Source of the DNA: Acidobacteriota bacterium
GTDB taxonomy: Bacteria > Acidobacteriota > UBA890 > WLXD01
Direction: 5' to 3'
DNA length: 64,000 nt
NCBI GenBank assembly: GCA_963666055.2
Contig: CAXWPH010000003.1
Span: 1-64,000, forward strand
The position numbers were made by a program, and so were the translations under genes. Positions 1 through 64,000 of this stretch are shown here, in pieces; the stretch's first letter is position 1, and every line of letters starts with the position of its first letter. The notes under the pieces were generated by a model. That model saw only the letters and a list, made by a program, of their open reading frames with translations, was not told the DNA's origin and ran no database searches.

Positions 1-429
1 CCCGAGACGGAACACCTCTTTGATGACGAGATGATTGGTAAGATGAAGCGTGGAGCTTATCTTGTTAATACTGCTCGGGGAAAGATCTGTGATCGTAATG
101 CAGTTGCAAGAGCACTTGAGAGCGGCCAATTAGCCGGTTATGCCGGGGATGTTTGGTTTCCACAACCAGCACCAAGAGATCACCCTTGGCGAACAATGCC
201 AAACCATGCAATGACGCCACATACATCCGGAACTTCGCTGGCGGCTCAAGCTCGATATGCAGCGGGCGTCAGGGAAATCTTGGAATGCTGGTTTGATGAT
301 AGGCAAATACGAGAAGAATATCTTATCGTGGAAGGCGGAAAACTCGCAGGATCCGGAGCACATTCCTACACTGAGGGTGATGCAACCGGAGGATCTGGAG
401 AAGCTGCTAAGTTTAAAGTGGGTCAATAA
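1..429 (+). CDS. fdh: NAD-dependent formate dehydrogenase, 3' part (5' end outside window)
   Basis: Frame open from base 1; motifs VNTARG, GDVWFPQP, MTPHTSGTSL typical of NAD-FDH; visibly lower GC than the rest of the window. Confidence 0.92.
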   Translation, partial: PETEHLFDDEMIGKMKRGAYLVNTARGKICDRNAVARALESGQLAGYAGDVWFPQPAPRDHPWRTMPNHAMTPHTSGTSLAAQARYAAGVREILECWFDDRQIREEYLIVEGGKLAGSGAHSYTEGDATGGSGEAAKFKVGQ

Positions 430-552
430 GTAAGAGGGACGTCTTTCGGGCGGATCCTCCTCCCCCTGCAGCTACTCGGGATAGCGAACCACGTAGACGA
501 CTGCCTGAACGACTGCTCCGAGTGGCACGAACAAGAGGACGAGGACAGACAG

Positions 553-572
553 CCCCCCCCCCCCCCCCCCCC
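553..572. repeat. Poly-C homopolymer (20 C)
   Basis: Counted directly; length may be a sequencing artefact. Confidence 0.85.
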
Positions 573-675
573 GAACCGGGAATCGATAGAAGTGACCTGA
601 CCCCGCGGTTAGTACCACGTCTTATCTCAGTAACTCTGTGCTGACAATGGGTTGTTGAGGCCGGCACCAATGGCC

Positions 676-738
676 GGCTACACAGTGGCTACACGTGGCC
701 CAATGTTCAGATAGAAGTCTCCGTTTCTCAACAACTTA
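676..738 (+). promoter_or_regulatory. Putative integrase arm-type direct repeats (GGCTACAC x2) and IHF-like site
   Basis: GGCTACAC at 676-683 and 687-694; TCTCAACAACTTA at 726-738 resembles the IHF consensus WATCAANNNNTTR; both lie just before a tRNA 3' fragment. Confidence 0.45.
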
Positions 739-752
739 GATCCTTTACTAAG

Positions 753-802
753 CCGGCCTGTCAAACTGGGAATCGCGGGCTCGAATCCCGTCGGTCATGC
801 CA
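753..802 (+). pseudogene. Degenerate 3' half of tRNA-Asp(GTC), probable att site
   Basis: CCGGC-CTGTCAA-ACTGG anticodon arm, GCGGG-CTCGAAT-CCCGT T-arm, ends GCCA; no D-arm or 5' acceptor strand upstream. Confidence 0.6.
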
Positions 803-954
803 GCCATCGCGGACGTCCTCGTCCAACAGGCGGCAGGGCGGGCAGTCTGGTAGCTCCGAGCGCGTGGTGGTTGCCGGCGCACCCATTAGCGGCTACCTCC
901 TCTGCGGTCAGGCAACCCGGGGCGTCGTAGCTCAGTCTCACGAAACGGCATCGT

Positions 955-1015
955 CCGTGGACCCTCACCCGCTCTGACGATAGGCTTCAGGCGCTCACCC
1001 ACACTCTGGGGTAGC
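955..1015 (+). repeat. Leader/promoter repeat, copy A
   Basis: CCGTGGACCC-N13-CGATAG-N-CTTCAG-N-CGCTCACC..GTAGC; aligns with 2037-2098 and partly with 3466-3495. Confidence 0.75.
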
Positions 1016-1048
1016 TTCCCGAGCCGTCGGCACGAACCCCTCGGGCGG

Positions 1049-1894
1049 ATGAACAAGCGCACCTTCGGCCCCACGGGCGTAGACGTTCCGGTTATCGGCC
1101 AGGGCACCTGGCAGATGGAGCTGTGCGATCGTGCCGTGACGATCCGGGCGCTGCACCGAGGCCTCGACCTGGGCGCGACCCACATCGACACTGCTGAGAT
1201 GTACGGCAACGGGGCGGTCGAAGAGCTCGTAGGCGAAGCGATAAGGGGTCGGCGCGACGGGGTCTACCTGGTGAGCAAGGTGCTGCCGTCGAACGCGTCG
1301 CGGGCAGGGACGATCGCTGCGTGTGAGCGGTCGCTGCGGCGTCTGCGCACCGATCGGCTCGATTGCTACCTGTTGCACTGGGAAGGAAGTTACCCGCTCG
1401 CGGAGACGGTCGCCGGCTTCGAGCAACTGCTCGCCGACGGCAAGATCCGCGCCTGGGGCGTGAGCAACTTCGACGAGCACGCCATGGCCGCGGTCGTTAC
1501 GATCGCTGGTGCCGAAAGCATCGCTTGCAACCAGGTCTGCTACTACCTGCAGGAGCGCGCTATCGAGCATGCAGTGGTACCGTTTTGTGAGCGACACGGG
1601 ATCGCGGTGGTCGCGTACAGCCCGTTCGGCTCGGGGTCATTTCCTCCCGCGCGCTCTCCAGGTGGCCTGCTGCTTGCGGAGATCGGCGCGAGCCACGAGG
1701 CCAGCCCCTTCCAGATCGCGCTGGCGTTTCTTTGCCGGCGCCGGACGCAGTTCGCGATTCCGAAGAGTTCGACCGGCGCTCACGTCGAAGACAACGCCAC
1801 CGCCGGCGATCTCGCCCTCACCGACGCGGAAATCGAGCGGATCGATGCGACCTTCCCGCTCGGCCGGCCGCGGGGCGGAGTTCCGATGATCTGA
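1049..1894 (+). CDS. Aldo/keto reductase
   Basis: IGQGTW, IDTAEMYG, LVSKV, YLLHW, WGVSNF, AYSP, IPKS motifs. Confidence 0.93.
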   Translation: MNKRTFGPTGVDVPVIGQGTWQMELCDRAVTIRALHRGLDLGATHIDTAEMYGNGAVEELVGEAIRGRRDGVYLVSKVLPSNASRAGTIAACERSLRRLRTDRLDCYLLHWEGSYPLAETVAGFEQLLADGKIRAWGVSNFDEHAMAAVVTIAGAESIACNQVCYYLQERAIEHAVVPFCERHGIAVVAYSPFGSGSFPPARSPGGLLLAEIGASHEASPFQIALAFLCRRRTQFAIPKSSTGAHVEDNATAGDLALTDAEIERIDATFPLGRPRGGVPMI

Positions 1895-2036
1895 GAGCAG
1901 CTTCTGGGAGCTCCGACGCGCTTCGCGCTGGGAACTAGCGACCTTTGATCCCGCTCGTCTGTAGTGCCAGGACAAAGAGCAGTCAAATGTCTTCCGATCG
2001 TCGCGACCTTAACTTGACAGCACCGCCTGGCGCTTT

Positions 2037-2098
2037 CCGTGGACCCCTGCGACCCCCAGCGATAGTCTTCAGACGCTCACCTACCCCCCTCTGGTAGC
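2037..2098 (+). repeat. Leader/promoter repeat, copy B, ending 3 nt before ATG 2102
   Basis: Same conserved blocks and spacing as copy A. Confidence 0.75.
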
Positions 2099-2101
2099 GC
2101 C

Positions 2102-3454
2102 ATGGAAGCAGGCACCAAACTAGGCCCCTACGAGATCACCGAGCAGCTCGGTGCAGGCGGCATGGGAGAGGTGTACCTGGCGGAAGACACCCGCCTGGGC
2201 CGCAAGGTGGCGACTTCCCTCCGAATCTTGATGAGCGTCGTTCTTGCGGCGACCGCCCCGGCACTTGCCCAAGAGTTCCCCAGGGCGACACCGGAATCGG
2301 TCGGGCTTTCGACGGGGGGTCTCGAACGTGCCACCAATGCGCTCCAGGCACACATCGACGCGGGTGATATTGCTGGAGTCGTCGCGGCGGTGGTTCGTGA
2401 CGGCAAGCTGGTCTACTTCGAAGCTCTTGGGTATCGCGATCTGGAGGCGCTGGATCCGATGGCTGTGGACGCTCTGTTCCGCCAATACTCGATGACCCGG
2501 CCGATTACGAGCCTGGCCGCGATGATCCTATGGGAGGAAGGTGAGCTGGCCCTCGATGATCCGATCTCGAAGTATCTTCCGCCGTTCACGAACCAGCGAG
2601 TCTTCGTCGATTCGTCCCAGCCTGGTATGGACCGGACGCGCGCCCGCTTTGGAGAAATCACGGTCGAGCAGCTCCACACTCACACCTCCGGTCTGGGGAG
2701 CCGAAGCTCAGAGATCTATCGGGCCGAGGGAGTCCGGCTGCGGTCGATCTCTATCGAGAGGATGGTTGACAACGCGGCGCGCGTTCCGCTGTTTGAGGAT
2801 CCGGGCACTCGGTTTCGATATGGGATCTCCACGACCATCCTGGGCCGCGTTGTCGAGGTCGTTTCCGGGATGCCGCTCGAAGAGTTCTTCGAAGAGCGGA
2901 TCTTCAAGCCGCTCGGAATGACGGACACGGTCTTCTGGGCCGACGCGGCGCAATCATCACGGCTGGCAACGGTCTACCGACCGTCACCCGACGGCGAACT
3001 TCGGCCCCACGTGATCGAAGACGTGCCGTTCACCGAGCGGCCGCCGTTGATCGAGGGCGGCGTGGGACTGCTGTCAACGGTGCCTGACTACCTGCGGCTA
3101 TCGCAGATGTTCCTCAACCGAGGAGAGCTCGACGGGCAGCGTGTACTTCGTCCGGAGACCGTCGATATCATGACGGTCAACCGGATCCCGGACGAATTGC
3201 TTCCTCTATTTGGACGGGACAACGGCTACGGCTGGGGTCTGGGATTCTGTATCGCGATCAACCCCGCGTTGATCAGTTTTCCGATCGGCCAGGATGTCTA
3301 CTGGTGGGACGGCTCCGCCGGCACGCGGTTCTTCATCGACCCTCGGCAGAACATGATCATCGTGATCATGGCGCAGGTCTCACCCGCTCGTGGAAACGAG
3401 TTTCGCGAGGAGTTCTCGACATTGGTTGATGCGGCGATCCTCGAACGCCGGTAG
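2102..3454 (+). CDS. Serine hydrolase (beta-lactamase/AmpC-like family) with a 37-aa Ser/Thr kinase N-terminal fragment fused in front of its signal peptide
   Basis: [31 protein letters not shown] is kinase subdomain I-II; followed by signal-like [15 protein letters not shown], then YSMTR (SxxK site), [22 protein letters not shown]. Confidence 0.88.
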
Positions 3455-3465
3455 GCTTCGCGCTT

Positions 3466-3495
3466 CCGTGGACCCTCGCTTGCCCTAACGATAGT
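3466..3495 (+). repeat. Leader/promoter repeat, copy C (truncated)
   Basis: CCGTGGACCC-N13-CGATAGT with identical spacing. Confidence 0.7.
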
Positions 3496-3497
3496 GA

Positions 3498-3545
3498 CCT
3501 GCCCCAAGTGGTGATCTCGTAGTGGCCGAGTGTCTTGCCGATCAC
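3498..3545 (-). pseudogene. Ser/Thr kinase N-terminal remnant
   Basis: Minus strand reads (V)IGKTLGHYEIT, the typical start of bacterial Hanks-type kinases, then degenerates. Confidence 0.6.
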
Positions 3546-3593
3546 AATGACGGCTACCCTGCCAGCCGCGGCCTCGACTCCCAGGAGCGTCCG

Positions 3594-4838
3594 ATGAGAC
3601 GACACCGAACCCCGATCCTGGTGGCTGGCGCGCTCTTCGCCTGCGTCGCCGCCACCGGCACTGCACGAGTGCACGCGCATACGTCGGCACATCAGATGCA
3701 GCACGCCGACGACATCGCGAGGATCGAAGCCCCACGCATGCCCGGTGCGGATGGCCACGCCGGGATGTCGCTCGAGGAGCTCATGCGGGAGCTCGACACG
3801 CCGGCGCTCAGCATCGCGGTGGTAAGAGACTTCGAGATCATCTGGGCCAAGGCCTACGGCCGAGCGGACGTCGAAGCGGGCCTCCAAGCCACCACCGACA
3901 CGCTGTTTCAAGCCGCCTCGATCAGCAAGCCAGTGTCGGCGATGGCTGTCCTCAAGGCGGTGCAGGACGGATTGTTCGGGCTCGACGACGACATCAACTC
4001 GATCCTGACTTCCTGGCAACTTACAGAGACACGGGAGTTCCTGGAAGAAACCGCCGTCACGCCGCGCCTGTTGATGAGCATGACCGCCGGCGCGACGGTC
4101 TCGGGATTCCCCGGGTACCTACCGAGCGGCACGATTCCCACGGTGCCACAGGTACTTGCGGGCTCTTGGGGGAATGCGCTCGTGAACACGCTTCCGGTGA
4201 TCGTCGATTGGGCGCCGAACACCAAGTACGAGTACTCCGGTGGCGGCGTGACGGTCTTGCAATTGGCTGTCGCGGATGCCGCGGGACAACCGTTTGCGCA
4301 GTTCGTGAAGGATCACGTCCTGGACCCGATAGGCATGAGCGCCAGCTGCTTTTGCCAGCCGCTCCCGGCAAACCTCGACGCCAACGCGGCCCGGGCATAC
4401 GAGTGGCAGGGTCGTCCGGAGGACCATCGCGGCTCTGCCGAAGCCAAGTGGCATGTGTACCCAGAGCTTTACGCCGCCGGCCTATGGACGACACCGACTG
4501 ATCTCGCCAAGTTCCTCATCGAGGTTCAGCTATCGCTCCAGGGACGCTCGAACGAGGTCCTACGTCGAGAGACCATCCGCAAGATGGTCACCCAGGGCGG
4601 CATCGGCCACTACGCGCTGGGATTCACCGTCGGATCGATCTCCCCACACGTGCCTGCCCCGGCGGGCGAAGCACCCCGGTTGTTCGGACATACGGGCGGA
4701 AACTGGGGGTTCCGGAGCAACCTTGTCGGACATCTCGAAGAAGGGTCGGGCTTTGTGATCATGGCAAACAGCGACAGCTCTAATCCGCTGGTGTTCCTCG
4801 AGCTACCGGCACGTCTGCGAGCGGCATTGTCAAGTTAA
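3594..4838 (+). CDS. Exported serine hydrolase (beta-lactamase family)
   Basis: AGGAG RBS before ATG 3594; signal peptide; FQAASISK, YSGGG, GLWTTPTDLA, GHTG. Confidence 0.9.
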   Translation: MRRHRTPILVAGALFACVAATGTARVHAHTSAHQMQHADDIARIEAPRMPGADGHAGMSLEELMRELDTPALSIAVVRDFEIIWAKAYGRADVEAGLQATTDTLFQAASISKPVSAMAVLKAVQDGLFGLDDDINSILTSWQLTETREFLEETAVTPRLLMSMTAGATVSGFPGYLPSGTIPTVPQVLAGSWGNALVNTLPVIVDWAPNTKYEYSGGGVTVLQLAVADAAGQPFAQFVKDHVLDPIGMSASCFCQPLPANLDANAARAYEWQGRPEDHRGSAEAKWHVYPELYAAGLWTTPTDLAKFLIEVQLSLQGRSNEVLRRETIRKMVTQGGIGHYALGFTVGSISPHVPAPAGEAPRLFGHTGGNWGFRSNLVGHLEEGSGFVIMANSDSSNPLVFLELPARLRAALSS

Positions 4839-4850
4839 CGACGCCCCGCG

Positions 4851-5330
4851 GTGGAGTCTTGCCACATCAAGATCAGGGACTCCGATGTCGTTGGTCATGT
4901 CTGGAGGTGCCTGTTCGACACGGCACGGCAATACCGCGAGTCGTTCGACGTCTACGGTTCCAAGAAGTCGTTCGAATGGGCCCTGATCGAGGGGGAGTCG
5001 CACGTGCTGCACACCGCCAAGTGCCCCGAATCAGAGATCGCCGATCACGTCGAGGTTCCCGACTTCGCACACCTGTTGCCGGAGGAGATTCGCGGCTTCA
5101 CGTCGGCGATTCAAGATGCCGAGCACCTGTCGTTCATCCAGGGTGCCGGCCACGGTGGGTCGCACCCTCATCTGGTGCACGAGTTCGTCTCGGCGTTGCT
5201 CGACGACCGCGACCCTTGGCCCAACGCAGTCACCAGCGCTAACTGGACCTGCGTGGGCATTTGTGCGCACCAGTCGGCCAACGACGGTGGCGTGGTCGTC
5301 CGCCTGCCGGATTTCACCCTGGCTACCTGA
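4851..5330 (+). pseudogene. C-terminal half of a Gfo/Idh/MocA-family oxidoreductase
   Basis: LFDTARQYRESFDVYGS..GHGGSHPHLVHEF..ICAHQSA; NAD-binding N-terminal domain absent. Confidence 0.7.
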
Positions 5331-5360
5331 CGGTAGTGTTGGCGCGCCGGCATCGCGGCC

Positions 5361-5573
5361 TATGTGGCGAGCTGGGTCAGCGCCGACCTGAAGCGCTGCT
5401 TCCAGATCATGGAGTGCGACGACCGCGCCCTGCTCGACGAGTGGATGTCGCGATGGGCTGACCTCGTCGACTTCGAGGTCGTGCCGGTGCTGGCGTCCTC
5501 CGAAGCCGCCGCCGTGATCACCGGCGCGTCGGGCTCGAGCCGGGAAGCACCTTCCGCACCGGGGTTGAAATGA
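5361..5573 (+). pseudogene. DUF3303-like protein, N-terminally truncated
   Basis: YVASWV..RCFQIMECDD..W..W.DLVDFEVVPV; in-frame stop at 5334-5336 upstream. Confidence 0.6.
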
Positions 5574-5635
5574 CGGCTATCATTCGAGCGCCATACAACT
5601 CCCGAACGCACCACCCTAACCGGAAGGGTCATTCG

Positions 5636-8600
5636 ATGGGCAAGCGCATTTTCATAACGAGTCTCGCTCTGTTGGTGATTGCAGCATTTTTCGACGGTTC
5701 GAGCGCAGGCGCTCAATCGGACACACAGGACAGCGTGGCAGAGGCGGTAGCAGGGCTGAAGCTTCGCAGCATCGGGCCGGCGCTCATGGGAGGTCGCATT
5801 GCCGACATCGCCATCCATCCGCACGACCGCAGTACCTGGTATGTGGCGGTGGGGTCCGGGGGCCTGTGGAAGACGACCAACGCCGGCATCACCTGGGAGC
5901 CGATCTTCGACGATCAGCGCTCGTACTCCATCGGCGTCGTCACCCTCGACCCTGGCAACCCCGAGATCGTCTGGGTGGGTACCGGCGAGAACGTCAGCGG
6001 ACGCCACGTCGGCTGGGGGGATGGCGTTTACCGTAGTCGGGACGGCGGTGACTCGTGGCACCGGATGGGTCTGGAGACCTCGGAGCACATCGGCAAGATT
6101 CTCGTCGACCCGAGGAACGGTGACGTCGTGTTGGTGGCGGCGGAGGGGCCGCTATGGTCGGCTGGCGGCGAGCGCGGCGTTTACAAGACGACCGATGGCG
6201 GCGAGACCTGGACCGCGGTGCTCGAGATCGATGAGCACACCGGCGTCACCGACCTGGAGTACGACCCCTCGAACCCCGACGTGGTCTACGCCGCGGCCTA
6301 CCAGCGGCGCCGGCATGTCTGGGCGTTCCTCGGGGGCGGCCCGAGCTCCGGAATCTACAAATCGACCGACGCCGGCGATAGCTGGCGGCAGGTTACCGAG
6401 GGGCTCCCTTCCGGAGACGTCGGCAAGATCGGGCTCGCGGTGACCCCGGCCGATCCCTGGCTGGTGTACGCGACGGTCGAGGCCGACGACGAGGAACGCG
6501 GCTTCTACCGGTCGGGCGACAGGGGAGAGAGCTGGGAGCGTCGCAGCTCGTACATCTCGGGCGGAACCGGCCCCCACTACTACCAGGAGATCGAAGCGTC
6601 GCCGCAGGATGCCGAGCTGGTGTACCAGATGGACGTGTTTATTCAGGTGACGCGAGATGCTGGCGCCAGCTTCGACTATCTCGGTACCGGACGCGAAAAG
6701 GCACAGCGACAACCACGCGCTGTGGATCGATCCCGACGACGGCGGCCATCTGATCGCCGGCACCGACGCCGGTCTCTACGAGACCTTCGACGAGGGAACG
6801 AACTGGCGACATTTCCCCAACCTGCCAGTCTCGCAGTTCTACAAGGTCGCGCTGAGCAACGCGGAGCCCTTCTACGACATCCTCGGCGGTGCGCAGGATC
6901 TGGGCACCTTGCACGGACCGGCGCGAACCCTGAATTCCGAGGGCGTGCGAAACCGCGATTGGTACGTCCCCATGGGAGCCGACGGCTACGGCGTCGCCAT
7001 CGATCCGGAAGACGCCGGGACCCTCTATTTGATGACTCAGGAGGGCAACCTGTCTCGAACTGACCGTCGAAGCGACGAGTCGCTCAGCATTCGGCCGTTA
7101 CCGGTTACTGGGGAGTCGCCCGAGCGCTGGAACTGGGACTCGCCGATTCTCATCAGCCCGCACGACCGGCGGCGGCTCTACTTCGGTTCGCAACGGCTTT
7201 GGAGGAGCGATGACCGCGGCGACTCCTGGACAACCGTCAGCGGCGATCTGACGCGCCACAGAGATCGCTACGAGATGGAGCTGATGGGACGCGTATGGAG
7301 CGTCGACTCACTCTACGACAACGGCGCGATGTCGAAGTACGCCACCCTGACCGCGGTATCGGAATCCCCCGTCGCCGAAGGTGTGCTGTACGTCGGCAGC
7401 GACGACGGTCTGGTTCAGGTGAGCGATGACGGCGGCGCGGGCTGGCGCCTGGCGGGAGCTCTCCCTCAGGTCCCGGAGCTTTCCTTCATCAACGATGTCG
7501 AGGCCTCGCAGCACGATGCCGACGTCGTCTTCGCGGTTGCCGACGCGCACAAGACGGGCGATTACGGTCCCTATGTGTTCGCCAGCGCCGATCGCGGACG
7601 CAGCTGGGAGTCGATCGTCGGCGATCTGCCCGACGAGACGATCGTCTGGGCGATTCAGCAGGATCACGTCGTTCCCAGCCTGCTGTTTCTCGCCACCGAG
7701 TACGGCATCTACGTCAGCATGAACGGCGGCGACAAGTGGACCAATGCTCAGCGGCGGCGTTCCGACGATCCCGTTCCGGGATCTCAAGCTGCATCGGCGC
7801 GACGATGACCTGGTAGGCGCCAGCTTCGGTAGGGGCTTCTATGTGCTCGACGACTACTCGCCGCTTCGCGAGATCGCGGCGGGCGCATTGGACGGCGACA
7901 GTCAGGTGTTCCCGGTGCGCGATGCCTGGTGGTACATCCCTTCGGTTCCCGGTCAGGCTCGTGGACGGCCCACCCAGGGCAGCACCGCCTACGTCGCCCC
8001 CAACCCACCCTTCGGCGCCACCTTTACCTACTTCCTCACCGAGGCGCCGGTCACCGCACAGGAGTCGCGCCGGGCAACCGAGCGAGAGCTGCGCGAGGGT
8101 GGGGAAAACATCCCGTTCCCAGGCTACGAGACCCTACGTCTCGAGGCAGCGGAGAGCGACCCGATGGTGCTACTGGTTGTTCGAGACGCGCAGGGGGAAG
8201 CGGTGCGCTGGGTAGAAGGGCCGGCGAAGTCGGGGATGCACCGGGTGACCTGGGATTTGCGACGCCCGCCGCCGGATCCGATCGAGCTGAGCCCGTCGGG
8301 ATTCACCCCGCCGTGGGCAAGCCCGCCGCAGGGCCCGCTGGCACCGCCAGGTCAATACAGCGTGGAATTGCTGGTGATCTCGGCCGCCGGCGCGCAGTTG
8401 CTGGGGTCGGCGCAACAGTTCGAGGTCCGTGCGGTGCCTACCGTGGCGTCGCGCACGGATCTCGCTGCCGTGGCCGAGTTCCAGCAGCGGGCAAGTGACC
8501 TCATGCGACGGATCGCCGCAGCCGGTGCCGAAATACGGCGGGCCCGCGAGCGGCTGCGTCATATGCGCGCGGCGCTGGTGGAGACTCCGCGGGCCGACCC

Positions 8601-8928
8601 GGCGCTGTTCGGCAGGATGGACGAGCTGGCGGCGAGCCTCGACGACCTACAGGTGCGTCTCTCGGGCGACCCGGCTCGTCAGCGGCTCAGCCAGTCGACC
8701 TCGCCATCGATTCGCGGACGTGTCGGACAGGTCATCGGCGGGCACTGGGGGACGCGTCAGGCGCCGACGGCGACGCAGCGAAGCAGCCTCGAGCTCGCCA
8801 GCGATGGCTTCGAAATTCTCGGCATCGAGCTGTCGGAGCTGATCGAAGTCGATCTGGCCCGCCTGGAAGCCGACCTCGCTGCCGCCGGCGCCCCATGGAC
8901 TCCCGGACGTCGGCTGTCGACACAGTAG
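5636..8928 (+). CDS. Exported VPS10/BNR-repeat beta-propeller glycosyl-hydrolase-like protein with two +1 frameshifts (~6701, ~7744)
   Basis: LRSIGPALMGGRIADIA start; many SxDxGxxW Asp-box repeats continuing across three ORFs. Confidence 0.85.
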
Positions 8929-8943
8929 CGGGTTCGCGGGGCG

Positions 8944-10214
8944 TCAGCGTCGGTCGTTCGTGGTCAGCGGGCTCAGATACTGACGCCCGTCGAGGCCCTT
9001 CTTGTGCATGGCGATGCCGGTGAGGCATTCCTGCACGATTCGATCGGCGTTGAGCGTTGTCGTGTAGCCGGGATCGATGAGCGGCGCCAGCTCCACCAGA
9101 TCGAAGCCGACCATGTTGTTTTCGGCGCACAGACCGCGGATCAGCGGGAAGACCTCGCGGGTGGTGAGGCCGCCGGGCTCAGGCGTGCCGGTCCCTGGGG
9201 TGAACGCGGGATCGATCACGTCGATGTCGAACGATATGTAGAGGTATTCGGGGCCGTCGTTGGCCTCGTCGAGAACCCGCTGCATGACCGCCCCCCAGCC
9301 GTCACGCTCGATTTCCGCCATCGGGTGGTAGCGCATGCGCTGCTCACGCATCCACTCGAAGCCGGCCTCGCCGGGCCAGTAGCCACGCAGCCCCACCTGG
9401 ATGTAGTTGCTGCCGAGGATGTGGCCGTCCTCGATGAGGCGACGAATGGGCCTGCCGTGGGCGATCAGGTGACCGCTGCGGTTGATCCCGGCGTCGTAGT
9501 GCGCATCAAAAAGTGAATGACCCCGACGTTCTCCTTGCCGTACACGTCGGTGATCCCGGCGACGTTGGGGTACTCGAGCGAATGGTCGCCGCCGATGATG
9601 ATCGGGATGGCGCCGGTCTCGGCGATCTCGCGTACCATGCGACGCACCGGCGGCATGCTGCGCTCGGTGCTCATGTTGTCGATCGGCGCGTCGCCGTAGT
9701 CCACCGCGACGAGCTCTTCGACCCACGTCACCCCCACGTGCATGTGCGGCAGACCCCACGCGAGGCTCTGCGAGCGCAGCTCACGCGGCCCGAACTTGGC
9801 GCCGCGCATGCCGCTCCCCATGTCGAGCGGTGCTCCCATGATCGCCACCTCGACGTTGCCCGCGGTCAGGTCCTCCGGGGTCAGGGCAACGGGCAGGCCG
9901 AAGAAGCTGTGGATCGCCGGATACTGGAAGCGGCCGATGTGGAAGGGGCCCGGCTCACGCGCCGGGTCCTCGGAGGTGTCGCGCAAGCCGCTCCACAGGT
10001 CGAGGTTCTCGGCGTCGGGGTCGAGCCGGATAATCGCCAGCTCGGGATCCACTTCCGTCTCGGCCTGTTCCTCACCCTCGGCCGGCTCGGAGCCCGTCTC
10101 CGCTGCGAGCTCATCAGGCGCGGATGCCTCCGGCTCTGAGGTTGGCTGCGGCGCGCAGGTGGCAGCAAAGACCAGCACTAACGGAGCCACGAATGCCCGC
10201 GCAACTAGCCTCAC
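8944..10214 (-). CDS. Agmatinase/ureohydrolase family protein, copy 1 (frameshift in A5 run 9508-9512)
   Basis: GGDHSL, (H)FDAHYD split by the frameshift, SFDIDVIDP, GTGTP; close paralog of the adjacent gene. Confidence 0.88.
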
Positions 10215-10319
10215 CGCTGCACCTCCGTTTCGGATCCGAGATCGTACGTGGCGCCTCGGATGCTCAGGGTGACGCCAGAGTAACCGATCGACAAGCCGTT
10301 CGGCGCGATGGGGACGCGC

Positions 10320-11600
10320 CTACCGCCGGTCGTTGGTGGTCAGCGGGCTCAGGTATCCCCGACCATCGATCCCCTTCTTGTGCATGGCGATGCCGGTGAG
10401 GCACTCCCGGACGATCCGATCCGAGGTGAGCCCGGTAATGTAGCCAGGGTCGACCAACGGGTTGAACTCGACGAGGTCGAAGCCCACGACGTTGTTTTCG
10501 GCGCACAGCCCGCGCACGATCGGGAAGACTTCCCGTGGCGTCAGGCCGCCGGGCTCCGGGGTGCCGGTTCCAGGAGCGTAGGCGGGGTCGAGCACGTCGA
10601 TGTCGAACGAGATGTACAGATGCTCCGGGCCATCGTTGGCTTCGTCGAGCACCCGGGCCATGACTCGCGCCCAGCCGTCGCGCTCGATCTCGGCCATGGT
10701 GTGATACCGCATGTCGTTGGCGCGCATCCACTCGAAGCCAGCCTCGCCGGGCCAGTAGCCGCGCAGACCTACCTGAATGTAGTTCCTGCCCAGGATGTGA
10801 CCGTCGTCGATCAGTCGGCGGATTGGCTGGGCGTGCGAGATAAGGTGGCCGTTGATCGGGTCGCCGGCGTCGTAGTGCGCGTCGAAGTGAATGACCCCGA
10901 CGTTCTCCTTGCCATAGACGTCGGTGATCGCGGCGACGTTGGGGTACTCGAGCGAGTGGTCGCCGCCGATGATGATCGGAATGGCTCCGGTCTCGGCAAT
11001 CTCACGCACCATGCGGCGAACCGGCGGCATGCTGCGCTCGACGCTCATGATGTCGATCGGTGCGTTCCCGTAGTCGACGGCGGTGAGCTCTCGCGTCCAG
11101 CTCACCATCACGTGCATGTGAGTTAGCCCGCCTCCCCGGCTGGCGGCGCGGAAGGCAGTGGGCCCACCACCGGCGCCACGCATACCGACGCCCATGTCGA
11201 CCGGCGCGCCCATGATCGCCACGTCCACTTCGCCAGCGATCAGGTCTTCCGGGGTCAGCGCCACCGGTAGACGGAAGAACGTGGGAATCGCGGGCCGTCG
11301 GAAACGTCCAACGTGAATCGGTCCGGGCTCGCGCGCAGGGTCCTCGGAAGTATCGCGCAGACCGCTCCAGAGATCCAGGTTCTCCGCATCCGGGTCGAGT
11401 CGGATAATCGCCTCGTCGGGCACCGCTGCGGCCTCGTCTTGCGCGTCCCCTTGCTCCGACCCCTGCTGCTCGGTTGCGGCTTCGGCCGATTCGCCGCCGG
11501 CGGGTGCGCTCTCGGTGCTGGATGACTCCAAGCTCGGGGCGCAACCGATAGGCAACGCTACGAGAAACAGGACCGCGATGCAGGCGGGAAACTTCTTCAT
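10320..11600 (-). CDS. Agmatinase/ureohydrolase family protein, copy 2, with lipoprotein-like signal
   Basis: MKKF..LVALPIGC; GGDHSL, DAHYD, SFDIDVLDP. Confidence 0.9.
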   Translation of the reverse strand: MKKFPACIAVLFLVALPIGCAPSLESSSTESAPAGGESAEAATEQQGSEQGDAQDEAAAVPDEAIIRLDPDAENLDLWSGLRDTSEDPAREPGPIHVGRFRRPAIPTFFRLPVALTPEDLIAGEVDVAIMGAPVDMGVGMRGAGGGPTAFRAASRGGGLTHMHVMVSWTRELTAVDYGNAPIDIMSVERSMPPVRRMVREIAETGAIPIIIGGDHSLEYPNVAAITDVYGKENVGVIHFDAHYDAGDPINGHLISHAQPIRRLIDDGHILGRNYIQVGLRGYWPGEAGFEWMRANDMRYHTMAEIERDGWARVMARVLDEANDGPEHLYISFDIDVLDPAYAPGTGTPEPGGLTPREVFPIVRGLCAENNVVGFDLVEFNPLVDPGYITGLTSDRIVRECLTGIAMHKKGIDGRGYLSPLTTNDRR

Positions 11601-11712
11601 TGGAACCCTCGGAATTGGCTTCGTACAAGAGCGGTTGCTACCCTGCCATCGATGCAGCTCGAGCACCACCCGCTCGAGTGTCAGAGGTGAAACTGGAGCC
11701 CGGAGAGCAGGG

Positions 11713-13227
11713 ATGAGCAGGTTGCGGGGGGTCGGCGGATCCAACGGAAGGAACGCACGCAAAGAGTCCCTGGCGAACAGGAACTGGGTCTGTGTGTTGC
11801 CGTTGTTGCTGACCGCCTGCCTGCACGGCTGCGGCGCACCCTCCGGTAGCGCGCCGCCGCTGCACCAACAGGTAGACGAGCTATTCGTCGAATGGGACCG
11901 TGCTGATTCGCCTGGTGCCGTGGTCGGTGTGTTCCAGGCCGGAGAGATCGTCTATGCACAGGGCTACGGCGTGGCGAACCTGGATCATGGGGTCGCGCTG
12001 ACGCCGCGGTCGGTGTTGCGGATCGGCTCCATCTCCAAGCAGTTCGTGGCGATGGGGATCGCCTTGCTCGCCGAGGAGCACAGACTGTCGCTCGACGACG
12101 ACATCCGCATCCATCTTCCGGAGATGCCGACCTACGCCAAGCCGATCACGATTCGCCATCTGCTGCATCACACGAGCGGCATGCGCGAGTACCTGGTGCT
12201 GGTAGGGCTGATCGGCAAGCCGGAGGGGAGCGTGTACGGCTATACGTCACGCGAGCTCCTCGGGCTTCTGTCTCGGCAGGCAGCGCTCAATTTCGAACCT
12301 GGCGAGCGCTTCTCGTACAGCAACTCCGGCTACTTCCTGCTCGCTCAGATCATCGCTCGTGTCTCCGGCATGAAGACAAGCGCGTTCGCCAAGGAGCACA
12401 TCTTCGACCCGCTGGGGATGTCCAGTACTCGCTTCTATGACGATCCTAGGGCGATCGTGCCCGACCTGGCGTATGGCTACTCGCGCGGCGACGATGGCAA
12501 CTATCAGCTAGACATACTGCGCTCCGACGTCGTCGGTGACCTCGGGGTTGTCACCACGGTCGAGGACTTCTTCCGCTGGGACGCCAACTTCTACGACAAC
12601 AAGCTGGGCACTGGAGATCCGGGGCTCATCGAGACGATACAGCGGCGCGGGCGGACCACCGATGGCGAAGAGCTCTCCTATGCCTCGGGCCTGGAGTGGG
12701 CCGTGTATCGCGGGCTTACCACCGTTGGTCATAGCGGCACAGCCGTAGGGTATGTGGCAGACTTCGTGCAGTTTCCCGAGGAGCGGTTCTCGGTGGTCGT
12801 AATGTCGAATTTCAGTGGGTTTCGACCCGGGCGGCTGGCTCAGAGAATCGCGGATCTTTACCTCGCCGATCGTTTTGCCGAGGAGCCGCCAGCGGACAGC
12901 GTCTCCCGGCCGGATTCCGAGGAGTCGCCGCGCCCGACGCTCTCAGCCTTGCAGCTGGAGCAGTTCGCGGGCCACTTCTATAGCGAGGAGCTCGATTTCG
13001 TCTACTCGCTCGACCTGCACAACGGCGACCTCGAGCTCGAGGTCAGGGGACAGAAGATTCGGCTCATCCCTGAGGCCGCGGATCGATTCAGGGGAGACCG
13101 CACGGTGCTGGAGTTCGAGAGAGACGGCCGGGGTGCGATCTCCAGCCTCTTGGTGCATGCCGGCGGAGTACGTAACATTCGCTTCGAGCGCGTCGAAGGA
13201 CGACGACCGCGAGCAATACGACCGTAG
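11713..13227 (+). CDS. Serine hydrolase (beta-lactamase family), probable lipoprotein with C-terminal extension; start uncertain
   Basis: GSISKQF, LLHHTSG, YSNSGY, GHSG; LLLTAC/LHGC lipobox-like segment. Confidence 0.88.
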   Translation: MSRLRGVGGSNGRNARKESLANRNWVCVLPLLLTACLHGCGAPSGSAPPLHQQVDELFVEWDRADSPGAVVGVFQAGEIVYAQGYGVANLDHGVALTPRSVLRIGSISKQFVAMGIALLAEEHRLSLDDDIRIHLPEMPTYAKPITIRHLLHHTSGMREYLVLVGLIGKPEGSVYGYTSRELLGLLSRQAALNFEPGERFSYSNSGYFLLAQIIARVSGMKTSAFAKEHIFDPLGMSSTRFYDDPRAIVPDLAYGYSRGDDGNYQLDILRSDVVGDLGVVTTVEDFFRWDANFYDNKLGTGDPGLIETIQRRGRTTDGEELSYASGLEWAVYRGLTTVGHSGTAVGYVADFVQFPEERFSVVVMSNFSGFRPGRLAQRIADLYLADRFAEEPPADSVSRPDSEESPRPTLSALQLEQFAGHFYSEELDFVYSLDLHNGDLELEVRGQKIRLIPEAADRFRGDRTVLEFERDGRGAISSLLVHAGGVRNIRFERVEGRRPRAIRP

Positions 13228-13317
13228 AAGGATCGCCGCGCCCGGCTCGGTATTGGAGATACTTCTTGTGTCGGCCCGCCGTGCAGCACGGCTGTCACCC
13301 TCGGGAGCCGAAACGAG

Positions 13318-13560
13318 ATGGAAACCATCAAGACCGCCGCCCAAATGAAGCAGCTATGGCACGCGCCAGTGATCGTCTTCAAGAAATTCACCAAGGAATC
13401 GGTGATCCGATATCAATCCATCACCGACAACATCAGTGCCTATGAGAAGCATTGCCTTGACGGCACATTGGACCTGGCCAAGCAGAAGACGTTGCTGATG
13501 GCCATCAGCGATGATTGCACGCCACTAGGTCCGAGGGGCTTCCTGGAGAGCTGGCGATGA
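13318..13560 (+). CDS. Hypothetical short ORF or fragment of a foreign gene
   Basis: Coding-like codon pattern, lower GC; no family recognised. Confidence 0.3.
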   Translation: METIKTAAQMKQLWHAPVIVFKKFTKESVIRYQSITDNISAYEKHCLDGTLDLAKQKTLLMAISDDCTPLGPRGFLESWR

Positions 13561-14006
13561 ACTCCGAACGATCGTCGATCGTCGTCCTGTTGCTGCGGCT
13601 CTACCTGGGCGTGGCGTTGTTCCTGCCACTGGGCATCGGCAAGCTCGTCGGGTATCCGGGCTCCTCGGCAGGGTTGATGGAGGGGTATCGAGAGACGATT
13701 CTCGGAGCGTGGCCCTCGCTGCCATTCCTGTACTTGTTCGCTTACACGCTGCCGTTTCTCGAGACGCTGGGCGGCCTGGCGCTGGTGGCCGGATGGCGGA
13801 CGCGGCAGGTCTTTCTGGGGTTGGCGTGCCTGCTGATACTGCTCGGTTTCGGTACGACGCTGGATGGGCGCATCGCGACGACCGCCAACAACTTGGTCTT
13901 CCTGGCGGCGTGTCTCGTCGGATATGCGCTCGCCGATAACGATCGTTATGGCGTGAGCGGCTGGCGCCGTAACCAGGCCCACCACACTTCCACCACGGCC
14001 TGCTAG
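13557..14006 (+). CDS. DoxX-like membrane protein
   Basis: LLRLYLG..GIGK..LPFLETLGGLALVAGWRTR, four hydrophobic segments; tail encoded by a repeat end. Confidence 0.75.
   Translation: MNSERSSIVVLLLRLYLGVALFLPLGIGKLVGYPGSSAGLMEGYRETILGAWPSLPFLYLFAYTLPFLETLGGLALVAGWRTRQVFLGLACLLILLGFGTTLDGRIATTANNLVFLAACLVGYALADNDRYGVSGWRRNQAHHTSTTAC
13965..14006 (+). repeat. Solo right end of the 279-bp CTAG element
   Basis: 42 bp, 1 mismatch to the right end of copy 48546-48824. Confidence 0.92.
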
Positions 14007-14854
14007 ACGGTGCGGCCCTTCCCGAGGGCAGGCAGATGAATGTCTTTCGCCAAGCCGACCCATGACAGCATCTTGATTACCCAGTAGGTGGGATCGAACT
14101 CGAAGCGCCGCAGGCCGTGAGCAGCCGACCGCGGGAAGGCGTGATGGTTGTTGTGCCAGCCCTCGCCAAAGGCCAGCAGCGACACCCACCACAGGTTGCG
14201 CGACTGCTCGCGCGTCTTGAAATTCCTGTAGCCCCAGGTGTGGCTGGCGGAGTTGACGAACCAGGTGGAGTGGTAGGTGAATACGGTGCGTACCGCGATG
14301 CCCCAAATAACCCACGGCAACCCACCAGCGGCGTAGAGCAGGATGGCGAGCACCGCCTGCGGCACCCAGAAATATTGCTCGAGGATCCGCATACCCGGGT
14401 CACGTTGCAGGTCCGGCGCGTAGTCGTTGCGGTTGCGGCCGTATGGATCCCGCACAACGCACCAGAGCATGTGCGACCAGTCGAACCCGTGCTTCGGTGA
14501 GTGCGGGTCGAGCTCGGTGTCCGACTCCTTGTGATGCAGGCGGTGCGTGCCGACCCAGCGAATGGGACCACCCTGCCAGTTCAGACACCCGAGAGCGGTG
14601 AGAAAGTACTCGAAGGACTTCGGTGTCTTGAAGCTGCGGTGGGTAAGCAATCGGTGGTAGCAAAGGCAGATGCCCAGCCCACCGGCGACCCACCAGAAAA
14701 ACACGCCGATTGCCAGCGCCCCCCAGGTGAAGTAGAAGGGTGCCGCCAAGCACGCCACGTGCAGAAGACCAATGGCGATAAACGCTGTCCAATCGATATC
14801 GCGCCAGCGGAAATGTGGCGTGTTCGCGGTCGATTGGGCAGCAATATCGCTCAT
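14003..14854 (-). CDS. Delta-9-type acyl-lipid/acyl-CoA fatty acid desaturase
   Basis: His boxes HRLLTH, HRLHH, HNNHH; GEGWHNNHH. Confidence 0.93.
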   Translation of the reverse strand: MSDIAAQSTANTPHFRWRDIDWTAFIAIGLLHVACLAAPFYFTWGALAIGVFFWWVAGGLGICLCYHRLLTHRSFKTPKSFEYFLTALGCLNWQGGPIRWVGTHRLHHKESDTELDPHSPKHGFDWSHMLWCVVRDPYGRNRNDYAPDLQRDPGMRILEQYFWVPQAVLAILLYAAGGLPWVIWGIAVRTVFTYHSTWFVNSASHTWGYRNFKTREQSRNLWWVSLLAFGEGWHNNHHAFPRSAAHGLRRFEFDPTYWVIKMLSWVGLAKDIHLPALGKGRTV

Positions 14855-15000
14855 ATCAACAACAGCATAGCTACCCGGCAGTCGCTGGTCAAAAACTGTT
14901 AGTCTTGGCGGGAGAGAGGCGTTGTTCCGTCTACGAACGCCTTGCGTCCACGCCCGCGGCAGCGTTGTACGAGGACGGCACCATCCCCGGGGAAAGCTGC

Positions 15001-15828
15001 GTGAAAAGAGGCTGGATCGGAAGGGCCGTGGCAGGCGGTGCGGTGCTGTTGGTCTCCGCCGCCGGCGCGTCGTCGTCGGTCAGCGCGCAGCGCCCGTCAC
15101 AGTCACGCCAGCTCGACGAGATGCGCGCCGCGCTCGACGGCCGCTCGATGCCGCGAAGCAGCAGCCTCGGCCCACACGAGTTCTATTTCACACGTGCCGT
15201 CTACGGTGGCAGGGGACGCTCCTGGGGACGCGGCTCGTGGGCGGTCGACTTTCCCAAGGCTGATCGGCAGTTCGTATTCGGCCTGCGCCGTCTGACCGGG
15301 ATCGACGCCTCCGAGAGCGAGAATCCGGTTCTGCTCACCGACCCGGAGCTCTTTCGGTTTCCGTTTCTGTATGCGCTCGAGGTCGGCTACATGAGCATGA
15401 GCGAGGAGGAGGTCGCGGCGCTGAAGCGTTACCTGCTGGCGGGCGGCTTTCTGTTCATCGACGACTTCTGGGGCACCTGGGAGTGGCGCAACTTCGAGTA
15501 CGAGATCTCTCGTGTCTTGCCGGACTACCGCATCGTCGACCTGCCTCTGGAACATCCCGTTTTCCACACCTTCTACGACATCGACCAGATCCTGCAGGTT
15601 CCGAGCGTTGGCATCGTGCGCGGCGGCCCGACCTGGGAGCAGGACGGGTACGTGCCGTACGTGCGTGGCATCTTCGACGACGCCGGCCGACTCTTGGTGA
15701 TCATCAACTGGAACACTGACCTGGGCGATGCCTGGGAATGGGTCGATAACCCCTACTATCCGATCAAGTTCTCGAACTTCGCCTATCAGATGGCGGTGAA
15801 CACGATCCTCTACGCCATGAGCCACTGA
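15001..15828 (+). CDS. DUF4159 domain protein (exported), paralog 1
   Basis: Signal peptide; WAVDFPKAD, LFRFPFLY, YLLAGGFLFIDDFWG, HPVFH, NTDLGDAWE. Confidence 0.85.
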   Translation: MKRGWIGRAVAGGAVLLVSAAGASSSVSAQRPSQSRQLDEMRAALDGRSMPRSSSLGPHEFYFTRAVYGGRGRSWGRGSWAVDFPKADRQFVFGLRRLTGIDASESENPVLLTDPELFRFPFLYALEVGYMSMSEEEVAALKRYLLAGGFLFIDDFWGTWEWRNFEYEISRVLPDYRIVDLPLEHPVFHTFYDIDQILQVPSVGIVRGGPTWEQDGYVPYVRGIFDDAGRLLVIINWNTDLGDAWEWVDNPYYPIKFSNFAYQMAVNTILYAMSH

Positions 15829-18134
15829 TGTCACCGGCCGTCGAATCGCTCTTCTCGCTGCTGTTCAAGTACAAGCCTTTCGTGTTCGAGAAAGGCCGGC
15901 TGCTGCTGTCGCCATCGTGGCCCGCGGTGCTCGTAGCGGTGGTGCTGATCGTGGCCGCTGTGCCCGCCATACGACGCTACGCGGACGTCGGTGGCAAGGC
16001 ATCCAGTCGAGATCGCAAGTTGCTGGCTGCGCTGCGGGTGGCCGTGGTCGGTCTAGCGGTTCTCTGCCTGTTGCGGCCGTCGCTCGTGGTGGCCACCGCG
16101 GTGCCCCAGCAGAACTTCATCGGTGTGCTGATTGACGACTCGCGTAGCATGCGGATCGCCGACCTCGAGGGCCGGTCACGGAGCGCGCAGCTGGACGAAT
16201 GGCTGAACGACGAGAGCCCCTTGCTCGCGGCGCTGCGGGAGCGTTTCAAGCTACGTCTTTTCTCGTTTGCGGCCGGGTCGGCGCGGGTCAAGGGATTCGG
16301 TGAGCTGAGCTTTTCGGGCCATCGGACCAACCTTGCCCGAGCCCTCGACCGTGCCCGGCAGGAACTCTCGAGCGTGCCGTTGTCGGGGCTGGTGTTGATC
16401 ACTGACGGCGCTGACAACGCCGAGACGGGTCTCAGTGAGGCGATCAACGCTCTGCGCGACGCCACTATTCCGGTTTTCGCTGTCGGTGTTGGCAGCGAGG
16501 AGTTTTCGCGCGATATCGAGGTGGTCCGGGTCGAAACGCCACGCGAGGTCCTGCGGGGATCTTCGGTGGGCGCGGATGTGGTTATCCGCCAACGCGGATT
16601 TGATGGCGAGACCGTACAGCTATTCGTTGAAGATGACGGGCGCATTCTGTCGACGATAGACGTGGGGCTGCCCCGTGCAGGTGAAAGCACCGTCGTGCGG
16701 ACGCGGTTCCTCGCCGAGGAGGCCGGCCCGCGCCTGCTCACCTTCCGTATCCCGGCGGCGGAAGGCGAGATGGTACAGCGCAACAATGAGCTCCAGGCTC
16801 TGGTGACGGTGAGCGACGAGCAGGCCCGCATCCTCTACTTCGAGGGTGAGCCGCGGCACGAGGTGGCGTTTATTCGGCGCGCCCTGCACAAGGACCAGAA
16901 CATCGCGCTGGCCGTGCTGGTGCGCTCGGCCGAGAACAAGTTCCAGAGCCTGATCGTCGACCCTGACGAACGCTTTGGCGGCGAGCAGGAGCTCTTCGGC
17001 GGCTTTCCGCGCACGCGAGAGCAGTTGTACCGCTACAGCGGCATTATTCTCGGCAGCGTCGAGGCGGAGTTCTTCACCGCCGACCAGCTTCGCATGCTCT
17101 CTGACTTCGTATCGCAGCGCGGCGGCGGCCTACTGACGCTCGGAGGCCGGTATTCGTTCGCCAGGGGCGGCTACGCCGGCACCCCGGTGGCCGATGTTCT
17201 ACCGGTGGTCTTGCCCGCCGCCAGCGATCCGGCGCAGTTTGCCGAGGTCAGCATCACGCCGACGCTCTTTGGCCGCTCGCATCCCGCGGTGCAACTCGCA
17301 GACACCCTCGAGGAGAGCCAGCAGCGGTGGGAGACATTGCCGCCGCTGCTGACCCTGAACCCGATCTCCCGCACTAAGCCGGGCGCGGCAACCTTGCTGG
17401 AGGGAAGGTCCGAATCGTTGAGCGACCCGCAAGTAGTGCTCGCCTACCAGCGCTACGGGGCCGGCAAGTCGATTGCGTTGACCGTCGCAGATACCTGGCA
17501 GTGGCAGATGCACTACGAGATTCCGCTCGAGGACCAGACACACGAGATGCTCTGGCAGCAGCTTCTGCGATGGCTCGTCAGCGACGTTCCCGGGCAAGTA
17601 CGGGCCCACCTGGGGCTCGATCGCTTCGCCGTTGGCGAGACCGTTCAACTCAGCGCCGAGGTGTTCGACGATACCTACCTCGCCGTCAACAACGCCCGGG
17701 TTGTGGCCACGATCACCGATCCGACGGGTGCTGTCCGTCAGCTTGCGCTGCAATGGGACGTCGAGGTCGACGGCCGGTATCGAGGCACCTTCGCAGCGAC
17801 CAACGAGGGCTATCACCGCGTCGATGTCGAGGCGTTGCGCAACGGTGAGCTTCTGGGCCAGGACAGCATCATCGGCGAGGCGGCAGAGCTGACCCGCGAG
17901 TTCTTCGGCGCCGAGATGAACCGACCACTGCTCGAACGGGTCGCCGACGAGACTGGCGGACGGTTCTACACAGCCGCCACGATTGATGAGTTGCCGGGCG
18001 ATGTTGCCTTCGCTGACGGCGGCACAACGATTACCGAGGTGTTGGACCTGTGGGACATGCCGATCATCTTTCTGGCGTTCATCGCGCTGATCGGCACCGA
18101 GTGGTCGTTGCGGAAGCTGCGGAGGCTGGCTTGA
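15828..18134 (+). CDS. Membrane protein with vWA domain and GATase-like domain
   Basis: N-terminal TMs, MIDAS DDSRS/T/TDG, FVSQRGGGLLTLGG, YGAGKS, C-terminal TM plus EWSLRK. Confidence 0.8.
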   Translation: MSPAVESLFSLLFKYKPFVFEKGRLLLSPSWPAVLVAVVLIVAAVPAIRRYADVGGKASSRDRKLLAALRVAVVGLAVLCLLRPSLVVATAVPQQNFIGVLIDDSRSMRIADLEGRSRSAQLDEWLNDESPLLAALRERFKLRLFSFAAGSARVKGFGELSFSGHRTNLARALDRARQELSSVPLSGLVLITDGADNAETGLSEAINALRDATIPVFAVGVGSEEFSRDIEVVRVETPREVLRGSSVGADVVIRQRGFDGETVQLFVEDDGRILSTIDVGLPRAGESTVVRTRFLAEEAGPRLLTFRIPAAEGEMVQRNNELQALVTVSDEQARILYFEGEPRHEVAFIRRALHKDQNIALAVLVRSAENKFQSLIVDPDERFGGEQELFGGFPRTREQLYRYSGIILGSVEAEFFTADQLRMLSDFVSQRGGGLLTLGGRYSFARGGYAGTPVADVLPVVLPAASDPAQFAEVSITPTLFGRSHPAVQLADTLEESQQRWETLPPLLTLNPISRTKPGAATLLEGRSESLSDPQVVLAYQRYGAGKSIALTVADTWQWQMHYEIPLEDQTHEMLWQQLLRWLVSDVPGQVRAHLGLDRFAVGETVQLSAEVFDDTYLAVNNARVVATITDPTGAVRQLALQWDVEVDGRYRGTFAATNEGYHRVDVEALRNGELLGQDSIIGEAAELTREFFGAEMNRPLLERVADETGGRFYTAATIDELPGDVAFADGGTTITEVLDLWDMPIIFLAFIALIGTEWSLRKLRRLA

Positions 18135-19132
18135 GAGGCGCGGTGCCTGCGGCCGTCGTGATCGCCGCCGGTCTGTGGCCGGCCGCGGCGACGGCGCAGG
18201 AAACCTGGCTGCTTGTTGTCAGCGGGGTGGGTGGGAACGCCAGCTATCGTCAGACGTTCGTGGATCGCTCGATCCAGCTGCTCGAGGCTGCGCAGGAGCG
18301 CTTCGGCATTCCCGCCAGCCACATTACCTACCTGGCCGAGCGCATCGAGCTCGCCGACGGACGGGCCGCGGCTCGATCGACGCGCGAAGAGGTCGATGCC
18401 GCGATCACCGATATAGCGGCTCGGTGCAACCCCGGTGACCAGGTGCTGATCGTGCTGATCGGACACGGCAGCACGCAGGGCGAGGGTGGCCGCTTCGCGC
18501 TTCCCGGACCCGACATGGGCCCGGCAGATTTCGCCCCGTTGCTCGGACGCCTGTCACAGCAGCGCGTCGGTTTCGTCAATACCGCGAGTGCTTCGGGCGG
18601 GTTCCTGGCGCTGGCGGGCCCCGGGCGGGTGGTGGTTACGGCGACCCGGGCTGGCCAGCGCGAGGAACCGTTATTTGGCCAGTTCTTCGTCGAGGCGTTC
18701 AGCGCGGAAGGCGCCGATACCGACAAGGATCAAGGAGTCTCCCTGCTGGAGTCGTTCGTGTACGCGCGAACGGAGGTGGCTCGGGCGTACGATCTCGAGG
18801 GAACACTGCGCACCGAAAATGCGCTACTCGACGACGACGGAGACGGAAAGGGAACCGAGACCCCGGAGGCGAGCGACGGCGATGGCGCTCTGGCGCGCCG
18901 CTTCGTCCTCGGTGGGGTCTACGGATCGGCTCGCCTGGCCGGGGTAGCCGACGATGCGGAGCTGCGCTCGATGCTGGAAAAGAGAGGCGAGCACCAGGCG
19001 GCATTCGATCACCTCCGGGCCGCCAAGGCCGAGTTGGCGGAGGACGACTACCTGACGCAACTCGAGGAGCTGCTGGTGCAGATCGCCGAGCTCGATACTG
19101 CGATCCGTGCTCGCAATGAGGCAGCCCAGTGA
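18131..19132 (+). CDS. Exported caspase/hemoglobinase-fold (C13/C14-like) protein lacking the catalytic Cys
   Basis: TTG start overlaps upstream TGA; VLIVLIGHGS, VNTASASGGF, VVVTAT, DTDKDQGVSLLE. Confidence 0.6.
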   Translation: MRGAVPAAVVIAAGLWPAAATAQETWLLVVSGVGGNASYRQTFVDRSIQLLEAAQERFGIPASHITYLAERIELADGRAAARSTREEVDAAITDIAARCNPGDQVLIVLIGHGSTQGEGGRFALPGPDMGPADFAPLLGRLSQQRVGFVNTASASGGFLALAGPGRVVVTATRAGQREEPLFGQFFVEAFSAEGADTDKDQGVSLLESFVYARTEVARAYDLEGTLRTENALLDDDGDGKGTETPEASDGDGALARRFVLGGVYGSARLAGVADDAELRSMLEKRGEHQAAFDHLRAAKAELAEDDYLTQLEELLVQIAELDTAIRARNEAAQ

Positions 19133-21762
19133 AACGGCTCGTCGGGATGCTCCTTTGCCTTTGCCTTGTCGGTGCCACCAGTGCGCCGCCGGCGCAGGAC
19201 GATGCAGCGCTGACCGCGTTTCGAAGCGGGCGCTACGACGAGGCGATCGCGGTGTGGCAAGCGGCGCTCGACGGCGGCAGCGCCACGGTCGCTCAGGTGA
19301 GGACTCTGCTGCAAGCTCTTCGTGCCACCGGACGGTCTGATCGCGCCGCTGCGGCGGCTCGCGCCGTCTCCGAGGGCGGCAACGCCGTGGCGATCGCCAA
19401 CCGCTGGGGCGAGCTTTTCTACGAGCGCGGCCAGATCGAGGCGGCGCGTGCGCGGTTCCAGCTCGCCGTTGACGAGGGTGCCTCCGATGCGCTCGTTGCC
19501 GAGCTCAACCTGGCCGTTCTGGAGTTCGAGAGCGGCGACCGGGAGTCCGCCACGCGGCGTTTCAACCGGTTCGTCGACGTCTACAATTCGAGCGGCACGC
19601 TCAACGCCGAGGAGCTGGTGGCCGTCGGCGTCGCCTGCTCCTATCTCGGCCGCGAGAACCCTTCGTTGTTCCATGACGCGGTGCGGGCGTTCGAAGAGGC
19701 GATCGCCGCCGACCCGGAGAGTTCCGAGCCACGACTACGCCTGGCGGAGCTGTTCCTGACGAAGTACGACGGTGCCGAGGCCGGCGTGCTGATCGAGGAG
19801 GTCCTCCGCCTCAACCCGAGCCACGCCGGCGCTCACCTTGCCGAGGCACGACGCCTGCACTTCAACGGCTCGTCGGAGGCGATGGCACGGGTCGATCGGG
19901 CGCTCGAGCTCAACCCCGAGCTCGTTCCGGCACGCGTGCTGCGCGCGCGACTCCTGCTGGCTGCCGAGTCGCAAGCGGCCGCTGAGGCGGAGATGGATCG
20001 AGCCTTGAAGTCCAACCCGGACTCCCTCGAGGTGCTTACGCTGAAGGCGGCGCTTCATTTCCTGCGCGGCGAGCAGCGCAGCTTCGACGATGCCGCCGCC
20101 CGTGCCTTGTCGCGAGATCCCAACTACGGCCAGCTGTTTGCGGTGGTCGCCGAGCTTGCTGTTCAGAACCGGTTCTATGCACAGGCAGTGGATCTGGCGC
20201 GCCGGGCGACGGAGATCGATCCGAGCTTGTGGGCGGCGCACGGAACCCTGGGTATCAACCTGATGCGCATCGGTCGTATCGACGAAGCGCGCGCCAGCCT
20301 CGAGCGGGCGTTCCAGGGCGACCCGTTCAACGTGTGGATAAAGAACACCCTCGATCTTCTCGACACGTTCCCCGACTACCGAATCGTGGAGACCGATCGC
20401 TTCCGGTTGATGATTGGTCACGAGCGCGCAGATCTCATGTCGTTGTACATGGGCCCGCTGGCGGAGGAGGCGTATGAGGCGCTGAGCGCCAAATACGGGT
20501 ACCGCTCCGAGGAGCCGGTGCGGATCGAGGTCTATGACCGGCACGCTGACTTCTCGGTTCGCACACTGGGGTTGGCGGGCCTCGGTGCTCTCGGGGTGGC
20601 CTTCGGTCCGGTGGTTGCGGTTGATGCCCCGCTGACGCCCGGCATGGGTCTGTTCAATTGGGGCTCGACGCTTTGGCACGAGATCGCCCACGTGGTGACG
20701 CTGGGAGTGACCGATTTCCGTGTCCCCCGATGGTTGACCGAGGGACTCTCTGTCTACGAGGAGCGGCGCGCCCGTGAGGCCTGGGGCGACGACGCGACTC
20801 CGGGGTTCCTGCTGGCGTTGCTGCGCGGCCAGTTGCTGCCGGTGAGCCGTATCAACGAGGGCTTCGCCCGTCCTCGCTACCCGGAGCATCTGGGGCATTC
20901 CTATCTGCAGGCATCGCTGGTGTGCGAGCTGATCGAAGAGGACTGGGGGTTCGACGCGATCCTGGCGCTGCTCGATGCCTATCGCGATGGACGAACCGGC
21001 GCCGAGGCAATCCGCGTCGGACTCGGCATCGAGCCGGAAGAGCTAGACGTGCGTTTCGACGAGTACCTGCGCGCTCGCTATGCGGGTCCGTTACGTGGGC
21101 TCGAGGCCGCCGCGAAGCGGCCGCCGGCGCAAGGACGCCAGGGTACGGACTCGGCAGATCTGAAAGCCCTCGCCGATGCCGACAGCACCGACTTCATCGC
21201 CCACCTCTCCGCCGGCGCGGCGCTGGCGCGCCAAGGGAGCGATGAAGCGATCGAGTACCTGGAGCGCGCCAAGCGACTCTTTCCCGGTTATGCCGGCCCG
21301 GACAGCGCGTACGTACATCTTGCGAAGATCCTTGAGGCTCGGGGCGATGTTGCGGCCGCGGCGGCGGAGCTCCGGATGCTGCTGTCGCTCAACGAATCTC
21401 TGCTGCCCGCGTATCTGAAAAGCGCCGAGTTGCTCGAGCAACTGGGACGGACATCCGAGGCGGCCGATTTCTTGCAACGATCGATGTTCATCGATCCGTG
21501 GGACATTTCTCGCCACCAACGGTTGGCCCAGCTACGCGAGAATCTGGAACAATGGAGCGGTGCGGTGCGTGAGCGCGCGGCGGTCGTCGCGCTCGGACCC
21601 GTCGACCGGGCGTCGGCGCTGTATCGCCTGGCATACGCACATGATCGGCATGGCGACACCCGTGCCGCTCGTCGCGCGGTGATCGCGGCGCTGGAGATCG
21701 CACCCGGCTACCGGGATGCCCAGGAGTTGCTGTTGGCGATACGCGCTCGGCAGGGAACATGA
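19129..21762 (+). CDS. Exported TPR protein with gluzincin (peptidase MA-like) domain
   Basis: Many TPRs; LWHEIAH..PRWLTEGL. Confidence 0.85.
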   Translation: MKRLVGMLLCLCLVGATSAPPAQDDAALTAFRSGRYDEAIAVWQAALDGGSATVAQVRTLLQALRATGRSDRAAAAARAVSEGGNAVAIANRWGELFYERGQIEAARARFQLAVDEGASDALVAELNLAVLEFESGDRESATRRFNRFVDVYNSSGTLNAEELVAVGVACSYLGRENPSLFHDAVRAFEEAIAADPESSEPRLRLAELFLTKYDGAEAGVLIEEVLRLNPSHAGAHLAEARRLHFNGSSEAMARVDRALELNPELVPARVLRARLLLAAESQAAAEAEMDRALKSNPDSLEVLTLKAALHFLRGEQRSFDDAAARALSRDPNYGQLFAVVAELAVQNRFYAQAVDLARRATEIDPSLWAAHGTLGINLMRIGRIDEARASLERAFQGDPFNVWIKNTLDLLDTFPDYRIVETDRFRLMIGHERADLMSLYMGPLAEEAYEALSAKYGYRSEEPVRIEVYDRHADFSVRTLGLAGLGALGVAFGPVVAVDAPLTPGMGLFNWGSTLWHEIAHVVTLGVTDFRVPRWLTEGLSVYEERRAREAWGDDATPGFLLALLRGQLLPVSRINEGFARPRYPEHLGHSYLQASLVCELIEEDWGFDAILALLDAYRDGRTGAEAIRVGLGIEPEELDVRFDEYLRARYAGPLRGLEAAAKRPPAQGRQGTDSADLKALADADSTDFIAHLSAGAALARQGSDEAIEYLERAKRLFPGYAGPDSAYVHLAKILEARGDVAAAAAELRMLLSLNESLLPAYLKSAELLEQLGRTSEAADFLQRSMFIDPWDISRHQRLAQLRENLEQWSGAVRERAAVVALGPVDRASALYRLAYAHDRHGDTRAARRAVIAALEIAPGYRDAQELLLAIRARQGT

Positions 21763-22583
21763 TGCGCGGGCGAGCCCGGCAGCTCACCGGCACAGTGGTT
21801 GCCGCGGCCATTGCGTGCCTGCTCGCCTCCGGCGCTATCGCCGCCTCGATCAGACAATGGGGATTCAGAGGAAACACCGGACCGGCGCCTGAGGTCGACT
21901 ATGAGAACGCCGAGTACGACGGTCGGTTCGCCTTTGTGCGGGTCAAGTTCAACCCATCGCAGTGGCGTCCGGGCCGCTATGAATGGGGTCTGGACCTGAA
22001 GTGGAACCACGACTATCCGCGTGCCGACCGGCGCTTGGCGGAGATCCTTGACCTGGTCACCGGCATGGCCGCCAATCAGGACAACAGCAATATCGTCGGC
22101 CTGGATGAGCCCGAGCTGTTTCGCTATCCCTGGGCGTACATGTGCGAGGTGGGCTTTCTGACGCTTACCGACGCAGAGGCTCAGAACCTGCGCAGCTATC
22201 TCCTCAAGGGTGGCTTCGTGGTGGTCGACGACTTCGTCGGCTACCACTGGTACAACTTCGAGGACGAGATGCGGAAAGTGATTCCCGGGGGACGCTTTAT
22301 CGAGCTCGACGCGAGCCACCCCATCTTTCACGCCTTCTTCGACATCGACGATCTATTCTTCGGCGGCGGGCAGTACTCCGGCTACCAGGGCGGCGGCAGC
22401 CCTCGGTACTTCGGCCTGTTCGAGGACAACGACCCCGACAAGCGGCTCATGATGATCGTCAACTATGACAATGATATCGGTGAGTACTGGGAGTTTGCCG
22501 GAAGCCCTTACCTCGAGATCGACCTGACGAACGACGCCTTCAAGCTGGGCGTCAACTACGTCATGTACTCAATGCTCCACTGA
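21759..22583 (+). CDS. DUF4159 domain protein (exported), paralog 2
   Basis: WNHDYPRAD, LFRYPWAY, YLLKGGFVVVDDF, NDIGEYWE. Confidence 0.85.
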   Translation: MMRGRARQLTGTVVAAAIACLLASGAIAASIRQWGFRGNTGPAPEVDYENAEYDGRFAFVRVKFNPSQWRPGRYEWGLDLKWNHDYPRADRRLAEILDLVTGMAANQDNSNIVGLDEPELFRYPWAYMCEVGFLTLTDAEAQNLRSYLLKGGFVVVDDFVGYHWYNFEDEMRKVIPGGRFIELDASHPIFHAFFDIDDLFFGGGQYSGYQGGGSPRYFGLFEDNDPDKRLMMIVNYDNDIGEYWEFAGSPYLEIDLTNDAFKLGVNYVMYSMLH

Positions 22584-22597
22584 GAACAGGAAAGTTC

Positions 22598-23701
22598 ATG
22601 AGCGAACCTGAAGAAGTCGTGGAATCCACGGCACCTGTCGACGACGGGGAGATCCACGGCGAGACGGCATCGGGGGGCGCCGACCCGACGGACGAGCTCG
22701 CCGCGGCAGACGACATTGCCCTGGCCGATCGCCTGCGGGAGGCGCGCTTGCAGGTGCTTGGTGAGCTACGCAAGGTAATCATCGGGCAGGATGCGGTGGT
22801 CGAGCAGGTGCTGATGTCGCTGCTGGTGGGCGGCAACAGCATCATCACAGGTGTTCCCGGGCTCGCTAAGACCTTGCTGGTACAGACGATCGCCCAGGTG
22901 CTGGATCTGAAGTTTTCGCGCATCCAGTTCACCCCGGATCTGATGCCGTCCGACATCACCGGCACGGATCTGGTTCAGGAGGATCCCGAGACCGGGCGCC
23001 GCACGCTGGTGTTTGCTCCCGGCCCCATCTTCGCCAACATCGTCCTCGCCGACGAGATCAACCGCACGCCTCCCAAGACGCAGTCGGCGCTGCTGGAGGC
23101 GATGCAGGAGCACCGCGTCACCGTCCAAGGGACGACCTACCAGCTCGAGGAGCCATTCTTCGTCTTTGCGACCCAGAACCCAATCGAGCTGGAGGGCACC
23201 TATCCGTTGCCCGAGGCCCAGCTCGACCGTTTCATGTTCGACATCATCATCGAGCACATGCCGCTCGACGAAGAGTTGCAGGTGGTGCGGTCGACCACTT
23301 CCGAGCAGAACGTCGAGCTCGAGCCGGTGGTCAGCGGTGCCGAGATCATCGCCTTCCAGCAGCTTGTGCGGCGCGTCCCCGTTGCCGAGCCCGTCATGCG
23401 ATACGCCGTCGACCTGGTTCGCACCAGTCGTCCGGCGGAGGACGGACCCGAGTTCGTACGCAAATGGGTCGAGTACGGAGCCAGCGTACGAGCCGCCCAG
23501 TATCTGATCCTGGGAGGTAAGGCCCGGGCGCTGATGGAGGGCCGCTACGCGGTGGACTTTGACGACATCCGCGCGCTCGCCAAACCGGTGTTACGCCACC
23601 GTCTTCTGACCAACTTCCACGCCGAGTCGGAGCGCGTTGGATCGGGTGACATCGTCGATCAGCTACTCGAGGCCGTCGTGGTTCCCGGCTCGAGCATGTA
23701 G
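22598..23701 (+). CDS. moxR: MoxR family AAA+ ATPase
   Basis: GVPGLAKT, RIQFTPDLMPSDITG, LADEINR, ATQNPIE, YPLPEAQLDRF. Confidence 0.96.
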   Translation: MSEPEEVVESTAPVDDGEIHGETASGGADPTDELAAADDIALADRLREARLQVLGELRKVIIGQDAVVEQVLMSLLVGGNSIITGVPGLAKTLLVQTIAQVLDLKFSRIQFTPDLMPSDITGTDLVQEDPETGRRTLVFAPGPIFANIVLADEINRTPPKTQSALLEAMQEHRVTVQGTTYQLEEPFFVFATQNPIELEGTYPLPEAQLDRFMFDIIIEHMPLDEELQVVRSTTSEQNVELEPVVSGAEIIAFQQLVRRVPVAEPVMRYAVDLVRTSRPAEDGPEFVRKWVEYGASVRAAQYLILGGKARALMEGRYAVDFDDIRALAKPVLRHRLLTNFHAESERVGSGDIVDQLLEAVVVPGSSM

Positions 23702-23754
23702 CCGGCTGATCGGGGCAGGGAAGAGGATGCTCGATAATTCGCGCAGGGGACGTT

Positions 23755-24675
23755 GTGGCGAACGACACACGTAGTCACGCACGGCCAGGTTCGAGCTTCA
23801 TCGACCCGTTGGTGCTGGGTCGCATCGACAACCTTGCCTTGCTGGCGCGGACGGTCGTCGAGGGTTTCATCGGTGGGCTACACCGCTCGCCCTACCGCGG
23901 GCTCTCGGTCGATTTCGCCGAACATCGCCCTTATGTGCTAGGCGACGACATCCGCATGATCGACTGGCGTGTTTTTGGTCGCACGGATCGCTTCTACATC
24001 AAGCAGTTCGAGGCGGATTCGAACGCTAACTTCACGGTGTTGCTCGACGTATCGCGATCTATGGGCTTCGCGCAGTCGGGACTCAGCAAGCTCGACTATG
24101 CGCGCTACCTGGCCGCCTGCCTTCTGTACTTCGCCCGCAAGCAGCGAGACCGTGTTGGTTTCCTGAGCTTCAACGACGATGTCGTGGATTACGTTCCGCC
24201 GGCCGCCAAACACCTGGACCTGATCTTGCACACCATCGACGGGCTCCAGCCCAGCGGTGCCAGCGCGCTTGAAAAGCCGCTGTGGAAGCTCGCCGAGGCG
24301 GCCCAACGGCGCGGCATCATGGTGCTGATCTCGGACCTTTACGAAGACCCGACGACGGTGCTCGAGAGCATTCAGCGCCTGGGCTACAAGGGTAATGACG
24401 TGCTCGTCTTCCACGTGCTCGACCGCGCTGAGATCGAGTTTCCGTTCGAGGAATCCGCTAACTACGTTGATATGGAGTCTGGTGAGAGTTTGCCAGTTGT
24501 CCCGGATCGCCTGCGCGAGCGGTACCGAGAGCTGGTAGCGGAGCATATCGGGGCGCTGCGAAACAACCTCGGTCAGCGGCGCATCGACTACGCCCTGTTC
24601 GATACCAGCCAGCCTCTCGACCATGCGCTTTTCAGCTATCTGTCGATGCGGCATCAGCTCACGAGGACCCGCTGA
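23755..24675 (+). CDS. DUF58 (vWA-like) MoxR partner
   Basis: GLHRSPYRG.SVDFAEHR.Y..GDDIR.IDW, DVSRSM, ISDL. Confidence 0.93.
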   Translation: MANDTRSHARPGSSFIDPLVLGRIDNLALLARTVVEGFIGGLHRSPYRGLSVDFAEHRPYVLGDDIRMIDWRVFGRTDRFYIKQFEADSNANFTVLLDVSRSMGFAQSGLSKLDYARYLAACLLYFARKQRDRVGFLSFNDDVVDYVPPAAKHLDLILHTIDGLQPSGASALEKPLWKLAEAAQRRGIMVLISDLYEDPTTVLESIQRLGYKGNDVLVFHVLDRAEIEFPFEESANYVDMESGESLPVVPDRLRERYRELVAEHIGALRNNLGQRRIDYALFDTSQPLDHALFSYLSMRHQLTRTR

Positions 24676-26768
24676 TGGGTCTGTCGTTTCTCGTTCCCGC
24701 GTTTCTTGCTGGCTTCGCGGCGATTGCGATACCGATCTGGGTTCACCTGCGCAATCGAGCCAAGACCGACACCATCGACTTCCCTTCGCTTATGTTTCTC
24801 GAGCGCGTGCCCTATCGCTCGGTGCAGCGTCAACAGCTGCGCCATCGGCTGCTTTTCGCGGCACGTTGCGCCGCTATGTTGCTGTTGGCGCTGGCGTTCG
24901 CGCGACCGTTCTTTGGCGGTGTCGATCTCGCAGGGGCGGTCTCCGGCGGTGATCGCGAGATCGTGATCCTCTTGGATCGCAGCTGGAGCATGGGCTACGA
25001 GGATCGCTGGGAGCGTGCACTCGAGGCTGCTGCGGCCGAGGCTGGGAGCATGGTGGCCGGCGACCGCGCCTCGCTGGTGTTGTTCGACGACACCGCTGAG
25101 GTTGCTACCGAGTCGACCGCCGACGGTGCCGTGCTGATGGACGCTCTGCGGACTGCTGAGCTGGGAGTGTCGACGACCCGAATCGTTGCCGGCTTGCGGG
25201 CTGCCTCGCGCCTGCTGGCAGCGAGCTCGCTTCCAAGCCGCGAGGTGGTACTGATCAGCGACTTTCAACGTATCGGTTGGGGCGAGGACGACGACGTCGA
25301 CCTCCCCGAGGGTACCGTTATGCGCCCGGTCAATCTGAGCGACGCGCCGGCGCACAATATCGGCGTTGCGAGCGTTGGGCTGCAACGACAGCGATCGACT
25401 GCCGACGCTTCCAACGACACGGTCGTGGTGACCGCGAGGCTGACGCGACAGGGCGGCGAGACGGTCCGGGAAGTCACCGCCGAGCTTCGAGTCGATGGAA
25501 TCGTGCAGCAATCACTGACGGTCGACTTGCCAGCCAATGGGGCGGCGACGGTGGCGTTCGATCCGCTCACTGGAGGCGCCCCAGCCGTGCGCGGAACGGT
25601 TAGCGTGGAGCATGACGGTCTGCCGGGCGACGACGAATTCCACTTCGTCTCATCGCCGACCCAGGTGCTGTCGGTGTTGCTGGTGCAGAATGCGACGGCA
25701 AGCGAGTCCGATTCCCTTTATGTTGAGCGTGCCTTGCGTGTCGGCTCACGGCCGCCGTTCAGTCTCGAGCGCGCCAGCTTGCCCGATCTGCAGTCCGCTG
25801 ACCTCGATCGGCACGACCTGGTAGTGCTGAACGACGTCGGCTCGATGGGGACGGAGCTCGAAGCCGCTTTGCACGATTACGTCAGCGGCGGCAGCGGCGT
25901 GTTGGTCGCCATGGCCGAGCTCAGCAGCGCAGCGCCGAGTGGCTGGTTGCCCTTCGGAGCGGGCGGCGAAGCCGATCGCAGCCGCGATCTCGGGGCGACG
26001 CTTGCCTACGTTGATTCCGATCATCCCGTGTTCGAGGTGTTCCGCTCCGCCGACAGTGCTGATCTTGCAGCAGCCCGGTTCTACCGCTACCGGCTACTAG
26101 ATCCCGTTCCTGATACCGGTGTGCTGGCCCGCTATGATGATGGTTCACCGGCGCTTGTCGAGGTGCGTGTGGGCGAAGGGCGGGTACTGGTCTGGACGAG
26201 CTCACTGGACACGTTCTGGACCGACCTACCTCTCCAGCCAGTGTTTCTGCCGCTGCTTCACGAGGCGGCGAAGTACGCTGCCGGGTACCGTGAAAGCGAT
26301 GTGTGGCTACCCGCCGGTCGTGGCCTCAGCATGGCCGAGCTGGGCAGAGCTGCCGGCGGAGGTCGCGCGGCGGAATCGCTCGAGAACGTTGGCGTGGTGT
26401 CCGACACTGGCGCCCAGGTTGAGCGTCTGGCTGGCGGCCGCGTGCGGCTGAACCCTGGTTTTCATAGTGTGTCCTGGTCAGGTGGGGATGGCAGCGTGGC
26501 GGTGAATCTCGACCGCGCGGAAGCTGACCTGGCGGCGATCGACGCGGAAGAGCTCGCCGCCGCAGTCGTCTGGGGTGCCGGCGGCGAGGTAGACTCGAAC
26601 GTGCCGCAGCAGGCAACAGGCGCAGAGATCGAGGGCCGTCAGTCGTTGTGGTGGTACTTGCTGGTCGCGGCGGCGCTCTTGCTGGTCGCCGAGACGATCC
26701 TGTCCAATCGTCTGTCGCCGCGTGCTGGCGCGAGAGCGGGCAAAGTACACGATTCCCCAGTGTCGTGA
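24675..26768 (+). CDS. BatA N-terminal domain + vWA membrane protein
   Basis: FLVPAFL..IPIWVHL..FPSLMFL..LAFARP; LDRSWSM; C-terminal LWWYLL TM. Confidence 0.88.
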   Translation: MGLSFLVPAFLAGFAAIAIPIWVHLRNRAKTDTIDFPSLMFLERVPYRSVQRQQLRHRLLFAARCAAMLLLALAFARPFFGGVDLAGAVSGGDREIVILLDRSWSMGYEDRWERALEAAAAEAGSMVAGDRASLVLFDDTAEVATESTADGAVLMDALRTAELGVSTTRIVAGLRAASRLLAASSLPSREVVLISDFQRIGWGEDDDVDLPEGTVMRPVNLSDAPAHNIGVASVGLQRQRSTADASNDTVVVTARLTRQGGETVREVTAELRVDGIVQQSLTVDLPANGAATVAFDPLTGGAPAVRGTVSVEHDGLPGDDEFHFVSSPTQVLSVLLVQNATASESDSLYVERALRVGSRPPFSLERASLPDLQSADLDRHDLVVLNDVGSMGTELEAALHDYVSGGSGVLVAMAELSSAAPSGWLPFGAGGEADRSRDLGATLAYVDSDHPVFEVFRSADSADLAAARFYRYRLLDPVPDTGVLARYDDGSPALVEVRVGEGRVLVWTSSLDTFWTDLPLQPVFLPLLHEAAKYAAGYRESDVWLPAGRGLSMAELGRAAGGGRAAESLENVGVVSDTGAQVERLAGGRVRLNPGFHSVSWSGGDGSVAVNLDRAEADLAAIDAEELAAAVVWGAGGEVDSNVPQQATGAEIEGRQSLWWYLLVAAALLLVAETILSNRLSPRAGARAGKVHDSPVS

Positions 26769-26784
26769 TTGACACCTGGAAAAG

Positions 26785-29700
26785 GTGCCGATGAAGCGTA
26801 GTGTCGTTCGCAAGCTGGCGACGTTGCAGTCGATCGAGTACCAGCGTCTGCTCGGTATCATGCGGCGCGTACGCTATCGCTGGCGTTTGCGGTTGCTGCT
26901 GCGCGGCCTTGCCCTTGCGTTGATCGCGGCGCTCGCAACCGTCCTGCTGGCCTCGTGGGGGCTGGATACGTTCCGCTCTCGGCCCTGGGCAGTCATCGCT
27001 CTGAGCGGCCTCACCTATGCGGTGCTGGCGTACGCTCTCTACCGCTTCCTGGCGCGGCCGCTGTGGCGACGGGTTAGCGATGAGCAAGTAGCGCTGTATG
27101 TCCAGGAGCACACTGGTGTCGATGCGGCGCTCGTGTCGGCGGTCGAGTTCGGGTCGCCAGGCCAACGCCCCGACAACAGCCAGGTGTCGGCACAGTTCGT
27201 GGAGAAGCTCGTCGAGGAGGCCGTGCTACGCGCACCTGAGATCGGCTTCGGCACGAGCGTCGAGAGCAGTGAGCTGCGTCGGATGTCGGGAGTGCTCGGC
27301 GCCGCCTCCATGGCGGTCGTGGCGGTGGCGCTGATGAACCCGGCCTTCCTGCTTGACGGGGCGAGACGGCTGCTCACGCCGTTCGCACGCGGCACCGTCC
27401 CGGCGCCCTACACCATCGAGGTCACGCCCGGAAACGACGAGGTTGCTCGAGGTGGTGATCAACTCATCACCGCATTGCTGTTCGGCTTCGACTCCGACCA
27501 GGTGGAAATCTCTTTCAAGGTCGGAGACGGAGACTGGGACAGGCAGTCGATGGTGGCCGATAGCGCCACTGGAGCACATCAGTTCATGATGTTCCGACTG
27601 TCCGACGACGCCGAATACTTCGTCGAGGCGAGCGGTGTTCGGTCGCTGCTGTACCGGCTCGACGTCGTCGACGTGCCCTACGTCGAGCGTATCGATCTGG
27701 AGCTGATATTTCCGCAATACAGCGGCCTGTCTCCTCAGGTGATCGAGGATGGTGGCGACATTGCCGCGCTGGTGGGGACCCGGGTGCGACTACAGGTCAC
27801 TCCAACCGTCGATGTTCCAGGCGGCCGCCTGCGTATCGAGTGGCTCGCCGCTGGCGACGGCGATCCGCTGGTGGAGACGCTGCCGCTGGAGTCGGGGAAC
27901 GATGGCCTGCGCGTTGAGCTCGAGGTCTTGCGATCTGGTTACTACCGGGTCGAGCTGAGTGACTTCGACGGCATCCTGCACGAGGCTTCCTCTGAATACT
28001 TGATCGAGGTGCTCGCCGACCAGCCGCCGACCGTGGCCTTCGACTCACCAGGCAGGGACGTGAGCGTGACGTCGATCGAGGAGGTCTTCACCGAGGTCTC
28101 GGCGGAGGACGACTACGGATTGGCTCGAGTCGACATAATCTACTCGATCAACGGTGGCGAAAGACGCACCGTACCGTTGTTGCAGGGGTCCGGTGCCGAC
28201 CGGCGTAGCCTCACCGCGGCGCATACCTTTTATCTGGAGGAAGAGGAGCTCGAGCCCGGGGACTTCATCGTCTATTTCGCGCGCGCGCAGGACAATCGTG
28301 CTGTGGCCGAGGCGCAGACGAGAAGCACGGATCTGTACTTCTTGGAGGTGCAATCGTTCGACCGTCGTTACCAGCAGGCCGATGCCGGCGGTGCAGGCGG
28401 CGGAGGCGGTCGGGGAGGCGGGCTCGGACTGGCCCGGCGCCAGCGCGAGGTGGTTTCGGCAACGTTCAAGATCGCGCGCGATGCCGATAGCATCGCCGAC
28501 CAGGAAATGGCCGATGATCTGGAGTTCCTTGCCGGCGTCGAGAACGAGCTGCGCGAGCAAGTACAGCAGGCCCAGACCCAGTTTGGCGGGCTCGGAAGCG
28601 ACGAGGACTCGCTGCGCGGCATCGATTATCTCGCCGAGGCCTCGAAGGCACTTGACGAAGCGGCCGGCGAGTTGACCGGGCACGACGCCGATGGCGCCCT
28701 GCCTCCCGAACAGCGCGCCCTGCAATATCTACAACGCTTCGAGGCGCTGTTCCTCGACATGCAGGTTTCGATGAACCAAGGCGGCGGCGGCGGCGCCGCC
28801 GGCGACATGTCCGAGCTCGAGGAGATGTTCGAGAATCAGGCCGACAAGCTCGACAATCAGTACGAGTCGGTGCGCCGCGAGCGCCAGGACGAAACTGACA
28901 ACGCTGTCGATGAAGCCATGCAGCGGCTGACCGAGCTCGCTCGTCGCCAGCAGCAAGAGATCGAGCGTCAGCGAGCACAGGGTGCGCGGGCCCCCAACCA
29001 GGGTGGTGGGCAAGCACGGCAGCGCCAGATTGCAGAGCAGGCGGAGGAGCTCGCTCGTGAGCTCGAGCGGCTGGGTCGACGCAATTCCCAGCGCGATCTC
29101 CAGGAGGCTGCCAATCGTCTGCGTGAAGCAGCCGACGCCATGCGTCGGGCAGCGGCCAGTGGCGGTGACGCCAGCGCCTCGGATAGCGCCCGGGCGCTGA
29201 ATGACCTGCAGAACGCGCGGCGGCTCCTCGACCGAAATCGCGACGGCCGTCTGGACCGTGATCTGCGCGACGCGCAGCAGCGCATCGCCGAGATGCGCGA
29301 GGATCAGGCGGCAATCGAGAACGAGGTCGAGGCGTTGGGTGGTGCCGGCGGGCGCACGCAAGAGCGCATCGACGATCTGTTCGAGCGTAAGGACCGCTTG
29401 ACCGACGACATCCGCGGGCTCGAACGCAACCTCGACGACATGGCGCGGGAGTCACGCGGCCAGCAGATGGCAGCCTCCCGCGCTCTCCAGGAAGCAGCCG
29501 AGTGGGTTCGGGACGAGAAGTTGGCCGACAAGGTGCGGTACTCGAAGGGCGTTGTGCAGGAGCGTGATCCACGCACGGCACGGGCGTTCGAGCAGGAGAT
29601 CAGCGATGGCCTGGCCAGCCTGGAGGGGCTTGTTGACTCCGCTGCCGAGAACATCGAGCGGTCGCCGGGCGAGCGCCTGGCCGACGCGGTCGAAGACACA

Positions 29701-30201
29701 CGCGATCTAATACGTCGCCTGGAGTCGTTCGAGGACCGCTTGCGCGACGCTGCGGAGGCGGGCACGCCCGGCGAACAGAGCGGTCAGGGCGGTGCTGAAG
29801 AAACGGGCGCCGGGAACCGACGCCAGAACATGCCTGGCGGCTCGACATCGGGAGTCCCCGGCGCACGACAGTTCGCCCGAGAGTTCCGCGAGCGGGTGGC
29901 CGACGCCGAGGAATTGCGGGATCGGCTCGGCGTCGACGGTCTGCAAACTACCGACCTGGACACCGTCGTGGGCGCGATGCGTGATTTCGAGGAGCAGTTT
30001 CAGGGCACCGCGCGGGGGCTCGACGAGCTCAGCAGTGATGTGATCGACGGGTTGAAGCTGTTCGAGTTCTGGTTGCGGCGAGTGAGCCAGGCGGAAGCCG
30101 GCGTGCGACCTCAACTTACCGGGTCGGATCGTGTCCCCGAGGAGTACCGCAGCCTTGTCGAGGAGTATTTCCGCGCCCTTGCCCAGCAGGATTCACGCTA
30201 G
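26785..30201 (+). CDS. Large membrane-anchored beta-domain + coiled-coil protein (DUF4175-like)
   Basis: N-terminal TMs, DQPPTV..EDDYGL, long Q/E/R-rich helices, C-terminal VPEEYRSLVEEYFRAL. Confidence 0.75.
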   Translation: MPMKRSVVRKLATLQSIEYQRLLGIMRRVRYRWRLRLLLRGLALALIAALATVLLASWGLDTFRSRPWAVIALSGLTYAVLAYALYRFLARPLWRRVSDEQVALYVQEHTGVDAALVSAVEFGSPGQRPDNSQVSAQFVEKLVEEAVLRAPEIGFGTSVESSELRRMSGVLGAASMAVVAVALMNPAFLLDGARRLLTPFARGTVPAPYTIEVTPGNDEVARGGDQLITALLFGFDSDQVEISFKVGDGDWDRQSMVADSATGAHQFMMFRLSDDAEYFVEASGVRSLLYRLDVVDVPYVERIDLELIFPQYSGLSPQVIEDGGDIAALVGTRVRLQVTPTVDVPGGRLRIEWLAAGDGDPLVETLPLESGNDGLRVELEVLRSGYYRVELSDFDGILHEASSEYLIEVLADQPPTVAFDSPGRDVSVTSIEEVFTEVSAEDDYGLARVDIIYSINGGERRTVPLLQGSGADRRSLTAAHTFYLEEEELEPGDFIVYFARAQDNRAVAEAQTRSTDLYFLEVQSFDRRYQQADAGGAGGGGGRGGGLGLARRQREVVSATFKIARDADSIADQEMADDLEFLAGVENELREQVQQAQTQFGGLGSDEDSLRGIDYLAEASKALDEAAGELTGHDADGALPPEQRALQYLQRFEALFLDMQVSMNQGGGGGAAGDMSELEEMFENQADKLDNQYESVRRERQDETDNAVDEAMQRLTELARRQQQEIERQRAQGARAPNQGGGQARQRQIAEQAEELARELERLGRRNSQRDLQEAANRLREAADAMRRAAASGGDASASDSARALNDLQNARRLLDRNRDGRLDRDLRDAQQRIAEMREDQAAIENEVEALGGAGGRTQERIDDLFERKDRLTDDIRGLERNLDDMARESRGQQMAASRALQEAAEWVRDEKLADKVRYSKGVVQERDPRTARAFEQEISDGLASLEGLVDSAAENIERSPGERLADAVEDTRDLIRRLESFEDRLRDAAEAGTPGEQSGQGGAEETGAGNRRQNMPGGSTSGVPGARQFAREFRERVADAEELRDRLGVDGLQTTDLDTVVGAMRDFEEQFQGTARGLDELSSDVIDGLKLFEFWLRRVSQAEAGVRPQLTGSDRVPEEYRSLVEEYFRALAQQDSR

Positions 30202-30476
30202 CAGGCCGTGGTGGAAGTGAGGCGGGCCTGGCGACAGGGTCTTGCGAGGTGGAGGCAGGGAGAGAGGAGGAGGCGATGGCTACCGCATCGTTGACGACGA
30301 ACGACGCAGCATACGCGCGCCACCCCCTATCGCCCGGAGGGTTACGGCGATTTGGGGTCATCTGCGGTGTTGGCCTTCCTCGACGATGGCTAGGGCATCG
30401 CCAGTGTCAGGCCGCCTTGCATCTGACCCCAACTCGCCGTAACCAGGCCCGCCACACTTTCACCATGGCCTGCTAG
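30198..30476. mobile_element. 279-bp non-autonomous MITE-like structured repeat, full copy 1
   Basis: ~34-bp terminal inverted repeats CTAGCAGGCCGTGGTGGAAGTG.../...CACTTTCACCATGGCCTGCTAG; ~24 mismatches and no gaps versus copy 2 (counted by eye). Confidence 0.9.
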
Positions 30477-30481
30477 GCTGA

Positions 30482-30520
30482 CCTCGGTTAGACGTGTCGA
30501 AGGCCTCGGTTAGACGTGTC
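30482..30520 (+). repeat. 17-bp direct repeat CCTCGGTTAGACGTGTC x2 (period 22)
   Basis: Exact copies at 30482-30498 and 30504-30520. Confidence 0.85.
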
Positions 30521-30538
30521 CGGGTTGTTGCTTGCGAC

Positions 30539-31417
30539 TCAAATGCTGAGATCGTCGCTGTCCCAGCCGCGCTGCGCGATGAGTTGCCGGTAGGCTTTCA
30601 GGTGTTTCAGGGCATCGGGCTTTCGCCCCATGCGCTCGAGGACGCCGGCGAGGTTGAAGTGAGCATCGGCGTGGTCGGGATCGGCGAGCAGAGTTTCCCG
30701 GTAGGCGGTGTGCGCCTCCTTGAGACGCCCTAGGTCTTCCAGCGCTACGCCGAGGTTGAACAACGCTGTCAGGTCGGTGGGGCGCACTGCCAACGCTGCG
30801 CGATAGTGGCGCTCCGCTGCTTTCACGTCGCCCGACTCGTGTAGCAGTCGACCGAGATTGACGTGTGCATCGGCCGATTCAGGATCGGCCTCGAGCGCCC
30901 GACGGTACGCGTCTCGCGCCTCGCCGGGGCAGGCCATTTCGAGATCGCAGCCGATCTCGAACCAGTCGCGGGCCGGCAACGCGGGCTCGAGATCGGCGGC
31001 TCGTATGGCGGCGTCGTGAGCCAAGGGGGCAACCTGCTTGGCGAGCTCGGCGACATCGAAATCGAGCAACGCTTGCTTGGTCTCGGCGTCCCAGATCTCA
31101 CCGCCCTGCCGCACCACCACGCGCGCTCCATCCGCCTGCACGCGCACGCCGGTGAGCGAGCGCCCATCCGGTAGCTGGTGCTTGAGATTGGCAAGGGACC
31201 TGCGAACGCGAGCGAAAGGAACGCCGGCAGCCAACAGGTCGCGCGCCGTGCGCATGACTATCAGATCGGTAAACGAGAAGCGGTACTCATGCCGGGCGCC
31301 GCGCCGCGGGTTTACCAGCCCGGCTCGGGCCAGAGCACGCACTCGGCGTGGCTCGAGGTCGAGCACGCGGGCCACGTCGCTGGTGCCGTAGCCGCTTCGG
31401 GTAACCGGCTCGCTGAT
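30539..31417 (-). CDS. MerR-like HTH + TPR protein; start probably ATC 31417 (first canonical start GTG 31375)
   Basis: GYGTSDVARVLDL..YRFSFTDL, followed by TPRs (AHVNLG, ALFNLG, AHFNLA). Confidence 0.8.
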   Translation of the reverse strand: MSEPVTRSGYGTSDVARVLDLEPRRVRALARAGLVNPRRGARHEYRFSFTDLIVMRTARDLLAAGVPFARVRRSLANLKHQLPDGRSLTGVRVQADGARVVVRQGGEIWDAETKQALLDFDVAELAKQVAPLAHDAAIRAADLEPALPARDWFEIGCDLEMACPGEARDAYRRALEADPESADAHVNLGRLLHESGDVKAAERHYRAALAVRPTDLTALFNLGVALEDLGRLKEAHTAYRETLLADPDHADAHFNLAGVLERMGRKPDALKHLKAYRQLIAQRGWDSDDLSI

Positions 31418-31419
31418 GG

Positions 31420-32304
31420 CTATCTCTTCCTAGCCCGCTTGGTTGCGGCTTTCGCCTTGGTGGTCTTGCTGCGAGTCGATGTCTTGCGCTTGGCACCCTT
31501 GCGCCCGGTAGCCGCCGACCCTGCTTCGCCCGAGTACCCCGCGAGGCTGCTCTTGAGGGCCTCCATCAGGTCGATGATCTGCCCCTTGGGCTCCTCTTCC
31601 GGAGCCGCCGTGATCTCCTTACCCTCGACCTTTTGGGCGATGATCTTCTCGAGCCGCTCGGTAGCCGTGTCGCGGTACTGCTCGGGGCGAAACTCGTCGT
31701 TGGAGATCTGGTCGACGATCTGCATGGCCAGCTGGAGCTCGCTATCGTCGATCTCTGCGTCGCCGATCTCAATGTCATCGACGGCGCGGATCTCGCTGTT
31801 GTACCGCAGTTGCTGCATGATCAGCCCCTCTTGGAAGGGCCGGAGCAGCACCAGGTAGTTCTTGCCGCGCGCTGCGTACATCGCCAGCGCGGCGCGGTTC
31901 TTTTCCCGCATGACCCGGGCAAGCAACTGATACGGGCGTTCTCCGCCGGTGTTCGAGCCGAGGTAGTAGGCCTTCGCAAAGTGGATCGGGTCGACTTGGT
32001 CGAGCGGCACGAACTCCTTGATCTCGATGGCGTGCGTTGCCTTGAAGAGGATCTCCTCGAGCTCTTCCTGGGTGAAGGTGACGTACTGGCCCTTGGCGAA
32101 CTCGTAACCCTTCACCAGATCTTCGCGCTCCACCAGCTGGTCGTCGGTGGGGTCCCAGAAGCGCATGCGCACCCGCGAGCCCGTCTTCGGGTTGATCCAG
32201 TTGAGGCTGATCTTGGCGCTGGTGACAGTGCTTGAATACAGTCTTACCGGAATCGACACGAGGCCGAACGAGATTGTCGCTGTAGCCATTGCGCGCGCAG
32301 CCAT
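31420..32304 (-). CDS. ku: NHEJ DNA end-binding protein Ku
   Basis: ISFGLVSIPV, LVKGYE, IIDLMEALKSSL, basic C-terminal tail. Confidence 0.96.
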   Translation of the reverse strand: MAARAMATATISFGLVSIPVRLYSSTVTSAKISLNWINPKTGSRVRMRFWDPTDDQLVEREDLVKGYEFAKGQYVTFTQEELEEILFKATHAIEIKEFVPLDQVDPIHFAKAYYLGSNTGGERPYQLLARVMREKNRAALAMYAARGKNYLVLLRPFQEGLIMQQLRYNSEIRAVDDIEIGDAEIDDSELQLAMQIVDQISNDEFRPEQYRDTATERLEKIIAQKVEGKEITAAPEEEPKGQIIDLMEALKSSLAGYSGEAGSAATGRKGAKRKTSTRSKTTKAKAATKRARKR

Positions 32305-32330
32305 ACGAGTACTATAGCATTCGACACGCG
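32305..32330. promoter_or_regulatory. Probable bidirectional promoter with overlapping -10 boxes
   Basis: Minus strand TGC-TATAGT-6 nt-ATG(ku); plus strand TACTAT (32310-32315) and TAGCAT (32315-32320) before ligD ATG 32331. Confidence 0.6.
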
Positions 32331-34904
32331 ATGCCAGGGAATGATAAGGACGCACACTCGCGCCTAGCAAAGTACAGAAACAAGCGGCGTCAGCAGGAGA
32401 CTCCGGAGCCGTTTCCGACCGGTGACAAACGCGCCGGGGAGTTCGTGATTCATCTGCATGCGGCACGCCGCACGCACTACGACCTGCGCCTCGAGGTAGG
32501 CGGCGTGCTGCGCTGCTGGGCCGTTCCGAACGGCCCTTCGCTCGATACCGCCGACAAGCGGCTCGCCGTGCAAACCGAGGACCACCCGGTCGAGTACCTG
32601 GACTTCGAGGACGTGATCCCGGAGGGAAACTACGGCGCCGGGGCGATGATCGTGTGGGATCGAGGTCGCTGGGTGCAGCGCGAGGACGACCAAACAGGCG
32701 ACAACAAGCTGCTGTTCGATCTGTACGGCTACAAGCTCAGGGGGCGTTGGACCCTGGTGCGCACCAAACGCAATCCGAAGGAATGGCTGCTCATCAAGAA
32801 GGCCGACGGTTTTGCGCGCAGCGGAGCCGAAGCCGATCTGCCCGAGGAGTCGGTGTACTCGGGGCTCACCGTCGAACAACTCGGCGACGGCGGCGATCCG
32901 GCCGAGAGCGTGCGAGTCGAGATCGAGCGTTCCGGGGTGCCCTTGAGTCGCGTCAACGCGTCGAATCTGGACCTCATGCTGGCCAAGACGGCCGATGCTC
33001 CTTTTTCGCGCCGCGGATGGCTGTTCGAGCTCAAGTACGACGGCTACCGCCTCGTGGTGGGCGTGGATGATGGCCACGCCTTCCTACGCTATCGAAACGG
33101 GGGTGATGTGACCGAGATCTACCCGGATCTGATCGCGGCGCTCGCCACACTGCCATATCGGTCGCTGGTTTTCGATGGCGAGGTGGTGGTCCTAGACGAC
33201 GACGGTCGTCCGAGCTTCAGTCGGTTGGCCAAGCGAGCACGACTATCGCGCGCCGTGGAAATCCGCGCCGCAGCCCTGCAGCATCCGGCCACCTACTTCG
33301 TTTTCGACCTGCTCGAGCTCGACGGCTACGACCTGCGTGGCTTGCCGCTGTCCAAGCGCAAGGAGTTGTTGAGCCGCGTGGTCCCGCAGCGGGGCCCGGT
33401 GCGCTACGCCGAGCACATCGAGCGGCAAGGCGCGGAGCTTTTCGAGCAGGTTCGCAAGATGGGGCTCGAGGGGTTGATGGCCAAGCGCGGTGATTCCAAA
33501 TACCGAGCTGGCCGCTCGGATCACTGGTTAAAGATCCGTGCCGACCGCAACGTCGACCTGGTGGTCGTGGGGTACGTTCACGGCAAAGGGTCGCGCCGCA
33601 CGCTCGGCGCGTTGCTCGTCGCCGTCTACCATGAAGGCGAGCTGGTATACGTGGGAGGCGTTGGCAGCGGGCTTCGCGAGCGTGAGATCAATGAAATCCT
33701 GCCGCAGTTGCTGGAGCTGAGCGGCGGCGCGACGCCGCCACCGGTAGAGCTGCCGGCGCCCGGAACACGGCGTTACGCCAACATCCCCAAGCCCGGAGAA
33801 ACGGTCTGGGTACGCCCCGAGCTCGTCTGCGAGGTTCGGTTCAAGGAGATCACCCCAGACGGCCTACTGCGCCATCCGGTCTTCTTGCGCATGCGCATCG
33901 ACAAGCTGCCGGCGGAGTGCGACACGGGGCAGGCAGCCCTGGCTCATGCTCGGTTCTTCGGGGTCGGCGAAGACGATCCCACGCCCGCCAAGGCTGCGGC
34001 GTTCGACGCCTGCCGTACGGTGATCACCCGACCTGAGAAAGTGCTCTGGCCGGATGAGGGCTACACGAAGGGCGACCTGATCGACTACTACCGGGCGGTG
34101 TCGGAATGGCTGTTGCCTTATCTGGAGGATAGACCGCTGGTGCTCGACCGGTACCCCGACGGCATTGACGGCAAGTCGTTCTTCCAGAAGCACGCGCCGC
34201 ACTTCACGCCCGATTGGATCCGCACCGTGACCATCCACTCCGGATCCGGCGAGCGCGACATCGATTACTTCGTGGTCGACGACCCGGAAGGGCTCGTCTA
34301 CATGGCAAACGCGGCCGCTATTCCGCTGCACATCTGGTCCAGTCGGACATCAACCATCGACAACCCCGACTGGGCGATCCTGGATCTCGACCCGAAGGAG
34401 GCTTCGTTCGGCAGCGTCGTTCAGGTGGCTCGTGGGATCAACGAGCTATGTAAGCAAATCGGCCTGAGCGCCTACGCCAAGACGTCTGGCAAGACCGGAA
34501 TGCACGTGTTGGTTCCACTGGGCCGACAGGTTACGTATCAGCACGGTCGTATGCTGGCCGACCTGCTCGCCTTGATCGTTTCGAGGCGGTATCCGGAACT
34601 GGCCACGGTGAACCGCGCGCTCCACACACGTGGAGGCCGCGTGTATATCGATGCGGTGCAGAACGGCGCCGGCCGGCTATTGGTGTCGCCGCTGTGTGTG
34701 CGACCCTTCCGCGGCGCCACAGTATCGACACCCCTTCGCTGGAGGGAGGTGAACGCCAAGCTCGATATGCACCGCTTCACGATAAAGACGGTACCGGCGC
34801 GCCTGCGACGCATGAAGCAAGAGCCGATGCGGGCAATACTCGGCGAGCTTCCCGATCTCCTGGGAGCGCTCCAGTTACTGTCGGAGCTCGAGAATACCGA
34901 TTGA
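32331..34904 (+). CDS. ligD: DNA ligase D (phosphoesterase-ligase-polymerase)
   Basis: HAARRTHYDLRLE; ELKYDGYR; EGLMAKR; RYPDG, DLD, KTSGKTGMH. Confidence 0.96.
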   Translation: MPGNDKDAHSRLAKYRNKRRQQETPEPFPTGDKRAGEFVIHLHAARRTHYDLRLEVGGVLRCWAVPNGPSLDTADKRLAVQTEDHPVEYLDFEDVIPEGNYGAGAMIVWDRGRWVQREDDQTGDNKLLFDLYGYKLRGRWTLVRTKRNPKEWLLIKKADGFARSGAEADLPEESVYSGLTVEQLGDGGDPAESVRVEIERSGVPLSRVNASNLDLMLAKTADAPFSRRGWLFELKYDGYRLVVGVDDGHAFLRYRNGGDVTEIYPDLIAALATLPYRSLVFDGEVVVLDDDGRPSFSRLAKRARLSRAVEIRAAALQHPATYFVFDLLELDGYDLRGLPLSKRKELLSRVVPQRGPVRYAEHIERQGAELFEQVRKMGLEGLMAKRGDSKYRAGRSDHWLKIRADRNVDLVVVGYVHGKGSRRTLGALLVAVYHEGELVYVGGVGSGLREREINEILPQLLELSGGATPPPVELPAPGTRRYANIPKPGETVWVRPELVCEVRFKEITPDGLLRHPVFLRMRIDKLPAECDTGQAALAHARFFGVGEDDPTPAKAAAFDACRTVITRPEKVLWPDEGYTKGDLIDYYRAVSEWLLPYLEDRPLVLDRYPDGIDGKSFFQKHAPHFTPDWIRTVTIHSGSGERDIDYFVVDDPEGLVYMANAAAIPLHIWSSRTSTIDNPDWAILDLDPKEASFGSVVQVARGINELCKQIGLSAYAKTSGKTGMHVLVPLGRQVTYQHGRMLADLLALIVSRRYPELATVNRALHTRGGRVYIDAVQNGAGRLLVSPLCVRPFRGATVSTPLRWREVNAKLDMHRFTIKTVPARLRRMKQEPMRAILGELPDLLGALQLLSELENTD

Positions 34905-34934
34905 TCGTGGCGGCGGCCCCCTTCCCCGGCTCGA

Positions 34935-34956
34935 CACACTTGCACCAGGCCACTAG
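34935..34956 (+). repeat. Degenerate solo end of the CTAG element
   Basis: CACACTTGCACCAGGCCACTAG versus CACACTTCCACCACGGCCTGCTAG; its CTAG is the stop of the minus-strand hydrolase. Confidence 0.55.
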
Positions 34957-35603
34957 TGGTGCTCGCCGCCGTCGGGCAACGCTCCGACGAACTCTGCTGC
35001 CGCGTCGAGGGCCTCTTGGAGGTTGCCCGCCAGCGTGCGGCCCGATTTCACACGAGGCTTGAACGAGTGGTCGCCGTCTGCCAACCAATGCACCGAGATC
35101 GCTGCGGACAGACCGTATTGTTCTACCTCGTCGGGCGTGCCGAACGGGTCGCGTGTGCCCTGGAGAACGAGAGTTGGCGTACGTAGGTCGACCAGGTGCG
35201 AGGTCCGGAGCTTCTCGGGCTGGCCAGGCGGATGGAATGGGTAGCCCAGGCACAACAGCCCTCGGGCGGTGACTTCGTCGGCCACCATGCTGGCAATGCG
35301 GCCGCCCATCGACTTGCCTCCGATGACCAGCCTGCGCCCGCCGCCCAGCGCCTCGACTGCCGCACGCCACGTATCGAGGAGCTTCGTCGGGCGGTCCAGT
35401 CCGCCGCGTTTGCCGGTCTCGCGCCTACGTCGCATGTAAGGGAATTCGAATCGGGCGACGTGAAGTCCGCGCTCGGCCAGCCCGGTCGCGAAGCCATTCA
35501 TCCAGGCGGATTCCATACCGGCGCCGGCACCATGAGTCAGGACCACTGTGTGGTTGTCGGGCGTGCCGTCGAAGACGAAGTCGTCCACAGTCATCGGGTG
35601 CAT
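34953..35603 (-). CDS. Alpha/beta hydrolase
   Basis: HGAGAGM, GGKSMGGR, LGYPFHPPG, QGTRDPFG, GDHSF. Confidence 0.92.
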   Translation of the reverse strand: MHPMTVDDFVFDGTPDNHTVVLTHGAGAGMESAWMNGFATGLAERGLHVARFEFPYMRRRRETGKRGGLDRPTKLLDTWRAAVEALGGGRRLVIGGKSMGGRIASMVADEVTARGLLCLGYPFHPPGQPEKLRTSHLVDLRTPTLVLQGTRDPFGTPDEVEQYGLSAAISVHWLADGDHSFKPRVKSGRTLAGNLQEALDAAAEFVGALPDGGEHH

Positions 35604-35772
35604 TGTGGGTCGCGCCGAAAGGCGCGTCCAGCGTCGACGTTGGCGGAAACTCAGCGCCCCCGTCTAGCAAAGACCATACGACGGCTCGCAGAGCCAGTGA
35701 TCGACTCGGCAGCCTTCCGCAAACGTCGACTGACGACTACCGTACGCGAGGATGTGAATGCAGGAGCAAGTC

Positions 35773-36522
35773 ATGCCGCTTTCCGAGCCAGAGCTCAGCG
35801 CCCGCCAGGCATCGGGCGATGCTTCCCCGGCGCGCCCGCCAGCGTCCTGGCTGCGGCTCGCGGTGGGAGTGGTGATGGTGTTGTTATTGGTGACCTTCCG
35901 CCGCGAGTTGGCGGCCTCCGTGCCGCGCTTCACCGAGTGGGTCGACGGGATGGGAGTCTGGGGCCCGGTCGTTTTCATGCTCGGCTACGCGATTGCCACG
36001 GTGGCTTTCGTCCCAGGGTCGCTCCTGACGCTGGCGGCCGGGGCGATCTTCGGGATCGCACAGGGCCTGCTGCTTGTTTTCGTCGGCGCCTCGGTCGGCG
36101 CTACTGCGGCGTTCTTTCTGGCGCGTACGGTGGCCCGAAGCGCTATCGAGCAGAAGCTCGAGAACAACTCGCGTTTCGCAGCCGTCGATCGGGCCGTCGA
36201 GCGTGAAGGCCTGAAGATCGTGATGCTGCTGCGGTTGTCGCCGGTGTTTCCATTCAACATGCTGAACTATGCGTTGGGTCTCACGCGCGTACGGCCGCGT
36301 GACTACATGATCGCGTGTCTCGGGATGCTCCCGGGAACCATGCTCTACGTCTATACCGGCAAAGTCGTCGGCGATGTGGCGGCGGTGGCGGGCGGCGCCG
36401 CGCCCGAGCGCGGTCTCGGCTACTGGGCCATTGCCGTTGTTGGGCTCGTTGCCACCGTCGTAGTGACCACGGTTGTCACTCGTACTGCGCGGCAGGCGCT
36501 CCGACAAGTAACCGATGGCTGA
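35773..36522 (+). CDS. TVP38/TMEM64 (DedA/SNARE-associated) membrane protein
   Basis: PGSLLTLAAGAIFG, LRLSPVFPFNMLNYALG. Confidence 0.93.
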   Translation: MPLSEPELSARQASGDASPARPPASWLRLAVGVVMVLLLVTFRRELAASVPRFTEWVDGMGVWGPVVFMLGYAIATVAFVPGSLLTLAAGAIFGIAQGLLLVFVGASVGATAAFFLARTVARSAIEQKLENNSRFAAVDRAVEREGLKIVMLLRLSPVFPFNMLNYALGLTRVRPRDYMIACLGMLPGTMLYVYTGKVVGDVAAVAGGAAPERGLGYWAIAVVGLVATVVVTTVVTRTARQALRQVTDG

Positions 36523-38065
36523 TTTGCCGGCGACAGAGCTGGGCGGCGCGTCGGACCTGGGGGTTCGCATGGCGCCTTTCGACGAGCACAACCAAGAGCT
36601 GGTCGCCAACGTCCATCCCCACGACTGGGCCAACCCGCAGCCAGCTGGCCGCTACAACCTCGTGGCTATCGGGGCGGGCACCGCAGGCTTGGTTTCGGCG
36701 GCCGGTGCGGCTGGGCTCGGTGCCCGCGCCGCGGTAATCGAGCGGCATCTGATGGGTGGCGATTGCCTCAACGTCGGGTGCGTCCCCTCCAAAGGCGTGA
36801 TCAGCGCGGCTCGCGCCTGGCATGCGGCGCGTCGAGCCAGCTCCGAGTTCGGCGGTCCCACCTGCGGCGATGATGCTGACTTCGGTGCTGCGATGGAGCG
36901 GATGCGTCGCCTGCGCGCCGGGATCAGCCACCACGACAGCGTTGAGCGCTTCGCTCGCCTCGGCGTCGACGTCTATCTCGGGCAGGCGCGTTTCACGGGT
37001 TCCGACACGATCGAAGTGGACGGCAGGCAGTTGCGCTTCCGTCGAGCGGTGATCGCCACCGGTGGCCGTGCAGCCGCACCCCCGATTCCCGGGCTCGACG
37101 AGATCGACTACCTGACGAACGAGACGATTTTCTCGCTGACCGAGCTTCCCGCCCGGTTCGGGGTGATCGGAGGCGGCCCCATCGGTTGTGAGATGGCGCA
37201 ATCATGGGCGCGTTTCGGCAGCAGGGTTGCGCTGTTCGACATAGCTGACCATGTGCTGCCGCGCGAGGATCCGGACGCCGCCGCGGTCGTTCAGGAGAGC
37301 CTGGTCAGCGACGGCGTTGAGCTGATTCTGAAAGCGCGCATCAACGCGGTCGCCGCCAGTGGCGACACGAAGCTCGTGCGCTACGAGCTCGACGATGGTG
37401 TGGCGCGCGAGATCGAGGTCGACGCGTTGCTCGTCGCCGTCGGCAGGAAGCCCAATGTGGAGGATCTGGGCCTTGACGCCGCCGGCGTCAACTATGGTGC
37501 ACGGGGTGTCGAGGTCGATGACTTCCTACGCACCAGCAATCGTCGCGTCTATGCGTGCGGCGACGTGGCGTCGCGATACCAATTCACCCATACGGCTGAC
37601 GCACAGGCGCGCATCGTTATCCAGAACGCTCTGTTCCACGGGCGCGCCAGAGCGAGCAAGCTGGTGGTGCCCTGGTGTACGTACACCAGCCCGGAGATCG
37701 CTCACGTGGGGATGTACGAATCTGATGCCCGCGCCGCCGGCCATGAGGTTACAACGATCACGATTCCTCTTTCGGAGGTTGATCGCGCCGTCCTCGACGG
37801 CGAAGCCCACGGGTTCCTGCGCGTGCACCACGAGAAGGGGCGCATTCTCGGAGCCACGATGGTCGCCGAGCATGCCGGGGACATGATCGGTGAGCTGGCG
37901 CTGGCGATCACCGCGGGTATCCGGCTTTCGCAGATCTCGGCAACGATCCACCCGTACCCGACTCAGGCCGAGGTCATTCGCAAGGTAGGGGATGCGTACC
38001 GCCGTACCGGACTGACGCCGCTGACCAAGAGACTGCTGCGGTTCTGGTTCCGCCTCTTCGGCTAG
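36515..38065 (+). CDS. Flavoprotein disulfide reductase (mercuric reductase/dihydrolipoamide dehydrogenase-like)
   Basis: GAGTAG, GGDCLNVGCVPSK, GGGPIG, HPYPT; no C-terminal Cys-Cys. Confidence 0.9.
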   Translation: MADLPATELGGASDLGVRMAPFDEHNQELVANVHPHDWANPQPAGRYNLVAIGAGTAGLVSAAGAAGLGARAAVIERHLMGGDCLNVGCVPSKGVISAARAWHAARRASSEFGGPTCGDDADFGAAMERMRRLRAGISHHDSVERFARLGVDVYLGQARFTGSDTIEVDGRQLRFRRAVIATGGRAAAPPIPGLDEIDYLTNETIFSLTELPARFGVIGGGPIGCEMAQSWARFGSRVALFDIADHVLPREDPDAAAVVQESLVSDGVELILKARINAVAASGDTKLVRYELDDGVAREIEVDALLVAVGRKPNVEDLGLDAAGVNYGARGVEVDDFLRTSNRRVYACGDVASRYQFTHTADAQARIVIQNALFHGRARASKLVVPWCTYTSPEIAHVGMYESDARAAGHEVTTITIPLSEVDRAVLDGEAHGFLRVHHEKGRILGATMVAEHAGDMIGELALAITAGIRLSQISATIHPYPTQAEVIRKVGDAYRRTGLTPLTKRLLRFWFRLFG

Positions 38066-38085
38066 CAGGTCGTGGTGGAAGTGTG
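38062..38085 (+). repeat. Solo end of the CTAG element
   Basis: CTAGCAGGTCGTGGTGGAAGTGTG on the reductase stop codon. Confidence 0.9.
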
Positions 38086-38091
38086 CCGAGC

Positions 38092-39861
38092 TTAGGCGGC
38101 CACGTAGTCCACGGCCGTGAGCGTCTCTTGGCGCAGTAGCTCCTCGGCCTTCCGTGCCTCGACGGGCATCGAGAACAGGTAGCCTTGCGCCAATCCGCAT
38201 CCCAGGCTGCGGAGCAGATTCGCCTGCTGCAGTGTTTCCACACCCTCGGCGACGACCGTTAGCTCGAGGCTTTCGCCCAGGGTGATTATTGCCTGCACGA
38301 TCGCCCGATCCTTCTGGTTTTTCTCCAGGGAGTTCACGAAGGCGCGGTCCATCTTGAGCACATCGACGGGGAAATCCCGCAGATAGCTTAGCGACGAGTA
38401 TCCGGTTCCGAAGTCGTCAATTGCCAGGCGCACACCCAACTGCTTGATGTCCTGTAGAAGCGCGATGATGCCGTCTCCCAGGTCGGTCATCACGCTCTCG
38501 GTGATCTCCAAGCAAAGCCGATTTCGGTCGATGTCATAGCGGGACAGTCGGCGCTCGAGCTTCTCGACGAAGCGCGCCTCACCGAGCTGCTTGTTCGAGA
38601 CATTGACGCTCAGCATGAACGCTCGGTCGCCGAGCAGTTTCTCCCACTCCTGGAGCTGGGCACATGCTTGTTCGATCACCCACCAGCCGATCGGGATAAT
38701 CAGCCCGGTATCTTCGGCCACGGGGATGAAATCGCCCGGTGGCACCAGCCCGATCTCGGGGTGTTGCCAGCGAATCAAGCCCTCGCAGCCGACCATGTAC
38801 CCGTCGGTGAGCGATACGTAGGGTTGGTAGTAGAGGATCAGCTCATCGGCGTCGATCGCTCCGCGAAGGTCGTTCTCGAGCTTGAGCTGTGCCATCGCGT
38901 GCTCATGCATGCGCTGATCAAAGACCTCGAAACCGGAGAGATCGCGCTGCTTGGCGCGATACATGGCGGTATCGGCATCGCGCAGATAGTCCTCAGGCCG
39001 GCTGCGACCCGGGTCGCTCATGGCGATACCCATGCACGCCGAGGTGACGATCTCGTGGCCGTCGATCGTTAACGGCTGGCGAAGCGCGTTCTGGATACGC
39101 TCGGCGGTACGAGTGGCCTCCTTGAGGTTCTTGATGTCGTCCACGATTACCACGAACTCGTCGCCGCCGAAGCGTCCGACCACGTCGTTGTGCCGCAGGC
39201 ATCGCGAGAGCACCTTGGCGATCTCCACCAGGAACCTGTCGCCCGCCAGGTGACCTAGACTGTCGTTGACCATCTTGAAGCGATCAAGATCGAGAAATAC
39301 CAGGGCAAAGTGATAGCGCGGATTGCGACGCGCACGCTCTATCGAACGCGACAGGATCTCCATCACCATGGTTCGATTCGGCAGTCCGGTAAGCGTGTCG
39401 TGCAGCGCGTCGTGCTTGAGCTTTCCTTCGGCGAGCTTCCGTTCGGTGACATCCATCACGTACACGAACACGTCGTCACCGCTTGGGTTGGAGTAGTACC
39501 CGAACGAGAACACGCGGTCGTCGACGCTAACCTCGATGTCGCGATAGCCGCCCCGTGTTTGCACGCATTCCGCCACGATCTCGGCGTGCTTGGCGGGGAG
39601 AAATGCCTCGATGGCGTCGATACCGAGCTCGTCCAGTGTCCGCTGGGCGGCCGGGTTGAGGAACTTCACCGCGCCGTCGCTTCCAAAGGTCATGAACGGG
39701 TTTGGGTTTTTGATCGGGAACGCGGCGAGGCGCTTGTTTTCTTGCTCGGTGCTGCGGCGCTGTCGCTCGATGAGCTTCTCGTTAACCAGCGTGAGAGCGC
39801 CCAGCAGCACAAGGCCGAAGAACACACAGGGTCGGTGTCTCTTGATCTGGAACTGCTTCAT
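38092..39861 (-). CDS. PAS-GGDEF-EAL c-di-GMP signalling protein, apparently N-terminally truncated
   Basis: HDTLTGLPNR, RFGGDEF, EGLIRW, DDFGTGYSSL; begins mid-TM next to an AT-rich patch. Confidence 0.9.
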   Translation of the reverse strand: MKQFQIKRHRPCVFFGLVLLGALTLVNEKLIERQRRSTEQENKRLAAFPIKNPNPFMTFGSDGAVKFLNPAAQRTLDELGIDAIEAFLPAKHAEIVAECVQTRGGYRDIEVSVDDRVFSFGYYSNPSGDDVFVYVMDVTERKLAEGKLKHDALHDTLTGLPNRTMVMEILSRSIERARRNPRYHFALVFLDLDRFKMVNDSLGHLAGDRFLVEIAKVLSRCLRHNDVVGRFGGDEFVVIVDDIKNLKEATRTAERIQNALRQPLTIDGHEIVTSACMGIAMSDPGRSRPEDYLRDADTAMYRAKQRDLSGFEVFDQRMHEHAMAQLKLENDLRGAIDADELILYYQPYVSLTDGYMVGCEGLIRWQHPEIGLVPPGDFIPVAEDTGLIIPIGWWVIEQACAQLQEWEKLLGDRAFMLSVNVSNKQLGEARFVEKLERRLSRYDIDRNRLCLEITESVMTDLGDGIIALLQDIKQLGVRLAIDDFGTGYSSLSYLRDFPVDVLKMDRAFVNSLEKNQKDRAIVQAIITLGESLELTVVAEGVETLQQANLLRSLGCGLAQGYLFSMPVEARKAEELLRQETLTAVDYVAA

Positions 39862-40015
39862 AAGAGTATTGAAGTTCTCAAGAGATACTCAATCACTTTA
39901 AAAGATATTAAAAAATAATATTAACTGTTATTAGCTATTATTGGACACTAATGGCCTGTTTTGACGACACTCCACGACGTTGATGCCACGCCCTGGGCGG
40001 AGCAAGATCGGGGAT

Positions 40016-40711
40016 ATGGTCGACTCATGTCCCGATCCTGCCGAGGTTGGAGCGGCGCAGGAAAGTGCCCACATAAATTCAGGCGAGCAGTCGGAGGAGC
40101 TACAGGGACTGGGAGCAAAGCTGGCGGAGCGATTGGAGCTGACGCGGGCGCTGACGTTTGTCGATCTCGAAACGACCGGCCTCGACGTGTGCACCGCTCG
40201 GATCGTCGAGGTGGCGCTAGTTCGCGTCGAGCCGACCGGGTCGGCCGCGAGCTTCGCGACGCTGATCAATCCAACTATCTCGATTCCCGCTGAGGCCACC
40301 CGGGTACACAGCATCTGCAACGATGATGTGGCCGATGCTCCGACCTTTGCCGAGGCGGCTGCCACCGTAGGCAGCTGGCTCGCCGAGTCCGATCTTGGGG
40401 GCTACAACCTGGCGCGGTTCGACCTGCCGTTGCTCGACGCAGAGTTCGAGCGAGCCGGCCACCCTTTCGCATGGGACGAGGCGCGGATCCTCGACGCGTG
40501 CGCGATATTCAAACGCATGGAACGCTGAGATCTTGCCGCCGCCTATCGCTTCTACTGCGCCTCCGAGCTCGAAGGGGCCCACGCCGCCGGTGCCGATGTT
40601 CGTGCCACGATCCAAGTGGTGCTCGGCCAACTGGATCACTATCCGGAACTGCCCCGCGACGTTGAGTCGCTGGATGCCCTCTGGCGTCCACGGAGTGACA
40701 AAGGCTACTAG
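40016..40711 (+). pseudogene. DEDDh 3'-5' exonuclease (DnaQ-like) with in-frame TGA at 40526-40528
   Basis: VDLETTG, GYNLARFD; frame continues past TGA as DLAAAYRFYC..GAHAAGADV (ExoIII) to TAG 40711. Confidence 0.85.
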
Positions 40712-40726
40712 CAGGCCGTGGTGTGG
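40708..40726 (+). repeat. Solo end of the CTAG element
   Basis: CTAGCAGGCCGTGGTG(TGG). Confidence 0.85.
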
Positions 40727-40872
40727 CTCTCGAGCGCAGAAAAACTGCGCCGGTGCATGCCGACGCCGACCCGAGCCGGTAACCTTGTTCGTGACGAGTC
40801 GCTCCTAGATGCGCGGCGAGTCCGACCAAACTTGCTGATCCGATCCGCCTGACCTTCGGGCAGGAGCGCGCC

Positions 40873-41985
40873 ATGAACTTCCAATTCGTTCGATCCGGCT
40901 CACGCTACTCAATCTCCGTCGTGTTGCTGGCCGCGGGTGCCTTGGCGATGCTGTCGGCGGCAGGATGTGCCCGACAGTTGGCGTCGCAGGAGGCATCGAC
41001 GACGACGCCGACGTCTGCGCCTTCGTTGGCTGACACCGATACCGTGCTTGCAACGATCGACGGCGCGCCACTCCGTATGGGAGATCTGGACGACGCGGTC
41101 AACGATCGCCTGGCGGCGCTGGCGTTTGAATACAGCACGCAGCGATTTCAGCTTCTCGAAGCAGGCCTGAAGGGCGCCGTGAGGCGTCGGTTGCTCGATG
41201 CCGAGGCCACTCGTCGCGGCACCACCACGGAAGAGATGGTGGAGGCCGAGATCACCTCGGGGATTCAGGTTACCGCCGAAGACGTGAACGCCTGGCACCA
41301 GGCCAACAGTGCTCGCCTCCAGGGACAGTCACTGGAGGCTCTGCGTCCGGCGATCGAGGAGTTCCTCTTCGAGCAACTACAGGAAGAGGGCACTGAAGCT
41401 TTCACCGCTGAGCTGGCGGCGGATCGCGACGTTACCGTGCTGCTGGAGCCGGTTCGTGCCGATATCGAGACCGAGGGCTACCCGACCCTCGGTCCCGCTG
41501 ACGCGCCGGTCACGCTCGTCGAGTTCTCGGACTTCGAGTGCCCATTCTGCAGCCGTTTTACGCCGACCGTGGACCAGGTCAAGGAAGCGTACGCTGGCCG
41601 GATCCGCTTGGTGTACCGGCAGTTCCCGCTGCGCGAGATCCACCCGAACGCGCAGAAGGCCGCCGAGGCGTCGCTGTGCGCCGAGGAACAAGGGAAGTTC
41701 TGGGAGCTGCACGATCTGATGTTCGCAGAGCAGGACGCCCTGAGCGTCGATGAGCTCAAAGGCAAGGCGGGGCGGCTCGACATGGATACCCAGGCGTTCG
41801 CGATTTGTCTAGATTCAGACCGCTACGTGGATACAGTCCAGGCTGACCTGCGCGCCGGTCAACGTCTGGGTGTCAACGGCACCCCGGCCGTGTTCGTCAA
41901 CGGCCGTCCGATCCCGGGCGGGGCCGTCCCGTTCGAGACGATTGCCAAGATCATCGAGGAGGAGCTCGATCGAGCCGGACGCTAG
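40873..41985 (+). CDS. DsbA-family thioredoxin-fold protein with N-terminal helical domain, probable lipoprotein
   Basis: SAAGC lipobox-like; EFSDFECPFC, GVNGTP. Confidence 0.92.
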   Translation: MNFQFVRSGSRYSISVVLLAAGALAMLSAAGCARQLASQEASTTTPTSAPSLADTDTVLATIDGAPLRMGDLDDAVNDRLAALAFEYSTQRFQLLEAGLKGAVRRRLLDAEATRRGTTTEEMVEAEITSGIQVTAEDVNAWHQANSARLQGQSLEALRPAIEEFLFEQLQEEGTEAFTAELAADRDVTVLLEPVRADIETEGYPTLGPADAPVTLVEFSDFECPFCSRFTPTVDQVKEAYAGRIRLVYRQFPLREIHPNAQKAAEASLCAEEQGKFWELHDLMFAEQDALSVDELKGKAGRLDMDTQAFAICLDSDRYVDTVQADLRAGQRLGVNGTPAVFVNGRPIPGGAVPFETIAKIIEEELDRAGR

Positions 41986-42006
41986 CAGCCCATGGTGGAA
42001 GTGTGA
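41982..42006 (+). repeat. Solo end of the CTAG element forming the whole intergenic spacer
   Basis: CTAGCAGCCCATGGTGGAAGTGTGA runs from the DsbA stop to the next start codon. Confidence 0.85.
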
Positions 42007-42962
42007 TGGCAACCCTTCGGGCGATCCGGGTGATCGATTCGCACACTGGCGGTGAGCCGACGCGTCTGGTCCTCGATGGTGCCCCCGACCTCGGGTCGGG
42101 CACCGCGGCCGAGAGGCTGGCCCGCTTTCGCGACCATCACGACGACTTCCGCTCAACCGTGGTCAATGAGCCGCGCGGGTTCGACGCGATGGTCGGCGCA
42201 GTGCTTTGTGAGCCGTCCTCCGTCGACTGTGCCGCCCAGGTGATCTTCTTCAACAACGTCGGCTATCTGGGAATGTGTGTGCACGGCACCATCGGGGTGG
42301 CCGTGACCCTGGCGTCGATCGGCCGGCTGGTGCCCGGCGCGCATCGATTCGAGACCCCAGTCGGGGTCGTAGGGGTCGAGCTTCGGAACGATGGCCAGGT
42401 TGCTGTGGAGAACGTAGTCAGCTACCGGGTAGCGAGCGGTGTCGAGGTCGCAGTTGCCGAGATCGGCTCGGTGCGCGGCGATGTCGCCTGGGGCGGCAAC
42501 TGGTTTTTTCTGGTCGAAGAGCACGGCCAGCGCCTCGAGGCCGACAACGTGGTGGCGCTCACCGACTATTGCTGGGCGATTCGCAAGGCACTGCAAGCCG
42601 CCAGCGTCGTCGGCGACGATGGCGCCGAGGTTGATCACATCGAGCTGTCCGGGCCGCCGCCAACCGCAGCCACGGACAGCAAGAACTTCGTTCTCTGTCC
42701 GGGCCGCGAGTACGATCGCTCCCCGTGCGGCACCGGCACGAGCGCGAAGATGGCGTGTCTGTGGGCCGACGGCAAGCTGCTGCCCGGGCAAGCCTGGAGG
42801 CAGGAGGGCATCTTGGGCAGCCGCTTCGTGGGGAGCATAAGGGAGGTAGAGGGTGGTGTCTTGCCTACAATCGTCGGCACGGCCTGGGTGACGGGCGAGA
42901 GCACGTTGCTGGTTGGCGACGATGACCCGTTCGGAGCCGGGATTTGCGCCACTAGGCCATGA
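42006..42962 (+). CDS. 4-hydroxyproline epimerase / proline racemase family
   Basis: DSHTGGEPTR, FFNNVGYLGMCVHG, GGNWF, DRSPCGTG. Confidence 0.92.
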   Translation: MATLRAIRVIDSHTGGEPTRLVLDGAPDLGSGTAAERLARFRDHHDDFRSTVVNEPRGFDAMVGAVLCEPSSVDCAAQVIFFNNVGYLGMCVHGTIGVAVTLASIGRLVPGAHRFETPVGVVGVELRNDGQVAVENVVSYRVASGVEVAVAEIGSVRGDVAWGGNWFFLVEEHGQRLEADNVVALTDYCWAIRKALQAASVVGDDGAEVDHIELSGPPPTAATDSKNFVLCPGREYDRSPCGTGTSAKMACLWADGKLLPGQAWRQEGILGSRFVGSIREVEGGVLPTIVGTAWVTGESTLLVGDDDPFGAGICATRP

Positions 42963-44245
42963 ATCCGGTGCGCGACGTTGTCGTGGTGGGCGGGGGCGCC
43001 GTCGGCGTCTGCTGCGCCTACTTCCTGTGGCGCGACGGTCATGCGGTAACGCTTGTCGAACGTGGCGACGGCAGCGACGGCGCCTCGCACGGCAACGCCG
43101 GCATGCTCGTCCCGAGCCATGTCGTGCCGCTTGCGGCCCCTGGGGTGATCGGCCAAGGGCTGCGTTGGTTGTTCAAGCCCGATAGCCCGCTGTACATTCG
43201 CCCGCGCCTCGATGGCGAGCTGTTTCGGTGGCTTTGGCGTTTTCGGGCCTCGTGCACCGAGGCCCATGTGTGCCGTTCGGTCCCGGTGCTGCGCGACCTG
43301 ATGCTGGCGAGCGTTGACCTGTTCCGCGATCTCGCTCAGCTGGACGGCGTCGAGGTGGACCTACACGAGAACGGCATCTTGATGCCCTACGAAACGGAGG
43401 CTGGCAAGCGCCACGCTGTCAAGCACGCCGCGACACTGCGGGCCGCCGGTCTCCAGGTCGACGTGCTCGATGGGCGCGATCTCGGGGAGCTCGAGCCTGC
43501 CCTGCGCACGCCAGCGATCGGCGCCGCGTACTTTCGCCAGGACTGCCACGTTGACCCGTCGAGCTTCGTACGCACCCTGGCCGCCTACTTGCGGGCCCAC
43601 GGAGTCGAGATGCTCTCGTCGACCGAGGTCGCCGGATTCGACCGGCGAGGCGATCGAATCCATGCAGTTCGGACGCGCGATCAACTACTCGCAACCCGAT
43701 CGGTGGTTCTCGCGGCGGGTGCGTTCACCCAGCCACTAGGGGCTGCCGTGGGCGTGCGCGTTCCAGTACAACCCGGCAAGGGATACAGCGTGACGCTTCC
43801 TCGAGGCAGCTGTGGCCTGCGCATCCCGTTGCTCCTGCACGAGGCGGGGGTGACGGTGACGCCGATGAGCGACCAGCTGCGCTTCACAGGTGGGCTGGAG
43901 TTGGTGGGCCTCGATCGTTCGATCAAGCCGAGGCGAGTCGCCGCCATTCTCCGGCAGGTCACGGCGTATCTGCCGGAGACCGACACCGAAGCGATCGTTG
44001 CCGCCACGCATCGAGACCCGAATGCGGTCGCCCCAGCTATGTGGACAGGGTTTCGCCCCTGTAGCCCTGACGGGTTGCCGATCATCGGGAAGGCACCGGG
44101 GCTCACCAACCTGACGCTGGCTACCGGTCACGGCATGCTGGGGCTAGCGCTGGCGCCGATCACCGGGAAGTTGGTAGCGCATCTGGTATCCGGCGAGCCG
44201 ACCCCGATCGGTGTGACCGCACTCGATCCGGCACGGTTCGCATAG
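42959..44245 (+). CDS. D-amino acid dehydrogenase family (likely D-hydroxyproline dehydrogenase)
   Basis: GGGAVG, ASHGNAG, PGKGYS, GFRPCSPDGLP, GHGMLG; start overlaps the epimerase stop. Confidence 0.88.
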   Translation: MNPVRDVVVVGGGAVGVCCAYFLWRDGHAVTLVERGDGSDGASHGNAGMLVPSHVVPLAAPGVIGQGLRWLFKPDSPLYIRPRLDGELFRWLWRFRASCTEAHVCRSVPVLRDLMLASVDLFRDLAQLDGVEVDLHENGILMPYETEAGKRHAVKHAATLRAAGLQVDVLDGRDLGELEPALRTPAIGAAYFRQDCHVDPSSFVRTLAAYLRAHGVEMLSSTEVAGFDRRGDRIHAVRTRDQLLATRSVVLAAGAFTQPLGAAVGVRVPVQPGKGYSVTLPRGSCGLRIPLLLHEAGVTVTPMSDQLRFTGGLELVGLDRSIKPRRVAAILRQVTAYLPETDTEAIVAATHRDPNAVAPAMWTGFRPCSPDGLPIIGKAPGLTNLTLATGHGMLGLALAPITGKLVAHLVSGEPTPIGVTALDPARFA

Positions 44246-44277
44246 TCGCCAACGCCGGCCGCGCCGACGGGGGCGAC

Positions 44278-44301
44278 TGTATACAATGTTCAGAATACAA
44301 T
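44278..44301. promoter_or_regulatory. GntR/FadR-type operator-like palindrome TGTATACA plus a second ATACAAT half-site
   Basis: AT-rich TGTATACAATGTTCAGAATACAAT in a GC-rich background. Confidence 0.45.
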
Positions 44302-44352
44302 TCTCAGGAAGGCCGGGATTGCCACCCCTATTTCGTTCCCGCCGGAGATGCA

Positions 44353-45711
44353 GTGAGAGTGAACGCGGACGGACGGTGGCGAGCGGCGTGGCGCGTCCTG
44401 GTGATGCTCGCGCTACTGGTCTCGGCGACGCCGGCACAGTTTCCGGTGTGGGCCGCCACGGCGCCACCCCAGGAGGCGGACCCGGACGGCACATCAAGGC
44501 CGGGGCCCGCGCTGCGCATCTTCCTCGATTGTGAGCGTCGCTGCGACTTCGACTATCTGCGACGCGAGGTGGCGTTCGTCAACTACGTGCTCGATCGTCG
44601 CGACGCCGATGTACACGTGCTCGTGACGAATCGGCGGACGGGTGCTGGAAACGAGTTCAGCCTCCAATTCATCGGCATCGACGAGTTCGCTGATGAGGTC
44701 GATACCCACGTTTTCACTACCTCGGACACCGATACGGACGACGAGGTGCGGAGGGCGCTCGGTAGCGTACTGACGCTCGGTCTGGCGCCCTATCTGTTGC
44801 GCACGCCGTTGGCCACCCAGATGCGCACCGCGCACGATGCCCCATCGACGTCGGGACCGATGGCGGCCACGCCGGACGAGGACCGGTGGAACTTCTGGGT
44901 GTTTCGCGTCGACGCCAACGCTTCTCTGCGAGGCGAGGAACGCCAGTCATCGCGCCAGGTCGAGGGCGACATCAGTGCGCGGCGGGTGACCGAAGGCTGG
45001 AAGATCTTCGTCGGCGTCGATGGTGAGTACGACGAGCGCAACTTCGAGTTCGATGATGGCGAAGAGCTCAAGAGCGTCGGGCGGGAATTCGGGTTCGGCG
45101 GCCAGGCGATCAAGAGTCTCGGGCCGCGTTGGGGCATCGGTGTGGGGATGGCCGGTGCTTCGTCGACGTTCTCCAACCTCGATCTGTCCAGCCGGGTAGC
45201 GGCGGCGCTCGAGCACAATCTCTTTCCGTACGATGCGTCGTCGCAGCGGCTGTTGACGCTGACCTATTTCGCCGGCGTAACACGCTACATCTTTCGCGAG
45301 GAGACGATCTTCGGACGGACAGAGCAGACGCTGGTCGACCACGGGCTGCTCGTCGCCCTCGAGCTCAATCGCCCATGGGGTGAGGCTGGCTTCACGCTCG
45401 AGGCTGCTCACCTGATCAACGATCCGGGAAAACACCGAGCCGAGATGCGCGGCCAGCTCGACTTCCGGGTCAGTCGCGGACTCAGGCTGAGCGTTTCTGG
45501 CAGGGCGTCGCTGGTCCGCGATCAGATCTTCCTGCCGGCTAGCGGTATCACCGACGAGGAGATTCTCCTGTCTCGCCGCGCCGTCGAAACCGATTTCCGG
45601 TATCGTGTCGGCTTCGGCGTGAACTATACATTCGGCTCGATCTTCAACAACGTCGTCAACCCGCGATTCGCCGGCTCGAGTCGAGGCTTCCATCGGATTC
45701 GGCGACGTTAA
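44353..45711 (+). CDS. Hypothetical exported protein, probably outer-membrane beta-barrel
   Basis: Signal-like N-terminus; amphipathic beta-strands; C-terminal YTFGSIFNNVVNPRF. Confidence 0.7.
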   Translation: MRVNADGRWRAAWRVLVMLALLVSATPAQFPVWAATAPPQEADPDGTSRPGPALRIFLDCERRCDFDYLRREVAFVNYVLDRRDADVHVLVTNRRTGAGNEFSLQFIGIDEFADEVDTHVFTTSDTDTDDEVRRALGSVLTLGLAPYLLRTPLATQMRTAHDAPSTSGPMAATPDEDRWNFWVFRVDANASLRGEERQSSRQVEGDISARRVTEGWKIFVGVDGEYDERNFEFDDGEELKSVGREFGFGGQAIKSLGPRWGIGVGMAGASSTFSNLDLSSRVAAALEHNLFPYDASSQRLLTLTYFAGVTRYIFREETIFGRTEQTLVDHGLLVALELNRPWGEAGFTLEAAHLINDPGKHRAEMRGQLDFRVSRGLRLSVSGRASLVRDQIFLPASGITDEEILLSRRAVETDFRYRVGFGVNYTFGSIFNNVVNPRFAGSSRGFHRIRRR

Positions 45712-45792
45712 ACGGTAGCTGACGAGTTGGCTCCGCTACTCGCCCGCGCTGCCTGCACGCCGGTGCGTTAGCTCGCCGGCGTATCGTTGCCG

Positions 45793-46263
45793 CTACATCC
45801 CGAGGTCCGTCAGGCCGGGATGATCTTCTGGCCGTGCTCCGGGCGCCTCCCAGTGGAACCGTCGGTCGGACTCTTGGATTGGCACGTCGTTGATGCTCGC
45901 CTCCCGCCGCCTCATGAGGCCGGAATCGTCGAACTCCCACTGCTCGTTGCCGTAGGCCCGGTACCAAGTGTCCAAGCTATCATGCCATTCGTATTGGAAG
46001 CGCACGGCGATGCGGTGATCGCCGTATACCCAGAGCTCCTTGATCAGCCTGTAGTCGAGCTCCTTGGCCCATTTGCGCTGCAGAAATGCGCCGATCGCCT
46101 CGCGGCCCTGGAGAAACTCGGCGCGGTTACGCCGCTTGCTGTCCTCGGTATAGGCCATGCACACGCGACCGGGATCGCGCGTGTTCCAGGCGTTCTCGGC
46201 GATGCGCACCTTGCGCACGGCGGAGTCGAAATCGAAGGGCGGTGTGATCGGCACGGCGGTCAT
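45793..46263 (-). CDS. DUF1348 / NTF2-like protein
   Basis: [33 protein letters not shown]. Confidence 0.9.
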
Positions 46264-46329
46264 GGGGCTTTCTCTGGCTCTGTGCGGGCGACCTTCCCGG
46301 CCTCCCTCTTTTCGGGTCGACGCCCGATG

Positions 46330-46357
46330 CTAGCAGGCGGTGGTGGAAGTGTGGCGG
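46330..46357 (+). repeat. Solo end of the CTAG element in a divergent intergenic region
   Basis: CTAGCAGGCGGTGGTGGAAGTGTGGCGG. Confidence 0.88.
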
Positions 46358-46524
46358 CGCCAAGGGTAACGACGACTTGGAGTCACTTGCGGCGCCGTCT
46401 GCCGCGCTACTGCTTCTTGCCTCGGTCGGTTTCGTGAGGCGCGCCCAGCTGATAGGTTCGGTTCTCGAATTCTCCGGGTCAGTACGACACGGACCGTTCT
46501 TTCCGTATACCAGGAGACTCAAGC

Positions 46525-47931
46525 ATGGCCAGACTCACGCCTGATCCCAGCTTCTACCCGTCGCCCAAGGATGCTGCGAAGGCTGATCCGGAGGGGCTCG
46601 CATACGTTTCGTTGCTCAATTGCAACGACGACGGCAAGCCAGATGCCATCGGCGTTGTCGACGTCAATCCCGATTCCTCGGACTACGGGAAGCTCATCAG
46701 CCAGGTGGACATGTCGAGCGCCGGCGACGAGCTACACCACTTCGGCTGGAACGCCTGCAGCTCGTGCCTGTGCCCGTATGCGCCGCATCCGCATATGGAG
46801 AGACGCTATCTCGTGGTGCCGGGCATCCACTCGTCGCGCATCCACATCCTCGATACGCAGCCGGATCCGCGCAATCCGAAGATCATCAAGGTAATCCAAG
46901 CTGAAGAGCTGGCCGAGAAGACCGGTTACAGCGCTCCGCACACGGTGCATTGTGGCCCCGACGGGATCTATATCAGCGCCCTCGGCAATGCCGATGGCGA
47001 GGGTCCGGGTGGCATCTTCACCATGGATCACGAGACCTTCGAGCTCGGCGGCGCTTGGGAGGCCGATCGTGGCCCGCAGGAACTTGCTTACGATTTCGGC
47101 TGGCATCTCGGCCAGGACGCGATCGTCACCAGCGAGTGGGGCACCCCCAACATGGTCAGTAGCGGGCTCAATGCCGAGCTGTTGCTGGCCGGCAAGTACG
47201 GTCACGGGCTGCACTTCTGGGATCTGAAGACCCGCTCGCATGTGCAGGCGCTGGATCTCGGTGCCGAGCAGCAGATGGTGCTGGAGGTGCGCCCGGCGCA
47301 CGATCCGGCTCACGCGTATGGCTTCGTCGGTGTGGTGGTGTCGATCGAGGACCTGTCGGCCTCGATCTGGCTGTGGCGCAAGGGCGAGGGTAACGGCGAT
47401 GGCCCTTGGAGCATCAAGAAGGTGGTGACGATCCCGGCGCAGCCGGCCGATGCGGATGACCTGCCCGAGTTGCTCAAGGGCTTCGGCGCGGTGCCGCCGC
47501 TGGTTACCGACATCGACCTGTCGGTTGACGACAAGTTCCTCTATGTCTCGTGCTGGGGTATCGGGGAGTTCCACCAATACGACGTCAGCGACCCCGACAA
47601 CCCCAAGCTCGTCGGCAACGTCAAGCTCGGAGGGATCGTCAGCCGGACGCCGCATCCGGCCAAGCCGGATCAGCCGCTCAACGGCGGGCCGCAGATGGTC
47701 GAGGTGAGCCGCGACGGCAAGCGTGTGTACTTCACCAACTCGCTGTATTCACCGTGGGATGCACAGTTCTACCCGGACGGGATCCAAGGGTGGATGGTGA
47801 AGCTGGATGCTGATCCGAACGGCGGCATGGAGCTTGATCTACGGTTCCTGATGGAGACTGGAGGAATGCGCTCGCATCAGGTGCGGTTGGAAGGAGGCGA
47901 CGCGTCTTCGGACTCGTATTGCTTCAGCTAG
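46525..47931 (+). CDS. Selenium-binding protein SBP56 / methanethiol oxidase family
   Basis: DELHHFGWNACSS, PHTVHC, SEWGTP, GGPQMVE, WDAQFYP, GGDASSD. Confidence 0.93.
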   Translation: MARLTPDPSFYPSPKDAAKADPEGLAYVSLLNCNDDGKPDAIGVVDVNPDSSDYGKLISQVDMSSAGDELHHFGWNACSSCLCPYAPHPHMERRYLVVPGIHSSRIHILDTQPDPRNPKIIKVIQAEELAEKTGYSAPHTVHCGPDGIYISALGNADGEGPGGIFTMDHETFELGGAWEADRGPQELAYDFGWHLGQDAIVTSEWGTPNMVSSGLNAELLLAGKYGHGLHFWDLKTRSHVQALDLGAEQQMVLEVRPAHDPAHAYGFVGVVVSIEDLSASIWLWRKGEGNGDGPWSIKKVVTIPAQPADADDLPELLKGFGAVPPLVTDIDLSVDDKFLYVSCWGIGEFHQYDVSDPDNPKLVGNVKLGGIVSRTPHPAKPDQPLNGGPQMVEVSRDGKRVYFTNSLYSPWDAQFYPDGIQGWMVKLDADPNGGMELDLRFLMETGGMRSHQVRLEGGDASSDSYCFS

Positions 47932-47944
47932 CAGGCCGTGGTGG
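47928..47944 (+). repeat. Solo end of the CTAG element containing the GTG start of the next gene
   Basis: CTAGCAGGCCGTGGTGG. Confidence 0.85.
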
Positions 47945-48549
47945 CCTGGGCGGCGCTGTTCGCTCTGGGCGCGTTTCACGGCATCAACCCGGGTATGGGT
48001 TGGTTGTTTGCCGTAGCGCTGGGAATGCAGGAGCGCCGCCGCGCGGCGGTGTGGCGGACGCTCCTGCCGCTTGCCGTCGGCCATGCCTTTGCGGTGGCGG
48101 CGGCGCTGATGCTAGCTGTCGCGCTCGGGGTGGTGCTGCCGCTCGGAACGCTGAGGCTGATCGTCGCGGCGCTGCTGATCGGTTTCGGTGCGTACAAGCT
48201 GGTGCGGTCGCGGCATCCACGATACGGCGGCATGCAGATGTCGCAGTGGAATCTTGTGGTGTGGTCGTTTCTCATGGCATCGGCTCACGGCGCCGGGTTG
48301 ATGGTGGCACCGTTGCTCTTGGGCGCCGGAGGCCGCTCTGCGATGGACATGCCCGCCACCGCTGGCGCTGCCGTCGGACTCATGGCGGCGCTGGTGCACA
48401 CGGCGGGCTATCTGCTGGTGACTGGCGTGGTGGCGGTGATCGTCTATGAGTACTTCGGCGTTCTGTTTCTGCGCCGTGCTTGGATCAACCTTGACCTGAT
48501 CTGGGCCGTGGCGCTCGTGCTTACGGGTGTGGCTACCCTGCTGATCTAG
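47938..48549 (+). CDS. His-containing integral membrane protein downstream of SBP56
   Basis: GAFHGINPGMGWL, AVGHA, ASAHGAG, LVHTAG; about six TMs. Confidence 0.8.
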   Translation: MVAWAALFALGAFHGINPGMGWLFAVALGMQERRRAAVWRTLLPLAVGHAFAVAAALMLAVALGVVLPLGTLRLIVAALLIGFGAYKLVRSRHPRYGGMQMSQWNLVVWSFLMASAHGAGLMVAPLLLGAGGRSAMDMPATAGAAVGLMAALVHTAGYLLVTGVVAVIVYEYFGVLFLRRAWINLDLIWAVALVLTGVATLLI

Positions 48550-48824
48550 CAGGCCGAGGTGGAAGTGTGACGGGCCTGGCGACAGGGTCGTGCGAGGCGG
48601 AGGCAAGGAGAAAGGAGGAGGCGATGGTTACCCCATCGTCGACGACGAACGACACAGCATACGCGCGCAACCCCCTATCGCCCGGAGGGTTACGGTGATT
48701 TGGGGCCATCTGCGGCGTTGACCTTCCTCGACGATCGCGGGGGCATCGCGAGCGTCAGGCCGCCTTGCATCTGGCCCCAACTCGCCGTAACCAGGCCCGC
48801 CACACTTCCACCACGGCCTGCTAG
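48546..48824. mobile_element. 279-bp non-autonomous MITE-like structured repeat, full copy 2
   Basis: Same length and terminal inverted repeats as 30198-30476. Confidence 0.9.
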
Positions 48825-48958
48825 CCTGGTTGTCAAGAAGGATGTCGACGATGTGACAAGGTCGAGTCGGAGAGGATCACTACACGGTTGCTGGGTGGCC
48901 GTGACGCACGATAGCGCAGCACGTACAATGCGCCGCGGCCAAACTCGAGGAGGAAGGC

Positions 48959-49618
<660 letters not shown>

Positions 49619-49634
49619 CGGGCCGCACCCGAAG

Positions 49635-50174
49635 CTACCGGGTGGCGGATCCCAGGTCGACGAGCTGCGGGGCGTGCTCGTGTGCTTCGAGGAAACGGAG
49701 CATGTCCTGCGGCTGGATCGACGTTGTCCTGGCATTGTCCAGCGGGTGGAAGTTCCAGGCTGCGGCGTCGAGCAGGCTGCGCTCGATGGCGACCTGCACG
49801 TTGAGGCCGTGATCGTTGATCACGGCGAACGGTGTCACCGCGCCCGGGATCACTCCCAGGTTCTCCATCAGGCGCTGCGCGCTGCCGAACGAAAGTCGCC
49901 CGCTGCGGAGCAGAGTCGGCAGCTTCTTGAGATCGACGCGACGGTCCTCGCGGCACACCACGAGCCACATCTTTTTCTTCTTGTCACGTAGGAAGAGGTT
50001 CTTGGTGTGAGCTCCCGCTAGCTTGCCGCGGTGTGCCTTGGCCTCCGCGACGGTGAAAACGGGCTCGTGCTCGATCGTTTGCACGTCGATCTCGAGGTCA
50101 CTCAGGTGGCCGAGGAGGTCCTCGTAGGTAGCCGGCTCGCTGCCGTCGGCGAGGGTGTTGGGCGTCTCGGTCAC
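49635..50174 (-). CDS. ProX/YbaK-family aminoacyl-tRNA deacylase
   Basis: HEPVFTV, KNLFLRDKK, LGVIPGAVTPF, NFHPLDN. Confidence 0.92.
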   Translation of the reverse strand: MTETPNTLADGSEPATYEDLLGHLSDLEIDVQTIEHEPVFTVAEAKAHRGKLAGAHTKNLFLRDKKKKMWLVVCREDRRVDLKKLPTLLRSGRLSFGSAQRLMENLGVIPGAVTPFAVINDHGLNVQVAIERSLLDAAAWNFHPLDNARTTSIQPQDMLRFLEAHEHAPQLVDLGSATR

Positions 50175-50635
50175 GGTGACCCTCCTTCGACGAGCTCATT
50201 CCAGATAGCTCGGTGCACCTTCCACGCGCCCTCGTCGCGGCGTAGCACACGTAGAAGCTTGTAGGCACGTTTGTCCTCTACTCCGGTCTGCGGATGGCGC
50301 GTGGTTCCGCGCACGATGCCCCATTCGAAGGCGTGATCGCCGACGATCTCGACCTCCTCGAACTCGAAGGCGTACTCGATTACTTCGACCGAAGATTCGG
50401 CGTTACCGGCTGCCTCGAGCTGCGCGAAGAGCTCCGGGCCTCGAAGGCGCGGTCCGCCAGGTGCGAGCATTACTCCGTCGTCGGTCCACAGCGCCGCGAG
50501 CGCCGCGTAGTCGCGTGCCTTCGCGGCTTTTACATCGCGCGCGTGGAGTGCCTCTATCGCAGCTCGGTCGTCCAGCTCGCTCACCAGTCCTCCGGAACGT
50601 CGAACAATGATGCTCTGCCACAAAGTCGGAGACAA
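50171..50635 (-). CDS. NTF2/SnoaL-like (DUF4440) protein; start uncertain
   Basis: DRAAIEAL..LWTDDGV..GDHAFEWG..VLRR..WKV. Confidence 0.8.
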   Translation of the reverse strand: MSPTLWQSIIVRRSGGLVSELDDRAAIEALHARDVKAAKARDYAALAALWTDDGVMLAPGGPRLRGPELFAQLEAAGNAESSVEVIEYAFEFEEVEIVGDHAFEWGIVRGTTRHPQTGVEDKRAYKLLRVLRRDEGAWKVHRAIWNELVEGGSP

Positions 50636-50714
50636 CGATGAGCCACCCTACAGCCGCCTTGTACTCACGCCCGATCGCGGCGACTACGGCATGCCGGAGA
50701 CGTTGCTGCGGGTG

Positions 50715-52829
50715 CTACTCGCCTGCCGTGGCTGTCTCAGGCTCGAGGTACTTGTCGTACCAGGCCAGGTAACGCCGGTGCAGGTCCTGGCGGTAGTAGG
50801 GCAGGTTGATGCCGTGGTGCATGTTCGGGTAGACAACGAGTAGCGCCTCGCGGCCCATGCTCTTGACTGCCTGATACATCATCTCGGCGTGAATGATGGG
50901 GACGTTCCAGTCCTCCTTGCCGCCCACCCACATGGTCGGTGTGGTGATCTTATCGACGTCGTTGTACGACGACAGCTTCTCGTAGATCGCCCGCGCCTCG
51001 GGTTCCCACGGGTTTCCAAACTCCAGCCGGTACCAGCGCTGATAGTGATCGTGCCCGTAGCTGCTGATCCAGTGTGCTCCGGAGGCACCGGCGATCGCGG
51101 CTTTGAAGCGTTGCGTCTGGGTGATGACGTAGTTGGTGAGGATGCCGCCGTAGGACCAGCCGCCGACGCCGAGTCGATCGGGGTCAGCCCAGCCGAGCTT
51201 GATGGCGTGGTCGACGCCGGCGATCACGTCCTGGGTGTCCTTGTCACCCCAGGACTGCCAGATCCCCATCTGGAAGGCTTTGCCGTAGCCCGACGAGCCG
51301 CGAGGGTTCGTGGTCACCACCAAGTAGCCGTTGGCGGCGAACAGCTGTGCCTCGTAGTTCCATCCGTAGGTGTACTGCGACACCGGGCCGCCGTGGATTC
51401 GCAGGATGGTCGGATAACGCACGCCCTCTTGGAAGTTCAGTGGCTTGAATATGAAGCCCTCGATCTCGGTTCCGTCGGCGCTCGGGAAGTGCACGTTCTC
51501 AACCTCGGCCAGATCGATCCCGGTCAGCATCTCGTCATTGTTGCGGGTGAGCTTGCGTAGATCGCCGCTGTCCTCGCGAAGGTAGAGATTGCCCGGCTCG
51601 TGCGGCCCGCTGATCAGCGCAACGATCGTGCCATCGTCAGAGATAGTCACTGCGTTGACGCTGCGCGGCCCATCGATGACCCGTATCACTTCGCCGCCCC
51701 GGGTGGAGATCATTGCCAGGTGACGCTCGCCGCTGTCGTCGACCTGGAAGTAGACGGAGTTTCCGTCGGCGCTGAACATCGGCCGGCGGCTACCCCGATC
51801 CAAGCCTTCGGTGAGGATCATCGCCTGTCCGCCGGGCTCGATTATCGCCACCTTGGCGACGTCATAGGGAGAGTGATCGATATCGGTCTCGGTGATGTGG
51901 GCGATTCGTGCGCCGTCCGGGCTCCAAGTGGGAGAGCCGTCCGAGCCGGGGTTCGTGGTGACCTGCGTCAGCCGGGCCCCCATGTCGGTGTTGCCGGCCT
52001 CGACCAGCCAGATGTTGGTGTCGAAGTTGCCATCGGCATCATCCGTACGGTTGCTGACGAAGGCGATCGTCTTGCCGTCGGGTGACCAGACAGGCTGGGA
52101 GTCGTCGTAGTCGCCCGAGGTGATCTGCACAATCTCCCTGCTACCCAGATCAAACGTGTAGAGGTGGTCTCGACGCCGATCCAGGTAGCCAACGTAGTCA
52201 CGCTTGAACTGCAGCCGGTCGACCACCCAGGGCTCGGGAATATCCGAGCCGTCCTTCGTCTTGGCGGCGGGATTCGTCTCCGGCGCCGGGTCCTTGATGC
52301 GCAGCGCCATCCGTCGACCGTCCGGTGCCCACTCGTAGCCCGAGACGCCTTCCTCGGCTTCGGTGAGCTGCACGGCCTCACCGCCAGAGGTCAGATCAAG
52401 CGCCCACACCTGCGTCTTGTCGCCGTCGCGCGCCGACAGGAAAGACAGCTGCCTCCCATCCGGGCTCCATCGCGGGCTCGAGGCGGAGCTTCCTTTCCCG
52501 GTCATCGGAATCGGTGCGCCACCGTCGCGATCGACGACCCAGATCCGCGTTTCCGAGCTGTTGGTGTCGTAATCCGTGGTCCCGACCGTATAGGCGACGC
52601 GCCTGCCGTCCGGGCTGATCTGAGGTGAGCCTACCCGCTCGATCAGGAACTGGTCGTCGATGGTGATTCCGGGCCGCTGCGGCGCCGAGCCGAGTCTGAC
52701 GGCCGGCGGAGCGCTGCCATCGGCTAGCGCTTGCGCCGAGCTAGCGGAGGGATGCACGGCGCTTGCGGCGATCCCGGCAACGAGTGTGGCGCAGATTGGT
52801 ACCGAGCGCAGGGCAGGTCGGGTCTTCAT
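50715..52829 (-). CDS. S9 family (acylaminoacyl/dipeptidyl) peptidase, exported
   Basis: Signal peptide; WSPDG propeller repeats; IHGGP, GWSYGG, D and H in the C-terminal domain. Confidence 0.93.
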   Translation of the reverse strand: MKTRPALRSVPICATLVAGIAASAVHPSASSAQALADGSAPPAVRLGSAPQRPGITIDDQFLIERVGSPQISPDGRRVAYTVGTTDYDTNSSETRIWVVDRDGGAPIPMTGKGSSASSPRWSPDGRQLSFLSARDGDKTQVWALDLTSGGEAVQLTEAEEGVSGYEWAPDGRRMALRIKDPAPETNPAAKTKDGSDIPEPWVVDRLQFKRDYVGYLDRRRDHLYTFDLGSREIVQITSGDYDDSQPVWSPDGKTIAFVSNRTDDADGNFDTNIWLVEAGNTDMGARLTQVTTNPGSDGSPTWSPDGARIAHITETDIDHSPYDVAKVAIIEPGGQAMILTEGLDRGSRRPMFSADGNSVYFQVDDSGERHLAMISTRGGEVIRVIDGPRSVNAVTISDDGTIVALISGPHEPGNLYLREDSGDLRKLTRNNDEMLTGIDLAEVENVHFPSADGTEIEGFIFKPLNFQEGVRYPTILRIHGGPVSQYTYGWNYEAQLFAANGYLVVTTNPRGSSGYGKAFQMGIWQSWGDKDTQDVIAGVDHAIKLGWADPDRLGVGGWSYGGILTNYVITQTQRFKAAIAGASGAHWISSYGHDHYQRWYRLEFGNPWEPEARAIYEKLSSYNDVDKITTPTMWVGGKEDWNVPIIHAEMMYQAVKSMGREALLVVYPNMHHGINLPYYRQDLHRRYLAWYDKYLEPETATAGE

Positions 52830-53192
52830 CTCGGGGTTTCCTCCAATGGTGCCAGCATGTTCGATGGTCACAAGAGTTGCCGGCATTCGACCATAGGCGA
52901 CGGGATTTCTCAACGGATGCGGCGCTCGCTCAAGGGCCGCGGACGGCCGTCGGCAGGCTGGATCTGGCTCAGGCGCGCTGCGCTGCTGGCGACCCGTGGC
53001 TAGTTGTCGTACCTGCTTGGTGCCAGCCTGCCCCCGTTTCGGGACCTGGCCATCGTTGTCCGCAGAGAAACTGGCGAGATACCTGTTTCGGCAGCGGTAC
53101 CGCGCTCGATGTGCTGTTATCTATCTCTCGATATGTTCAACAGTGCCACACAGAGTTGTGATGGGCATGGATAGTAACGCGAGGAGCTGAAC

Positions 53193-54791
53193 TTGACGCC
53201 TACTCTCCAGAGCAACGCCGGCTCAGCCTACCTTGTCACGCTGCTGGTTATGGCCATTACCCTGGCCCTCGGGACGGCCCTGGTGACCGGCGGCGTCACC
53301 GAGCTCGACATCTCCGGCCACTACCGGAATCGGGCGACCGCTTACTATGCCGCGGATTCGGGCATCGAACAGACGGTCGTCGATCTCCTTGCCGACTCGA
53401 CCTGGATTGAGCAGGTCATCGAATCTGACCCTTGGGCGCTGGTCAACCCGTTCCCGTCGACGGTCACGTTCGACGGCATGACCTTGAACCTGCCGACCGA
53501 CGGCAACGGCGACGTGATTCCGGGGTACGTAGATCTGGGAAGCTCGCAGGGTATCGGCTACGGTGCGTTCACCCGCGAGATCTGGATGCCGCCGACGCTG
53601 ACCATGTCGGGCGCCGACTCGGTGCTCGCGTTTCGCACACGGTCGACCGGTAGCGGCGGCACCGGCGACCAGTCGACCCAGATCGTGCGCGCCGACATTA
53701 GGGCAAAGATGCGTGACCACGGCGTCTGGGACAATGCCATCTTCGCCGATACCGCTGCCGGGGGAGGCACCATCAACGGCCACGTTGCCATCCGCGGCTC
53801 GGTGCACATCGTCGGCGATGAATTATCTCCGCCGACGATCACACTGGGCGGCACCGGAGACATCCGCAACAACTACGGCGATGCGGTTTCGTGGTTCGGC
53901 GCCGCCGAGGCGGGCAAGCTACCGGCGCTGCCGACCGTGGATGTGAACGGCGTCAGCGTCGAGACGCTCAATGCCATTGTCCGCGCACGATACGCAGACG
54001 TCTCGCTCACCGGGACCGCCGATATTGGCGAGGCGAACGACGATGGCAACAACATCAAGGAGACCATCGACGCCGTGCACTCCGACGGCACGGTCGGGCC
54101 CGCATCGGACGTTCATTCGGACTACTGGGGAGCGTACGACACCGATGGCGTGGAGTTCCCGTTGCTGTCTGATCCCTACACCGACCCGGCGACGGGCACC
54201 CTGTGGGCGATCCACACGGACTTCCTGAACTCCAACTCGTTGACCATCACCGAGACCGAGATCTCGAAGAACATCGCCGCTTTCAGCCATTCCGACGGCA
54301 ACGGTAATTCGGTCTCCTGGGACCCGTCCACACTGACGCTGGACATCGAAGGTATCATCAAGGTCGACGGCTCGCTGCGCTTTGGCCGGCCAGGCGGCGC
54401 GCCCTCGCTGCGAGGCGTGAACTATCAAGGTACCGGTACCTTCTACACGACCAACGATATTCACGTCGAAGGATTCATGGTCCCGGTCAACAACTACGTA
54501 GTCGACGGTAATCTCGGGCTGATCGCCGCCGCCGACGTCATCATGAACGAGGCCTCGCAAATCAGCGTCTTCGCCGCCGTCTACGGACAGGACCAGATCA
54601 GGGTCACCAAGCAAACGGCAATCGCAGGTGCCCTGGTCTCGACAGGGTTCGACTTCGGCACGGACGTGCCGGGTGTGTTCCACGTGCCGTCGTTGAGCAC
54701 CAACCTGCCGCCGGGTATGCCTGGCGGAGGAAGGGTGACGTCGATCGACCGGATCGAGGTCGCCAACTGGTTCCAGGAGTCCGGCCAATGA
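53193..54791 (+). CDS. PilX-like minor pilin with large beta-rich C-terminal domain
   Basis: AG|SAYLVTLL hydrophobic helix lacking E5; AYYAADSGIE. Confidence 0.75.
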   Translation: MTPTLQSNAGSAYLVTLLVMAITLALGTALVTGGVTELDISGHYRNRATAYYAADSGIEQTVVDLLADSTWIEQVIESDPWALVNPFPSTVTFDGMTLNLPTDGNGDVIPGYVDLGSSQGIGYGAFTREIWMPPTLTMSGADSVLAFRTRSTGSGGTGDQSTQIVRADIRAKMRDHGVWDNAIFADTAAGGGTINGHVAIRGSVHIVGDELSPPTITLGGTGDIRNNYGDAVSWFGAAEAGKLPALPTVDVNGVSVETLNAIVRARYADVSLTGTADIGEANDDGNNIKETIDAVHSDGTVGPASDVHSDYWGAYDTDGVEFPLLSDPYTDPATGTLWAIHTDFLNSNSLTITETEISKNIAAFSHSDGNGNSVSWDPSTLTLDIEGIIKVDGSLRFGRPGGAPSLRGVNYQGTGTFYTTNDIHVEGFMVPVNNYVVDGNLGLIAAADVIMNEASQISVFAAVYGQDQIRVTKQTAIAGALVSTGFDFGTDVPGVFHVPSLSTNLPPGMPGGGRVTSIDRIEVANWFQESGQ

Positions 54792-55246
54792 GCACGGCGG
54801 AGCGTCGAATGATCTCGTCGCCCCTGCGAGGGTTGAGGACTTCCGCGGCCGACGAAGGTGGGTTGTCGCTGCTGGAGTTGACGATCTCCATGCTGCTCTT
54901 GCTCATGGTCTTGCTGTCGGTCGCCCAGCTGTTCTTGGCCGGCGCGGCAATCAACAAGGCCGCTGACGACATCACCCAGGTCACGACGCTGGCCAGCGAA
55001 AAGATCGAACAGCTGCGCCAGATTCCGTACAACAGCATCATTGCGGGCGGCTCGTTGCTTTCCGACGAGAGTGGGTTCTTCGACTCAGCGGACGTGGAGG
55101 ACGACGGTGATGTCGACTACACGCGTCGATGGGCAATCACCGATCAGGGAGACTACTTCGAGCTCGATGTCCGAGTTGTCGCGCAGATTGGAGCGATGGG
55201 CACAATCAAGGAGACCACCCTGACCGCCATTTCGGCTCCACGATGA
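54788..55246 (+). CDS. PilV-like minor pilin
   Basis: G|LSLLE prepilin site; LASEKIEQLR, YTRRW. Confidence 0.8.
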   Translation: MSTAERRMISSPLRGLRTSAADEGGLSLLELTISMLLLLMVLLSVAQLFLAGAAINKAADDITQVTTLASEKIEQLRQIPYNSIIAGGSLLSDESGFFDSADVEDDGDVDYTRRWAITDQGDYFELDVRVVAQIGAMGTIKETTLTAISAPR

Positions 55247-55253
55247 GCCCCTG

Positions 55254-55913
55254 ATGATCGTTCACGCTGATGATGCGGGTACCGGCTTGCTGGAGCTGCT
55301 CATTGCCGCCACGATTCTCACTCTGGTGGTGGGCGGAGTGTTGTCGATGCTCACCGGTAGCCAGAACCTGTTCGAGTCTCAGCAAGCCGACATGGGCATG
55401 AGACAGGAGGCCCGCGTGGCGCTCGACAAGATTGTTCGCGAGACGCGCGTCGCCGGGTACGACATAGGTACTGTTGCCGAGATCTTCAGCTTGGCCACCC
55501 CGTCCGCGCTGCAGTTTGCTGCCGACGTCGACGACGGTGACAGTGATCCGCCTTGCGCGGCCGGGTTCGAGAACGCCGTTGGCGGCGGCGCCGAGCGTCT
55601 CGGCTACGCGGTCGTTGGCACGCAGATCCTACGCAGCGTCGACTGCTGGGACGGAAGTTCCTGGACGCCGGAGATTACCAGTCAAGTCCTGGTGGCGAGC
55701 GTCACGAGCGGTCAAACCGTCTTCCGCTATTTCGATGAAACGGGCGCCGAGCTAATTCCTGGTGTCGGTGGGCTCGTCGCCGCTGATCGCAGCCGGATTC
55801 GCTCGGTTTCCATCCAGCTCGACCTGATCGACGATGCGGTTACACAACTGGTCGGCGATACGCACACCAACTACGAGCTCACCGCACAGGTGAAGGTCCA
55901 CAACGCCCAGTAG
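55254..55913 (+). CDS. PilW-like minor pilin
   Basis: G|TGLLE prepilin site; QEARVALD..RETRVAGY, FRYFD, IRSVSI. Confidence 0.8.
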   Translation: MIVHADDAGTGLLELLIAATILTLVVGGVLSMLTGSQNLFESQQADMGMRQEARVALDKIVRETRVAGYDIGTVAEIFSLATPSALQFAADVDDGDSDPPCAAGFENAVGGGAERLGYAVVGTQILRSVDCWDGSSWTPEITSQVLVASVTSGQTVFRYFDETGAELIPGVGGLVAADRSRIRSVSIQLDLIDDAVTQLVGDTHTNYELTAQVKVHNAQ

Positions 55914-55933
55914 GGCGAGTCAGGAGGACGCTC

Positions 55934-56416
55934 ATGCCACGATCTACAGACAATCGAAACCGCCGTCGCATTCGCAATTTTCTCGTCAGCCCGCGGGTGC
56001 AATATCGCTACGGACTGTAATTCTTTGGCGTCGCGGGCATTGCGGCGGTTCTGACGCAGCTCCTGCTGATCTATGCGTTCCAGCGGATCATGGGCCAGGC
56101 GATGCTCCATACCTCTATCGATCCTCTAGAGCTGGCCGCCGCAGTTGGACAGCCACTACGCAGCCTGGGGATCTGGATGGCCCTGCTGGTCCCGTTACTC
56201 GCTATGGTCTGCGGTGCTTTTGCGATCTGGCTGACGCACCGTTTCGTGGGTCCGCAGGTGGCGATTCAGCGCCATATCGAGCGCCTCAAGGCGGGCGACT
56301 ATGCCCACACATGCAACCTGCGCACTCACGACGAGCTCAAGGGGGTTGCCGGGGCGTTGAATGAGCTGACGGAGGCGCTGCGCCACCAAGATGAGCGCCA
56401 CGGAATCGCCGCATAG
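55934..56416 (+). pseudogene. Small two-TM HAMP-like protein with in-frame TAA at 56018-56020
   Basis: AGGAGG RBS; RRRIRNFLVSPRVQYRYGL*FFG.. in frame with THRFVGP..LRTHDEL. Confidence 0.7.
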
Positions 56417-56442
56417 CCCTGTAGCGTGCAGGGCGCCCGGGA

Positions 56443-57111
56443 CTATTCCACGGCGATGAGCGCGAGCCCGACACCGCTCGCGTCAACGCCCACCTCTACA
56501 TCGAGCTCGACCACCGGGTCGCCGGCGACGTTCCACGCGGTCAGTTCGTAGGAGCCAAGCGGCACGTTCTCGATGCGAAACTCGCCGTCGTTGTTGGCGA
56601 CCGCAGCGTATGGGTGCGAGACGACGAGAATCAGCGCCATCATTGCGGGGTGGATGTCACAGCGCACCGTATAGGGACCCGGGTCAACGAAGATGTACTC
56701 GACGCTCTCGTCCATCAGCAAGTTGGTATTCACGACCACCGCGTGGGTCTCGGCGTGTGCCACGCGGACGTGATGGTCGACATCCTCGCTGTTGCGGAAG
56801 CGAACTGGCTGACCCTGCCGCGTAATCGACAGCGGAGGATCGAACGTGTAGCCGAACTGATCGATAAGCGTTACCGCTATCGGTGGTCGGGTGTCGTCGG
56901 CGGATCTTGGTTGTAGCGCTACCAGTGCGGGGCCGATTTGTTCCGGCAGGGTTGCTACGAGTACCTCGGCTCCGGTCATCGTCGTTACGAGAGCCTCGCC
57001 TGCCGCCGGGTCTGGCGCCTGATCTCCCCGGGCACACGACGCGAAGGCTATGCAGCAGGCGATCAGCAGCCCATAGGGCTGCAATACGGAGCGCTCCGCG
57101 CCGGCTGTCAT
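56443..57111 (-). CDS. Exported cupredoxin-like + carboxypeptidase-regulatory-like domain protein
   Basis: FRNSEDVDHHV, CDIHPAM, HPYAAV..GEFRIENVP.GSY. Confidence 0.78.
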   Translation of the reverse strand: MTAGAERSVLQPYGLLIACCIAFASCARGDQAPDPAAGEALVTTMTGAEVLVATLPEQIGPALVALQPRSADDTRPPIAVTLIDQFGYTFDPPLSITRQGQPVRFRNSEDVDHHVRVAHAETHAVVVNTNLLMDESVEYIFVDPGPYTVRCDIHPAMMALILVVSHPYAAVANNDGEFRIENVPLGSYELTAWNVAGDPVVELDVEVGVDASGVGLALIAVE

Positions 57112-57120
57112 GCCGCCAGT

Positions 57121-57819
57121 CTATCGGGCGGCGAGCTCGGCTGGGCAACTTACCCTTGCGCCGGGGGCGCGGTCCAGCAGCGGGCAAGGGTTGATTGGTC
57201 CGGCAAAGTCGTGCACCTCGAAATGCAGGTGGGGGATGCCGCCGCTCGCGTTCCCGGTGTTGCCGACGGTGCCGATCTGCTGCCCGCTCAGTACGTATTG
57301 CCCGGATCGCACGGCGCGCGAGTCGAGGTGGGTGAAGACGAACTGGATCCTTTCATTGATGTCCAGGAGCACAACGGTGTGGCCACCCCGGCCACCGTTG
57401 CGCGAGGTGATCACGCGCGCGTCGACCGGAGCGCGTACGAGGGTGCCGCGTGGTGCGCCGATATCGATGCCAGCATGGCGCCGCGCGCCGCCATCCCGCG
57501 GCCCACCGAAGTGGCTGAGGATGGTGTTATCCCGGATTGCTGCGACCGGCAGGTGCCATTCTCGAGAATCAGCCCTTTCAATGGCCGCAATAGTCGGCGG
57601 GGGCTCGTAGCACTCCGGCATGAACAGAGTCTCGTGGCCCGTCGCAGTGGGATTCGAGGTCGCAGTCAGGGTCGCAATCGGAGTTGCAGTCGGGCGACGG
57701 TTTGGACGAAGTGCCGCGCTATGAGCGCAGCCGATCGTCAGCAGGGCGGCCAGTGCCAGACACGAGCGTTTCACGTGACTCTGCGTGCATGGGGAGGCGC
57801 GCGTGGCTGGCTCAACCAA
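57121..57819 (-). CDS. M23 family metallopeptidase; true start probably near GTG ~57777
   Basis: HAGIDI, FTHLD, VGNTGNA, PHLHF. Confidence 0.88.
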   Translation of the reverse strand: MVEPATRASPCTQSHVKRSCLALAALLTIGCAHSAALRPNRRPTATPIATLTATSNPTATGHETLFMPECYEPPPTIAAIERADSREWHLPVAAIRDNTILSHFGGPRDGGARRHAGIDIGAPRGTLVRAPVDARVITSRNGGRGGHTVVLLDINERIQFVFTHLDSRAVRSGQYVLSGQQIGTVGNTGNASGGIPHLHFEVHDFAGPINPCPLLDRAPGARVSCPAELAAR

Positions 57820-57979
57820 CCAGGATCGAGTCTAGAGAGGCGAGACTAGCCAGGGCAACACTTTTCGGTCAGCTGGGGCCAAATAGAGCCTGCGCGCGGC
57901 AGAGCGCATCTTGTTGGCGGTCTCGGACGCCCACGCAAGCGGGTCGGAATCGCCGCGAATCGGGGTGCCGCGTGCGGCC

Positions 57980-58172
57980 CTACTCGAACTTCAGCGCCCG
58001 TACCGGGTCGACGCGAGTAGCTCGCAGCGCCGGCACCAGGCTGGCGACGCTGGCCACCAGCAGGAGCACCAGCGACGTGGCCCCGAAGGCGAACAGATCG
58101 GTGCCGCTGACGCCGTACAGCAAGTTGGCTAATCGCCGGCCCATGAGCGCGGCCATGCCGGCGCCGATTCCA
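57980..58172 (-). pseudogene. 3' remnant of a FtsX/MacB-type (ADOP-like) ABC permease
   Basis: LANLLYGVSGTDLFAF..VASLVPALRATRVDPVRALKFE*. Confidence 0.8.
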
Positions 58173-58307
58173 GAGCCGGTCCATGCGTCAACCCCAGGGG
58201 GAGCATTCGGGCGAGGGGAGCTAGTCTACCCGTTTGCTTGACCTACAGGATCGTTTACGACATCCGATGAGGTCGCTGAGCGGACCGATCGCTGGCGGAA
58301 CGAGCTA

Positions 58308-59405
58308 TCAGTGTGTGTGGGTGTGGGCCGGTATTCCTTCGGTGTGCGCCGCCGCCAGGTGCTCCCTTAGCGGGTCACGCCCGAAGTCGCGGGCGAAGTT
58401 GCGCCACACCGTGTGTACATGGTTCGCGTCGTTCTGGGTGTTGTCGTACTCGACCACGAAGCTGGGGCCGTGGATGCGATAGTAGTGTGGCTCACCGGCC
58501 TCGATTCCACCGGCCCAGCCGAAGCGCAGCTCGTCGAGGCCCTCGGCACGGATTTCCGCCAGCTCGCTTGCCGCCAACGACGGTTCCAGTCGCGCCGCGT
58601 AGAGCTCGAGCAGCGCCCACAATGCTTGCTGCTGGGACTCCGTGAGCTGCTGGTAGCGAATCCCCAAAGCCGCGGGTCGCAAGGCCACCTTGGTGTTGCT
58701 CGTCAGGATGTCGTCGGGAGCCGTGGGGGAGAACACTGCCGTCCTCCGCGCTGCGGGGTCGAGGTGCTGAAGGAAAAGTCGCGCCCGGTCCTCTTCCTGC
58801 GCGAACGGACGCAGCCCGGAGTGCAGCCCCTCGCCCACGTAGGCCGGGTTGCCGCCGAAGAACGCCGGCGTCGTGCCGACGACCCGGCCATCGAGCAGCG
58901 TGAAGTTCACCGATAGGTGATGCCCCTCGAAGCGCCAGCCCCAGCGGCCGAGGCTGCCCGGTGCTCCGAACACCGTGAGCAGGTACATGCCGGGGTCGCG
59001 AAAGTCGGATTGCTCGGAGCGTTCGTACAGGACCTCCTCGAGCCGGATGATGTCCCTCGCCTTCTGCACGCCGAGCTCCCCGAGACCGGATGTGACCAGC
59101 TTCCAGGTGATCTCGCGCTCCGTCTCAGTCATCTCGCGCAGCGGAAACCCATTGCGGGGAACCGGAGTGTAGGCCCAGTTGAAGCGCTCCTGGTCCTCGA
59201 AGCCGGTCAGCGCCCAGTGCCGCCGCTCGCCTTCCGATGAGCTCAGCAGCGCGCGGGCAGCATCGCGCATTCCGGGATCGGCAGGAAACGATTCCTGCGC
59301 TCGTCCGCTGCTCGCGGCGAGCGTCAGCGCGACGACGACGGCGACTACCAGGGCGGTTACAGCGGGTCGACGGTGGGTGCGTCGGGCCAACGCTAATGCT
59401 CGCAT
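58308..59405 (-). CDS. DUF3500 domain protein (exported)
   Basis: WGWRFEGHHLSVN, PAFFGGNP, YYRIHGP, EYDNTQNDANHVHTVWR. Confidence 0.9.
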   Translation of the reverse strand: MRALALARRTHRRPAVTALVVAVVVALTLAASSGRAQESFPADPGMRDAARALLSSSEGERRHWALTGFEDQERFNWAYTPVPRNGFPLREMTETEREITWKLVTSGLGELGVQKARDIIRLEEVLYERSEQSDFRDPGMYLLTVFGAPGSLGRWGWRFEGHHLSVNFTLLDGRVVGTTPAFFGGNPAYVGEGLHSGLRPFAQEEDRARLFLQHLDPAARRTAVFSPTAPDDILTSNTKVALRPAALGIRYQQLTESQQQALWALLELYAARLEPSLAASELAEIRAEGLDELRFGWAGGIEAGEPHYYRIHGPSFVVEYDNTQNDANHVHTVWRNFARDFGRDPLREHLAAAHTEGIPAHTHTH

Positions 59406-59580
59406 CTCGTGCTCCCTCGATTCAGAAGACCGGTAGCGGGGGCTCGTGCCGGCGAGATCGTATCGTAGCGCTGTGTCCCGTCTCCAGGGCTGGCGGGCAG
59501 TTTTACCTCATCGGGTCGCCGACGTGGATCAGTCGAGCATCGAGCGCGGCCACAATGGACGCCCTGTTGCCAGAGCGACG

Positions 59581-59840
59581 CTACTCGAGTGGCAACGCAT
59601 TCACCGGGTCCATCCTCGCTGCTCTGAGCGCCGGGATCAGGCTGGCGATCGCGGTGGTGGCGAGCAGCACCACCGCGACAACGATCCCCGTCGTCGGATC
59701 GACCGTCCCCAGGTTCTGCAGCACCGCGTTGAGCACGCGAACCAGCATGAAGATGAACGGGGCGCCGATGGCCACGCCTATGAGGCCCAGCGTGAATCCT
59801 TGGCGCGTGATCATGCGGACCATGTGGTGCCGGCGGTTCC
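59581..59840 (-). pseudogene. 3' remnant of a second FtsX/MacB-type (ADOP-like) ABC permease
   Basis: VRMITRQG..IGVAIG..ASLIPALRAARMDPVNALPLE*. Confidence 0.8.
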
Positions 59841-59842
59841 AA

Positions 59843-60505
59843 TCAGCGCTTCATCGCCAGCGTCAGCCCATCGCCGAGCGGCAGCATACTCAGATGGACG
59901 CGCTCATCGTCGCGCAGCTTGGCGTTCAGCGCTCGGATGGAAACCACCGCTTCGTCGGTATCGGTGGTGTCGATCACCGTGCCGCTCCAAAGAACGTTGT
60001 CGATGGCGATCAGGCCGCCCCGCCGCACGAGCACGAGCGCGCGCTCATAGTATGCGTCGTACTCGTTCTTGTCGGCGTCGATGAACGCCAGGTCGAACGA
60101 CTCTGTCTGACCGTCTTCGATCAGTCGATCCAGCGTCTCGACAGCCGGGCCGATGCGCAGGTCGATCTTGTCGGCGACGCCGGCCTGTCGCCAGTAGCGC
60201 CGGGCGACGGCGGTGTATTCCTCGCTGACGTCGCAGGCGATAATGCGCCCCTCCGGCGGCAAGGCCAGCGCCACCACTAGGGCGCTGTAGCCGGTGAACA
60301 CACCGATCTCGAGCGTCCGGCGAGCGCCCATCAGGTGCGCCAACAGGGCCATGAACTGACCCTGCTCGGGCGAGATCTGCATTACCGCCAGCGGGTGCGA
60401 TGCGGTCTCCTCACGAAGCTGTCGAAGGAGATCGTCCTCTCGCAGCGAGGCTCCGAGAAGGTAATCGTAAAGCTCGTCGGTCAGGGTAATGCTGCGATTC
60501 GACAC
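59843..60505 (-). CDS. Class I SAM-dependent O-methyltransferase (CCoAOMT/COMT-like)
   Basis: GGAGG RBS; MQISPEQGQ, LEIGVFTGYS, FIDADK, IDNVLWSG. Confidence 0.93.
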   Translation of the reverse strand: MSNRSITLTDELYDYLLGASLREDDLLRQLREETASHPLAVMQISPEQGQFMALLAHLMGARRTLEIGVFTGYSALVVALALPPEGRIIACDVSEEYTAVARRYWRQAGVADKIDLRIGPAVETLDRLIEDGQTESFDLAFIDADKNEYDAYYERALVLVRRGGLIAIDNVLWSGTVIDTTDTDEAVVSIRALNAKLRDDERVHLSMLPLGDGLTLAMKR

Positions 60506-60672
60506 CGTCTCATGCCTCCATGGCAGTTGTTTCCATACACCACAGTACGTGGTTGCGCTTGTGGCCGACGGGATGATCAACTGAGCGTCCGGACTATACT
60601 CACCGCTTCCATGAGGGCGAGGGGGTCCGTGAACGAACTCCGGAGAGCTCGTCGGCGGCAAGGAGGTCACCA

Positions 60673-61389
60673 GTGGCGAAATCGGGCCGACTGCAGTTCA
60701 GGACCTGCTTCTGTGTCGCGCTCGCGCTGCTCATGCTGGCGGCGGGCCAGTTGAGCGCCGCCGAGGTGCAAGACCAGGATGGCGCCAACAGCGGAACGGA
60801 GGACGTCGTCGATTCGGAGGAGTATCGGGCCGGCGTCAGCGCGTTCAAAACTCGTGACTACGAGGCGGCGCTGGCGAAGTGGCAGGAGCTGTTGGCGGCA
60901 GATCCGGTCCCCAATGTGGTGCTGCTGCGGGTAGCCGAGGCCCACCGAGCATTGGGCAACAGCGCCGCGGAGGAGGTGGCGCTCAAGCGGGTCCTGAAGG
61001 CCGATCCCGACTCCAGGACCGCCAGCTTCATGCTGGCACAGAGCTACCTCCGGGCGGATCGCCAAGACGACGCCGAAGCGCTGTTCGAAAAGCTTCTTGC
61101 AGACGAGCCCGACAACGCCTTGCTGCATGTGGGGATTGGCGATACCTACATGAAGGAACGACGGCACGAGTCGGCACTGGCGTCCTACCGTCGAGCGCTG
61201 GCGATCGATCCGAATCTCGCTGTGGCGCAAAAGCAGGTCGGCTTCGCGCATGTCCAGGGCCGCGATCTTGCCGGTGCCGTCGCCGCGTTCGAGAGGTTCC
61301 TGGAGATGGAGCCGACCGACACCGACGATGCAGAGATCGTCCGGCGGCTTCTGGACGCGATCGAGGCGCAATTAGCGGCGCAACAGTGA
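60673..61389 (+). CDS. Exported TPR protein
   Basis: Signal peptide followed by several TPR-like repeats. Confidence 0.8.
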   Translation: MAKSGRLQFRTCFCVALALLMLAAGQLSAAEVQDQDGANSGTEDVVDSEEYRAGVSAFKTRDYEAALAKWQELLAADPVPNVVLLRVAEAHRALGNSAAEEVALKRVLKADPDSRTASFMLAQSYLRADRQDDAEALFEKLLADEPDNALLHVGIGDTYMKERRHESALASYRRALAIDPNLAVAQKQVGFAHVQGRDLAGAVAAFERFLEMEPTDTDDAEIVRRLLDAIEAQLAAQQ

Positions 61390-61403
61390 CGCGGCAGGCG
61401 AGC

Positions 61404-62564
61404 ATGAATACGGGTGGCGAGCCGTTCGAGGTGCTGCCCGAGTTCCAGCGTTTCAGCCAGCGTGACGACGTCTTCTGCCGCTCGTTCTGGGATCCGACGG
61501 TGCGCTCCGAGCGTAGCGAGCTGTTCTACGAGACGTATCGGAAGCCGCTGGCCAACTGGCGCAGCGTCGACGGGTTCACGCAGCGTGACTACGCGCTCCG
61601 CAACGCCTCGTGGCATGTCACCGACGTCTTCGCGGAGCTCAAGGAAGACGAGGACCGCCGCGAGGGTTATCTCGACGAGCTGACGGTGCTTCGCGATGCG
61701 GCGGCCGAAAAGGTGCCGTTCGATTCGCCGGCGGCGGCCAGCGTCGAGATCAAGCGCGTCGGCAAGCTGTTCGGGGCCGATCTGATCGGTGTCACCGCCT
61801 ACGACGACCGCTGGGTATACACCAACAAGTACAGTCGCCGGTTGGAGAACGAGAAGCCGAACGAAATGCCGGAGGGGCTGAAGAACGTGATCGTCGTTGC
61901 CAAGCAGATGGACCACGGGCTGATCGACACGGTTCCGTCGGCGCTGAGCGGCACGGCCACCGGCTGGGGCTACTCGGAGGACACGCTGACGCTGCTGGCG
62001 CTCAGTCAGTACATCCGCAATCTCGGCTACCAGGCGGTGCCCAACCTCAACGACACGTCGCTGTCGATCCCGCTGGCGATCCAGGCGGGTCTGGGCGAGT
62101 ACGGACGCCACGGCATGGTGATTACCAAGGAGTTCGGCCCACGAGTCCGGTTCGGCAAGATCTTTACCGATCTGCCGTTGGCCAACGATACGCCGGTGAG
62201 CTTCGGTGTGAAGGAATTTTGCAACGCCTGTCGGCGGTGCTCCGATGCCTGCCCGGTGCAGGCGATTCCCGACGGCGTGCCGAGCGCGCGCGTTTACAAT
62301 CGCTCCAACATTGTCGGGGTGCGCAAATGGACGGTCGACGCCGAGAAGTGCTTCGGATTCTGGACCAAGCAGAACAGCGACTGCTCGATTTGCATCCGCG
62401 TCTGCCCTTACAACAAGCGCTGGTCGCCCCGCGTCTTCAGCATCTGGCGTCGCCTGGCAGGCACGCCCCTGCGTCGTGTGCTGCTGAGGCTCGACACCTG
62501 GCTCGGGTTCGGCGCCCGGAAATCGGCCAGCCAATGGTGGCGCACCGGGGGAGAGAGAGCATGA
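61404..62564 (+). CDS. Reductive dehalogenase (RdhA)-family cobalamin/2x[4Fe-4S] protein without Tat signal
   Basis: FGADLIG, YIRNLGYQA, AGLGEYGRHG..FGPRVR, CxxCxxCxxxCP and Cx10CxxCxxxCP. Confidence 0.85.
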   Translation: MNTGGEPFEVLPEFQRFSQRDDVFCRSFWDPTVRSERSELFYETYRKPLANWRSVDGFTQRDYALRNASWHVTDVFAELKEDEDRREGYLDELTVLRDAAAEKVPFDSPAAASVEIKRVGKLFGADLIGVTAYDDRWVYTNKYSRRLENEKPNEMPEGLKNVIVVAKQMDHGLIDTVPSALSGTATGWGYSEDTLTLLALSQYIRNLGYQAVPNLNDTSLSIPLAIQAGLGEYGRHGMVITKEFGPRVRFGKIFTDLPLANDTPVSFGVKEFCNACRRCSDACPVQAIPDGVPSARVYNRSNIVGVRKWTVDAEKCFGFWTKQNSDCSICIRVCPYNKRWSPRVFSIWRRLAGTPLRRVLLRLDTWLGFGARKSASQWWRTGGERA

Positions 62565-62607
62565 TGTTCGGCAGCGCCTTCTCGATCGTCAGCTCAGGAG
62601 GTATGAA

Positions 62608-63240
62608 GTGTCGGATCAGTGGATGCTCAGGGGCGTGGAATACAACAATTGCAACTGTGACTGGGGATGCCCCTGTCAGTTCGGGGCGCCCACGACGCAC
62701 GGTAATTGCGAGGCGGTGCTGAGCGGCCACATCGAGGAAGGGCACTTCAACGACACGCGACTGGACGGTCTCAACTGGGCGATGGTGCTGTGGTGGCCGG
62801 GTGAGATCGCCGACGGCAACGGTCGGCAGCAGGCGATCATCGACGAGCGTGCCACTTCGGAGCAGCACGAGGCGCTGCGCAAGATCCTGCACGGGGAGTC
62901 CACCGCGCCCGGCGCCACCCACTTCTTCGTCTACAACAGCACCATGGCGGAAGTGTTGGAGACGCTGTCGGCGCCGATCGAGCTTTCCATCGATGTCGAG
63001 GCGCGCCGCGCCACTGCTCGCATCCCGGGCCTGGTGGAGTCGGAGGGCGTACCGATTATCAACAGGTTCTCAGGGGAGGAGTCGCGCTCGCGTATCCACC
63101 TGCCGAACGGCTTCGAGTACACCTATGCCGAGATGGGCAGCGGCCGCTCCAAGACGACCGGCGCCATCACCCTCGACTTCGACGGCTCGTATGCGCAGTT
63201 CAACGTCCTGCACATGAACCAGGACGGGGTGATTCGCTGA
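62608..63240 (+). CDS. DUF1326 domain protein
   Basis: AGGAGG RBS; CNCDWGCPC..PTHGNC, IIDERA. Confidence 0.88.
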   Translation: MSDQWMLRGVEYNNCNCDWGCPCQFGAPTTHGNCEAVLSGHIEEGHFNDTRLDGLNWAMVLWWPGEIADGNGRQQAIIDERATSEQHEALRKILHGESTAPGATHFFVYNSTMAEVLETLSAPIELSIDVEARRATARIPGLVESEGVPIINRFSGEESRSRIHLPNGFEYTYAEMGSGRSKTTGAITLDFDGSYAQFNVLHMNQDGVIR

Positions 63241-64000
63241 ACCGGCGCGACCGCATCGCGGTACTGGCGTCGATGGCGGGAGTCACCCTGGTGGCCTGGG
63301 TGCACCTGATCGTCACCGCCTCGAAGATGCAGCCCGCCGGTGGCGCGAGCATGGACGACATGGTCGCGCTGCGCGCCTGGGGACCGGCCGACTTCGGCCT
63401 CGTGTTCCTGATGTGGGCCGTGATGATGGTCGGCATGATGGTCCCGACGGCTGCGCCCATGGTGCTGATCTACGCGTCGGTGGTGCGCAAGGCGGCGCGT
63501 CAGGACAGCATTCTGGCGCCGACGGCTGCCTTCGTGTCGGGATACGTGCTGATCTGGTGCGCGTTCAGCCTGGCGGTGACGCTTCTTCAGTGGCGGCTGA
63601 ACCGCGCAGCATTGCTGGCGCCGATGATGGTGCTCTCCAACATCAACCTGGGCGCCGGGCTGCTGATCATCGCCGGGCTCTACCAGATGACGCCGCTGAA
63701 AGAGGCGTGCCTCAGGCATTGTCGATCCCCGGCGCACTTCATTGCCGAGCACTGGCGTCCCGGCACTGGCGGTGCCGTTCGCATGGGCTTCGAGCACGGC
63801 ATCTTCTGTCTGGGTTGCTGCTGGCTGCTGATGCTGCTGTTGTTCGTCGGCGGCGTGATGAACGTGCTGTGGATCGCTGTGATCACGGCGTTTGTGTTGT
63901 TCGAGAAGCTCGGGGCGCGCGGCGCGGGCGGTGGCCGGCTGGCCGGCGTCGCCATGATTGCCGTGGGCGTGTTGGTGCTGTTGCGGAGCGGCGGCGGGAG
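63237..64000 (+). CDS. DUF2182 metal-binding integral membrane protein (no stop before window end; start uncertain)
   Basis: MWAVMMVGMMVP, YQMTPLKEACLRHCRSP, CLGCCWLLM, GVMN. Confidence 0.9.
   Translation, partial: MNRRDRIAVLASMAGVTLVAWVHLIVTASKMQPAGGASMDDMVALRAWGPADFGLVFLMWAVMMVGMMVPTAAPMVLIYASVVRKAARQDSILAPTAAFVSGYVLIWCAFSLAVTLLQWRLNRAALLAPMMVLSNINLGAGLLIIAGLYQMTPLKEACLRHCRSPAHFIAEHWRPGTGGAVRMGFEHGIFCLGCCWLLMLLLFVGGVMNVLWIAVITAFVLFEKLGARGAGGGRLAGVAMIAVGVLVLLRSGGG

Follow-up and report, generated by a model that had tools for sequence, protein, structure and literature searches.

What a CTAG-ended repeat of 279 bp that occurs twice in one Acidobacteriota contig is, and what its fold is for, is the question raised by the window analysed here, a stretch of 64,000 nucleotides (contig CAXWPH010000003.1) from a source genome that is 95.7% complete (G000). 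A sequence-only reading had described two gap-free copies at 30198-30476 and 48546-48824 of about 91% identity, each closed by a terminal inverted repeat of about 34 bp around two arms that look like diverged, inverted copies of one module: The coordinates are right, the gap-free alignment differs at 24 of 279 positions (91.4% identity), the terminal repeats match in 31 of 34 and 32 of 34 bases, and the arms are 56% identical in copy 2. The parts of both copies, with the scores of model R1 for the modules, are as follows:

30198..30476, + strand, full MITE copy 1, 279 bp including both CTAG
30198..30231, + strand, left 34-bp terminal repeat of copy 1
30232..30335, motif strand +, arm 1 module of copy 1, 65.4 bits
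30339..30442, motif strand -, arm 2 module of copy 1, 103.5 bits on - and 33.2 on +
30390..30393, no strand, internal CTAG in the arm 2 loop of copy 1, target of nested insertion in other copies
30443..30476, - strand, right 34-bp terminal repeat of copy 1
48546..48824, + strand, full MITE copy 2, 279 bp including both CTAG
48546..48579, + strand, left terminal repeat of copy 2
48580..48683, + strand, arm 1 module of copy 2, 73.6 bits (arm in the R1 training set)
48687..48790, - strand, arm 2 module of copy 2, 93.5 bits on - and 27.8 on + (also in the training set)
48791..48824, - strand, right terminal repeat of copy 2

The proposed stable branched fold is likewise borne out, with folding z-scores of -9.6 for copy 2 as DNA, -9.9 for copy 2 as RNA and -8.8 for copy 1 as RNA, and with none of 200 shuffles equally stable in the test of both copies. 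The compensatory changes fared unequally: The pair T30358-A30426 versus C48706-G48774 (element positions 161 and 229) recurs throughout the genome, as C-G in 78 and T-A in 4 of 86 full copies, whereas the possible second pair, G30388-C30402 versus C48736-G48750 (positions 191 and 205), is not supported, as the double change occurs in only 1 of 86 copies and the cross-family structure pairs 191 with 199 and 205 with 185. Assembled contigs from two runs span both junctions of copy 2 without differences. A promoter and terminator scan of its interior returned no promoter-like site and one weak terminator-like stem, and in two metatranscriptome runs the organism is barely present and the element almost uncovered. 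The window yields no Rfam match at gathering score (the best loose match is a plant miRNA hairpin, 27.5 bits versus 168) and, in agreement with the earlier statement that it holds no transposase, no match to the five families searched, PF01609, PF05598, PF01797, PF13751 and PF13358.

The 279-bp repeat is a small non-coding MITE that inserts at CTAG. It is short, non-coding and multicopy with 34-bp terminal inverted repeats; the source genome contains 86 full copies among 118 paired-end elements below 330 bp and about 467 family ends, and of 25 further genomes from the order 20 also have the family. Empty single-CTAG sites, which the sequence-only reading had named as a sign of mobility, exist in relatives: The site of copy 1 is a single CTAG in G001, G003 and G004 and that of copy 2 in G004, while the G002 orthologues of both copies are part-deleted. 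Among 44 elements of G002, 8 have both flanks aligned to the source genome, of which 5 correspond to a 4-base empty site and 1 is filled, and in the source genome two copies are nested in the internal CTAG of another copy, both of their junctions being intact. The elements are thus shown to insert at CTAG and to leave a second CTAG behind as net gain. On the choice between a 2-bp TA and a 4-bp target duplication, junctions that deviate from CTAG lean to the TA type by 10 to 1 (111 A pairs of the source genome) and 7 to 0 (12 C pairs), but by 5 to 4 in 58 related IS copies. At two G002 sites the empty site in the source genome lacks TA, yet the filled site has the left CTAG; for one of them the outgroup G003 reads CTGC, and the other has no aligned outgroup. 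Composite elements of 552-560 bp are dispersed in G002, so total length is not fixed. Viral contigs gave no match to the end pattern.

The search for a transposase gene with the same termini led to an autonomous element in G011, where an insertion sequence of 1505 bp in four identical copies matches the consensus end over 21 bases. Its transposase combines DUF772 with a weak DDE_Tnp_1_6 match, and its best hit, NF033551 (IS1182), reaches 158.6 bits with a cut-off of 270, so that the partner is IS1182-like rather than a filed IS1182 member. It shares CTAG-flanked ends with the IS1182 and IS5 families (NCBIfam NF033551, NF033581), and most of 62 related IS loci examined end in similar CTAG-flanked repeats. 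Other candidate partners in the source genome were rejected: The eight-copy IS5 has unrelated ends and a TTAA target, the single IS630 matches a sister end type instead, and 12 long end pairs (>330 bp) show by eye no transposase-like frame. The ends also speak against a RUP-type, IS630-derived MITE, as they match the IS1182-like element and it is the sister types D, L192 and L193 that resemble IS630, and a REP/REPIN system with a RAYT finds no PF01797 (HUH/Y1) match in the genome.

Non-autonomous mobility, as the sequence-only reading had proposed, is shown by empty sites, nesting and matching IS ends, whereas its picture of a stand-alone family is not upheld: At least 11 end types surround one common core, and the MITE represents one of them. 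The same two-arm module lies inside all of these, including elements matching IS1182-like, IS5 and IS630 elements; across the 11 types, the nearest IS ends show 1 mismatch in 17 for IS1182-like, IS5 and one IS630 type. Families A, B, C and D of the source genome share the core at 277-280 bp, broken or nested copies excluded. Its fold is conserved across families, and the core is covarying and strand-specific: 92% of cells are paired, 25 of 33 pairs have changed on both sides, and the pairing score is 0.595 versus 0.178 for shuffled (a control that ignores relatedness) and at most 0.128 for slid alignments. The G·A loops are nearly constant (G36·A68 in 37/37, A37·G67 in 35/37, G29·A75 in 35/37, G39·A65 in 36/37), position 30·74 holds C·A in 21 cases and A·G in 14, and a conserved G·U occurs in 27/37. 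A kink-turn reading of the module was rejected, as the module has one base too many for the kink-turn consensus and its columns 23-25 covary with 80-82, which does not fit either. In the literature outside subscription journals we found no account of a core common to several IS end types.

The core also keeps its distance from the end. The interval from CTAG to CAAGG is 57-58 bases in 159 of 163 A arms, 19/20 B, 18/18 C and 4/4 D arms and in 5/5 other Acidobacteriota, and 57 bases in 77 of 90 Binatia modules, 2/3 from Vicinamibacterales and 4/4 in G318/G360; forms with one arm and with two agree in the spacing, and so do Acidobacteriota, Binatia and a third group. The 57-base spacing to CTAG is not seen in the module-bearing repeats of G329, G355, G348, G373, G316 and E. 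coli.

The reading we favour, to which we give an even chance, is that of a CTAG MITE that an IS1182-like DDE transposase probably mobilises in trans; the folded core is predicted to serve as a recognition site whose distance from the end is fixed, and it likely helps the elements to move. The transposase would bind the outer ~17-21 bases of each end, one strand would fold back as single-stranded DNA or RNA, and the two ends would thereby pair with each other where a long helix begins; some five turns along this helix, a widely conserved factor may bind the bulged, G·A-rich module, which would raise the rate of excision, reinsertion or survival. The two inverted arms would supply each strand with one correctly folded module, and landing on TAG stops leaves the upstream gene intact. 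What selection would favour is a lineage that goes on moving, rather than single resident copies, which look free to decay: Conserved module sites have no deficit of singleton changes (0.31 vs 0.39 per site, p 0.43), common alleles are somewhat fewer there (0.13 vs 0.26 per site, p 0.07, not significant), and both G002 orthologues have lost parts. Several points count against this reading: The matching transposase was not found in the source genome and four genus mates, R1 finds no module within the scanned IS loci, only in neighbouring elements, and our search found no factor that binds the core. Moreover, Watson-Crick covariation in palindromes can come from template switching without selection, and the spacing could persist by common descent if indels are few. 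The composite elements of G002 and the module-bearing repeats that do not show the 57-base spacing also weigh against it.

The gene context bears on the first alternative, in which the core forms part of the upstream gene's transcript and acts as RNA in its 3' tail, where it would soften the harm of insertion by shielding from Rho or ribonucleases or by binding a host RNA-binding protein, so that copies persist to move again; we consider this unlikely. None of the 86 full copies overlaps a called gene past its stop, and 42 of them supply the TAG stop itself, versus 20% of other non-genic CTAG sites (p 2e-9). In the window, the left TAG of copy 1 (30199-30201) ends an upstream 1136-aa DUF4175-like gene and that of copy 2 (48547-48549) a 203-aa gene without Pfam match, and six end remnants, absent from the earlier reading, lie beyond the two full copies:

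13965..14006, - strand, end remnant whose CTAG contains the stop codons of a DoxX-like gene and a fatty-acid desaturase gene, which are convergent
38062..38091, + strand, end remnant, at the TAG that terminates a pyridine nucleotide-disulphide oxidoreductase gene
40708..40723, + strand, short end remnant
41982..42010, + strand, end remnant, at the TAG that terminates a DsbA-like gene
46330..46359, + strand, end remnant
47928..47943, + strand, short end remnant at the TAG stop of an SBP56 gene

Genome-wide, the family end word follows 116 of 633 C-TAG stops. The stop adjacency of the full copies speaks for a role in RNA, although the CTAG target together with the purging of in-gene insertions would also produce it. 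Element orientation follows co-directional transcription 41 to 10, which also fits a role at the RNA level, and it still follows the genes 10 to 4 where these run against GC skew; in convergent gaps the elements are oriented in line with GC skew (16 to 2), in divergent ones they are not (3 to 8). One-arm Binatia modules lack a replichore pattern (66/120, p 0.97), which led us to reject lagging-strand insertion and favours RNA, and beside 3' ends they prefer the transcribed strand 33 to 17 (p 0.03); yet in co-directional gaps Binatia modules are antisense in 21 of 55 (p 0.10) and the one-arm derivatives of the source genome split 14 to 12, both on crude gene calls. The conserved G·U also favours RNA, as does the C·A/A·G exchange, which is typical of sheared RNA pairs, whereas a regulatory RNA would not need a fixed distance to a DNA cut site.

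The second alternative, that these are plain MITEs with an inherited core, an old element that received new ends by recombination and drift while fold-back repair keeps the stems and nothing reads the core, strikes us as quite improbable. Copies are indeed mosaic (325 of 561 site pairs show all four combinations) and decay by deletion, singleton changes are uniform, and hybrid copies with unlike left and right ends exist, so that ends could swap without a change in length. Fold-back repair, however, would remove mismatches, and here it is the unpaired G·A positions that vary least, next to stems that turn over; the module is kept amid AT-rich sequence in distant genomes, and the share of full-length copies among paired-end elements below 330 bp (86/118) also stands against it. 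Least probable of all is a separate, core-reading enzyme (REP/RAYT-like or another single-strand route) that moves all elements while the IS-like ends mimic or assist: Unrelated ends with the same CTAG target and spacing, the failure to find a cognate transposase in the genus and the two G002 sites without TA would fit, but no Y1/HUH transposase was found in the 95.7% complete source genome, the ends closely track specific IS ends, replichore bias is absent, and later conversion or precise loss can account for the two odd sites.

Returning to the favoured trans-mobilised MITE, we compared it with known repeats, as far as the excerpts of the sources cited here describe them. MITEs are presented as ends plus decayed filler, and their mobilisation is called an open question (PMC2229807). 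Type II MITEs such as RUP with IS630-Spn1 (PMC2229807, PMC10969869) are likewise non-coding and intergenic and form a stable fold-back, with IS-matching terminal repeats and a TA-containing target; our element differs in that it is GC-rich, branches into two inverted arms, has IS1182-like ends and has its core in common with IS5- and IS630-ended elements, and according to the review RUP shows no further signature of structure or function (PMC2229807). Caulobacter CIR and Bacillus bcr1 have similar two-armed or cruciform-like predicted folds (PMC2229807, PMC3184786); bcr1 keeps its fold by compensatory changes and differs by 5-bp direct repeats, CIR differs in lacking a closing terminal stem, and the excerpts, compared by description only, report for neither a core across IS end types. 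ERIC/IRU/RU-1, with MITEEc1_IS630 named in PMC11602168, is also a TA-flanked fold-back repeat co-transcribed with its neighbours, and it influences mRNA stability depending on orientation, which counts for the RNA alternative (PMC2229807). In 4 of 13 ERIC copies of E. coli K-12, AAGG, a 3-bp pairing and RACGC stand in register (background 1 in 72,800 bases); ERIC differs in its 127 bp, single arm, other apical part and a module much closer to the end, the best copy reaches E 0.72 with R1, and R1 gave no match at E 0.05 or better across the K-12 chromosome. Homology of the core with ERIC is therefore suggestive only. In Geobacter metallireducens, Gmet_R1001-R1024 appear in a 2009 supplement as '24 predicted short RNA elements' with no role assigned there (PMC2700814): Inspection of the reverse strand by eye finds GCCTTG (CAAGGC) in 9 of 24 rows, with CGTTG (CAACG) at the mirror position in 5 of these, around a GGCGTA-type apical palindrome, while length (~113 bases) and the single arm differ and the legend draws no link to transposon ends or other phyla.

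Tentatively, and with somewhat more doubt than belief, many MITEs of bacteria, perhaps with ERIC and the short repeats of Geobacter among them, may form one superfamily that is defined by a folded single-strand signal and not by the ends; a conserved host or element-independent factor would bind the core at a set distance from the cut site, and the element could ride any available CTAG-targeting transposase (IS630, IS5, IS1182-like). If so, there would be a single-stranded, structure-read step in DDE transposition. Here it is the filler that is conserved and the ends that can be exchanged; with a module of 105 bases, a constant spacing of 57 bases and a candidate transposase to name, the idea can be tested with few constructs, and if ERIC shares the module, the same question could be addressed in E. 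coli. For the organism itself, a family with so many ends, at so many of its C-TAG stops, shapes the genome.

The window holds two copies of a 279-bp, CTAG-ended MITE, which we call the A family:

30198-30476, copy 1 (site 1)
30481-30521, short tandem duplication directly after copy 1, single in the related genome G002
48546-48824, copy 2 (site 2)
8947-11600 (-), arginase-family paralogues in tandem
8947-9396 plus 9468-10178 (-), the downstream paralogue, broken across two frames

As the sequence-only reading had described, the copies align without gaps (24 of 279 bases differ), and each is closed by a terminal inverted repeat of 34 bases, matching at 31 and 32 positions, respectively. They fold more stably than shuffled sequences (z -8.8 to -9.9), and the element, which that reading did not recognise, has no match in Rfam. 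It had also proposed two compensatory changes: the first is real, the pair being C-G in 78 and T-A in 4 of the 86 full copies of the source genome, G000; the second, given as possible, is not supported, its double change occurring in one copy alone and its bases pairing with other partners. Contigs from two runs span both junctions of copy 2 with zero differences, so that copy 2 is not an assembly artefact.

Empty single-CTAG sites, which that reading had proposed to look for in relatives, were found for both insertions: at site 1, a single CTAG lies at the stop in G001, G003 and G004, and at site 2, G004 has one CTAG, G003 has GTAG and G005 a TGA stop. Part-deleted copies lie at both sites in G002; both insertions are therefore older than the G000/G002 split. 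Among 30 G002 loci compared with G000, 2 are filled, 17 empty or otherwise different and 11 without orthologue; in a stricter test of 44 G002 elements both flanks aligned for 8, five of which show the 4-base site and one of which is filled. Within G000, 14 ends adjoin the internal CTAG of another copy, and both junctions are visible in two copies nested there. The A-family element is mobile and targets CTAG, with a duplication of 2 or 4 bases. At two G002 loci (L391, L407) the empty G000 sites are CTGG and CTCG, lacking TA; the filled sites carry CTAG at their left junction and the word of the empty site at their right one. In seven dispersed G002 composites (L444-L447, L450, L453, L463; 552-560 bp in six cases, 459 bp in the other), the arm 1 loop of an element with another end type, B, hosts a nested A-ended element, with the same junctions throughout. 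At G000:C11:160026-160400, five left ends follow one another every 83 bp, the trace of either tandem amplification or successive nesting events at the internal CTAG.

By our own codon-usage gene calls, 42 of the 86 full copies supply the TAG stop of the upstream gene, as do 20% of the remaining non-genic CTAG sites; 41 copies run along and 10 opposite to co-directional genes. TAG is the stop codon of 1485 of the 4089 called genes (36%), and in 633 of these it is part of a CTAG.

The 24-base A end has 467 matches (≤6 mismatches) in G000 (5.73 Mb, 64% GC), versus 5-10 for each of three shuffled patterns; they form 130 pairs (86 of 260-320 bp, 32 shorter, 12 longer) and leave 207 ends unpaired. 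Of the 25 other genomes of the order, 20 contain the element by a BLAST-type search, at about 279 bp and 71-74% identity, versus none of five genomes outside the order. Any two full G000 copies differ at a mean of 18.6 sites, and the copies are mosaic: for 325 of the 561 common-site pairs, all four combinations occur among the 86, whose strongest linkage is between the two terminal repeats. A change at one of positions 165, 169, 170 or 171 is present in 62 of 64 younger-subfamily copies (2 intact versus 12.8 expected), and arm 1 of this subfamily shows a similar one-change pattern at positions 113-117. Both tracts, 165-171 and 113-117, belong to the 3' strand of the folded module, and 16 of 19 full G002 copies differ there as well. 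The pattern may reflect linkage over short tracts, a mutational hot spot or selection that favours weakened copies.

A DUF772 search of 26 genomes of the order yielded four identical 1505-bp elements in G011, whose left end is identical to the A-family consensus across 21 bases. Their transposase frame (L035:1241-2745) terminates on the TAG of the right-hand CTAG, and its stop codon thus comes from the target site. The protein is IS1182-like, scoring below the model cut-off; relatives in other phyla have similar CTAG-flanked ends. Neither G000 nor the four other genomes of its genus yielded this transposase. Judging from the end match, the G011 transposase would mobilise the A family. DUF772 matches number 146 in G007, where, as at L131, L138 and L153, IS5, IS630 and IS1182-like elements are stacked at the terminal CTAG of module-bearing MITEs (L053, L269, L276, L279). 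G000 itself has eight near-identical IS5 copies with TTAA targets (C2:350365 and seven other places), a recent burst unrelated to the A family.

Each two-arm element carries the module twice, inverted. In 37 arms chosen for diversity, 92% of cells are paired and 25 of 33 pairs have changed on both sides; the structure score is 0.595 versus at most 0.128 for slid controls, which is not a formal test, since the structure derives from the same alignment and the shuffles ignore kinship. The signal of the module sits in its loops: four G·A oppositions are kept in 35-37 of the 37 arms, and a further one is C·A in some arms and A·G in others. There are 66 G·U cells versus 21 A·C cells, or 39 versus 21 without the conserved wobble, and the covariance model of the module, R1, scores about three times higher on the motif strand than on the complement. 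From this asymmetry and the loop signal we infer that the fold has meaning on just one of the strands, in the form of ssDNA or of RNA. Singleton changes are spread evenly over conserved and variable sites, and common alleles at conserved sites are about half as frequent (p 0.07); together with the broken state of both G002 orthologues, this fits weakly with selection on mobile lineages. One-arm modules of Binatia, counted at 80 loci that make up most of 120 matches, lie on the sense strand in 34 versus 21 cases (p 0.10), and in 33 versus 17 where they adjoin 3' ends, with no replichore pattern; the module may have a role at the RNA level.

The same core is borne on many ends. A profile search of G000 detected 294 modules, and 111 elements with two arms. 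Two good A ends flank 86 of these elements; the others include 9 of type B, 6 of type C and 2 of type D, which are 277-280 bp long with ends unlike A, as well as hybrids. Across the fetched loci the ends sort into 12 clusters and, as two of these represent the same end, into 11 types. The nearest IS end has 1 mismatch in 17 for three types, namely an IS1182-like, an IS5 (passing the NF033581 cut-off) and an IS630 type, and 3 for a second IS630 type; for seven end types no fetched IS comes closer than 5. Arms are 50-82% identical between families and 51-61% within one element. Of 301 genomes of the phylum, 11 contain the exact module pattern, including 3 that lie outside the order (control matches, 0). 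R1 detects the module in 7 of 61 genomes from another phylum and 120 times in one Binatia genome, with zero matches in E. coli K-12 and three other genomes. Binatia elements are one-armed with IS630-like ends, labelled by resemblance; the remaining elements elsewhere are mostly one-armed with non-CTAG ends. In Binatia genome G313 (L222, L253-L267), many copies have a short GTAG-type palindrome that resembles REP inserted within the module, mostly directly after TGAC.

The main reason for linking the core with events at the element end is its fixed spacing. The distance between the first base of CTAG and the module's CAAGG word is 57-58 bases in 200 of 205 G000 arms and in 5/5 other Acidobacteriota, and 57 in 77 of 90 Binatia modules, 2/3 Vicinamibacterales and 4/4 in G318 and G360; the intervening sequences are unrelated, and one-arm and two-arm forms share the spacing. 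Against this ruler stand the non-CTAG families and ERIC, the E. coli fold-back repeat, which have no 57-base spacing to a CTAG, and the dispersed 552-560-bp composites of G002.

In the reviews consulted, MITE cores are presented either as decayed sequence or as bearing motifs particular to a family (PMC2229807, PMC10969869, PMC3184786, PMC4853749, PMC11602168, PMC2996986), and the literature searched gave no account of a core common to several end types. Two partial precedents are E. coli repeats with the ERIC2 primer word, in which 4 of 13 copies have the outer module motif but the best copy reaches only E 0.72 with R1, and the 24 'predicted short RNA elements' listed in a Geobacter genome paper, among which the word CAAGGC, read by eye, appears on the reverse strand of 9 (PMC2700814). 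The 279-bp element is almost certainly of an ordinary kind, a new MITE family. The core on exchangeable ends at fixed spacing is real and unexplained, and it is open to testing.
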